64,000 bases of DNA, taken from positions 80,600,001-80,664,000 of the forward strand of contig OZ024743.1 in NCBI GenBank assembly GCA_964016885.1, written 5' to 3'. Both the position numbers and the translations under genes were made by a program. Below the pieces are notes generated by a model. That model did no database searches. It saw only the letters and a list, made by a program, of their open reading frames with translations, and had not been told where the DNA came from. Shown here piece by piece: positions 1 through 64,000 of the stretch. The stretch's first letter is position 1; the number at the start of each line of letters is the position of its first letter. This DNA is from Eledone cirrhosa (Eukaryota).

Positions 1-138
1 GTTGTAGTCGTTGTTAATATTGTTGTTGTTGTGGTTGTTACTACTATTGTTGTTCTTATTTATATTATTTTCACTATTGATGTTGTTGTCGCTGTTTATT
101 ATTTGTTGCTGCTCTTGTAGTTATTGTACTTGTTGTTA

Positions 139-199
<61 letters not shown>

Positions 200-230
200 G
201 GTGGTGGTGGTGGTGGTGGTGGCGGCGGCG

Positions 231-268
<38 letters not shown>

Positions 269-296
269 TGTTGTTGTTGTTGTTGTTGTTGTTGTT
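1..296. repeat. Compound trinucleotide microsatellite (GTT/GTA/GGT/GGC)
   Basis: Direct reading: runs of gta, ggt and gtt. Confidence 0.95.
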
Positions 297-524
297 CCGT
301 ACACCATTCCCAACTCTAATCTCTGCTGCCATTCTATTCCATATTCTAATAAGCTCTGATAGAGACGCCTTATGTATTTCCGCTTCCGGGTAATCTGACC
401 TGTAGGAAGAACTACAAAAGAGAACGCCAAAGGTTAATGCATCTTGGGATAGCATGGCATTTCGTTGAACAATGAACCGCTAACACATCAAATAGAAACC
501 TTTACACGTCTGACACTCTCTTGT

Positions 525-1258
<734 letters not shown>

Positions 1259-1961
1259 TAAATGCAAACATTGAAACCAACGTTATCTAAACTATAATAA
1301 AGTAAGAAGCGCGGGACTGCGTACGGTTTAAAATGTTCACATGTCAACACTTCCGGTTAAATAAACATATTAATTTTCTGTCACTAATTTTCTCCTAATG
1401 CAGTTTATATATATAATATCGTCTTTTTTTAATGTATCATGGATTACGTTACTGATTACATAAGAGAGTCTAACACAGACTTCGTTCAATTTCTGTGTAT
1501 ATTGTCAATTACGATTTTAGTTGATGTATCATATCTACATGTATATATACTTGCGTATAATATCAATATACACACTACAATGGCTAGCAAAAAACCACCA
1601 AGGAGATGTGAAACACTGCATTGATGTACATAAACCACAGCTGAAACAATCTCTTCTTTGAGTTTAACTGATTGTTTATCAATACTAGAACTATTGTGGA
1701 ATCTGAACTGTTGGAATGGGATTAGTTTCCCAAAAAATTACCTTATAATCAACTCTCAGAACATTTTTTTTCTTTTTCATCATTCACAAACATTTATTTA
1801 CAATAGTTTTATAACTTTGCCTATTAATCCGTATGGTGAGCAAATGGGGTCCCACGTGCTGGCCTCTCCACAACCCCGGCGGACAGGATGGAGAAGGCGT
1901 TTCCCCGAGGATGATAAGGGAGATGCGCTGGAAGAGTTTCGCGAGGCTCACACCTAAGGCA

Positions 1962-2119
1962 GGTAGCCAGGTCTGTGCCTATGGTGGTGAATAGGGAGGT
2001 AGCCATAAGACCAAGGACACCAGAAATCTCCACTGCGATGGGTAGCCAGGTCTGTGCCTATGGTGGTGAGTAGGGAGGTAGCCCTAGGGCCAAGGACACC
2101 AGAAATCTCCACTGCTAAG
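1962..2119. repeat. 79-bp tandem duplication
   Basis: ggtagccaggtctgtgcctatggtggtga...agaaatctccactgc starts at both 1962 and 2041. Confidence 0.9.
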
Positions 2120-2712
2120 GGCACGACCGCGAACTTGTCGGAGAGCGACCGTTACTTGGAGAGTTTGGCCTCCTTAGCCCGATGTGCAGCAGAACCTGGG
2201 TTAGTCGCAGACTGAACCAGGTTGTTTCCTCGACATTGCCTGTTGAAAGGAAATGTCACAGAAGCCTATATATGCCTTGGAAGAAACTCTCAGGTAATCA
2301 CACAGCCTCTTGTTTCTTCGAAATTTCTTGTTAATCTTTTGCTGTAACCTGTTCTTTCTCTCCATTTACTTTGTTGTTATTTACTCCTTCCTTTTCTTTC
2401 TATCCCTTTCTTCCCCACCCTCTCTCACCCTCTCACCTGGTTACTTACATGCATGTGCTTCTCCTCGTGTTTCCCCCTTTTCAATATGTTCTCTGCTTTT
2501 TTTTTATTTTTCCCTTCTGTTTAATTCTTTTTCTCTCTTCTTTTTTTCCTTCCCCAATAACTTCTACAACTTATTGACGCACTTGTGTTAGATATATTGT
2601 CTTTAATCTGCTGAAATGTCCAGCAGACAACTGATGAAGGGATTAGCCCTCGTCTGTGGTTTCCTATTATTTTTAAATACACTTTATCAAGTAACCACAC
2701 AATCCCTTGTTT

Positions 2713-2781
<69 letters not shown>

Positions 2782-2883
2782 TGCAGTGGGTGTTTTAATT
2801 ACCGGTGTAATTAAGACATACAAACATTAACTGAATGGGTACTCAATAAGTGTTGGCAGAATGTAAAATGTATTTTATGAAAA

Positions 2884-2976
2884 GAAAATCAGCAGTGACT
2901 TTGAAGTTTCCTCTGCTGCTTCATCAGCCCTCCAAATGAAGCAATAGCTTACACTTCGAGGTCACTGCTGATTTTC
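2884..2976 (+). repeat. Inverted repeat / hairpin (24-bp arms) in a short insert between microsatellites
   Basis: 2884-2907 gaaaatcagcagtgactttgaagt pairs with 2953-2976 (2 G.U on +); inner tgcttcat/atgaagca stem. Confidence 0.8.
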
Positions 2977-3008
2977 ACTTTATTGTACACACAGACGCCC
3001 GCGCGCGT

Positions 3009-3040
<32 letters not shown>

Positions 3041-3340
3041 CCCGATACATTAACGGAGCCATAGACTCTCGCCGTTCCCTGTAAAGAATGTGCTCAAAGG
3101 AGAGGAAATCCTGAGCCCTTTAAAAATCATGATATTTCGCTCCTTATAACAGTCTTTCCTCTCTCTCTGTTTGGTTGAGCACACTTCTCTGAGTGGTTTT
3201 GGGCTGCCCTTTCTAGCAGCTCGTCCCTCAGAGGCCACTGGTTCACTGCCCTTAAATACGCTGTGACATCTCTCTCCCACGTGTAGTTGGACGGTCGCTT
3301 TAAAAATTCTCTTAGTGTTGTCTGAAATGTATAGCCTGAG

Positions 3341-3418
3341 ACACGCTGATGAACCGAGGTTATTCCATTTCTGTCAACAACTTACTGGCGAAACAGATCT
3401 CTTTGGATTTGTACGTGT
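3341..3418 (+). ncRNA. Type I hammerhead ribozyme motif (closed stem III)
   Basis: Stem I acacg/cgtgt; CTGATGA 3346-3352; GAAA 3390-3393; stem III cagatc/gatttg; GTA triplet 3411-3413; stem II long and degenerate. Confidence 0.75.
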
Positions 3419-3575
3419 GTTATATAGTTATAGAGGTATTTATTTACGCTTTAATTTATATTTTTAATTATCGTGTCTATATTCTGCCTTTCATAGGTTA
3501 TAGATTCCATACACTGGTGGTTTTTCCCTGTTGTATTGATGGCGCACTGTATCTCTCTCTAGTGTGTCACCTTTT

Positions 3576-3653
<78 letters not shown>

Positions 3654-3925
3654 ATATAGAAATCATTGTGAGCAAGAAGCCAACAGTATTTCATAATATA
3701 TATATATTATGAATTATTAATACATATAATAGAATTATGTATAAAACGATGTAGGAATAAAACCGTGTCTCTTATTCAAATCCTAAGGAATAGAAATCAT
3801 AAAGTGCTTTACGTCTATTTACAAAAAGTCGGTGGATTATATGATCAACCAACTTTCATCAATTGAATGATATATATATATGGCGCATGTCTTTCAGACA
3901 TGACAACCTTAATTTAATTTTGGAG

Positions 3926-3957
<32 letters not shown>

Positions 3958-4108
3958 GGGGGGGGGGTGTAATATTGTCATCATCAACAGAGAACAGAAC
4001 TAGTCCTGTAAGAGTATAATTCATCTTTCCATAAACATACATGATGATTCAATAAGTGTTAGTAGGTTTAAAATTAAACCGTAGCCATAGATTGAATAAA
4101 TCTAGCAG

Positions 4109-4243
4109 TACTCCTATCTATATTTAGTTAAATATAATACTCCTAACTATATTTAGTTAAATATAATAAGCCTTCACCTACATTTAGTTAAATATAATAT
4201 ACTCCTAACTATATTTAGTTAAATAGGCCTTCATCTATATTTT
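4109..4243. repeat. ~29-31 bp AT-rich minisatellite (4-5 units)
   Basis: tactcctaactatatttagttaaatataa repeated. Confidence 0.85.
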
Positions 4244-4335
4244 CTGTCGAGATTCTACACAAGTCTAATTTGCCATTCACAGCACACTTTCCTCTACAAC
4301 TCGCTCTAATTCCTTAATTCATTTGGACACGCGTT

Positions 4336-4718
4336 CACACACACTCACACATGCACACATACACACATACACACACACACATACACACACACATACACAC
4401 ACATACACACACACATACACACATACACATACACACACATACACACACATACACATACACACACACATACCTACACACACACATACACAAACACACATAC
4501 ACAAACACACATACACACACAATCACACCCATACACACACACATACACTCACACATACACTCACATACACACATACACTCACACACATAATACACACACG
4601 CAAACACACACACATACACTCACACACATACACACACGCGAGCACCCACACATACACACACATACACATACACACACGCACACGCACACACACATACACA
4701 CACACATACAATACACAC

Positions 4719-4752
<34 letters not shown>

Positions 4753-5300
4753 CACGCATATTTCTTTTTCCCTCTTTCATTACCTCCCACCTTCTCTTTC
4801 TCTGTCTTCCTTCCTACCTCATACTATCCCCTCCCTCTCTCTTTCTTTCCCTTCTATTTCAATTATTTGGTTTTCTCACTCCACTGTCTCCACCACCACT
4901 ACCACCACCACCAACACCACCACTACCACCGCCACCAACACCACCACTAACACCCTCCACCACTACTACCACCATCATCCGGCCCCCAACACCGCCATCA
5001 CCACCACTAACACCCAACCACCACCACCACCCTCTGCCCCCCCAACACCGCCACCAACACCACCACCACCTCCCGACACCACCACCACTAACACCCTCCA
5101 CCACCACAACCATCACGCCCCCTAACATCGCCACCACCACTTCCTCACTATTACACAACATCTCTCTCTCTTTCTCTTTCTCTTCTTCTTCTTCTTCTTC
5201 TTCTTCTGTCTTCTTCCTCCTGTACTCCTATTCTCTAGTCTCTCTTTCTCTCTCTCTCTCTCTCCTCTTCTCCTCTTCTCTACTCTCTCTCTCTCTCTAC
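4336..5300. repeat. (CA)n-like, (CCA)n-like and (CT)n low-complexity block
   Basis: Direct reading. Confidence 0.9.
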
Positions 5301-5733
5301 CTCACATCCCCGGATGTAATATATGACAATGAAACTATCTTGGCAGATTGGTAAGGCAGCCATTGTCGTAGCTTACTTGTCTAATCATACAATTAAGAGT
5401 CTCCAGTCGCAACTGAAGCACTTAGGGGCTGAGGAATTAAAGTGTCGGATCCTCTCTATTTCCTTTCGCTTCACAGAAGAACGGCGATAACGCCCACCCC
5501 ATTAGAATAGTTTTTCCAGCCGCCTTGCAAGATTCCCTTTTTTTTCCTCTCAAAACAAATGTTGTCCCAGAAAAAATAAGCGACTGCTGTGTAATTCTTT
5601 GAACAATGAAGTTTGATATTTAAAAAAATGGCAGTTTTTAAGGAATTGAAAGAAAAAAGAAAAATAATAATTATTATTATAATAATTAAAATCCGAAACA
5701 AAAGTGTGCAGATGTTCATATATTGAATGGTGG

Positions 5734-5793
<60 letters not shown>

Positions 5794-5798
<5 letters not shown>

Positions 5799-5986
5799 AA
5801 AAAGTATGACCCCGACGGCAGAGCTCAAGCCGTTTCGACGGCTATTTCCTTCCAGAAATAGCCGTCGAAACGGCTTGAGCTCTGCCGTCGGGGTCATACT
5901 TTTTCCTATTTCCCACTCTGCTACCCTAAGTATTGAGTACTCTGGTGCGTTATAGTCCATCTCGTTCCTTACCACAATTCCTTTGT

Positions 5987-5987
<1 letters not shown>
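5794..5987 (+). mobile_element. Short (TA)n-flanked insert with perfect 55-bp-arm palindrome and the 3' half of a hammerhead
   Basis: 5794-5848 is the exact reverse complement of 5855-5909 (loop cttcca); GAAA 5867-5870, stem III cggc/gccg, GTC 5887-5889; the 3' terminus is also found inverted at ~7880-7912. Confidence 0.8.
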
Positions 5988-6047
<60 letters not shown>

Positions 6048-6241
6048 GTACATACATATATGTATACAGACGTACAGTAGTATGTATATATATATATACA
6101 TACATGCACACATATATATATGTACGTATGGATTCACCGAACATGTATTATAATGCTCGGTGTGTTTGTAAACAAACATCCCGTATTAAGCCGTAGTGTC
6201 TAGCAACCATCGTTGCTCGTTTGTTCAACACTGACAAAGGA

Positions 6242-6284
6242 ACGCTGTACTAGTTTCAAGCTTATTAGCTATCGTCAGCAACGT
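6242..6284 (-). ncRNA. Minimal type I hammerhead ribozyme (inverted copy)
   Basis: Reverse complement of 6637-6679. Confidence 0.88.
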
Positions 6285-6636
6285 ATACCTTCCTGCCAGA
6301 TTGTTGAACATATATACTTACCTTATGCATTACAAACACACCGAGCATTATAATAAATGTTCGGTGAATCCATACGTACATATATATATGTGTGCATGTA
6401 TGTATATATATATACATACTACTGTACGTCTGTATACATATATCTATGTACGTGTACATACTTATATTTAAGTAACAGCCGTACTAAGAGTGGGAAATGA
6501 AATTTCGTTTCATTTTTTCCGTTTATCGTTTTCGGTGCACCCGGCCGATTAACCCACTCGATATGCAAATTGGGCTACTCAGCCGTTAATATGCATAAGG
6601 TAAGTATATACGTTCAACAATCTGGCAGGAAGGTAT

Positions 6637-6679
6637 ACGTTGCTGACGATAGCTAATAAGCTTGAAACTAGTACAGCGT
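6637..6679 (+). ncRNA. Minimal type I hammerhead ribozyme
   Basis: acgttg-CTGACGA-t-agct-aata-agct-t-GAAA-ctag-TA-cagcgt: 6-bp stem I, 4-bp stem II, palindromic stem III, GTA triplet. Confidence 0.9.
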
Positions 6680-6942
6680 TCCTTTGTCAGTGTTGAACAA
6701 ACGAGCAACGATGGTTGCTAGACACTACGGTTTAATGCGGGATGCTTGTTTACAAACACACCGAGCATTATAATAAATATTCGGTGAATCCATACGTACA
6801 TATATATATGTGTGCATGTATGTATATATATATATACATACTACTGTACGTCTGTATACATATATGTATGTACGTGTACATACTTATATTTAAGTAACAG
6901 CCGTACTAAGAGTGAGAAATGAAATTTCGTTTCATTTTTTCC

Positions 6943-6989
<47 letters not shown>

Positions 6990-7146
6990 GATTTAATGCT
7001 CTGAAATAGCGATATATATGTGAAGACAAACATAGAATATTCGAAAATATTCTGTATGTCTATAATAAACATTTTGAAGACCCAATCGCTATAGAATAGA
7101 ATACGTCACGTATTACAATTTGAGATTCTCGATAAAAGTAAGGGAA

Positions 7147-7189
7147 GTAATCTACGCGTTTCATTCTTGTTAGAAATCTTCAGGATTAC
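7147..7189 (-). ncRNA. Minimal type I hammerhead ribozyme (inverted copy)
   Basis: Reverse complement of 7674-7716. Confidence 0.9.
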
Positions 7190-7673
7190 ATATCCAATAC
7201 TTTTATCGAGAACGACACAGCTAGAGACTTATAGAATACTTAGCTGTGTACAGGAACTGGTTTGATAGAGCGGTAGCCGGCCCGGCAGAAATTAGAATTT
7301 GGATTTAATGCTCTGAAATAGCGATATATATGTGAAGACAAACATAGAATATTCGAAAATATTCTGTATGTTTATAATAAACATGAATGAAACGCGTAGA
7401 TTACTTCCCTTACTTTTATCGAGAATCTCAAATTGTAATACGTGACGTATTCTATTCTATAGCGATTGGGTCTTCAAAATGTTTATTATAAACATACAGA
7501 ATATTTTCGAATATTCTATGTTTGTCTTCACATATATATCGCTATTTCAGAGCATTAAATCCAAATTCTAATTTCTGCCGGGCCGGCTACCGCTCTATCA
7601 AACCAGTTCCTGTACACAGCTAAGTATTCTATAAGTCTCTAGCTGTGTCGTTCTCGATAAAAGTATTGGATAT

Positions 7674-7716
7674 GTAATCCTGAAGATTTCTAACAAGAAT
7701 GAAACGCGTAGATTAC
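7674..7716 (+). ncRNA. Minimal type I hammerhead ribozyme
   Basis: gtaatc-CTGAAGA-t-ttct-aaca-agaa-t-GAAA-cgcg-TA-gattac; stem I extends past an internal loop by 15 bp (7651-7665 / 7723-7737). Confidence 0.92.
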
Positions 7717-7838
7717 TTCCCTTACTTTTATCGAGAATCTCAAATTGTAATACGTGACGTATTCTATTCTATAGCGATTGGGTCTTCAAAATGTTTATTA
7801 TAAACATACAGACTATTTTCGAATATTCTATGTTTGTC

Positions 7839-7881
<43 letters not shown>

Positions 7882-8150
7882 CAAAGGAATTGTGGTAAGG
7901 AACCAGATGGACCATATCCATTAGCGCAGCTCCCTAATTCATAGTCTACAAATGGCTGCGATAGCTTGCACCTTCAAAATTTGTAAAACATTCTTGCGAT
8001 TCAAGGGATGACAATTTCTGTTCTTTTACAACCTTGCCAACAGGAAGGTGGCCGGGCAAAAAAATATACTTGAAATTAAGAGAAAGAGATAACATACACA
8101 TACACACATACATACATACATACATACATAATACATACATACATACATAC

Positions 8151-8759
8151 ATGGTGGCTGCCAACTCGTTTTCGAGTACGGCCACTGCCCTATATCCATG
8201 TTGGAGAACCCCTACCAATGCGCTGAACGAGTGTGACTTTTTAGTCCAGCCAGCGACTTGAAAACTCTGGTACAAACACTACACCTGTGACAAATATTGA
8301 CACATAGTGCTGGGCCCATGGTACCATATGACGATAAGTGCAGAGAGATCTCCAGATATAAAGCAATGCCTGGGCCGTGAAGCTTTTATAGTGAGCAAAG
8401 GCACTGCACAAAGCCAGTCCCACTCTCTTAACCAAGATGATATTTACCAAAAAGAAGAACAAGTCAACATCATTGGATACCATCAGGGTTGCAGGTGTTA
8501 TATCAGAGTTTTCCTTCTCCTAGAATTCTGCCTTGACTAAGGCTAAGGGGTCATCTCTCCCGGGAATTTTGGATGGCCATTGACTCTTAAGAGCTCCTTT
8601 GCCTTTTGACAGGTTTTGTTTTTAGTCCTGCAGGATGTCCAAAGTCACCCTCCTCACCAAGAAACCTTGGTGGGTTGCCAGTTTAGTTACCAACGACCCG
8701 ACCATGAGACAGGTTGTACTGGGATACATGTTACCAGTAGCACCAACTGGTGATCTGAC
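8151..8759 (-). mobile_element. Non-autonomous retroelement (RTE-like 5' motif, (ATGT)n tail), copy 1
   Basis: Repeated at 8776-9330 (period 625) and inverted at 53215-53661; minus strand contains ctaggagaaggaaaactc, which resembles RTE 5' UTRs; ends in (ATGT)n; no ORF. Confidence 0.7.
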
Positions 8760-8775
8760 ATACATACATACATAC

Positions 8776-9330
8776 ATGGTGGCTGCCAACTCGTTTTCGA
8801 GTACGGCCACTACTTTATATCCATGTAGGAGAACTCCTACCGTTGCGCTGAACGAGTGTGACTTTTTAGTCCAGCCAGCGACTTGAAAACTCTGGTACAA
8901 ACACTACACCTGTGACAATTATTGACACATAGTGCTGGGCCCATGGTACCATGTGACGACAAGTGCAGAGAGATCTCCAGATATAAAGCAATGCCTGTGC
9001 CGTGAAGCTTTTATAGTGAGCAAAGGCACTGCACAAAGCCAGTCCCACTCTCTTAACCAAGATGATATTTACCAAAAAGAAGAACAAGTCAACATCATTG
9101 GATACCATCAGGGTTGCAGGTGTTATATCAGAGTTTTCCTTCTCCTAGAATTCTGCCTTGACAAAGGCTAAGGGGTCATCTCTCCCGGTGATTTGGGATG
9201 GTCATTGACTCTTAAGAGTTCCTTTGCCCTTTGACAGGTTTTGTTTCCTGCAGGATGTCCAAAGTCACCCTCCTCGCCAAGAAACCTTGGTGGGGTTGCC
9301 AGTTTAGTCGACAACGACCCGACCATGAGA
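8776..9330 (-). mobile_element. Same non-autonomous retroelement, copy 2 (5'-truncated by ~50 nt)
   Basis: Near-identical to 8151-8710; bounded by (CATA)n on both sides. Confidence 0.7.
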
Positions 9331-9340
9331 CATACATACA

Positions 9341-9371
<31 letters not shown>

Positions 9372-9700
9372 TTACATACATACACACACACACACACATA
9401 CATACATACATACATACATACATACATACATACATACATACATACATACACACACATACATACACACACATATATACATACATACATATTTACATACATA
9501 TATACATACACATACACATACACATACGCACATACATACATACATACACACACATACATACATACACACACATATATACATACATACATGTATATATACA
9601 TACATACACACACACACATACATACACATACATACATACATGCATATATACAAACATACACACACGCATACATACATATATACACATACATATACATACA
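9331..9700. repeat. (CATA)n/(CA)n microsatellite
   Basis: Direct reading. Confidence 0.9.
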
Positions 9701-10050
9701 TGGACTGGAGAATAGACAGTACTAGTAGAGCATCAGACAACATATATTGTGCTGTATAGTGATGGCTCGACGTTCTAGGTTAAAATGCCGCCGGAATCAA
9801 CTTTGTATTTCATCCTTCAGAAGTCGATACTATAAAGTACCAGTTATTTACTGGGGTTTGTGAGACATATCCGTCTGTAGGGGGTTTATCTGGAGTTTCT
9901 TGGCGGAATTTGTCCGCGAAACCTTCAACTATTATGGGATGTATTTCTGTATTTCGACATGATATACACAAATATATATATATATACAGACATGTATACA
10001 TATATATATACAAATGTGTATACATCTATATATATACAAATGTGTATACA

Positions 10051-10105
<55 letters not shown>

Positions 10106-10157
10106 ATTTAAAACTGCACTATCCACAAGTGTTTTTAACCTTCATATCATGTCCTCA

Positions 10158-10228
10158 TATTTTATCTGATGAAAACACAAATGTTATTGCATGATGATAT
10201 TTGTTTTTGAAATGCGCATAATAAAATA
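10158..10228 (+). ncRNA. Type I hammerhead ribozyme motif in a ~160-nt (TA)n-flanked insert
   Basis: tattttat-CTGATGA(10166-10172)-long stem II-GAAA(10209-10212)-tgcgca-TA-ataaaata. Confidence 0.82.
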
Positions 10229-10258
10229 CATGGAACTCATTTAACCATCTTTTGATCT

Positions 10259-10259
<1 letters not shown>

Positions 10260-10304
<45 letters not shown>

Positions 10305-10879
10305 TTCTATATATATATATATATATATGTATACACATATATATGTACATATATGTGTATGTGTATATACCTATATGTGTTTGTGTATGTATATAAATAT
10401 ATATGTATATATGTGTGTGCGTGTGTGTGTGGGTGTATGTGTGTATGTTTGTGTGTGTGTCTGTATATATATATATATATGTGCGTGTGTGTGAGTATGT
10501 ATGTGTGTGTGTGTGTGTATGTATATATATGTGTATGTGTGTGTAGGTATATATATGTGTGTGTGCGTGTGTGTGTGTATGTACGTGTGTGTGTATGTAT
10601 GTATATATATATATGTGTGTGTGTGTAGGTATATATATATGTGTGTGTGTATGTATGTATATATATATATGTGTGTGTGTGTAGGTATATATATATATGT
10701 GTGTGTATGTATGTATGTATATATATATATATATATGTGTGTGTAGGTATATATAATGCAACACGAGTTAATTTAAATTATTCTATCGACAGCTATATAA
10801 TTTTTATTTTTGAAATTATCTCTCAAGAATAATTTGATGTGTGTGTGTTGGTGTGTGTGTTGGTGTGTGTGTGTGTGTT

Positions 10880-10917
<38 letters not shown>

Positions 10918-11960
10918 GGTGTGTGTGTGTGTGTTGGTGTGTGTGTGTGTGTTGGTGTGTGTGTGTGTTGGTGTGTGTGCGTGTTGGTGTGTGTGTGTGT
11001 TGGTCTGTGTGTGTGTGTTGGTGTATCTGTGTGTTGGTGTGTGTGTGTGTTGGTGTGTGTGTGTGTTGGTGTGCGTGTGTGTGTTGGTGAGCGTGTGTGT
11101 GTGTGTTGGTATGTATAAGTGTGTTGGTGTGTGTGTGTGTTGGTGTGTGTGTGTGGTTGGTGTGTGTGTGCGTTGGTGTGTGTGTGTATTGGTGTGTGTG
11201 TGTGTTGGTATTTGCGTGTGTTGGTGTGTGTTGGTGTGTTGGTGTGTGTTGGTGTGTGTGTGTTGGTGTGTGTGTTGGTGCGTGTGTGTGTGTTGGTGTG
11301 TGTGTGTGTTGGTGCGTGTGTGTGTGTTGGTGTGTATAAGTGTGTTGTTGTGTGTGTGTTGGTGTGTGTGTTAGTGTGTATAAGTGTGTTGGTGTGTATA
11401 AGTTTGTTGGTGTGTGTGTATGCGTGTGTGTGTGTGTTGGTGTGTGTGTGTGTTAGTGTGTATAAGTGTGTTGGTGTGTATAAGTTTGTTGGTGTGTATA
11501 AGTGTGTTGGTGTGTGTGTGTGTGTTGGTGTGTGTGTGTGTGTTGGTGTCTGTGTGTCTGTTAGTGTGTTGGTGTGTGTGCGTGTTGGTGTGTATAATTG
11601 TGTTGGTGTGTGTGTGTATGTGTGTTGGATGTATCTGTGTGTATACGTGTGTGGGTGTATACGTGTGTTTCAGTGTTTGTATGTATATACGTGTGATGGG
11701 TGTGTGTGTATATATAAACGTGTGTTGACTGTGTATATATATACGTATGTTGGGTGTGTGTATATATATATACGTATGTTTGGTGTGTGTATATATATAC
11801 GTATGTTGGGTGTGTGTATATATATATATATATATACGTGTGTTGACTGTGTATATATATATACGTATGTTGGGTGTGTGTGTATATATATATACGTATG
11901 TTGGGTGTGTGTATATATATATACGTGTGCTGACTGTGTATATATATACGTATGACGTGT
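10260..11960. repeat. (TA)/(GT) microsatellite and (GT)n-TGG degenerate repeat block
   Basis: Direct reading. Confidence 0.9.
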
Positions 11961-13348
11961 GTGGGAGGGTGGAAATTATTGGTTATGCTCTGAATAGTTT
12001 TAATGTTTCAATGATTTATGTAAATCAATAAACCAGTGACAAAACACCTTCAAATATATCATATATGAAAAACTTATAGAATCAATATATTCAGTTTTAA
12101 AATCAATACTCCGAGTACATTATTGTCCACTAAGCAGTCACAACAGTTTCTTCTCATTCGTTATTCAAATCGATTTTTAAATATTTGTTAGTCATCTACT
12201 GACTTTCTTTATGGTCTACTGAGTTTTAGGGTCAAACCTTGGAGATTTATTTTTAGAGTTGTGGTTTTAGTTTAGCCCTAGGTCAGCCATAAATAAGATC
12301 TATGAATAAAATAGTTTCCTCTTTGGCCACTCCGTCCTTCTAATCTAACAGTCTGTCTCTTGGACTACCTTATCTAATGTGCCCATCAAGTTTCAAGGAA
12401 GTACAATGAAATTTGAGGAAGAATTTTGCTCCTATTTCTAGTAGATGAAATGACCTCATAGGGGCAATATCGTAATCTACATCACACTTTGGTTAATTAT
12501 CTTTCTCTATTTTCATGATAACACTTGTACCTAACGAATGAAATATTAATTAATTATCGAAATCACCTGCTGTTTACGATAGTTTTTTCTTTCCATAAAT
12601 TACTGAAAAGCAATGACCATAAAGTTAGGAGGCCCTCTCTGATTGATGAGAGGTGCGGCTGATGATCAGGTTAAATATTTCTAGATTGGAGTTTGTAAGG
12701 AAAACACTTGGCATGGAGTTCAAGTTTGAGGGAGTACTGAGTGAAGTAGTTTGGTTTGAAATACAGTTAAGGCTTTAAATGTGAGGGTATGAATATATAT
12801 CCAATTTGTCATTGAACCAGATGTTGTTTTGCAAGGGTGTAGACACAGCAAATCAGTTAAGAAGTTAGCTTCACAATGACTCATTAGTCTCCAAGTTCGA
12901 TCCCACAACGGAACATATTGTCCAAGTTTCAGTCTCCATGTCATCAAGTCCACCCAAACGTAATTAAGTAGATAAAAACAGTTTAGAAGCTGGTCGAGTG
13001 TAAAGTAGCTGTAATACAAAGAAGCAATCTTGTCAAGCTGAATCTCTCTAAAAAGTATGTTATAGCTGCAAGTATCAAAGGAATATTCCACACAATGGGT
13101 TGTTCCTGCACCGGTATTGTACTTTATTAAACACATAAAACAGGGATAAACTCTGGGCTCAGTCCAACCCTTGCAAGTATTAAAAACCTGAGTTAAAACT
13201 GTAACTCTAGCCCTTAGTCTTTACTTTGTTATTTTGGTAATGTTATGTACAATAAGACATCATTAGTGGGTATGATGATCAAGTGGGTACACGGTCTTCT
13301 AGAAAGGTCAGCCAATTTCTCTTTAATCACAACTGACTGTGTGTACAA

Positions 13349-13449
<101 letters not shown>

Positions 13450-13469
13450 TCCGTACAGAAATAATTGTT

Positions 13470-13648
13470 TCTATTTTTGGCACAAGGCTAGCAAATACCC
13501 AGTACATTACTGGTACTTTATTTTATCGACCCCGTAAGGATGAAAGGCAAAGTTAACCTAGGTGGGATTTGAACTCAGATCATAAAGGGACGTAACTCTA
13601 TGCTTCAAAGCATGGTGTCCGACTCTCTACCGATACTGCCAATCCACA
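13470..13648 (-). mobile_element. tRNA-derived SINE
   Basis: Minus-strand B-box-like tctgagttcaaatcc; body ctggtactttattttatcgaccc...aaggatgaaaggcaaag recurs at ~46250-46330, ~46470-46560, ~63535-63610 and inverted at ~9775-9857. Confidence 0.75.
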
Positions 13649-14549
13649 GAAATAATGTGTGTATGTATAATTGAATGTTGATAATTTTTTATAGGAAAAT
13701 CTATGTTAAATCACTTGAAGCTCTTTATCTCGTTTGCTCTCACAAACTATTGAAAATGTTATACTTGTATATAGAACTGGTCCCAGGAGAGATGGAGACA
13801 CTGAGATTTGTGAATAGCAATCTTCTAGTTTGGTCAGCAGCCAAGAGATTACTAATTGCTTGTTCTTCGTCTATTACAATGCTACAGGACAATTTGTCAT
13901 GCCTGGCCGGGTCTTGTTACTATCAGCTGTTTCTACACGTCTGCATGTGGTATCAGCTGGGTGTGGGTGTGGTCGTATTAGTGTCGACTCTGTGTGTGTG
14001 TAATGTTTTACTGTTTAACACTTTTAATGTATAATTGCCTGAAACTCTCCTGGTTTTACGACAGTAAGCTGTTTATGTCAATGTTTATCTAAGTATCTTC
14101 CATCATAGATTTATATAAGAACCTTTGTTACACTAGTAAACCTCTCCAACTTCTTAATTATGTTTCAAAATGATTTGACAGTGCCTGGCATTAGGAATAT
14201 GATAATTATTCCTGACATGATAATGAAAGGGTTAAAGTGTTTATATTTAACTGAAATCTTTCTCTCAAGTTTATATAAGAACATCTAAGTTATGTTCCAA
14301 ACAACGATTTAATTAGTTATATTATTAAATACCTCCAAATACTTGATTCTTCTCCAAATTATTCTAAAACTCTAGGCAGTTTAATTCATTAAAGATATGG
14401 TAAACAAATAGTTAACCACGATTGCTGCAATATCTTCGTTTAGATTTTCTTTTGAAAAGTGTATTGTTGCAGGCCATGTTGACAGGATTGCCTACCTCTT
14501 ACCAACAGTAATGTACATAACACTTTCCACAGATACACACACCTTTACA

Positions 14550-14610
14550 GTGGTGATGATGGTGATGATGATGACGATGACGATGATGATGATAATAATA
14601 ATAATAATAA

Positions 14611-14641
<31 letters not shown>

Positions 14642-14823
14642 AAGAAGAAGAAGAAGAAGAAGAAGAAGAAGAAGAAGAAGAAGAAGAAGAAGAAGAAGAA
14701 GAAGAAGAAGAAGAAGAAGAAGAAGAAGAAGAAGAAGAAGAAGAAGAAGAAGAAGAAGAAGAAGAAGAAGAAGAAGAAGAAGAAGAAGAAGAAGAAGAAG
14801 AAGAAGAAGAAGAAGAAGAAGAA
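14550..14823. repeat. (GAT)n-(AAT)n-(AAG)~70 compound microsatellite
   Basis: Direct reading; immediately precedes the first R4/Dong-like copy. Confidence 0.95.
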
Positions 14824-17285
14824 ACAGCTCACCATGAAGAACAAACATGGGAAAATATAACAGTTGAACAGTTGCGCATGGCTCTAAGAAAAACCAGCAA
14901 ATGGAAATCCCCAGGAAAAGACAAAATACAAAACTTTTGGATAAATGCCTTCACAGAGTCTCATGAGCTGTTAGCCCAACTTTACAATGAAATAGTTAAG
15001 GAGCCAGAAAAGATACCATCATGGCTAGTTAACGGCATTACATTCCTGCTACCGAAGAATGATGAGACAAATAATCCCAAAAATTACAGACCGATAACCT
15101 GCTTGACCACAATGTATAAAATTTTAACATCGGTCCTAACTGAATACACATATGACCACCTGATAACAAATGACCTATTTCCCATTGAGCAGAAAGGGTG
15201 TAAACGAGGCTCATATGGCTGTAAGGATCAGCTTCTGGTTAACAAAATGATACTGGAAGATTGTCATAATAGACACAAAAATCTATCGATTGCTTGGATA
15301 GATTATAAAAAAGCATTCGATAGTTTGCCACACAGTTGGATTGAAAAATGTTTAGAGATTTTCAAAATATCCCCCGTTGTCAGGAGGATTTTGTCATTCA
15401 GTATGAAGACATGGAGAACGACACTCCTTTTGAATAGTGAAACAAAATCGCCGGAAGCTGGAGAAGTTAATATTAATTGTGGAATTTTTCAGGGTGACTC
15501 TTTATCACCGCTTTTATTCTGCATCGCACTTATACGATTAAGTAAAATGCTCAATGAAACAAAACATGGATATAGAGTCTATGACAAAACCATTAATCAC
15601 CTATTCTACATGGATGACCTGAAACTATTTGCAAAAAATGATGAACAATTGCAAGGGCTATTATCTACTGTGAAGCAGTTCAGTGATGACATTAAAATGG
15701 AATTTGGACTGGATAAATGCGCCAAAGCAACGTCCACCAGAGGAAAGCTGCTGAAGAGTTCAGACATTAATCTTGATCGGGGGAACGTGATAAGAGAACT
15801 TGATCAAGAAAAATCTTACAAATATCTAGGTGTTTGTGAAGGAGACGGAATCAAGCACTCGACAATGAGGGAAAGGATAAGGAAGGAATGTTACCGCAGA
15901 GTCAGAGCAATCTTAAGAACGGAATTGAATGCAAGGAATAGGATCGATGCCATAAACACGCTTGCCATACCAGTAGTAACCTACAGTTACAATGTCATCA
16001 CAGAGATCCGTAGGCTCGATACAAAAATCCGAAAATTCTTAACCATGCACAGAATGCATCACCCTAAGGCAGACATGGATAGAATATATCTCCCTAGGAA
16101 AGAAGGAGGACGTGGGTTAATCCAGTTAGACATTGCGTTGAAAACTGCAACAATTGGATTATCCACATATCTAAGGGAATCACATGATTGGATGATCAAA
16201 CTCGTTTTGAAACACGAAAGCACCAAAAGATCATATTCCATTACAAAAGATGCACAAAGATACAGTAATGGACTACAAATCTCAGAAGTCCCATTTACTG
16301 CTGAAATGGAAAACACAGAAAAAGCAAAGCAGGTAAAAGTAACTGCAAAGAAAGAACTGCTACAGAAACTGGCTAAGAAATGGCAAGAAAAGCCTCTGTA
16401 TGGAAAATACCCAGAGCGAGCTAACAATCCTGATGTTGACAAAACTTTAACCCATCAGTGGTTGGCATCCTCTGGACTGAAATCGGGGACTGAAGGACTG
16501 ATTATATCAGCACAAGATCAGTGTCTGCCAACAAAAAATTACCAAGCCAACATAATAAAAAATGGGTGCAGCCCATTATGCCGTGTATGCAAAAAACAAC
16601 CAGAGACCATTGACCATATAATTTCAATGTGCAGTCCTATAGCTCCAACCGAATACCTAAACAGGCATGACAGAGCTGCACAATACATACATTGGATAAT
16701 GTGTAAGCATTTTGACCTGCCCCATCAAAAGAATTGGTGGGAGCATCAACCACCTCCCATACTTGAAAAAGATCACATCTCAATCTTGTGGAACTTTAGC
16801 ATCCAAACAGACCGAAAAATAGATGCAAATAGACCTGATATAATATTGAAGGACTTTCAAAGGAGGGTATGCCTGCTAATTGATATGTCTGTTCCAATAG
16901 ACAAGAATGTAACTATAAAAACATTTGAAAAATTGAGCAAGTATAAGGACCTGGAGATAGAAATTGGAAAAATGTGGAAATTGAGAACTAAAACAATACC
17001 AGTGGTTGTAGGCGCTCTGGGAATGATACCTAAGGGGTCTAACGACTACTTATCGCAAATCCCAGGAAACCCGCGTATAGGTGATATACAAAAGATAGTA
17101 CTAATGGGAACTGTCCATATACTAAGGAAGATCCTGTCAATATAAGTACATCACAAGTCTAAACACTAAGGATGCATGTGTGAATATGTATGTTCTTTCT
17201 TGAACATGGCGGACCTTGTTGTCTCTTGAGGTCACTGGTTGTGACTTGGTGATAACTCGTATGAACGTAAAGCAAGATAAATGCA

Positions 17286-17286
<1 letters not shown>
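14824..17286 (+). mobile_element. R4/Dong-like non-LTR retrotransposon, family A, 5'-truncated
   Basis: RT-CCHC-RLE ORF, 140-nt 3' UTR and (TAA)n tail; near-identical to 37615-40070. Confidence 0.92.
14872..17145 (+). CDS. RT + CCHC zinc finger + restriction-like endonuclease (N-truncated, uninterrupted)
   Basis: KSPGKD, NYRPITCL, QGDSLSP, YMDD, CRVC..HIISMC, RHD, RPD..ID..KLSKY motifs. Confidence 0.85.
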   Translation: MRMALRKTSKWKSPGKDKIQNFWINAFTESHELLAQLYNEIVKEPEKIPSWLVNGITFLLPKNDETNNPKNYRPITCLTTMYKILTSVLTEYTYDHLITNDLFPIEQKGCKRGSYGCKDQLLVNKMILEDCHNRHKNLSIAWIDYKKAFDSLPHSWIEKCLEIFKISPVVRRILSFSMKTWRTTLLLNSETKSPEAGEVNINCGIFQGDSLSPLLFCIALIRLSKMLNETKHGYRVYDKTINHLFYMDDLKLFAKNDEQLQGLLSTVKQFSDDIKMEFGLDKCAKATSTRGKLLKSSDINLDRGNVIRELDQEKSYKYLGVCEGDGIKHSTMRERIRKECYRRVRAILRTELNARNRIDAINTLAIPVVTYSYNVITEIRRLDTKIRKFLTMHRMHHPKADMDRIYLPRKEGGRGLIQLDIALKTATIGLSTYLRESHDWMIKLVLKHESTKRSYSITKDAQRYSNGLQISEVPFTAEMENTEKAKQVKVTAKKELLQKLAKKWQEKPLYGKYPERANNPDVDKTLTHQWLASSGLKSGTEGLIISAQDQCLPTKNYQANIIKNGCSPLCRVCKKQPETIDHIISMCSPIAPTEYLNRHDRAAQYIHWIMCKHFDLPHQKNWWEHQPPPILEKDHISILWNFSIQTDRKIDANRPDIILKDFQRRVCLLIDMSVPIDKNVTIKTFEKLSKYKDLEIEIGKMWKLRTKTIPVVVGALGMIPKGSNDYLSQIPGNPRIGDIQKIVLMGTVHILRKILSI

Positions 17287-17324
<38 letters not shown>

Positions 17325-17328
<4 letters not shown>

Positions 17329-20300
17329 TCTTTATTGACAACAAGGATTTACATAAAGTAGACATTAAGGACAGTACAGGACAATACAGGACGGTTCAAA
17401 TGGGCATTTCTGCGTGTAAAAAAAACAGAGGATGTAATAAAAAATATTTGTGGAGAAAGCCCATTAAAAGGCCACAGTGACCGTGACCACCAGGGCAAGT
17501 GCCCTATCCCAGTTTTACACCTTTAATTTACAGACACATACTCAGAGTAGGCCCCATTCACTCGGGCCATACTTGCTTCTCTCACCCATCTTTCAACAAA
17601 AAGTCAATCAGGGCATCACCGAAGAGGTAAGTGCTCGTCTTCAGCCCTTTCAAACGTGTCCACCATACTATCTCTTTCGCCATGGCCACCAGACAGATAA
17701 AAACTGTCTGCCCTTCCCGGCTAAAGTAAGATCGCGGGGCAATCCTCAGAATGGACTCAGCTGATAGCCGGATCCGTCCTACACGTGACAGCAGGTGTTC
17801 GACATAAACCTACAAGTCAGCAATGCTCGGACACTGGACAAGTGCGTGCAGGACGGTTTCGTCGCCCTGCGCGCATCTCGGACATGCCCATCTGACGGCA
17901 CCTCCATGCCTGTAGAGTTTATCCCGAACTGGCAAAGCTCCTCGGTAGCACTGCCAGGCCAGGGATTTCTGGAAGTTGTCCATAGGCCCCGGCACGAAAG
18001 TTCTTCCGAAGAGATTGGCTAGTTGATTTTCGTCGACGCCTAGAATTTCTCCAAGTACGTCGTCGCTCTTCCCCTCCCTAATCCTCTATAGAACGCCAAG
18101 GAGGAGTTTCCACCGATCACATTGCCCGATTGGTCGAGGGTTGTGAGCGCCTGAAGACATTCCAGTCTCCAAGCGCTCCCTCTCGGTCTTCGCTTGACCC
18201 AGGACTGCAGCTCCGTCAAGGAGACGAGCTGGGGAAAGACGTGTCTAGCAAACGGCGACCACAACTGATCACCGTCGAGGAAGAGGTGGAGATGTCGTAG
18301 CCTGAGCGCGTGTCTGCGCATCATAAGCCACGGCATGCCCAGCCCTCCACGTAGCGGGTGTTGACAGCAGATGGACCGCCTGACCATCGGAGCGCGTTCC
18401 TTCCACAAAAAGCGAAAGAGCAAATGCTCCAGCGCAGTCAGGCGGGGCTTGAGACAAGGTACGACGGTCAGGCGGCAGTAGATGACGGACGCGATGTACG
18501 CGTTAGCTACCTCCGCTCGACCTTTCAGGGATAGCTTCCTCTCCGCCCATTTCTGGGTCACCTCGTCCCAGTTTTTGTCCGTCTGGATATCCGGACCGAA
18601 CCAGACCCCTAGCAATTTAACGGTCCGTCCGTCCAGCGCCCGACGACGCTGTTGGACGGCATGGACCTGCCTCTACAGGTGCCAAGCTGCAGGCCCACTG
18701 ACTTTTCCTGGTTGATCAGTGCTACTGTCACCACTTCGTATTCTCTTAGTGTAGTGCCGATCGCCTCGATGTGTTTGGCGTTCGACACCACTACGGTGAC
18801 ATCGTCCGCATATGCTGACACGGATCTTCCGCATCCTAATTCGCGCGGGACCCCACTCAACATCTCCAGTTTGTGCAGTAATGGCTCGAGAGTTAATACG
18901 TACAAGAGGGACGAGAGGGGACATCCTTGGCGGACCGAGCGCATGATGTTGAACGGTTCCGAAAGGTGACCGTTCACTCTCACCACAGAGCAGATGTCGC
19001 TGTGCATGGCAGCGATCCAGCCTCTGAAGACGGGCCCAAAGCCAGCCGCCCTCAGGACTGCCGCTAGGTAACGATGGTCGACCCTATCGAAAGCTTTCGA
19101 CTGATCTAAATTGATCAAGGACCCACCCGTGCCAGGTTCCCTAGCTACCCTCTCTACGATGTATCGCATGAGGTGGAGGTTGTCGTGGATGGATCTGTCG
19201 GGAATGGCGCATGTCTGCGCCTCTCCCACCAGACCACCAATGACAAGCGCCAACCTCTTTGACAGCACCTTGGCCAAAATCTTGAACTCTGTGTTTAGCA
19301 GAGTTATAGGCCTGAAATTATCTATGTTATCCCCCTTGTTCGGATCCTTTCTCAGCAGCGCCACAGCTCCTCGGCTCACAGAGCTGGGAATTCTCCCGTT
19401 CTGTTGCCAGTTGCAGTAGACGTCCGCCAAGAGGGCTCCGAACAAGTCTGGCATCTGTACGTAAAGTTCATAGGGCAGACCATCCCAACCAGGCGATTTA
19501 CTCCTTGTGCTGCCAGTCATTGCCTCCCGTACTTCAGCGGCTGTTATCGGCTTTTCACAACACTCCGCCTCAGTGGCCGAGAGCCGCGGCAGTCCGTCGA
19601 GGTAGACACTAAAGTCCATCCCTCGATTCGGCCCGCCGCTGCCCCCGAACAGCTGGGCGAAGTGTCGCTGGAAAGCTTCATACATTTGGCCGGGATCGAG
19701 TAGCATGCGCCCGTCGTGGTCCACCAAAGACCGGATCGTGGCTTTGTTGCCACGACGCGCCTCCGCCACTCGTGCCCATTGAACGGCTTTCGTCCCCTCG
19801 TGTCTCAGAGCACGCACCCTAGCTCTGACAACGCAGCCTTCGTGCTTTGCATTGAAAAATTGGTCAAGGCCAATTTCGCCGCAAGTATGTCGGTTGCGAT
19901 GCCTTTGCTAAGCGCCTCGTCTAATTTTCTAACTAATTCTCCCTCTGCTCTATTTTTCTCTATTGCTAAAGCCTTACTAAACCTAATGGACTCTATTCTA
20001 ATTGCTCTTTACAGAGCAAACCACCACTTGTTGTTGACGATGTCCCCCGTCAACGCCCGCTTAACTAGTTCGCTAATCCGGTCTCTGTAGGCCTTGCGCG
20101 CTGGTAAGGACGCGTTTAGCTTCCAGTAGCCGGGTCCTCGTCTATGAAGCCTATCTAAGTCAAGCACACAGATCACGAATTTGTGGTCCGTGTAGCTGAC
20201 TATCTTGAATTGTGGACAGCCTATGCTAGACCTATCTATTTCCCTACAAAATACTCTATCTAGATATGATCTGGATGAGCCTATGCGATTTGTCCAAGTC

Positions 20301-23025
20301 CACATTGGCACATTCGGGAAATCCAATCGGTACCTGTCAGACAGTTCAAAACGCCTGAGCAGGTTGGTGAGGCTGTTGCACCCTCCTTCCCTATCCACTG
20401 ATCCCACACAGTCCCAGCGTGCATTTAAGATCCCGTTCCAATCGCCCACTAACACTAAAGAGCGGGACGTTCCAAGAAAGGTCTCCAGACGCCGGAAGAA
20501 ATCAGGCCGCCCTGCTCCTGTCGGGCATAGACGGCCACTAGCCTGAAAGCTTGCCCGTCTCCGCTGGTCACGTCCAGCACCACCAGCTTACCTTCTGGGT
20601 CCAGGAAGATGGCCCGTATGGCGAGATCCAAACCTCTCCGAAAAAGCACAGCAACTCCTCCCCCCGATCTCGGACGGCTGGGAGATGCGTACACATCGTA
20701 GCCGCCGAAGATCGGTGCGAAGGCCCGTGCTTCGGAGATTCTGGTCTCGCTGATGGCCACTACATCTATGTTTAGTGACCTGAGGTCGTTGAGCAGGTGG
20801 CCCTGCTTCTATGACGACCCCAAGCCACGCGCATTTATGCTGCCTATTCTGAGTGAGGTTATGTTGAAATGGAGTGGAAAAGACGGGAAAGACCACTTAC
20901 CTTACTTCTCGTAGAGGAAGGATGGTTTGTCCATCCTTTTCACTGCTTGTGGCCTCCTCCGGAAGGATGTCCTTATAAATCCTCCTGGAGAGTGCTTGTC
21001 GGAAGTCTCCGATGTCTTTGGGGAATTTTTGTTTTAGTGTCGTGTACGTTTTCTGTGTGATGCGAGTGATTTGTATGTGTGGAGGTGGTGAGAAATTTTG
21101 GGTTGTTGTGTAGTCTTTTTCTGTGATGCTGGTGTTGTGTAATAATTGGTTGTTGTTCAAATTTATACTGTGTAGTGTGTATCGTTTTGGTTGTTTTGTT
21201 TTGTTTGCGTTTGTTGTGGGTTTGTTTCTGTTTCGCTTTTTGGTGACTTTTGCGGTGTTGGTGATGGTGGTGTTGGGGTTAATGAATGTGTTGGTGTTTG
21301 TGGTGATGGGGTAGGTGATGCTGGTGTGGATGGTGGCATATCTGTCCTAACTTTTTTGTTTGATATTTTATTTGTTTCCCTCTGTATTTTGTTTTTGGAG
21401 GGGGAAGGAAGAGAATTTTTTCTTTTTTTGTTTCTTTTTTTCTTTTTTCCTGATACCGTTACCCACTCCTCGTCGTCACAATCTGTCTCCAGTTGAGATA
21501 GGCCGGGGAGTGGAAAATCCTCCACAGACGTTGGTTTTGGTTGTGGCGTGGTGGGTGGTGTAGGCGCTGGTGCTAGTTCTGAAGCGTTGGGTGGTGGTGG
21601 TGTTGGTTTTGCTACTGTTGCTGGGGTTGTTGCTGTTACAGTTGCTTCTGTTTTTGCTGCTACAGTTGTTGCTGCCATCTCTGCTGCTGGTGGTGTTGAT
21701 GGTTGAGTCACTGGGGTGGGTAAGAGAGGTGGCCTCAACCTTTTAGCCTAGGGCAGAAAGCCCTTAGGTGGGTTCCTTCACCACAAACGTCACATCTAGT
21801 CCTTCTGCCCTCGACAATTACAGTGAGGTGGCTGCCGTCAGTGAGGTCTATTACCTCTGGGATCTCCTCAATGCTTTTTTTGGTCCGCTTGGATCAGGAG
21901 TGGCATCCCTGATCTGGACCAGTTCTCCTGCTTTTCTTTCCCTATTTCGATTATTTTGGTGTTGGCTTCGATGCCGGCGAGGACGGCAGCTATTAGCCAG
22001 GGAATTTCGATGGCCGGTGGAACGTGGGTCACCCTGATCTTTACGAGTCTCTGGCCACAATAACTTGGGACGAGTGTGAAGTCGTCACTTCTTAATGGGG
22101 CCATAGAGTGTTCTCTGGCCTCCTGTGGTGTTTCAAAGAACACGTCCACGGTTCCATATTTCTGCCCACGTCTGATGTGGGGGTTTTTTGCCCACACATG
22201 TCCCAAAGCTTTTGGGATTTGGGACTCGGATGCCCGTTCCACTCGGCGCGATTTTATATTAATTGTTCGATATGACACGTTGCATAGGCGCCGATGCTCC
22301 ATTTTATTAGGTGGGGGGTGAGGGAGACTCTGTACCCATCTTTCTTTACCATTTTTGGGGCTTCTTCTAATTCCTCCTGAGTTACCTGAAATGCTTCGCA
22401 CTGTTTTGCTACTCTGGCAAAACTCAGGGTGGTTTTCTTAATGTCATTGTTGCTGTTGTTGTTATCGTTATTTTTGTTATTATTAATTTTAGTTTCAGTT
22501 GTGGTGGTGGTGGCGTCAGTGGTGTTCGGTGTGGAAGAGTTCATTTTGGTTGAATTCATTTTGAAATCACTAATTAATTTTTTTTTTTCTTTTGTTTCTG
22601 TTGTCGCGGTGGGGGGGGGGGTTGTCGCGAGGTGGTGGTGGTGGCGGCTTTAACACCTGCAGTCATTGGTAATAGCGGGAAATGAATGTCTGCCTCAGAC
22701 AAATTTAAAATATTGCTACTGCTTATATTTTTATTGTTGGCAAACGTAGTAATATTTACAATGGTGGTGTCGGTGTGAGGTGTTAGTTTGTGAGGAAGAA
22801 GTGACCCTGAGTCATCCATGATTTTTCAAAGAAAAATTTTTGTTTGATAATTATAAAAGTTTAAATTTTGGGCTCAAGGCCCCACTCTTTTTCGGTGTCC
22901 TTTTCAGATAACAATGTATGTGCACTTATATACAGTTAACAATAAAAATGTTCCATCAATGGCAATTTTAAACAACTGAAAATAACAAACCTTTGCGGAT
23001 GATACGATTTACTACGTAGGTCGCC
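17325..23025 (-). mobile_element. Tx1-like (L1 group) LINE, full length, frameshifted (copy B)
   Basis: ORF1 ~22819-20897 (N/T-rich, RRM-like KYGTVDVFF, knuckle CDVCGEGTHLRAFCP); ORF2 ~20862-17528 (APE SETR/GDWN/SYLDR/TDH, RT YADD, CPRC..H..C); AATAAA then (ATT)n tail; (AAT)n at both ends. Confidence 0.9.
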
Positions 23026-23046
23026 AATAATAATAATAATAATAAT

Positions 23047-24094
23047 GATTTCGTTTATTAGCCACAAGGGCCGACATGTAGGGGACAATACAAAGACAGG
23101 GACAGTGGGGGTTTACAATAAGGTCGAGTAAAAGTGCACAATGGCAAGACTAATTTAACAATGAAGATACAAAAATATAAAATAAACTATGCATAAATAT
23201 AATAAAATAAATTTCCTGATAGGGGATGCGACACCCTGGGGTGACTCGGGTACCCCACCAATCCTGAACCACCCTGCACTTCTAGGGCACCCAGGGAGAG
23301 CACCCCTCTCCTCAAGTTAGCTAGCCTATAGGCGCATGCTCAGAGTAGGCCCATTCACACGAGCCATTCTCGCCACATTCACCCACCTTTTAGCAAATGT
23401 ACTGGGGAGCAGCACTTCTCTCTCCATCCTCAACTTCCTTTCCAGGTGAAACTTGAAGAAGTTGATGAGGGATTGGCCGAAGAGAAAAGTGTCTGTCTTC
23501 AGTCCTTTTAACCTGGTCCACCATATAACCTCTTTCGCAACTGCCACCAGACAGAGGAAAATTTCCTGCTCTTCCTGACCTAAGGAAGGCGGTGGATCGA
23601 TCTTCACTATGGACTCGGCCGATAGCCGGATTCGTTCCACACGCGACAGTAGCTGTTCGACATAACTCCACGAGTCAGTAATGCACGGACATTGGACAAG
23701 TGCGTGCAGAACGGTTTCGTCGTTCTGTGCGCATCTTGGGCAGGTCCGTCTGACAGCACTTCCGTGCCTGTAGAGTTTATCCCGAACCGGCAGTTCCCCC
23801 ATTAGCAGTGCCAAGCGAGGGATTTCTGGAAATTGTCCATCGTCCCCGGCTCAAAAGTCCTCCGGTACAGACTGGTCAGTTCGACTTCGTCGAGGCTCAA
23901 AGCTTCTCCGAGTGCGTCATCGCACTTGCCCTCCACTAATCCTCTATAGAACTCGAGAGTGGAAGTTCCACTGATCGCATTGCCCACTTGGTAGAGGGCA
24001 GTGAGTGCCTTCACCATTCCAGGTGCCAGACACCCAGTCTCGGTCTCTTCTTGACCCAGGACTGCAGCTCAGTCAAAGAAATGAGCTGCGGAAA
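23047..24094 (-). mobile_element. Tx1-like LINE, 5'-truncated (copy C)
   Basis: ORF2 C-terminus LPVRDKLYRHG..CPRC..ETVLHALVQCP, stop 23326-23328; closest to copy E; (AAT)n on both sides. Confidence 0.9.
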
Positions 24095-24154
<60 letters not shown>

Positions 24155-24156
<2 letters not shown>

Positions 24157-27100
24157 TTTCTTTATTGGCCACAAGGGCTGACATCAAGAAAAACAATACA
24201 GACGGCACAGGACGGTACAGGACGGTACGGTGTGGGTTTTGTGCGTGTAAATATTTTTATTATTTATATAAGAAAAGAAAAAAGGACATAGAAACATAAC
24301 TATATATAAACAATAAAAAAGAAAATTGAAACAATGAAAATTTCCCCAATAGGGGGAAAACCTCCGAGGGTTACTCGTGGCGAAAACCACACAAAAGACC
24401 ACGGTCACCCTGACCACCAGAGCAAGCGGCCTCTCTCAATTTTTCCATTTCTCAAACTACAGACATATATTCAGAGCAGTCCCGTTCACTCGGACCATTC
24501 TCGCTACATTCACCCACCTTTCAACAAACTTGCTAGAAGGCAGCACTTGCCTCTCCACCCTGATTTTCCTCTTCAAGTGAAACTTGAAAAAGTTAATCAG
24601 GGATTCGCCGAAGAGGAAAGTGTGTGTCTTTTACCCTTTCAACCTTGTCCACCACACAATCTCTTTCGCCATGACCACCAGGCAGATGAAAACCGCCTGC
24701 CCTTCCTCCTCGAAGGAAGACGACGAGACCATCTGCACAATGGACTTAGTCGATAGCCGGATCAGTCCTACATGCGACAGCAACTGTTCGACATAGCTCC
24801 ACAAGTCAGCAATGCTCGGGCACTGAACGAGTGTGAGCACGACGGTTTCGTCGCTCTGCGCGCATCTCGGACAGGCTCGGCTGAGGCACTTCCGTGCCTG
24901 TAGAGCTTATCTCGAACCTGCAGCGCTCCCCGGTAGCACTGCCAGGAAAGGGATTTTTGGAAGTTATCCATAGGCCCTGGGCTGAAAGTTCTCCGGAAGA
25001 GAGCAAACAGCTGATCTTCGATGCCCAGGATCTCTCCGAGAACGTCGATGCTCTTCCCCTCCACTAGTCCTCTATAGAACGCCGAGGTGGATGTTCCACC
25101 GATACTGGTGCCCAGCTGGCAGAGGGCAGTGAGCGCCTGGAGACATTCCAGTTTCCAAGCGCTATCCCTCGGTCTTTTTCTGACCCAGGACTGCAGCTCC
25201 GTCAAGGAGACGAGCTGTGGGAAACGGGCCTGGTGAACGGCGACCACACCTGTTCACCGTCAAGGAAGCACCAGAGATGTCCAGCCTCAGCGCATGTTTG
25301 CGCATCATCAGCCATGGCATGCTCAGTCCTCCACGCAACGGGTGTTGACAGCAGATGGATCGTCTGACCATGGGAGCGCGTCCCTTCCACAAAAAGCGGA
25401 AGAGGAGGCGCTCCATTTGGTGAGAGTTGGGCCGGAGCAAGGGACGACGGTGAGGCGGTAGCAGATGACGGATGCGATGTACGCATTCGCCACCTCCGCC
25501 CGGCTTTTCAGGGACAGCTTCCTCTCGGCCCATTTCTGGGTGAGGGATGCCACCTTGCTCGTCACCTCATTCCAGTTTTTCTCCATCTGGAGGTCCGGTC
25601 CGAACCAGACCCTGAGCAATTTAACCGGTCCGTCCGTCCAACGCCCCACAACGCTGTCGGACGGCATGGACTTACCTCTCCAGGTGCCGAGCTGCAAGCC
25701 CACCGACTTTTTCTGGTTTATCTTTGCTCCTGTCACCGCTTCGTATTCCTTGTGAGCGGTGCCGAGCATATAGGACGTGTCTGGTGCTCAACACCACCAA
25801 CGTGATGTCGTCGGCGTAAGCTGACTCGGATTTCCCGCATCCTAGTTCGCGTGGGACGCCCCTCATCGCCCCCAGTTTGTGCAGTAACGGCTCGAGAGCC
25901 AAAACATACAAGAGGGATGAGAGGGGACAACCCTGGCGGACTGAGCGCATGATACTGAACGGCTACGACAGGTGACCGTTCACCCTCACAACTGAGCAGA
26001 TGTCGCTGTATATCGCCGCGATCCAACCCCTGAAAACGGGCCCGAAACCGGCTGCCTCGAGGACCGCCGCCAGGTACCGATGGTCGACCATATTGAATGC
26101 TTTGGATTGAACCAAGTTGATCAGGGCCCCACCCGTGCCAGGTTCCTTAACCACCCTCTCTATGATGTATCGCATGAGGTGGAGGTTGTTGTGTATGGAT
26201 CTGTCCGGAATGGCGCATATCTGCGCCTCTCCCACCAGACCCTTGATGACAAGCGCCAACCTCGTTGCTAACACCTTGGCCAAAATCTTGAACTCTGCGT
26301 TTAGAGGGGTTATGGGCCTGAAATTATCGATATCATCCCCCTTGTTCGGGTCTTTTCTCAGCAGCGCCACCGCTCCCCGGCTCACAAAACTGGGAATGCT
26401 CCCGTTCTGCTGCCAGTTGCAGTAGACGTCTGCCAAGAGGTCACCGAACAAGTCTGGCATAAATGCATAAAACTCGTAGGGCAGACCATCCAAACCTGGC
26501 GATTTACTCCTCGTGCAGTTAGCCATCGCTTCCCGTATATCACCGGCTGTTATTGGCTTTTCGCAACACTGTGCTGCGGTCGTCGAGAGCCGAGGCAGTC
26601 CGTCGAGGTATGCACTGAAGTCCATGACCCGATCCGGCTCGCCGCTGCTCCCGAACAGTTCAGCAAAGTACTGCTGAAAAGCTTCACACATCTACTCGGG
26701 TTCGAGCAACACGCACCCGTTTTGGTCAGACAAATACCGAATTGTGGCTTTGTTGCCACGTCGCGCCTCTGCCACTGGGGCCCATTGGACGGCTTTTGTC
26801 CCTTCGTATTTCAGAGCACACGCTATAGCTCTGACAACGCAGCCTTCGTGTTTTGCGTTGAAGAATTGGTCGAGTGACAATCTCGCCGCAAGCACGTCGG
26901 TTGCGATGCCTGTCCTAAACGCCTCTTCTAACTTTCTGACAAGCTTGTCCTCTACTCTATTTTCCTCTATCACTAGTCCTTTGCTAAACCTAATCGACTC
27001 TACTTTAATTGCTCTTTTCAGGGCGAACCACCACCTGTTGTTGACGACCGCTCCCGTCAACGCCCGCTTAACTAATACGCTAATCCGGTCTCTCTAGGCT

Positions 27101-30100
27101 TTGCGCGCCGGGAAAGAGGCGTTCAGCTTCCAGTAACCGGGCCCTTGTCTTTGAAGTCTGTCTATGTCGATCTCACAGATCACAAATTTTTGGTCGGTGT
27201 AGTCGACTATTTTAAATTGTGGACAACTTATACTAGCCTTATCTAGTTCTCTGCAGAATACCCTATCGAGATACGATCTGGATGACCCGATGCGGTTTGT
27301 CCAAGTCCACATTGGCACATTCGGGTGATCCAGTCGATACCTGTCAGACAGTTCAAAACGTCTGAGCAGGTTGGTGAGGCTCTTGCACCCTCCTCCCCTA
27401 TCCACTAGCCCCACACAATCCCAGCGTGCATCCAAGATACCGTTCCAGTCGCCCACTAACACTAAAGAGCGGGACGTTCCAAGAAAGGTCTCTAGACGTC
27501 TGAAGAAATCTGGCCGTCCAGCCCCTGTTGGGGCGTAGACGACTATTAGCCTGAAAGCATTGCCTTCGCTGCCGGTCACGTCCAGCACCACCGACTTACC
27601 TTCTGGGTCTAGGAAGATGGCCCGTATGGCGATATCCAAGCCTCTCCGAAAAAGGACGGCAACCTCTCCCCCCGATCCTGGACGGCTGAGAGATGCGTAT
27701 ACATCGTAGCCGCCGAGGCTCGGTGCGAAGGCTTGTGCTTCGGAGATTCTGGTCTCACTGATGGCCACCACATCTATGTTTAGTGACCTGAGGTCGTTGA
27801 GCAGGTGACCCTGCTTCCGAGATGATCCCAGGCAACGTGCATTTATACTGCCTATTCTGAGTACAGCCATGTTGGATGAGAAACGGGGCAAGTGAGAAAG
27901 GGTCACTTACCTTGATCGTGTGGTGAACGGACAGTAGAACCGTCCCTTTCGCTGGTCATGGGTGTTTCCAAGAGGATGTCAGTGTATATCCTCTTGGTAA
28001 CCAACCCTCTAAAATCTCAAACTGCGTTGGGGAATTTTTGTTTTAAAGGTTTGTACTGTTCTATTGAGATTTCAATGATGCTTATGTTTGTCGGGATAGT
28101 TCTAGGTGTTGGTGGGGTGTAGACTACTACACCCCACCAACACTGTGATGTCTGTGTGCTGCTTTATATATTGTATGAGTTCTTTTTTTGCCATGTTTAT
28201 GACTGTGTACTGTTTGGGGGGAGGGGGATGTTGTTGTTGTTTTCTTCTTGTTGTTTGGTGTGTGTGTTTTGTTTTGTTTGCGTTGTTGGTGCTTTTGGTG
28301 ATACTGGTGGTGGTGTGGTTGTTGTTGTCAGTGGTGCTTGTGGTGGTGTTGCTGCAAGTTTCCTTGCTGCCTTTATCCCTCTTTGTATGGCTTCGCTTTT
28401 GGAGGGTGAATCTAAGGGTTTTTTTTCTTTTTTTTTTGTGGCAGACCGTTTGCCACTTCACTCCCGCCTCAAACTCCATGTCGGATTCCGTGGCGTCTGG
28501 GAGGGGTATGTGCTCCACGGCTGTTGGTGGTGGTAGTGGAGCACTCTTCGACAATTTTGTTGCTGGTGTAGCTACTTCAAATGTAGCTATTGGTGTTGCC
28601 GCCACTGATGCTGCTGCTTTAGTTGTCCGTGGCCTTGGTACGGGTGCCACGGACGTTGCCCTCCTACTCACCGTGGAAGGGGCTTCTGCGTTTGTTGCCT
28701 GTCCTGCTCTTGGTAGCAGCGGACCAGGTATTGGAAGGAGAGGGGCCTTCTTCTTCGCTGTCTTCTGCGGGCAAAAGGCCCTGAGGTGACCCTTCGACCC
28801 ACAGAGATAACATGTCTATTATATCGGGGATAGCGTCGATACATTCCTAGTCAGTTTGTATAAGCATTTGCATGCCTATACCTGACCTGTTCTCGCTCCC
28901 TATTTTCTCTACTTGCATCATGGTCGTCCTGTTCTCGATTCCAGCAAGGACAGACGCAGCCAGCCAAGGTATGGGCACGTCGGATTGGACCTGGGTCACT
29001 TTGACCTTCACAATTTTCTGCCCGCAGTAGGAGGGCACCAAGACTATCTCCTCACTCTTTAGGGTTTCCAACGAGTGAGACTTTGCTTCCTGGGGGTGGC
29101 GAAAAATACGTCTAGTGTGTCGTACTTTCTGCCTCGGGTGATGTGGGTTTTGCGTGCCCAGACGCACCCCAAGGCCATTTGGATTTGAGCCTCCGTGGCT
29201 CTCTCCACCCGATGTGAGATTTTGCTTACGGTGCGGTAATTCACCGTCCGTAGCTGCTGGTCCTTGAACAAATCGGGTGGAGGTTTCAGGGAGACTCTAT
29301 TGGCGCTTCTTGTCACCATGGCCCTTGCGACTGTCATCTCCTCCTCTGTGACTAACACTGTCTCGAGATTTCGGGCGACACCTGCAAAAGAAGTGGTCCC
29401 TTTTTCAGCAGCACCGCTATTGCTGCCGCTACTGGTCTTACTGGTGGTGCTGGGATCGCTGTTACATGTATCGCTGTTACATTTATCGATGTCATTGTTG
29501 ATGTTTTCGTTGGTACAGTTGTTGGTGTTGTTGTTGTTGTTGTTTTCGTTGATACTGTTGCTGTTGTTACTGTTATTGTGGCTGTTGTTATTATTGTTGT
29601 TTTTGTTGATACTGTTCCTACTATTATTGTTGTTGTGTCTGTTGTTATTGTCATTGTTATTGTCGTTCTCGACCTTACCGCTGTTATTTTTGTTATTTTC
29701 GTTCTCGACTTTATCGCTGTTATTTTTGTTGTTGCTGTTGTTATTGATGGTGTTGTTGTTGGTGTTGTTGTTGGTGTTATTGTTGGTGTTGTTTGTGTTA
29801 GAAATATTTGTTAATTTTAAATCCGTAACAATCTTCTTTTCCTTTGTAATATTTTCGTTTATATTTACCTCCACTGGAACGCTGTCTTGTTGACATGCTG
29901 ATAAAGTCTCCCTCTCTCTCTGTTGTCTGACAGCGCTCTCTCTGTTTCTTATGTTATCCATGTTGACATTTTTTTTTTTAAATATTTTTACACAAATACG
30001 ACACCCCGTAAAGGGGTGCCGTATTATTTACGAGTGAACCCCTGTATTAGGTGGGTCACTTCTTCTAAACTTTTATCAAATTTAAAACTTGAATAAAAGG

Positions 30101-30168
30101 TTTAGAACGGTTGAAAACGAGGTAAAACGTTGAAAAAAACTGGAGGCGATAAGAAGCGTGGCTTCACC
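24155..30168 (-). mobile_element. Tx1-like LINE, full length, frameshifted (copy D)
   Basis: ORF1 29961-27903 (poly-N, KYDTLDVFF, CYLCGSKGHLRAFCP); ORF2 27870-24457 (APE, RT YADD, Zn finger) in fragments. Confidence 0.9.
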
Positions 30169-30186
30169 AACAATAATAATAATAAT

Positions 30187-33100
30187 GATTTCATTTATTG
30201 GCCACAAGGGCCGACATATAGGGGACAATACAAAAGACTGGGACAGTGGGGTTTTACAGAAAAATCGAGTAAACAATATGAATAAAGAAAGTAACAATAA
30301 CAAAGTAACAATAAAGTAACAAGAAAATTTACAACAAGAAAACATTCCCCAATAGGGGGGATGACCACCTAGGGTTCGCTCAGGTACCCCACCAGTCCTG
30401 AACGACCCGACGCTTCGAGAGAACCCTGGAAGGGCACCCCTCTCCTCTTCAAATTTACCCACCTACAGCCGCATGACCAGAGTAGGCCCACTCACACGGG
30501 CCATTCTCGCCACATTCACCCACCTTTCAGCAATTGTACTGGGGGGGGGGGGGGGGGCAGCACTTCTCTTTCCACTCTCAGCTTCCTTTCCAAGTGAAAC
30601 TTGAAAAAGTTGATGAGGGATTGGCCGAAGAGAAAAGTGTCTGTCTTCACTCCTTTCAACCTCGTCCACCATACAACCTCTTTCGCTTCTGCCACCAGAC
30701 AGAGGAAAATTGCCTGCCCTTCCTGGCCAAAAGAAGGCGGCGGGTCGATCTTCACTATGGACTCGGCCGATAGCCGAATCCGTTCTACACGCGACAACAG
30801 CTGTTCAACATAACTCCACAAGTCAGTAATGCACGGACACTGGACGAGCGCGTGCAGAACGGTTTCGTCGCTCTGCGCGCATCTCGGGCAGGTCCGTCTG
30901 ACAGCACTTCCGTGCCTGTAGAGTTTATCTCGAACCGGTAGTGCCCCCCGGTAGCACTGCCAAGCGAGGGATTTTTGGAAATTACCCATCGTCCCCGGCT
31001 CAAAAGTCCTCCGGTACAGACTGATTAGTTCGACTTCGTTGACTCCCATAGCCTCTCCGAGTGCGTCGTCGCACTTGCCCACCACTAATCCTCTATAGAA
31101 CTCGAGAGTGGAAGTTCCACTGACCGCATTGCCCGCCTGGTAGAGGGCAGTGAGTGCCTGGCAACATTCCAGATGCCAGTCCACCCAGTCTCGGTCTCTT
31201 CTTGACCCAGGACTACAACTAAGTCAAAGAAACGAGCTGCGGAAAGGCCCGTCTGACAAACGGCGACCACACCTGTTCACCGTTTAAACAGAATATCTGG
31301 AGATGCCGCAGCCTCAGCGCGTGCCTACGCATCATTAGCCACGGCATGCCCAGCCCTCCACGTAGAGGGTGCTGGCAGCAGATGGACCGCCTCACCAGCG
31401 GAACCTGACCCCTCCACAAGAATTTGAAGAGGAACCGCTCCAAGATGGCGAGGCGCGAACGGGGGCAAGGGACGACAGTCAGACGGTAGTAGATGACGGA
31501 CGCGATGTACGCGTTCGCCACCTCCACCCGACCTTTCAGTGATAGCTTCATCCCAGCCCATTTCTGGGTGAGACTGACTACCCTGTCCGTCACCTCATCC
31601 CAATTCTTATCCACCTGGAGGTCTGGCCCGAACCAAACCCCTAGCAACTTTACCGGTCCGTCCGTCCAGCGCCTAACGACGCTGTTGGACGGCATAGACT
31701 TGCCTCTCCAGGTGCCGAGTTGCAAGCCCACTGACTTTTCCGGGTTAAGTTTTGCTCCCGTCAACCTTTCATATTCCTCCAATAAGTTGCCGACCACCTC
31801 GATTTCTGAGGTGTCCGACACCATCACGGTGATGTCGACCGCATAAGCCGACACAACCTTTCCGCGTCCCGGCTCTAGCGGGATGCCCTGCACAGCTCCA
31901 GCTTCCGCAGTAAAGGCTCGAGAGTCAATACTTACAGAAGGGAGGAGAGAGGGCACCCTTGATGGACCGATCGGGAGACCTGAAACGGTTCCGAGAGGTG
32001 GCCATTAATTTTGACCATCGAGCAGGTGCCGCTGTGCATTGCAGCGATCCAGCTTCTGAAGACGGGGCCGAAGCCAGCCGCCTTGAGGACAGCCTCCAGG
32101 TACCGATGGTCGACCCTATCGAATGCTTTCGATTAATCTAAATTGATCAGAGCTCCACAGAAGCCAGGTTTACACCCTACCCTCTCTATGATGTATCGCA
32201 TTAGGTGGAGGTTGTCGTGAATGGACCTGGTTGGGATTGCGCAAGTTTGCGCCTCCCCAACCAAATCCCCGACGACAAGCGCCAACCTCTTCGCTAACAC
32301 CCTGGCCAAAATCTTAAACTCTGTGTTGAGCAGAGTTATGGGCCTGAAATTGTCTAATGTGTCCCTCTTGTTCTCGTCTTTCCTTATCAGCGTCACTATG
32401 CCCCGGCTCACAGAACTGGGAATACTCCCGTTTTGCTGCCAGTTGCAGTAGAGCGCTTCGAGGTGATTGGAGAACAAGTCTGGCATACTTACGTAAAGCT
32501 CGTAGGGCAGACCATCCAAACCGGGTGACTTGCGCCTCATGCAGCCTACAAGGGCATCCTGAATCTCGGCTGAAGTAATTGGCCTTTCGCAGCGCCCAGC
32601 GTCAGCCGTCGAGAGTTGCGGCAAGCCATCGAGGTAGGGACTGAAGTCCGCCACCATCTCTGACCCGCCACTTCCCCCGAACAACCGAGCAAAATGTTGG
32701 CGAAAGGCCCCACACATCCTCTTGGAATCGTTCAGCTCGAGCCCGTCTCGGTCCGTCAAAGACCGAATCGTGGTTTTATTACCACGCTGCGCCTCTGCCA
32801 CGCGGGCCCATCGAACAGCTTTGGTTCCCTCGTTTCTCAGAGCACGCGCCTTAGCTCTGACAATGCAACCTTCGTGTTTCGCATTGAAGAAATGGTCTAA
32901 TGCCATTCTCACCGCTAGCACATCAGTTGCAATTCCACTACCAATAGCCTCGTCTAACTTATCTACCAACTCTCCCTCCTTTCTATTTTTCTCTAATGCT
33001 ACTTCTTTGCTAAACTCTATCGACATTACTCTAATCTCTCTTTTGAGAGCCCCCCACGATCTATTGTTGACGACTCCCCCTGTCAACTTTTTCTTAACTA

Positions 33101-36100
33101 AATTGTTGACCTGGTCCCTGTAAGCCTTACGTGCCGGAAATGACATGTTTAACTTCCAGTAACCAGGTCCTAACCTACGCGTCTTATCTAGGTCAACCAT
33201 ACAGATCACAAACTTGTGATCTGAATAGGCGACCGTTTCAACACGTGGACAGCTTACACTATTTCTGTCTATTTTCCTAATGAATATCCTGTCTATATAC
33301 GATCTAGATGACCCTATGCGGTTAGCCCAGGTCCACACTGGCGCATTAGGGAAATCTAGTCGGTACCTGTCAGACAGTTGGAACTGGCTGATCAGGTTCT
33401 TGAGGCTTTTGCACACACACACACACACACACACCCCCGCTCCTATCGGATACTACCACACAGTCCCAGCATGCGTCTAAGATGCCGTTCCAGTCCCCGC
33501 TAACAGTAAAGGGCGAGAAGTACCCAGAAAGGCTTCCAGGCGTCTAAAGAAGTCCGGCCGTCCTGCCCCAGTAGGAGCATAGACGGCCACAAGTCTAAAG
33601 GCACCACCTCCATTATTGTTCACGTCCAGGACCACCAACTTCCCGTCCGGGTCCCGGAAGATCGACCTTACCTCGAGATCCAGGCCTTTCCAAAACAGCA
33701 CTTCCACCCCGCCTCCCATTCCCGACTGGCTAACAGATGCAAAGATCTGATAGTCGTCGAAAATGGGGGCTAGTGCGCGCGTGTCGGAAATCCTGGTCTT
33801 GCTGACTGCAATTACATCCATTTCTATAGACCTGAGGTCGTTGAGCAGGTGACCCTGCTTCCAGGACGTCCCAGGCCTCGAACATTTAAACATCCTACTC
33901 TTAATACGGCCATGTTGGCAGGTTAAACAGAGAGAGGAAGGTTTACTTACCTTCCGGGCTCTTGTGAAGGTCAGGTTGTTCGACCTCCATAGTTAGTGGG
34001 GTTTCTTTTGGGAACCCCTTTAAAAGTCTTGAAGTGGGTTTTACGTTCGGGGTTCCCACGTCCAGAGGAAAGCTGTCTCGTATTTCTTTGAATATGTCGA
34101 GCGACATTCGCACCAGAACCAAATCTTCCGGCACTCGAAATGTGCTCGATTTAAACATTTCCCCCTCTTTTTGTATATTTTTCACTTCGTGCTACGAGGG
34201 CCATCAGTTCCTTGTTGGCCCTCCTGAGGAGCACGAAGTTTTGTATGTTTTGTTGGTGTGATTTTATTTGTTTGCGTGGCTATGGTGGTGATGGTTTTGG
34301 TGGTGTTGTTTCGGTTGTATCTGTGTTTGTTGTGAGTGCGATGTCTGTGGTTTCAGATGTTTGTGTGTATATTTGTTCTTGCGTCTGTTTCGGTTGTTTG
34401 CATTTGGGGGATTCTGGTGATGGTGATGGTGGTGTTGATGTTGGTGTTATTGGAGAGATGTTTGCGTGGGTGGTGTCTGCGTTTTTTATTGTGGGTGCTT
34501 TTGTGCTTTGTTGAGTTTTTTTTTTTCTTTTTGTGTTTCCTTTTTTCTATTTTGGGGGATTTGGGATTTCCCTCATCTTCACTACTGGTAGATGAGGGGT
34601 CTGTGTCTGTAAGTGTGTTTGTATGTATGTTTAAGGTTTTATTGGTGTGTGTATTTTTGGAGGGAGGGGGAATTTGACAGCTTTCCTCGTTTCCCCCCTG
34701 GGTGGTCAATGTTGGTGGTGTTTTTTCTATTGGTGTTGTTGTTGGTGGTTTTGCCGGTGCAGGTGTTGGTTGTGGTCCTCGCCCCGGCGTCGGCAGCAGT
34801 GGAGCCTTTCGACCCCTTGCCTCTTTCAGCAGTTGAGGGCAGAAGGCTCGCAAATTGGTTTTTTCCCCACAAACAAAACACTGCGGCCTTTTGCCTTCGG
34901 TCATAATGTGAATGACAGTCCCATTCTGAAGTCGGATATGGTCTGGGATTGTCTTCACATTCTCGGGCCTGATCTGGAGAAGGATCTCCAGGTCAACCCC
35001 GGACCAGTCCTCTCTGGCCGTTCTGGTCACTTCTATAGGGACTGTATCCGTCCCCTCCACAATCACACATCCCAGAAGCCACCACATGTCAAGTCCTCGT
35101 GGGATTCTGGGAATGCGGAGACGGGCCGTTCTTTTTCCCATGTGGGAGGGGTACATTATGACCTTGCTGGTTTTGCAAGGAGTCATGGCGTGTTTCATCG
35201 CGAGGGCTTCTGACTTGAACAACACCGAAATGGTGCCGTACTGTCTGCCCCTCTCTATGTACTGGGTGTCTTCTTTGATGCACCTCAGCGCGACTTCGAT
35301 ATCTTCTTGTGGGATTAACGCTGCCCTTTTGGTTTGTGCTAAGATGCATCTATAATGCACCGTTTTGCGCTCCACTGCCTCAATAGCTTCTACCGGGACA
35401 GTTAAGGTGGCCCAAGTTTGCTCTTGCTTGATGAGCTTCCATGCCTGGGCCAACTTTTCATCTTTGTTTGAGAGGTCCATGTTGAAGCATGGCCTCTTTT
35501 TTGCTGCTGCCGCAGCGAAAGTAGTCTTGTTTTCGTTGGGGGTGTTGTTGACGTTGTTCTTGTTGGTGTTGTTGTTAGCACTGTCGCTGTTATCATTGTT
35601 GTCTTTGCTGCCACCCTTGTTCTCGGTGCAGTTGGTATTGTTGCTGTTGGTGTTGTCGCTATTTGTTTTCGTGTGAGTTGTGTTGATATTGTTGTTGTAT
35701 TTGTTATTTTTTTTTTTGTTATCTGTATTTTCGTTGTCGCTGTTACTGTCATTTTTTTCAAAATTAGAGTTCTTATTGGTATCATTGGTGTCTTTGTTTA
35801 CATTGTTTGTGATGGTGTTTGTGTTATCAATGTGTGTTAATTTCGCTGTAGCGCTCCTCTCAACTTCTACGTCGTTGTCGCACGACAGCCGACATATCGC
35901 TGGGAGGGAGGGGGGGCGTGGCTCAGCCATTTGTTTTTCTTCGTAAATTTTTTAACTTGTAAAAAAAAGTTCAAATATTTGGGCCAAAAGGCCCAAATAT
36001 TAAACTTTCCCCTTCACGGGGCAAAGTCTAAGGGCTTATATCCCTTACACAACAAGAAATATTTAAAAACAAATAATATAAACAGGCAAATAAAGCGACT

Positions 36101-36134
36101 TACTGTGAGCGAGCAAAATACGTCCGCTTAGACC
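30187..36134 (-). mobile_element. Tx1-like LINE, full length, frameshifted (copy E)
   Basis: ORF1 35930-33943; ORF2 33913-30463 in fragments; (CA)n expansion at 33412-33433 inside the APE domain. Confidence 0.9.
33943..35930 (-). pseudogene. Tx1-like ORF1 (N-rich region, RRM-like domain, CCHC-type knuckle, basic patch), frameshifted near the 3' end
   Basis: 525-aa ORF 34353-35930 with QYGTISVLF and CFVCGEKTNLRAFCP; tail ORF 33943-34185. Confidence 0.8.
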
Positions 36135-36160
36135 AATAATAATAATAATAATAATAATAA

Positions 36161-36664
36161 TTCTGAGAAGTGGTATGAGCATAAGCCAGAGTCGGTGATA
36201 GAAAACGATCAGGTGAAGGTGCTGTGGGATTTTAGGATACAGACGGACAAGAAATTGGAACACAATAGACCTGACCTGGTGGTTTTAGACAAGGAAAAAA
36301 GATCGTGCCTGATTGTGAATGTAGCCTGCCCATTCGACACAAGAGTGCAAGAGAAGGAGAGGGAGAAAATTAACCGATACCAGGACTTAAAGTGGGAGGT
36401 AAAAAGGATTTGGAACTACCATGAAGTCAAAGTGGTCCCGATTGTCATAGGCGCACTAGGTACTATCTCAAAGAGTTTCCAAGGATGGTTAAAGAAAATT
36501 GGTCCCGCCCCGCTTTTTGGAACACTTCAAAAGGCATGCTTGCTGGGAGCAGCAAGAACCCTCCGATACGTCCTGAATATCTGAGGTTGCAGGTAGTGGC
36601 TTCTTGATATTCATTTCAACAAACTTTCCAGTTAAATAACATCAATGACTGAAACTCAAAGAAC
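36161..36664 (+). mobile_element. R4/Dong-like family B, short 5'-truncated copy
   Basis: RLE C-terminus (HNRPDLVV..KINRYQDL) and 3' UTR matching 44300-44797; (AAT)n on both sides. Confidence 0.9.
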
Positions 36665-36683
36665 AATAATAATAATAATAATA

Positions 36684-39600
36684 AAAAAGTTACTAACTGA
36701 TATAGAAATTGATCAGATCAAGCTATTAGCACAAAGTCAGCGAAGGGAAAATGAAACATGTGTCAGTGAAAACGAGGTAAACTGTAACACTTCGAATCCC
36801 AGGGTTGGGGCGGAATCACTGGCAACAGAACAAATTAAAGAAAGGATCGAAAAAGTGTAGGGAGTGCATGCTCAGGATGAAACTCCAAATGAAAATAATG
36901 AGATCGTAAATGATAAGGAAATGAATGAGAATGAACTTGCCAACTTGAAGGATGAAATTATGATCGAATGGATGAAAATGAAAGAATCTGACATGGGGTA
37001 ACGAGACACCCTCCCTAAGATCCAGAACTCCAAACAGAACCAAAAGATAATACACAAGACTAACATAATTCTCAAAAACATTATCATCACAAACAAACTA
37101 AACATTACTGATTTAAATCATCTCTATTATGCATCTGCTAAAGTCACCACTCACTTATGTGGAGTGAAGATGAAAAAAACAAAGGAATTCCCACAAGAAA
37201 TCTACTTGGCAAGAGAACATCAATCGCCAAATAAACCTTCTCCGATCTGACATAGAAATTTTAACAAACTATAAAGTAGGTGAACATGTTAAACAAACTA
37301 AACTTAGAAAATTGAAAAAAAAGTACAGTATAAAATCAACATGTGACATAGACATGCTGATAGAAATAATCAAGCAAAAAGTGTCGGCCAAAGCTGCTCG
37401 TATAAGGCGCTTTGAAAAACGATCTAGATTCTATAAGGACAATAATATGTTCAAAAACAACCAAAGAAACTTCTACAGAAAAATTGGTAAGTCAACAATA
37501 ACTGCTAAATCAATACCACCCAAGGAGGAAGTGCAAGAATTCTGGGAAAAGATCTGGGCCGAAGGAAAAGTTCATAACATACATGCCCCATGGATAGACA
37601 GACAAATGAAAGATACAGCTCACCTTGAGGAACAAACATGGGAAAATATAACAGTTGAACAGTTGCGCATGGCTCTAAGAAAAACCAGCAAATGGAAATC
37701 CCCAGGAAAAGACAAAATACAAAACTTTTGGATAAATGCCTTCACAGAGTCTCATGAGCTGTTAGCCCAACTTTACAATGAAATAGTTAAGGAGCCAGAA
37801 AAGATACCTTCATGGCTAGTTAACGGCATTACATTCCTGCTTCCGAAGAATGATGAGACAAACAATCCCAAAAATTACAGACCGATAACTTGCTTGACCA
37901 CAAAGTATAAAATTTTAACATCAGTCCTAACTGAATACACATATGACCACCTGATAACAAATGACCTATTTCCCATTGAGCAGAAAGGGTGTAAACGAGG
38001 CTCATATGGCTGTAAGGATCAGCTTCTGGTTAACAAAATGATACTGGAAGATTGTCATAATAGACACAAAAATCTATCGATTGCTTGGATAGATTATAAA
38101 AAAGCATTTGATTTGAAAAATGTTTAGAGATTTTCAAAGTATCCCCCGTTGTCAGGAGGTTTTTGTCATTCAGTATGAAGACATGGAAAACGACACTCCT
38201 TTTGAATAGTGAAACAAAATCACTGGAAGCTGGAGAAGTTAATATTAATTGTGGAATTTTTCAGGGTGACTCTTTATCACCGCTTTTAATCTGCATCGCA
38301 CTTATATCATTAAGTAAAATGCTCAATGAAACAAAACATGGATATAAAGTCTATGACAAAACCATTAATCACCTGTTCTACATGGATGACCTGAAACTAT
38401 TTGCAAAAAATGATGAACAACTGCAAGGGCTATTATCTACTGTGAAGCAGTTCAGTGATGACATTAAAATGGAGTTTGGACAAGATAAATGCGCCAAAGC
38501 AACGTTCACCAGAGGAAAGCTGCTGAAGAGTTCAGACATTAATCTTGATCGGGGGAACGTGATAAGAGAACTTGATCAAGAAAAATCTTACAAATATCTA
38601 GGTGTTTGTGAAGGAGACGGAATCAAGCACTCGACAATGAGGGAAAGGATAAGGAAGGAATGTTACCGCAGAGTAAGAGCAATCTTAAGAACGGAATTGA
38701 ATGCAAGGAATAGGATCGATGCCATAAACACGCTTGCCATACCAGTAGTAACCTACAGTTACAATGTCATCAACTGGTCAAGCACAGAGATCCGTAGGCT
38801 CGATACAAAAATTCGAAAATTCTTGACCATGCACAGAATGCATCATCCTAAGGCAGATATAGATAGAATATATCTCCCTAGGAAAGAAGGAGGACGTGGG
38901 TTAATCCAGTTAGACATTGCGTTGAAAACTGCAACAATTGGATTATCTACATATCTAAGGGAATCACATGATTGGATGATCAAACTCGTTTTGAAACACG
39001 AAAGCATCAAAAGATCATATTCCATTACAAAAGATGCACAAAGATACAGTAATGGACAACAAATTTCAGAAGTCCCATTTACTGCTGAAATGGAAAACAC
39101 AGAAAAAGCAAAGCAGGTAAAAGTAACTGCAAAGAAAGAACTGCTACAGAAACTGGCTAAGAAATGGCAAGAAAAGCCTCTGTATGGAAAATACCCAGAG
39201 CGAGCTAACAATCCTGATGTTGACAAAACTTTAACCCATCAGTGGTTGGCATCCTCTGGACTGAAATCGGAGACTGAAGGACTGATTATATCGACACAAG
39301 ATCAGTGTCTGCCAACAAAAAATTACCAAGCCAACATAATAAAAAATGGGTGCAGCCCATTATGCCGTGTATGCAAAAAACAACCAGAGACCATTGACCA
39401 TATAATTTCAATGGGCAGTCCTATAGCTCCAACCAAATACCTAAACAGGCATGACAGAGCTGCACAATACATACATTGGATAATGTGTAAGCATTTTGAC
39501 CTGCCCCATCAAAAGAATTGGTGGGAGCATCAACCACCTCCCATACTTGAAAAAGATCACATCTCAATCTTGTGGAACTTTAGCATCCAAACAGACCGAA

Positions 39601-40072
39601 AAATAGATGCAAACAGACCTGATATAATATTGAAAGACTTTCAAAAGAGGTTATGCCTGCTAATTGATATGTCTGTTCCAATAGACAAGAATGTATCTAT
39701 AAAAACATTTGAAAAATTGAGCAAGTATAAGGACCTGGAGATAGAAATTGGAAAAATGTGGAAATTGAGAACTAAAACAATACCAGTGGTTGTAGGCGCT
39801 CTGGGAATGATACCTAAGGGGTCTAATGATTACATATCGCAAATCCCAGGAAACCCGCGTATAGGAGAAATACAAAAGATAGTATTAATGGGAACTGCCC
39901 ATATACTAAGGAAGATTTTGTCAATATAAGTACATCACAAGTCTAAACACTAAAGATGCATGTGTGAATATGTATGTTCTTTCTTGAACATGGCGGACCT
40001 TGATGTCTCTTGAGGTCACTGGTTGTGACTTGGTGATAACTCGTATGAACATAAAGCAAGATAAATGCAACT

Positions 40073-40073
<1 letters not shown>
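36684..40073 (+). mobile_element. R4/Dong-like family A, longer 5'-truncated copy with stops and frameshifts
   Basis: ORF pieces 37312-38127 and 38163-39929 (YMDD, RLE); deletion near 38110 relative to the 14.8-kb copy; (TAA)n tail 40074-40142. Confidence 0.92.
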
Positions 40074-40141
<68 letters not shown>

Positions 40142-40522
40142 TTCAAATATTCAACTTTGTATTGTACATTGTATATTCAAAAAAGAAAATGGCTATAAAT
40201 GGAAGAAGAAGAACCCCCCCCTCCTCTGTCTACACTATATAGAACAGCCAAACAACACCAATCTCACCAACACCAGAAACTAGATACACCACCTACCCCA
40301 TCACCTCTCTGTGTACACTAAACACAACAGCCAGATAACGGCAATTTCACCACCACCACAACCAATCTCAACATAATAATGATAATAATAAATACTATTA
40401 TTATTGTCCCAAGTTTTAAAAAAATGTTTAATCCCAACATTAAGGGAATTTATGTCAACACATATACGCGACTAACCCCATAGATTCACCGAACGGACAT
40501 CAGTAACGACAACGTCGCCCAT

Positions 40523-40739
40523 CCATCATTACTACCACTATCCCATCACCGCCGCCACCACTCCTTCATTGCTACCACCGCTACAACACCATCACTACAG
40601 TAATACGACCACATCACCACCGCCACTGCCATCATTACTACCACTATCCCATCACCGCCGCCACCACTCCTTCATTGCTACCACCGCTACAACACCATCA
40701 CTACAGTAATACGATCACATCACCACCACCACCACTGCC
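40523..40739. repeat. 106-bp tandem duplication (CCA-rich)
   Basis: ccatcattactaccactatcc starts at 40523 and 40629. Confidence 0.85.
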
Positions 40740-41139
40740 TCAGTATCGACATCACCACCACCACTGTCTCAGTATCGCTACCGCCGCTATTCTCTCCCAT
40801 TGCTTCCTGCTAGTTGCTGCCACCACATTATAGAATTCCTACTAAAAAAGAGGAAGGCATCAAAATATATAGATAGACTCAAAAGAAAAAAGAAAAAACA
40901 AACATCAAAACCAAAGCAGCACAGCAACAACAGCAAAAAAAGAGAAAAACAAACAGAGAAAAACAAAAACAAAAAAAAAACGTAAAGAAAATAAGAATGA
41001 AGAGAGAAACAAGCGGATGGACAGAGAAGAGAAGGGAAAAACTAAGTCAGACATTCGAACACTACATTACAATGAAACTTATGCTTATTCATTTTTGGGG
41101 TTTTTTCTGCCTGTGTGTTTGTTTGTTTATTTGTGTTCG

Positions 41140-44100
41140 TCTACAGCGTGGTGATAATGCCACACAAGAGCCAAGTGGAGCGGCGCAACCACCGGAGACG
41201 GTGAATCCACCGGAGATGGTGAATCCACCGGAGACGGTGAATCCACAGATGGTTATGTAACCATACATTCGCCAATCCTCGATAAGAGTGTTTAAATATC
41301 GAACCGAAACAGTTCCAATAACGGTGAAATGGAGACTAGAACGTCATGTGACAGACTCTCACCCAACAGGTGCTCCCTGGCTCAGCAGCAGGAACCTGGC
41401 TGTCAACCAAATACTGCTGGTGTCGGAGGAAGAAGAAGAAGGAAAGGGACCAGAACCAACTGGACGAAAGAATTGAATAGAACTGTTATGCAATGTTACC
41501 TGAAAAGTAACCCCAAGGAGAGGGGCTATAGGAGACGGATGCATAACATCTGGAACGAGATTGGTCTATTTAAATTAGATGAACAAAAATTGGCCGGGCA
41601 GGCTCGGGTAATAAGAACTAATGGGTGGATAAGCGAGCTGGAACTGGAGGAACTGAGCAGAGAGATTAGCTTGGAGATGGAGGGTGGAGTATGCCAGGCA
41701 AACGAGCCAGTGGTAAATGAAGGTGAAGAGGTCGAGAGAACGGAGGAACCACCCGAAGCAGACAATGATCTGAATACTGAGATAAATAATACCTGGAACA
41801 GAGATACGGCCACTGAGGAGATGAATGCTGACCGGCTAGGACAAGATTCGGTTGACGTCCTAAATTTAGTGGTAGATGAATTGAACAATGATAGTGGGAG
41901 ACCTATGAACCTAAGATTTGTAGACAGGAAAAAGTTAAAAGAAACAACAGCTAAGGTAAACAAAGTCATCCCATACCTTGAGGCGAGGAGCCTTCACCAG
42001 TGCAACAATATCCTCAAAGCAACAGCAAATACGGTGAGGAAACTACTTGGTATAAAAGCGAGAGGAAACAACAGACAAGAAAGAGCAGAGCCTTGGTGGA
42101 AGAAACGACTGAGTGGTCAAATCAGGGAAATGAGAAATGACATTGGAAAGCTTGAGTCACTACTGAATGGGACACTAAAAAACATAGGCACTAAAAATAG
42201 ACTGGAAATAAAGTACAAAACTAGGAGGAAAAAGCTAAATATTATCATAGAGGAACTGAAGCAACGCATTGTAGCAAAGAGTGCAAAAATCAGGCGATAC
42301 GAGAACAGAGTCAGTCAGTATAAACAGAACCGCATGTTCGACAACAACCAGAAGATGCTGTTTGGACAGCTTGAGGGGAAAGAAAGAGGCAACGACTTGA
42401 TCCCTGAGGCGGAACAAACTAAAACATTCTGGAGAGGAATATGGGAGCAGGATGTTAGACATAATGACCAGGCAGGGTGGATTGAGACAGTACAGAGGGA
42501 GATCGGTGAGCAGGCACACCAACAAACTGATTTGAGTATCACAGTTAAAACTCTTAAGGGGCAGGCCAAAAAACTAACCAACTGGAAATCACCAGGCCCA
42601 GATGGTGTGCAGGGGTATTGGATTAAAAATTTAACATCCCTCCACCCGAAGCTGACAACCATGTTCAATGACTGCTTGATGTCAGGTGAGGTACCAGAGT
42701 GGTTGACAAAAGGTACCACAGTTCTGATAATGAAAGACCGAATCAAGGGTAATGATGTTACCAACTATAGACCTATCACATGTCTGTCCGTAATGTGGAA
42801 ACTGTTGACGAGCATTGTGTCTGAGGGAATCTACCATCACCTCCACACAAACAACTTGTTACCGGATGAACAGAAAGGATGCCGAAAGAAGTCACGTGGT
42901 ACAAAGGACCAGTTACTTATTGATAAGATGGTAATGGGGAATTGCAGGAGGAGACACACTGATCTTGCCATGGGATGGATAGACTACAGAAAGGCATTTG
43001 ACATGGTGCCTCATTCTTGGATCACCAAAAGCCTGGAGATCTTCAAGGTGGCAGATAACATCAGACAGTTGCTGGGCAGGGGTATGAGGTCCTGGGAAAC
43101 AGAGTTGACATCAACTGGAGAATCCTTGGGAAGCGTGAAGATCAAGAGAGGTATCTTCCAGGGAGATAGCCTGTCCCCTCTGTTGTTTGTCCTTGCCCTG
43201 ATGCCCCTGACCATTATGCTGCGAAAAGTGAGAGCAGGATACAAGTTGGGAAAGGGAGAGCTTACCATCAATCACCTCCTCTTCATGGACGATCTTAAGC
43301 TCTTCGGGAAGAGTGAGAAGGAGTTGGATGTGCTTGTTGACACTGTCCGTATTTTCAGCAGTGATATATGTATGCAGTTTGGTATTAGTAAGTGTGGAGT
43401 CATTGTGATGAGGAGGGGTAGGTTGAGCAGAAGTAACGGAATCCAGATACCAACAGGTGAGATGATAAAGGAAATTGACTCTGAGGAAGGATACAAGTAT
43501 TTGGGCGTTCTGGAGGCTGATGACATAAAGAACAAAAAAATGAAGGAATTGTTAAGAACTGAATACATTCGGAGAATAAGGAGCGTATTGAAGTCACATC
43601 TGAACAGCAGAAATGCCATAAGCGCAGTAAATTCCCGAGCTGTGTCTATTATTAGGTACAGTGCGGGAATTCTGAGATGGAATGTTGCTGAACAAAAAGA
43701 AATGGATAGGAAGACTAGGAAGCTATTGACTATCTACAACATGTTCCACAAGAGGAGTGATGTCGATAGACTCTACCTAAGGAGATCTGAGGGTGGAAGA
43801 GGTCTTATCAGCATAGAGGACTGTGTTCAGATGGAGAAAAACAACCTACACAAATACGTGACTGATAGTAAGGAGCCAATGCTCAGAACTGTACTGAAGG
43901 AGGGGACAATAGGCCAGGGGATGTCCAAGGAGGAAATAACATCAAGGAGAAAGAGCAGCCTTCAGAGAAAATCCATTCATAGTACCTTCTTTGAGAAAAC
44001 TGAATTTAGAGATCCACAGACGTGGAACTGGTTGAGAAGAGGAGACCTCAAAAAGGCTACAGAAGGAATGTTAATGGCTGCGCAGGAGCAGGCCCTCAAA

Positions 44101-44797
44101 CCGAAGTGGTTGAAACACCATATTTACAAGGAGGAGGCTAGCCCACTGTGCAGGATCTGTGGAGAGAGAGAGGGGAGACTGTGGCTCACATTGTATCCGA
44201 GTATAAACACCTAGCCCAGACCCACTATAAGGGCTGTAGACATGATGTGATGGGCAGGGTGATCCACTGGCACCTGTGCAAAGTAAACAATTTACCACAT
44301 TCTGAGAAATGGTATGAGCATAAGCCAGAGGCGGTGATGGAGAACGATCAGGTGAAGGTGCTGTGGGATTTTAGGATACAGACGGACAAGAAACTGGAAC
44401 ACAATAGACCTGACCTGGTGGTTGTGGACAAAGAAAAAAGATCGTGTCTGATTGTGGATGTGGCCTGCCCATTCGACACGAGAGTGCAAGAGAAGGAGAG
44501 GGAGAAAATTAACCGATACCAGGACTTAAAGTGGGAGGTAAAAAGGATTTAGAACTGCCATGAAGTCAAAGTGATCCCGATTGTCATAGGCGCACTGGGG
44601 ACTATCTCCAAAAGTTTCCAGGGATGGTTAAAGAAAATCGGCCCCTTCACGCTTTTTGGAACGCTTCAAAAGGCATGCTTGCTGGGAACAGCAAGAACCC
44701 TCCGATACGTCCTGAATATCTGAGGCTGCAGGTAGTGGCTTGATATTCATTCCAACGAACTTTCCAGTTAACTAACATCAATGACTGAGATTCAAGA
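41140..44797 (+). mobile_element. R4/Dong-like family B, apparently full length (5' boundary approximate)
   Basis: Single long ORF from 41329, 5' UTR with an 18-bp triplication, 3' UTR and (TAA)n tail 44798-44867. Confidence 0.9.
41329..44723 (+). pseudogene. R4/Dong-like polyprotein (Myb-like N-terminus, RT, CCHC, RLE) with one frameshift (~44170) and one nonsense codon (44550-44552)
   Basis: 961-aa ORF (WTKELNRTVMQCY, KSPGPDG, QGDSLSP, FMDD, CRIC) continued by 44148-44552; TAG corresponds to TGG in the 36.2-kb copy. Confidence 0.88.
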
Positions 44798-44807
44798 AAT
44801 AATAATA

Positions 44808-44867
<60 letters not shown>

Positions 44868-45789
44868 GCCGATGTCATCTTCGACATAATCGTCTGATGC
44901 AGCAGCACTTCTATATTTGTGTTGTTATTGGCCTTATATTGTTATGCTAAGAGGTAAGTTAACTTGGCTGATTGGGCAATTTCAATTGAAACGCAATAAT
45001 ATTAATTGCATCGTCATCAAGGTATTAAGAAAATTATCGTTTCTTAAGAGAACGTAAAAATGTTAAAACTAAGACAACAACAACAACAACAACAATAACA
45101 GCAGCAGCAGCAGAGCAGCAATATAAAACACAAGAGCAGCAATAAGAAAACCCAACAGCAACAATACAACATCAACTACAATACAACATCAACTACAGCA
45201 TCAATAACAATGCCACATCAACAACAACATCAACAACACGACAGCAATTGATTAAATGGTTTTTGCTCTTGGAAACACAACCAGGCGTTATAATGACCAC
45301 AAACAATGCTAGAATGATAAAGCTTGAGAAATTGTAGAGAAGACGATGGCATCTATTTCTAGATGCAGAGTCTCTTTCCTCAACTAGCAAACCTATTATA
45401 CTTTCTGTCAGAGCCAATGAACGCTGAAGTTTACATAGGCAGAACTTCCCTCAGGCCCAGCAGAATTGAAGCACGTTGTGAAGGAGAAGTGTTATCGAGA
45501 GACGGCACATGGGATTCTTAATATACATTAGAGACAAAGGATGCTCAGAGATTGAATTCTATGATAAGAAACGTCTGGTGCCAACATTGATTCCTGTTAA
45601 AGTCGTAAAAATATTTTTTTTTCATTCATTCTTATTTGATTCACAATAAATCTAAAAATCTAAAAATGAATTTGTTTTTGGACAAAATATTGTCTTGTGA
45701 GTTACAATTAGTGAAAACTACTCTGTTGCAAACATTGTGACCCAGTTCCTAGATTGAGGATACGTGAGGAATACAATAAATCCACTAAA

Positions 45790-46070
45790 CATCATCATCA
45801 TCTCATCATCGTTATCTCGTCATTATCATCATCATCCTTTCCTTCTCATCTTATCATCGTCATCACATTACCATCATCATCCTCTTTATGTCCATGTTTT
45901 CATAGGTGAATCCTCTCCAGTACAACAGCTCTCCACTTGACTCTTCAATCTTTCCATTGATATGTTCACCAAGCTGAGATCAGATTTCAACAATACTGTC
46001 AAAGTCTACCTCGGCAGCAGATTTTACCCCATATTCCTTCTAATTTGAACTACTAGCTCTTCTTCTTCCC
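45790..46070 (-). mobile_element. Possible highly degenerate RTE-like LINE 3' end with (ATG)n tail
   Basis: Minus strand gives RGR...WRAVV-like remnants followed by a degenerate (GAT)n tract. Confidence 0.35.
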
Positions 46071-46209
46071 AAACATCATCGTCCACAGGAATTACTAGTC
46101 AGTACCACAGTAATTTTCTATTTCCTCTTAGGTTTTTCTCGACTCAACTCTGCTTTGCCGTTTATGCACACAACCATTACACACCCAATGTTGCCTGCTT
46201 GACAAATAA

Positions 46210-46600
46210 AGGTTTCTGTTTTAGGCCAAACTTGAGGGGAAGGGTAACTCGATTATATCAACCCCAGTAATTGACTGGTACTTCATTTTATCGACTTCAA
46301 AAGGATGAAACCGGTGGCATTTGGACCCAGACCCTAAAGAACCGTTGCTATATGCCGCAAAGTATGTTGCCCAATGCTCTACCGGGACTACCTATCCACT
46401 GCCCTATTCTCGACTAATAATGGTTTCTGACTTAGACAAAAGGTCAACAATTTTGGGGAGAGCAAAGTCGATTACATCGACTCCAGTGCGTTACTGGTAC
46501 ATTGTGTTATCCACCTGTAAGGATGAAAGGCAAAGCTGACCTAGACGAGATTTGAACGCAAAGGAGTGTAACAATATATCACAAAGTATGTTGTCCGCCA
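46210..46600 (-). mobile_element. Two adjacent degenerate tRNA-derived SINE copies
   Basis: Both contain gtcgatta..atc(g/a)ac(c/t)ccagt..actggtac..aaggatgaaa as at 13.5 kb. Confidence 0.7.
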
Positions 46601-47228
46601 CTCTACAGACACTACCTGTCTACCAATACTCTACACCTGTCCCCCAATACTCTACAGACACTACCTGTCTACCAATACTCTACACCTGTCCCCCAATACT
46701 CTACAGACACTACCTGTCTACCAATACTCTACACCTGTCTACCAATACTCTACAGACACTACCTGTCTACCAATACTCTACACCTGTCTACCAATACTCT
46801 ACAGACACTACCTGTCTACCAATACTCTACACCTGTCCCCCAATACTCTACAGACACTACATGTCTACCAATACTCTATACCTGTCTACCAATACTCTAC
46901 AGACACTACCTGTCTACCAATACTCTACACCTGTCCCCCAATACTCTACAGACACTACCTGTCTACCAATACTCTACACCTGTCTACCAATACTCTACAG
47001 ACACTACCTGTCTACCAATACTCTACACCTGTCTACCAATACTCTACAGACACTACCTGTCTACCAATACTCTACAGCTGTCTACCAATACTCTACAGAC
47101 ACTACCTGTCTACCAATACTCTACAGCTGTCTACCAATACTCTACAGACACTACCAATACTCTACAGACACTACCTGTCTACCAATACTCTACACCTGTC
47201 CACCAATACTCTACAGACACTACCTGTC
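46600..47228. repeat. Minisatellite of alternating 28-bp and 21-bp units (~49-bp higher order)
   Basis: actctacagacactacctgtctaccaat and actctacacctgtc(cc/ta)ccaat units. Confidence 0.92.
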
Positions 47229-47991
47229 GGAGAGGAACGGTACGTGGCCTCTGTTGTCCGCCGTTTGTGTGTAACAGATATTCTGTAGAGCGCGTGTGTG
47301 CGCGGAATAGGTGCACTCAAGCAAAGGTCGAGGCAGTTCCTCTTTATTGTGGGAGTGGGATGGTGCTAGCTGTCAATACTACCTATATTCAGTCTTTGAT
47401 ACTGGCAGTGTTGGTAGTCTGCCTGATTGTCGCTTATTGGTCGGTGAATGGTGGGCACGCTATACACACAATAACAATCGTTCGAATGCCACTCTGTGTG
47501 TGTGTGCGTGTGCTGTTGTCTCGTTTGTTTACACCAGCCACCTCGTCTCGCTTCTCTCGGATCGGTTATTTATTTGTGAGCCTAGGGGTTTGATCCAAAG
47601 TGCTTCCTTGATTCGTAACGTGCCGATGCTGCGTTCTGTCGCTAGCACTGTGACAATGGGCTTTCCGTCTTTGTTTCCGCATTTGGTTATGTGTTTCTGG
47701 AAAGACGAGGCCCTGGTGTTGATGTTCTCCTTTATCCGGATATGTAGTGGCCGGATTGTGCTACCGATATAGTAGTGGTTGCACTTGTCACATTCTATCC
47801 TGTATACAACGTATGTGCGTAAGCAACAGTTCGTTTGGCGCATCGGACAGTTTCTGAGGGAACACGCGTCAGTCGATTTCCCGGGTTTCTTGGAGAGGCA
47901 TCTCCGTAGGGAGGGGCCCGGGTGGGCCAGGTGGATGTCGAGGCCCTCTCTCCGTATAGCCCTGCGGATAGCTTTGGTGGTCTTGCCGTAC
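47229..47991 (-). mobile_element. Penelope-like element 3' fragment (GIY-YIG endonuclease + 3' UTR)
   Basis: ORF 47529-~47991: C..C..C-VVYRIECDKCNHYYIGSTIR.LHIRIKE...KH...EALWI...INNRSE. Confidence 0.8.
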
Positions 47992-48721
47992 GCCCGAAAC
48001 TTGTCCCTTTCAACAGCAATGCAACACACCCGCTGTAATTTATGAAGCTGTGGTCACTTCTAACCGACCAAATCAACCACAGGAGGTCAAATCCTATGTG
48101 GGTATGGCGAAGTGCCGATTTAAGGAACGCTTCCTGAACCACCAGTCGACCTTTAGGAACCCGGGCAGACGTTCATCCACTCGCGAGCCACGTATGGTCC
48201 CTCAAGGACTCACGTATAGACTACTCCATTCAATGGGAAGCCATCACTAATTTCAAGACATACGCAAGGAGAAATCCGTCGTGTGGACTATGTTTTGATG
48301 AACGAATAAATATTCTAAAGAGATTATCCAATAGTGATTGCCTAAACACGATAAATGAATTCTTCACACGTTGTCCACACGTCTCGAAACACCTCTTACA
48401 TAACTACAAAGCTCCGGATTGAATCACAACATCCTAATTTTCTTATCAACTAGAAACTTTTCGGACTTTCGCAGTTATCTCCCTTACACCTCTCGCACGC
48501 TTTTTAGTATTGCCTGTGTGAAGTGACAGTTTCTGCACATGCGCGTTCGTACGGTTGTCCTTCCTGTTCTGTATAACCATGTCCATTACGAGCTGAGCAT
48601 CCGCTAAGGTGAAACAATTGTTCTCGGTATGATGAACTAACTATTGTGTAACTACTTCTACCTAACTCGTCCCATGGACTGAGTGGTCTACCACTACGGA
48701 TATTACCTTCCAGTGATCTAC

Positions 48722-48725
<4 letters not shown>
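47992..48725 (+). mobile_element. Second, different Penelope-like 3' fragment (GIY-YIG with extra CxxC/CxH, possibly Naiad-type) + hammerhead-bearing 3' UTR ending in (TA)n
   Basis: CPFQQQC..VIYEAVV..SYVG..FKERFLNH, frameshift ~48179, LASHVWSLK..IQW..CGLCFDE..LN..E..RCPH, stop 48420-48422. Confidence 0.82.
48589..48626 (+). ncRNA. Minimal type I hammerhead with a core mutation (CTGAGCA)
   Basis: cgag-CTGAGCA-t-cc-gctaa-gg-t-GAAA-caattg-TT-ctcg; a paralogous fragment at 51582-51645 has AGGA, implying ancestral CTGAGGA. Confidence 0.75.
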
Positions 48726-48790
<65 letters not shown>

Positions 48791-49673
48791 AAATTAAATT
48801 AAGGGTTGTCACGTCTGAGAGACATGCGCCATATCCACTGTAGAATAAGCTCAAATATTCCAATGAATAGATCCGAGCATATCATATGAACTAGAAATAT
48901 ATTGACATATATATATATATAAAATAAACATATGGAACAATCAGAGGAAATAATCTCTAAAGAATGTAAGCACACATAGCTAGTTAGGTAACCAATTAAA
49001 GTTTAACTAGAACTTCAAATATAGATACCTTTTAAAATGATTAATCTCCTTTGTATACATTCGTTTAAGTAAATTTTGGATATATATACCGCCCCTTAAT
49101 TGTAGAGCTAACTCAGGTGAATGGACTCGGCTGCTATTTCTAGCTGTCGATAATCCTATTCACGCCACTGGGATGACGCTGTGCGATGTGTGTATTTTTT
49201 AAAAGTGCAACAAGTGGTTCGAATCATTCACAGATTTGCATTTGCTTTGTAAACGCAGTCTCAACTAGCCACCGATTTACACACTTTACGTGGTGCCAGG
49301 GGACTAGAAAATCAATCTTTTCGTTCCCGTCAAAAGCATTCAGCCAACGTGTCTCACACACAAATTATTAAGAGGTGAAAAGATGGTTATTAGAAATAAT
49401 AGTCCATATCGATGTATAATAGAATGGTAGCATTCGGCTCATGTCTCCAAGTCCCATGGCTAGAGGAAAGCGATGGTAACAATGGTAGTGCCAAGAACCT
49501 TTAACGGATTTTAAATGCGATTATCCATTTAAGGAGTTGACGGACCCAGCATATTTATCAATGCCTGGACCGGTTGTATCTCAGCGTACTCAATAGGCAA
49601 TGTAAGATACATTCCCAGAGTATACACATAGTTATTCGCTTCAACACACGTAAAACGGGTGCCTATAATAGTT

Positions 49674-49783
49674 CCCGGATTCGAGTTTCGGCCGCACTAA
49701 TGCAGCAGTAAGGTGCACTGCACCATCCATTTGCATATATTATGCAACAATGCACAATCGGCTTATGCGGCTTCATCAGCGAG
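49674..49783 (-). ncRNA. Type I hammerhead motif with ~80-nt stem II domain
   Basis: Minus: ctcg-CTGATGA-a-gccgcataa...ttagtgcggc-c-GAAA-ctcgaa-TC-cggg; stem III is one change from the palindrome ctcgag. Confidence 0.7.
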
Positions 49784-50040
49784 TATCGCCTAATCAATAA
49801 TCAATCGATCGACAGTATCCAAACACCAGCCATATATATATTGTGCATATGTTTGCTATTCTATGGATGGGTTAGTATTTTACCTTTTACTAAGTACCGA
49901 CGTTTAGCAAATTACCATCGTACATCAGGAACAAGACCTCTACCCATGGAATATGGAGTACAAATGTTAACTTCTCCTTGGTTGCCATCACAAACTGGTG
50001 GATGGATGATTTCCAGACAAGTTTCTAGTCGGAGGATATT

Positions 50041-50312
50041 TTCCTCCTCCACCTCCTCCTCCTCATCATCATCCCCTCCTCCTCCTCATCCTACTCCACC
50101 CCCTCATTCTCATCCTCCTCCTCATCATCATCCTCTTCCTCATCATCATCCCCCTCCCCCTCCACCTCATCCTCATCCTCATCCTCCCTCTCCTCCTCAT
50201 CCTCCTTCTATTCATCCTCATCCTCATCCTCCTTCTATTCATCCTCCTCCTCCCTCTCCTCCTCATCCTCCTCATCATCCTCCCCCTCCTCCCCATCATC
50301 CTCCCCCTCCTC
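50041..50312. repeat. (CCT/CAT)n low-complexity tract
   Basis: Direct reading. Confidence 0.9.
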
Positions 50313-51492
50313 AAATCATTCAACGTCTCTAGAACGGATTATGTGCACAGTCCTCTTCTTCTGTCCTCAAACAGTAAAGAACAAAACGGATGATGTATTA
50401 AGGATTGAAAACTGCCATTTCTAGCATGAGTAGCTACCTTCTAAAGGTGTTTCCTGGTGTAATCATTGTGTTACATGAACTTAAAAATAAAAATCAATAA
50501 AATTGTGAAGAAATCTATTTCAAATAGCACAACTACAGATATTTAGACTGCAATTTCCTGCACCAAATAAATACTTTTATAATTTTAAAATGGCAATAAT
50601 TCTTAGGAAGAGTGTAGCATCCCGGAATTGTTTAGATATTGAATGAAATTTGGCTGTCATTTATAGCATATGGGGTCACCAAGCAGAGGTTTTATTGTTG
50701 TCTCTTCCTCTTCTAAAGTGGAACAAATAGAAATGACTGAGTAAGAATAAAATATAATTTAGCCGCCATTTCTAGCAGATGGCGTGACCACATATAATGT
50801 TCCTTGTTGGTTCTTAAAACCTCCATCTTACCAGTCTATGGCACTACTCTTCTCTCCTTAGCTACTCAGTTAACATTGAGAATTGTCAAAAATGAAACTG
50901 CTATTTCTAGTAAATGGAGCAACCACGTTGACTCTTGAAATCTACGATAACGGTTTCGCAGGCCGTAGGATGACACTGGGAATTGAAAAGGTCAAACTTT
51001 TCACAGTTAATCTCCCTGAGAATTAATTTATGGGTACACGTGACAGTGGAATACTCAGCCACATACACGTGATGTTCTTTAGCAAGCTTATCTATTGATC
51101 GATCAACTGGAACACTCACCGTGGAAACCTACAGAAGTTCGTTACAATTAATTATAGGAGTATACTATCCCAAAATCCATGGATCTTCTAGACATTAAAT
51201 GTAGGGCTAACAGAGACGACATTGGTCTTCAGAGTTACTTTAGAAAGTTTGGACGGCTGAGATGGTTGCAGGCGATAACAAATGTCTAGCAGAAATGATA
51301 TCAATCGGAAGACTGATTAATTATTCATCACAGATAATGAAGGATTATATTCCATGGAACAACAAACACACATATACATACAGATACACACGTACAGATA
51401 TACATATATACATATACATACAAATATACATATACATGTAACAGTAGATAAACACTGATATACGCACAGCAACACAATGGTATATATACATA

Positions 51493-51566
<74 letters not shown>

Positions 51567-51644
51567 CATACTTATATATATAGGATCCGCTAAGGTGAAA
51601 CAATTGTTCTCGATATGGTGAACTAACTGTTGTGTAACCACTAC

Positions 51645-51724
<80 letters not shown>

Positions 51725-51841
51725 TACACACACATATAAATATATGTTTGTATATATATATGTATATATATATATATGTATATATGTGTGTGTGTGTCTG
51801 TCTGTGTGTGTGCCTGTGTGTATGTCTGTGTGTGTAAATAT

Positions 51842-52205
51842 AAACACAAGAAATATAAGACGACAGGTTAAAATTAACTTCGTTTATTCATATCCACTGT
51901 TATATATATTTCAGTGATAACCAATATTCAACAGCTATGACCTCATCAGACAGCTAGTACTTCAACAGAAAAACAGAAAAACATAATGGTGGAACAAACT
52001 TTACTACCGTTATTTCGGTCCTTGATATACCCTGTCCCGGAGTTTGGAGTTGTTCCATCATTATATTTTTCTGTTCTTTCAGTTCAAATTCTAGCTGTCT
52101 GATGAGGTCATAACTATTGAATAATGGTTATCAATGAAATATATATTACAGCAAATATGAATAAACGAAGTTAATTTTAACCTGTTGACTTACGTTCCTT
52201 GTTTT
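51842..52205. mobile_element. Diverged inverted repeat (~160-bp arms, ~47-nt spacer) with a hammerhead in each arm
   Basis: Plus: gctgt-CTGATGA(52099-52105)...GAAA-tatata-TT-acagc (52094-52152); minus copy 51897-51954 with an ATA triplet. Confidence 0.8.
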
Positions 52206-52419
52206 TAAATTACTCCGGAGTAAACATACCCACCTGCGCACTTCGTCGAGTGTTATACCCTGTATACTGAAGTGTCGGTAACTAACCAACACACACTCAC
52301 ACACATACATAATATACATGAGCATTTTATTTTCATAAATCACGTATGATGTTAAACTAGCCTGCTTTTAAATTCCCTTTTTGGCATATTAATCAGTGAG
52401 AATTTGGCTATTGTGTTGA

Positions 52420-52502
52420 GCTCTGCTGATGATCGTATTCCAACAGTGACCATCTCCACTGGAAGTTTTCGTGAAATAGTCTTTTTCAAGACTATACAGA
52501 GC
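52420..52502 (+). ncRNA. Type I hammerhead ribozyme with stable 7-bp stem III
   Basis: gctctg-CTGATGA(52426-52432)-stem II-GAAA(52473-52476)-tagtctt-tttc-aagacta-TA-cagagc. Confidence 0.85.
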
Positions 52503-52752
52503 ATTTGTAGTTGTCCCAAATGGAAGGATGAGTATTTTAAACTTTATTTTTATCATGAGTTAAGGCTCTATTTATTTTTCACTGGATTTCACTAAATTCT
52601 GTTGGATAAATCTATATCCTGATTCTTTTTGAATTGAGTTTGAATTATTTTTCCCATATCTTACGTTAACTATTTTCCCATTTTGACGCTATAGTCACTT
52701 ATATATTATGGAATACTATTGGCTTCTTGCTACAATACTTTCTATACCTTTC

Positions 52753-52802
<50 letters not shown>

Positions 52803-53090
52803 TTGTGTAAAATGGTAGTTATAGTGCTTCCATAGGCGGTATGCCAAAATTAGCACTCAATATTCAACAGAGTAGAGTGTGGATAGTATAAAAAACGAAA
52901 AATCAGTGATGCCTCTGGACTCAATTTATTGCGTGTAACAATTGTTTCGCCGGCAGGTAGCTCGAGACATGGTCCCTGTATGGATCTGGCTGATTCTACG
53001 GCTGCAGGTTCCTGCAGACACGTATGTATGTATGTATGTATGTATGTATGTATGTATGTATGTATGTATGTATGTTTACATATATATACG

Positions 53091-53197
<107 letters not shown>

Positions 53198-53214
53198 GTA
53201 TGTATAGGGCATAG

Positions 53215-53661
53215 GAGCTCTTAAGAGTCAATGGCCATCCAAAATCACCGGGAGAGATGACCCCTAAGCCTTTGTCAAGGCAGAATTCTAGGAGAAGGAA
53301 AACTCTGATCTAACACCTGCAACCCTGATGGTATCCAATGATGTTGACTTGTTCTACTTTTTGGTAAATATCATCTTGGTTAAGAGAGTGGGACTGGCTT
53401 TGTGCAGTGCCTTTGCTCACTATAAAAGCTTCACGGCACAGGCATTGCTTTATATCTGGAGATCTCTCTGCACTTGTTGTCACATGGTACCATGGGCCCT
53501 GCACTATGTGTCAGTAATTGTCACAAGTGTAGTGTTTGTACCAAAGTTTTTAAGTCGCTGGCTGGACTAAAAAGTCACACTCGTTGAGCGCATCGGTAAG
53601 GGTTCTCCTACGTGGATATAAAGTAGTGGCCGTACTCGAAAACGAGTTGGCAGCCACCATG
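53215..53661 (+). mobile_element. Third, 5'-truncated copy of the 8.1-9.3 kb non-autonomous retroelement
   Basis: Reverse complement of ~8776-9220; ends ggcagccaccatgta. Confidence 0.75.
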
Positions 53662-53733
<72 letters not shown>

Positions 53734-53765
53734 TATATATATATATATGCATATATATTTATATG

Positions 53766-53805
<40 letters not shown>

Positions 53806-53888
53806 GTGAGAGAGAGAGAGAGAGCGATATAGATATATATGTATTTATATATGTATGTATATATATATCTGTATATGTGTGTGTGTGT

Positions 53889-54020
<132 letters not shown>

Positions 54021-54152
54021 AGATGCCGTGTATGTATATGTACACATGTATGAGTGTATGTCAACATGAATGGACCTGTTATTTTTATCTAAAGACATTT
54101 TTTTCCAATTCCAACCCACCCGTCCCCTCAATCTATCTTATTTCTCATTCTT

Positions 54153-54188
54153 TCTTCTGATGAAGGACTAGCGTGCGAAACGTTAAGA
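54153..54188 (+). ncRNA. Minimal type I hammerhead motif
   Basis: tctt-CTGATGA-a-ggac-tagc-gtgc-GAAA-cg-TT-aaga; one mismatch in stem II. Confidence 0.7.
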
Positions 54189-54273
54189 TCCTTTTCCTGC
54201 TATATCAAGCGTTAACCTAATATATCCCTCCCATATACAATACCGATTGTTTTGTTATTTCAGTTTACCTTTT

Positions 54274-54373
<100 letters not shown>

Positions 54374-54612
54374 CAGTAATTGCGTTGTGATTAAACATGT
54401 AAAAAGCGCATTCCATTCCTGATTTCTTTAAAATATCATTAATTACAGCTATCATTGCTATACACACACATACATGTATATATATAAACAGAAAAGCATA
54501 AAACTATATGCACCCAAATATATCCAACATATATACAAACATAATTATATAGATATATACACGCAACTATATATACATATGTTTGTGTGTAAATATATTT
54601 CCACTCTCTCAC

Positions 54613-54651
<39 letters not shown>

Positions 54652-54666
54652 ATGTGTATGTATATA

Positions 54667-54718
<52 letters not shown>

Positions 54719-54959
54719 ATATCGTATATATTTGAGTGTATATATGTGTGTGTATATATATGTGTGTGTGTATATATGTGTGTGTGTATATATATGTGTG
54801 TGTATATATATGTGTGTGTGTGTATGTGTGTATATGTACGTGTGTGTGGTAACGATCATTAAAATCTGTTTTCGTGCTTCTATATGTAACAATTATTTTT
54901 TATTAATTTTGAATTAAATTTAGAAAATATCTTTTCATTGAGCAGGAAACGCCCTCTGT

Positions 54960-56571
54960 CACACTCTCACACACATACACACTCTCACACACATACACAC
55001 TCTCACACACTCTCACACACATACACACTCTCACACACTCTCACACACATACACACTCTCACACACTCTCACACACATACACACTCTCACACACTCTCAC
55101 ACACATACACACTCTCACACACTCTCACACACATACACACTCTCACACACATACACACTCTCACACACTCTCACACTCTCACACACATACACACTCTCAC
55201 ACACATACATACTCTCACACACATACACACTGTCACACTCTCACACACATACACACTCTCACACACCCTCACACACATACACACTCTCACACACTCTCAC
55301 ACACATACACACTCTCACACACTCTCACACACATACACACTCTCACACACACACTCTCACACACATACACACTCTCACACACTCTCACACACATACACAC
55401 TCTCACACACATACACACTCTCACACACATACACACTCTCACACACTCTCACACACATACACATACACACTCTCACACACATACACACTCTCACACACAT
55501 ACACACTCTCACACACATACACACTCTCACACACTCTTACACACATACACACTCTCACACACTCTCACACACATACACACTCTCACACACCCTCACACAC
55601 ATACACACTCTCACACACTCTCACACACATACACACTCTCACACACTCTCACACACATACACACTCTCACACACTCTCACACACATACACACTCTCACAC
55701 ACATACACACTCTCACACACATACACACTCTCACATACATACACACTCTCACACACATACACACTCTCACACACATACACACTCTCACACACTCTCACAC
55801 ACATACACACTCTTACAGATACACACTCTCACACACATACATACTCTCACACACATACACACTCACACACACATACATACTCTCACACACATACACACTC
55901 TCACACACATACACACTCACACACATACACACTCTCTCACACACTCTCACACACATACACACTCTCTCACACATACACACTCTCACACACATACACACTC
56001 ACACACATATACACACTCTCACACAGTCTCACACACATACATACTCTTCACACACGCAAACACTCTCACACACACTCACACACTCTCACACACATACACA
56101 CTTTCACACACATACACACACACACACTCTCACACACATACACACTCTCACACACATACACACTCTCATACACATACACACACATACACACACATACACA
56201 TACACACTCTCACACACTCTCACACACTCTCACACATATACACACATACACACTCTCACACACATACATACTCTCACATACACACACTCTCATACACGTA
56301 CACACACATACACATACACACTCTCACACACTCCCACACACTCTCACACACATACACACTCTCACACACATACACCCCCTCCTTCTCCTTCTCTTTCATA
56401 CCCCCCCCCTGTCCCCTCACTCTCTCCCTCTCGCTCTCTCTCCCACTCTCTCTCTCCTACTCTCTCTCCCTCGCTCTCCCTCTCTTTCCCCTCATTCTTT
56501 CTCTCTCTCCCCCTCCGTCTTCCTCCGTCTTTCTCTCTCTCTCTCCCCTTCCGTCTTTCTCTCTCTCTCCC

Positions 56572-56604
<33 letters not shown>

Positions 56605-56830
56605 CCTCTCTCTCTCCCTCTATCCCTCTCTCTCTATATCCCCCTATCTTCCCCCTCTCTCTCTGCATCTGTCTACATGTGTCTATGTATGTGTGTGTCT
56701 ATGTATGTGTCTATGTGTGTGTCTATGAATGTGTGTCTATGTATGTGTGTGTCTATGTATGTGTGTGTCTATGTATGTGTGTCTATGTATGTGTGTGTCT
56801 ATGTATGTATATATGCCTATGTATGTGTCT
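54960..56830. repeat. (CACACTCT/CACACATA)n degenerate repeat, then (CT)n and (GTCTATGTATGT)n-like tracts
   Basis: Direct reading; source of the 596-aa HT-rich ORF. Confidence 0.9.
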
Positions 56831-56952
56831 ACATGTATGTATTTTATAGGAATACACATAAATATCTACATTATTACTCATGTATATACAGTATAATAAT
56901 ATGTAAATATATAGTTATTTATAAACAGACATATATGTTTAATATATTTTAA

Positions 56953-57027
<75 letters not shown>

Positions 57028-57031
<4 letters not shown>

Positions 57032-57384
57032 AATATTGAATAAATGGAAACTATATTTATAAAACCATATTTATTCTATTATATATATTTCAAGGGTACC
57101 AAAAACTTTGGTACGCTTTCATCAGATGAAATACAAAGTGTGTTTTATAAATTTTGACATAGCCAAGGGAACATACCTTATCAGTTGAAGTATTCCTTGG
57201 ATAGTGACTATCCATGGAATACTTCAACTGATAAGGTATGTTCCCTTGGCTATGTCAAAATTTATAAAACACACTTTGTATTTCATCTGATGAAAGCGTA
57301 CCAAAGTTTTTGGTACCCTTGAAATATATATAATAGAATAAATATGGTTTTATAAATATAGTTTCCATTTATTCAATATTATTG
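57028..57384. mobile_element. Near-perfect 357-bp palindrome (178-bp arms, 1-nt centre at 57206) with a hammerhead in each arm; insert continues to ~57477
   Basis: Only one arm mismatch seen; plus HHR 57279-57340: tatttcat-CTGATGA-aagcgtacca..tggtaccctt-GAAA-tatata-TA-atagaata; mirror copy 57072-57133; (TA)n flanks. Confidence 0.9.
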
Positions 57385-57544
57385 AATATTACTCCAGAAA
57401 AATCAGTCGAGTGCTCTGAATCAGTTATAAACATTTATATTTGTAGAATTTCCAACAAATTAAATATCCCTTCTACTTATATATATATATATTCATATGT
57501 ATGCTCGTATATATTTATTCACAGACATACACACACACACATAC

Positions 57545-57592
<48 letters not shown>

Positions 57593-57918
57593 GGAGAATG
57601 ATAGGTAAAAGAAACAAGCGTGTTAGGAAACTAAACCAGAATCTAACTGATTCAAGTATGAAAAGATCGTCAGATTGAGAGAGTAAAGAGAAGAATGGTT
57701 GTATAGGAAAGAAGAAGAATTAGTACATAACGTTGGTCAAAGGATTGCTAAGACGACATGATCACATGAATAGAAAATTGAACTAACCCTTAAGCAAAGG
57801 CCAATATCATAGATATACGTACGACTTTCGTTTTGTGTAGACGGGGTGAGAATATGAATGGATAAATGATATTGTATATATAGATACACGTAAACAATCA
57901 GTAATAGGTGTATATAAG

Positions 57919-57964
<46 letters not shown>

Positions 57965-58088
57965 TGCGTGTGTTCGCATTGCACTATGTATATATACTTA
58001 ATGTGTGTATAAATGTATATAAACATACAATAACATTCTTATTTGCCCCATGTTTATTTCAACGCATTCCCCCCACTCTCTCTCTCTC

Positions 58089-58119
<31 letters not shown>

Positions 58120-58554
58120 CTGTGTGTCTGTATGTGTGAGTGTATGTGAGTGTGTCTGTGTGAGTGTGTGTGTGTTTGTGTGGGGGGGGGGGTATGTGTG
58201 AGTATGTCTGTATGTGTGTGTGTATGTGTGTGTATGTGTGTGTGCGTCTGTGTGAGTGTGTGTGTATGTGTGTATGTGTGAGTGTGTGGGTGGATGAATG
58301 GCTAGATAGATCAGTGTGTATGTGTGCGAATCAAGTGAGAGGCCTTAAGAAAGACGTCCTACATCATAGAAATAGCAGCTAATACTCTAATACTGTTCTT
58401 TAAGGGGTGAAAGACACTGGATAACGTAGGGATTAACAGAGGATCATTAACATAGACGCTCTGACTGCTAGCAATAGCAGCGAAATCTCCATTTAATCGC
58501 AACCGTCATACATTTGTCCGTGATTAAAAAAACAAACATTTCGGCGTTTCAGTC

Positions 58555-58586
<32 letters not shown>

Positions 58587-58628
58587 TCCGAACTCATTTA
58601 ATATAATAGAGAGATAGATAGATAGATA

Positions 58629-59593
58629 TGTTTCTTTATTAGCCACAGGGGCACAAAAGAAGGGGACAAATACAAAGGGGGAAGTTTACATACAATAAAA
58701 ACGTGTAAAATATTATCACAAATGCAATTTAAAAAATTAGTCGATTTTCCCCAATAGGGGGAGACAGTTCATATGGGTAACACATGACCCCGAAAAAATG
58801 TGCAACCCTCATCTCCAGGAGTACGAAGAGTTTGTACTCCCTTCCTCTCCTCCTTCTTCTCCTCCTTCTTTTCCTCAACCTACAGGCTGATATAGAGAGA
58901 AGGCCCATTCACTCGGGCCATTCTCACCACTTTCACCCACCTTTCATAAAACTTGCTGGGGTACAGCACCTCTCTCTCCATCCTGATTCTTCTTCCAAAG
59001 TGGTATTTGAAAAAAAGAATCAGTTGTTGGCCGGAGAGAAAGGTGTCTGACCTCAGCCCTTTCAATCTTGTCCACCATACAACCTCTTTCACCATAGCCA
59101 TAACACATAGGAAAACCGCCTCTCCCTCGTTTTTTAAGGAGGGTGGTGGTTTGATCATGACAATGGACTCGGTGGTCAAGTGTATTAGTCCCACCCACGA
59201 CAATAGTCGTTCTACATAGCCCCACAGGTTGGTAACGCTAGGGCAGTGTACAAATGCGTGCGCGACGGTTTCCTCGTCGCGCACGCATCTCGGACAGATC
59301 TTTTTCGAAGGGTCCCTGCCTGGGCGCCCGTGTCTGTAGAGCTTGTCTCGAACTGGTAGAGCTCCTCATTAGCACTGCCAGGCCAGGGACTTTTGGAAGT
59401 TGTCCATTGGTCCTGGGCGGAAGGTCCTACCGAACAGACTGGCCAGTTCGTCCTCCTCAACGCCTAGAGTTTCTCCGAGCTTGTCGTCGCACTTGCTGCG
59501 GACCAACCCTCTATAGAATGTCGAAGTGGAGTCTCCACTGATCGCCGGGTCCGTTTGCCAGAGGACTGTGAGCGCCTGAGCACATTCGATGTG
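58629..59593 (-). mobile_element. Tx1-like LINE, 5'-truncated, in (GATA)n
   Basis: ORF2 C-terminus (MDNFQKSLAWQC, ETVAHAFVHCP), stop 58880-58882, AATAAA then (TATC)n. Confidence 0.88.
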
Positions 59594-59632
59594 ATATATA
59601 GATAGATAGATAGATAGATTGATAGATAGATA

Positions 59633-61571
59633 GATTTCTTTATTTCCCACAAGGGCGCACAAGAAAAGGGTATTTTACATACAATCGTGTAAAAATATGA
59701 AACAAACAAATATAACAATCGAAATCCCCAATAGGGGGGGGGGGGGGTTACAAATGTGTTGTTTAATACCCCGTCAATAGAACAACCCTCAACTGCAGGA
59801 GCGTGTTGTGCAAGTGCTTCTTTCTTCCTTTTGCTCCCTTCTTCAACATACAGGTTTATATACAGAGAAGGCCCAATCACTCGGGCCATTTTTGCTACAT
59901 TCACCCACCTTTCAGTAAATTTACTGGGGTGCAGTGCTTCTCTCTCCACTCTGATTCTCCTTCTAAAGTTGTACCTAAAGTAGGGAATGAGTTGTTGTCC
60001 GGAGAGAAAGGCATCTGTCCTCAGGCCTCTCAATCTCGTCCACCATATAACCTCTTTCACCATAGCCACTATACAGAGGAAAACCGCCTCTCTTTCGTTT
60101 TTGACAGAAGTTGGCGGTTTCATCCTTACTCTGGACTCGGCAGTCAACTGGATGTGTCCCATACGCGACAGCAGTGGTTCTGCGTAGTTTCACAGGTCAG
60201 TTACGCCCGGGCAGTATACAATTGCGTGCAAGACGGTTTCAATGTTCTGCTCGCATCTTGAACACGTCCTCTTGGAAGGATCCCTGCCGGGGCGTCCGTT
60301 CCTGTACATCTTGTCTCGAACTGGTAGAGCTCCTCGGTAGCACTGCCAGGCCAGGGACCTCTGGAAGTTATCCATAGGTTCCGGGCGAAAAGTCCTACCA
60401 AACAGACTGGTGATCTCGTCGTCTTCGACACCCAGAGTCTATCCAAGCACGTCGTCGCCCTTGTGACGTACTAACCCTCTATAGAATGTCGAAGTGGAGT
60501 CTCCACTGATTGCTGTGCCCGCTTGACAGAGGACTGTGAGCGCCTCAGCGCATTCAATGTGCCAGGCGCCCATCTTCTTCGGTCTCCGCTTGACCCAGGA
60601 CTGCAGCTCCGTCAGCGAGACAAGTTGTGGGAAAGCCTGTCTCACAAAAGGTGCCCACACTGGTTGGTCAGTGAGGAATACCTGGAGATGCCGTAGCCTC
60701 AACACATGTTTGCGCAAACATGCGCATCATCAGCCACGGCATTCCCAGCCCTCCGTTGGACGGATCTCCTCACCAGTGGAGCCTGCTTCTTCCAAAGGAA
60801 CTGGAAGAGCATGCGTTCCATCTTGGTGAGGTGTTCACGGGGATAAGGCACGACAGTCAAGTGGTAGTAGATGACGGACGCTATGAAAGTGTTCGCCACC
60901 TCCGATCGACCTTTCAAGGATAGTTTGCACTCTGCCCACTTCTGGGTGAGCGCAAATACCTTGGCTGTGACCTCATTCCGGTTTTTCTCTACCTGGAGGT
61001 CTGGACCGAACCACACCCCGAGCAATTTCACCGGTCCTTCCATGCAGCGTCCGACGACGCTGTCGGACAGCATCGGTTTGCCTCTCCACGTTCCGAGTTG
61101 CAAACCAACAGACTTGTCCGGGTTCAGTTTTGCTCCTGTGAGCCTTTCGTATTCCTGCAGTAAGTTGCCGATCGCCCCGATTTCCGAGGTTTTCGACATA
61201 ATTAGTGTCACGTCGTCGGCATAAGCCGACGCCGCTTTCCGCAGTCCAGGTTCCAATGGGATGCCCAGCAGAAGCTTCAACTTCTGCAGTAGTGGCTCTA
61301 GAGTCATACGTACAGAATGGAGGAGAGAGGGCATCCCTGTCGGATGGAATGCGTGATTGCGAACGGCTCCGATAGGTAGCCGTTCACCTTGACCCTCGAG
61401 CAGATGCTGGTGTGCATCGCCTCGATCCAGCCTCTGAATACGGGTCCGAAACCGGCCGCCTTGAGAACCGCTTCCAAGTATCGAAGGTCGACCCTATCAA
61501 ACGCCTTAGACTGATCTAAATTGATCAGAGCCCCACCGAAGCCGGGTTTACACCCCACCCTCTCTATGATG
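59633..61571 (-). mobile_element. Tx1-like LINE, 5'-truncated within RT, in (GATA)n
   Basis: LDQSKAFDRV, RQGCPLS, SAYADD, CSRC..H..C; (GATA)n at 59593-59635 and 61571-61755. Confidence 0.9.
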
Positions 61572-61659
61572 ATATATAGATAGGTAGATAGACGGATGGA
61601 TGGATAGATAGATAGATAGACAGATAGACAGATAGATAGACGGATATATAGATCGATAT

Positions 61660-61731
<72 letters not shown>

Positions 61732-62096
61732 GTAGACGGATGGCTGGATAGATAGTAAATAAAGGGCAGATAATTAAGTCAAATCTAAATTTTAAAAGCA
61801 AGGAATATTTATTTGCCGCCGTTCACACGGTAATGCAGAAGAAGAAGAAAAAACTGCATCTCTCAAAACGTGAATATAATTAATAAGATTTTTAAAAATA
61901 AATATTCTTGCCTCGGGCATTGTTTATTAAGTTTTGATTTTAAATAAATGTAAATTGAATTTTTTCTAAAACTTGAATATACTAGATGATTCATTTCAAC
62001 AAAAATGAAGATTTTTCAACGAATAAAAATTATTTAATTTGTCCTATTATTTTTTATTCGCATAACGTTTGTTTATATACATATATAAATATAAAT

Positions 62097-62164
<68 letters not shown>

Positions 62165-62166
<2 letters not shown>

Positions 62167-62528
62167 CATCATCATCATTCATTTCATTTTACGTCCGCTT
62201 TTCCCTGCTTGCAAGGGTGGGACGGGAACTGATTCTGGCTTGATTTCTACAGCTGGATGCCCTTCCTAACACCAACCTCATTTACAGTGAGTGCTGGGTG
62301 CTTTTTTTTCGTGGCACCTACACGTCCACTTTACAGTGTGGGATGGGTGCTTTTTTGCCGTGGCACCTCCACTACCACTTTGCAGTGGAATGATAGGGAC
62401 CCCAGTCCCTGTCATCTCATTTCTACACCAGAGTAAACTGGAGCATTGTGAAATAAAGTGTCTTGCTCAAGGAAACAACACATCACCCGGTCTGAGAATT
62501 GAACATACAACCACTAAGCCATGTGCCT

Positions 62529-62530
<2 letters not shown>
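62165..62530 (-). mobile_element. SINE/LINE-tail fragments
   Basis: (CAT)n tail with ctggatgcccttcctaac, then aagtgtcttgctcaaggaaacaac, resembling SINE bodies. Confidence 0.5.
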
Positions 62531-62599
<69 letters not shown>

Positions 62600-63499
62600 C
62601 ATATAATGTGCATTCTCATATAAATACATACAAGTATATGTGTATATAAGTGTATGTATATATGTATATATAATGCGATAAACTGAGAGGAAAATGAAGA
62701 TTAAGCCTCAAGAGAGATAACTGATGTTGACGAAGCCTTAAAAGTAATATATTTGACGCTGCTACTCTTACTGGAGTAGTTTCATTAGTAAATATTTATT
62801 TATTTCTCTCTATACATACCTTACATTATTATATATATGCACTGTCTCTCGTCCCTCTGATCAACATTGAAATCAAACGCCTCATCCAAATTGCCAGGAA
62901 TCGATGTGGAGATTTCCTTCTCCAGCCACAACTCCTAACCCGCCATTGTCTTCCAGTACCAACAATAAATTCCTTTCTCTAACTAGTAACATCATAACTC
63001 CAACCAATTGTTACTTTAATTGTCACTCTTTCGAAAGTTTTAATCTAATCTGCTGAAGTTTAACCCGACGAGTTTCAACACTATGACATTTAAAATTAGT
63101 TTCTATCAACACATTTAAGAATTACGAAATAAAATTTGCTAGCAAGCTAACAAAATCTACCTGGTTTCGAAAAGAAAGAGGAACCTCGTTGTTTAAAGGT
63201 GAATGGTCGGTCCTTAGTACAAAGTAGTTTTTGTTCAAATTTACACTTCATAATTTGTGTGAAATTGTTGATATTTTAAGGTGACAAAGAGATGAACGAG
63301 CGCTAAAATGTTTGGGCAGAGTCAACATTCTTCGACGTTCTTCATTATTATATGGAACTGTAACTCCTGATGGAGTCGTAAGGGTACCATATTCACAAAC
63401 AGCGTTTCTAGGACATTTTTAACCCTTGAGGAACCCTTCTCCTCTACTGGTCTGAATACAGCAATTTCTTCCAGAGGAGGAGAGAGAGTGAGAGAAAGG

Positions 63500-63680
63500 A
63501 AGTGAGAAATAGGTATAGAAAAAGAATCCACCTCAATACTGTACTGGTAATTATTTATTGACTTTAAATGGATGAAAGGCAAATTTGACCTCGGTGGGAT
63601 TTGAACTGAGAAAGCAGAGAGTCGAAACCAATACTAGGAAGCATTACATCAGACGTACTAACAACTGAGCCAAGTTGTTT
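63500..63680 (-). mobile_element. tRNA-derived SINE
   Basis: ggatgaaaggcaaatttgacctcggtgggatttgaactgag, homologous to 13540-13580. Confidence 0.7.
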
Positions 63681-63804
63681 ATAATTATACCACGGTAAAG
63701 GTCTCATTAAATCAGTAATGGAGCTTCAAATGGTGGATGGCAATTGTGATCGTCTTTGATGATAGCAGCGACATCTACAGTCATTGGAATAATACGACAT
63801 TTAA

Positions 63805-64000
63805 TGTGAGTGTATATATAATACACACATGTGAGTGTATATTAATACACACATGTGAGTGTATATATAATACATGTGAGTGTATATACACACATGTGAG
63901 TGTATATGTAATATATACATGTGAGTATATATGTAATATATACATGTGAGTGTATATATAATATATACATGTGAGTATATATATAATACAAATATATGAG
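63805..64000. repeat. ~19-25 bp minisatellite (catgtgagtgtatatataata)
   Basis: Direct reading; runs off the window end. Confidence 0.85.

Follow-up and report, generated by a model that had tools for sequence, protein, structure and literature searches.

Dong-like and Tx1-like retrotransposons stacked with opposite polarity between (AAT)n tracts in Eledone cirrhosa

Seven non-LTR retrotransposon copies lie end to end (14824-40073) within the 64-kb window of Eledone cirrhosa DNA, by which we mean the whole stretch analyzed here by self-comparison, Pfam and tblastn. Their order is Dong-A1(+), Tx1-B(-), C(-), D(-), E(-), Dong-B fragment(+) and Dong-A2(+), representing two Dong-like families with a restriction-like endonuclease (RLE) and three Tx1-like families with an APE domain. 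Strand sorts by clade: the three R4/Dong-like copies are all on the plus strand and the four Tx1-like copies all on the minus strand (p = 0.016 for orientation by clade alone under a coin-flip null). All six internal junctions of the stack, together with its right end, are perfect (AAT)n tracts of 5 to 22 units (Table 1), and the tblastn pieces run colinear through each copy, leaving no nested insertion within the stack. The original prediction had already proposed this order and these strands, which were borne out by all three methods; its junction positions agree with ours within about 3 nt, and its assertions that every internal junction is (AAT)n (6/6) and that no element interrupts another held equally well. 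The same applies to the TAA tails that it read on the RLE copies of the window (4/4) and the ATT tails on the APE copies of the stack (4/4).

Table 1. Elements, junctions (J1-J7) and flanking tracts in the window.
Feature	Position	Strand	Remarks
Left flank, (GAT)n passing gradually into (TAA)7	14554..14613	+	(TAA)7 at 14593
(AAG)70 tract adjoining Dong-A1 truncated 5' end	14612..14823	+
Dong-A1, 5'-truncated R4/Dong-like	14824..17287	+	stop-free RT-CCHC-RLE frame to 17145
J1, (AAT)13, tail-to-tail Dong-A1 / Tx1-B	17286..17324	+
Tx1-like B, full length, frameshifted	17325..23025	-	ORF1 with CCHC; ORF2 APE-RT
J2, (AAT)7, B head / C tail	23026..23046	+
Tx1-like C, only last ~1 kb (5'-truncated)	23047..24094	-	truncation joined directly to (ATT)n
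J3, (AAT)20, C truncated head / D tail	24095..24154	+
Tx1-like D, full length, degenerate	24155..30168	-	5' end (ATT)nGTT|GG
J4, AAC(AAT)5, D head / E tail	30169..30186	+
Tx1-like E, full length, degenerate	30187..36134	-	5' end (ATT)n|GG
J5, (AAT)9, 5' end of E / truncated 5' end of Dong-B (head-to-head)	36135..36161	+
Dong-B fragment, last ~0.5 kb	~36161..36664	+	from self-comparison
J6, (AAT)6, Dong-B tail / Dong-A2 truncated head	36665..36684	+
Dong-A2, 5'-truncated inside N-terminal region	36685..40073	+	one stop and one frameshift
J7, (TAA)22, Dong-A2 tail and right flank	40074..40140	+
Near-full-length Dong-B outside stack	41150..44866	+	(TAA)n tail 44798-44866; 5' boundary uncertain
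Tx1-like F, 5'-truncated	58626..59593	-	(ATAG)n on + at both ends
Tx1-like G, 5'-truncated	59634..61571	-	(ATAG)n-type tracts on + at both ends

The R4/Dong-like label is based on domain order, motifs and the (TAA)n on the sense strand. A single open reading frame encodes a reverse transcriptase (RVT_1 in Pfam) followed by a CCHC knuckle and a restriction-like endonuclease (RHD...PD...D...K); A1 and A2 show the full RT-CCHC-RLE set of motifs, and both copies of Dong-B show its RLE portion. The best PDB sequence matches of the Dong-like protein are R2 proteins, and no named Dong or R4 sequence appears among the best 120 of 187 matches. The N-terminal region of Dong-B was modelled with four helices (pLDDT 86) and is predicted to form a Myb-like bundle, a weak match: the model resembles mostly Myb/SANT domains at Z 5-6, for example Zeste (Z 5.9, rmsd 2.3, 62 aligned). 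No zinc finger was seen in P0002. The proteins of Dong-A and Dong-B share 40% identity, and the Dong-B fragment is 92.8% identical to the downstream full-length copy. Dong-A1 and Dong-A2 are 96.5% identical and separated by truncations and indels; a segmental duplication as the origin of the two stack ends was rejected in view of their different truncations, 56 mismatches and private indels.

The Tx1-like label similarly rests on domain architecture and similarity. ORF1 carries CCHC and ORF2 carries APE, RT and zf-RVT domains, with the Pfam matches spread over the copies and the CCHC knuckles read in B, D and E. The closest PDB match of the APE domain is the L1 endonuclease, and the protein shares 39% identity with one named transposon TX1 149 kDa (P0073). 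Nucleotide identity is 91% between C and E, 81% between B and D and 76-78% in the other pairs among B-E, and we therefore count three Tx1-like families. The 3' ends of all six Tx1-like copies (B-G) have the same layout, AATAAA followed within 4-7 nt by the repeat, and poly(A) is absent from 6/6; B, for example, ends in AATAAA-GAAAGT-(ATT)n, and in the tails of C, D and E the (ATT)n is preceded by ATC. The hairpin loop of the APE domain reads WTNRIGSSR in B and D (9/9 identical) and WANRIGSSR in E (8/9). This loop varies widely among homologues, and the APE domains of E and D are 60% identical overall; at that background, 8/9 corresponds to p = 0.07 or thereabouts (worked by hand), which gives modest support to the loop as a conserved protein determinant shared by these copies. 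A candidate Tx1 ORF1 fragment in opposite orientation at 40.2-40.4 kb was rejected, as it amounted to low-complexity matches of 19-26 nt (E 0.07).

Relatives in metagenomes, for which 80 of 365 loci were retained, are nearly all distant (25-35% identity), with only L042 and L050 reaching 42-44%. None of these 80 loci ends in a long (ATT)n, and the closest relative, L042 (44%), terminates in (AT)27. Neither relatives nor matches to a junction motif were found in the collections of genome contigs and viral contigs. A search for HDV-like ribozymes gave no Rfam match at gathering level (six weak matches were unrelated), and a descriptor of our own, used without a positive control, matched neither upstream of Dong-B nor in B or D. 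The same descriptor had 2 matches in the 5' region of E, one of them beginning at its first base, and none in 10 shuffles each; we give these matches no weight.

Two further Tx1-like copies that the original prediction did not contain, F and G (58.6-61.6 kb, both on the minus strand), are about 70% identical in nucleotide sequence to B-E. Both are flanked on both sides, truncated 5' ends included, by (ATAG)n-type tracts. In a tree of 18 rows, all kept and with L042 and P0047 as long branches, F and G group apart from B-E (support 97/95); since they sit in (ATAG)n and B-E in (AAT)n, we read these copies as one Tx1 radiation with two targets. Target sorts with the tree in these 4 AAT versus 2 ATAG copies, and 94 of 500 label shuffles were equally clustered. 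The A-rich strand is the presumed priming strand in both lineages. The APE region is absent from the F and G copies.

The link of both clades to (AAT)n extends from their tails to their 5' ends, as indicated by the tracts that adjoin 6/7 five-prime ends within the stack, by the head-to-head junction J5 and by read joints at other loci. The window holds 10 (AAT)>=4 tracts (at least 4 units), which together take up 0.6% of the sequence; on the plus strand every one of them reads AAT, and all are confined to 14.5-44.9 kb. They adjoin elements of the stack or the tail of the full-length Dong-B, with one exception that is parted from Dong-A1 by (AAG)70, and no free AAT tract occurs in the window away from these elements. 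The far commoner AT and AC repeats (56 and 51 tracts) are absent from the ends of the stacked elements. The (GAT)n/(TAA)7 on the left flank is likely the left portion of the original microsatellite. Most junctions could be explained by tails alone, which gives weight to the 5' ends in reading the tracts as a target. J5 joins two 5' ends and its tract is therefore the tail of no element; the full-length Tx1-like copies B, D and E all start as (ATT)n|GG (3/3); and the truncated C and the Dong-B fragment meet their tracts at arbitrary internal positions. Two observations speak against a target: the 5' end of Dong-A1 adjoins (AAG)70, with (TAA)7 lying beyond it, and the full-length Dong-B at ~41.2 kb, whose 5' boundary is uncertain, has no TAA tract upstream. 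In the window, sense-strand (TAA)n thus accompanies 4/4 Dong 3' ends and 2/4 Dong 5' ends, the other 2/4 having no adjoining TAA tract; two further truncated 5' ends with (TAA)n were found in reads.

We took advantage of sequencing runs to look at junctions elsewhere, comparing 4 of 10 listed runs with window positions 24140-40090. X8 consists of raw reads from a PCR-amplified RAD library, made from a different sample that bears the same species label as the best match; X4 is possibly the source sample, and X2 carries another organism code. What follows on joints and loose ends draws on 15 of the 6,638 joints, on 12 of the 800 rows of joint letters and on 24 of the 19,295 loose ends. In X8, 18,774 reads that reach the 5' tract of D run on as (AAT)n, with a median of 81 loose letters and an agreement of 0.68. 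Among the 15 of 6,638 joints listed, five distinct ones reach a tract, all in the polarity of the window. They connect the D head to a Tx1 tail (1,240 reads, 61 starts), the D head to a Dong-A copy whose truncation lies at 38968 (225 reads) or at 39233 (180 reads), both with a short AT or TAA overlap, the 3' part of Dong-B to a Tx1 tail (324 reads), and a Dong-A tail to a Tx1 tail (255 reads). The last is possibly J1 itself; the other four are adjacencies absent from the window. The D head-Tx1 tail joint also occurs in 2 contigs of X4 and in 4 of X2, where its short side is only 18 letters. All five joints lie away from GCATGC and AATT sites. Among the loose ends listed for X8, 2 of 6 fall at AATT sites and look chimeric, and PCR template switching across AAT tracts in this library would likewise preserve polarity.

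Among the joints listed, the tract at a D-type 5' end leads into another element in about 8% of the reads that pass through it. If each step is given a constant 8-20%, six more of them come to a probability of 3e-7 to 6e-5 per copy; stacking recurs, and a stack of seven would be either a rare tail case or the product of a local factor. The self-propagating landing pad put forward in the original prediction is supported in part only.

In target-primed reverse transcription, an element that reads (TAA)n primes on the TTA strand and one that reads (ATT)n on the AAT strand. As polarity here is bound to clade, the two clades must prime on different strands. The stack was likely built by target-primed insertions that entered one microsatellite in succession, the TTA strand probably serving as primer for Dong and the AAT strand for Tx1. 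Each insertion would split the tract and leave repeat on both sides, allowing later copies to land at junctions and not inside elements. RNA cleavage takes place 10-30 nt after AAUAAA. With AATAAA only 4-7 nt before the repeat, Tx1 RNA would be cut within the repeat next to the element and so end in several AUU units transcribed from that flank. Once the APE domain, with its conserved NRIGSS loop, has nicked the AAT strand, these units would pair with it, and cDNA would start there, leaving no poly(A) and fixing the orientation of the Tx1 copy. AUCU units in the same scheme would explain the (ATAG)n sister lineage of F and G. Pairing of a target-like RNA has been proposed for SART1 and R1Bm (PMC7265360). 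We lean, with confidence slightly better than even, toward the endonuclease and the pairing of RNA with the repeat jointly setting Tx1 target and orientation during successive insertions into one microsatellite.

The original prediction held that two unrelated endonucleases converge on the same repeat and nick opposite strands. Its shared (AAT)n and clade-specific polarity stand; nicking as the cause of polarity does not follow, since RNA-target pairing would fit equally. Taken to its end, with the Dong RLE and Myb region nicking the TTA strand, the Tx1 APE nicking only the AAT strand and RNA pairing playing a minor role, the endonucleases alone would set both target and polarity. We regard this as unlikely, although several points favour it: swapping the endonuclease domain switches the target between SART1 and TRAS1 (PMC7265360), the hairpin loop affects the nicking profiles of L1 and Tx1L (PMC1950540), and B, D and E have kept this loop conserved. 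It leaves unexplained why 6/6 Tx1-like copies lack poly(A) and pass from AATAAA into the repeat within 4-7 nt. Moreover, the L1 consensus nick, TTTT/AA (PMC1950540), better fits the TTA strand, which is the wrong one here, and the missing APE region of F and G makes a comparison of loop and target across lineages impossible.

A looser preference, in which Tx1 would accept every microsatellite that contains AT and offers an A-rich strand for priming (AAT or AGAT) and the sorting by family would be small-sample chance, appears improbable to us. It draws on the two different repeats occupied by relatives of about 70% nucleotide identity, on the ATC that opens the C, D and E tails and resembles an ATCT tail, and on the (AT)27 end of L042 (44%). 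Against it, target follows the tree (with the 4 versus 2 copies and the 94/500 shuffles given above), D-type 5' ends in reads continue predominantly as AAT, and B-E leave abundant AT and AC tracts unused. Still less probable in our view is that the tracts are nothing but tails made by the elements, and that the stack is a product of tailed copies recombining or losing the DNA between them, or of misjoins made at AAT repeats during assembly. Such tails would leave the window without a free AAT tract, as is the case; the full-length Dong-B is tailed without a 5' tract, and no contig or other piece spans the stretch in the four runs compared. Tail recombination cannot, however, place a tract on full-length 5' ends (3/3 cases). 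J5 unites two 5' ends, and truncated C and the Dong-B fragment meet tracts at arbitrary internal positions. Reads also place heads in tracts at other loci, and the seven copies are all distinct in sequence.

Joint control by endonuclease and RNA pairing could be extended further, albeit speculatively. The Tx1 radiation may retarget between AAT and AGAT microsatellites through the 3' repeat of its RNA while the endonuclease changes little; one branch would have converged on the (TAA)n of Dong from the opposite strand, and Dong tails would seed tracts, resulting in shared, growing stacks. If true, nature would provide here a case of a LINE whose target is changed by RNA programming. Microsatellite recognition by APE-type LINEs is described as not well understood (PMC3812793). 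Sister Tx1 lineages in different repeats, with an RLE clade on the other strand, provide a natural test of endonuclease versus RNA pairing, and which of the two controls target and orientation bears on LINE-based gene insertion. Annotation of O. vulgaris reported 288 hotspots and, among active families, Dong-R4 and L1-Tx1; the words 'target' and 'nested' are absent from its available text (PMC13282606). Shared landing in AAT would offer a sequence-level cause for TE hotspots in microsatellite-rich genomes.

Insertion of Dong into (TAA)n is known from insects, molluscs and cnidarians (PMC7998251, PMC3812793, PMC1635306, PMC3774820), an N-terminal Myb-like fold is described for R4/Dong (PMC7998251), and the 5' junction primer used for B. 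mori Dong was TAA7-Dong (PMC3774820). The Dong-like copies resemble Dong, DongAg, DongBg and Darwinula Dong1/2 in their single RT-CCHC-RLE reading frame and sense-strand (TAA)n, and possibly in the predicted Myb-like N-terminal helices without zinc fingers. Unlike these, two families (40% identical) share tracts with Tx1-like elements, and 2/4 five-prime ends lack a tract. Papers on the repeats of octopuses and molluscs mention both Dong-R4 and L1-Tx1, with no target analysis in the passages available (PMC13282606, PMC9115989, PMC8967140, PMC10294476).

Microsatellite-specific Tx1 elements include Kibi in (TC)n, Koshi in (TTC)n and crocodilian Tx1 in (TTCC/TTTC)n (PMC4494074), and telomere-specific Tx1 is also known (PMC10088271). 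Our copies share with Kibi, Koshi and the crocodilian elements two ORFs, an APE-RT-zf-RVT order, repeat on both sides and tandem copies. They differ by their targets, (ATT)n and (ATCT)n, from those described in the accessible part of that paper (PMC4494074), where a Tx1 counts as target-specific if >20% of its flanks are of one sequence type; in our small sample, 4/4 of B-E lie in AAT and 2/2 of F-G in ATAG. The original prediction knew of no (ATT)n-specific Tx1 sharing sites with Dong, and in the literature available to us outside Repbase we likewise found neither a Tx1 specific for (ATT)n or (ATCT)n nor Tx1 and Dong sharing a target; Repbase Reports or Kojima and Fujiwara 2004 may hold such elements.

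TRAS and SART enter one repeat, (TTAGG)n, in opposite directions (PMC7265360, PMC10088271) and thus offer the same picture of two families forming arrays in one repeat with opposite orientations. Both, however, belong to the APE elements of the R1 clade and reside at telomeres, and the junctions of SART1 carry poly(A), whereas here an RLE and an APE clade meet in a dispersed AAT repeat without poly(A). R1 and R2 are both listed as 28S-specific (PMC1635306). As in our stack, unrelated endonuclease types (APE in R1, RLE in R2) converge on one multicopy target. R1 and R2 use separate unique sites within the 28S gene, unlike the two clades here, which share opposite strands of one simple repeat. 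All ingredients have precedent, and this is not a new kind of system; what appears new, by the literature found, is the (ATT)n/(ATCT)n targets of Tx1 and the sharing of one microsatellite across clades from opposite strands.

The (ATAG)n tracts around F and G, two sister Tx1-like copies lying in tandem, are a second target inside one Tx1-like radiation. At the left edge of the (AAT)n-joined stack, Dong-A1, a 5'-truncated R4/Dong-like copy, abuts a perfect AAG repeat. Dong-A's own sequence reads AAAGAT immediately upstream of the truncation point, so the repeat may be either older or the product of slippage at the junction. The near-full-length copy of the second R4/Dong-like family, Dong-B, carries a long (TAA)n tail and has no 5' tract (window 41100-41330 and 44798-44870); it may have entered at a minimal site, the tract then being made by insertion. 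Within Dong-B we also observed an opposite-strand joint (window 36245-36465; 3,710 reads, 4 starts) in X8, raw PCR-amplified RAD reads from a different sample, which points either to a variant of Dong-B carrying an inversion or to an artefact of the library.

Repeats and paired copies in the window
Feature	Window position	Details
(AAG)70	14612-14823	perfect; (TAA)7 on one side, truncated 5' end of Dong-A1 on the other
G17 run	30541-30557	within Tx1-E ORF2
(CA)11	33412-33434	within Tx1-E ORF2
Minisatellite, 49 bp	46600-47228	about 12 copies, 95%
Short dispersed repeat	13498-13647, 46263-46399, 46483-46616, 63534-63611	4 copies
F + G	58600-61731	Tx1-like tandem pair, both 5'-truncated, in (ATAG)n

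ORF2 of E, a full-length Tx1-like copy in the stack, is broken by its expanded G17 and (CA)11. An HDV-like descriptor match begins at the first base of E (5' end, window 36134 downward); the descriptor gave no match on Tx1-like B and D. The short dispersed repeat presumably resembles octopus SINEs. Adjoining a (TA)n tract, a near-perfect inverted repeat of about 350 bp, seen by eye at ~57030-57385, is possibly a foldback element.

Among the metagenome relatives, L042 (44% to the Tx1 query) ends 3' in (AT)27. Other, distant loci (L005, L008, L013; L022, L028) have ends that we take to be U2-like or 5S-like, presumably as expected of Keno- and Mutsu-type elements.
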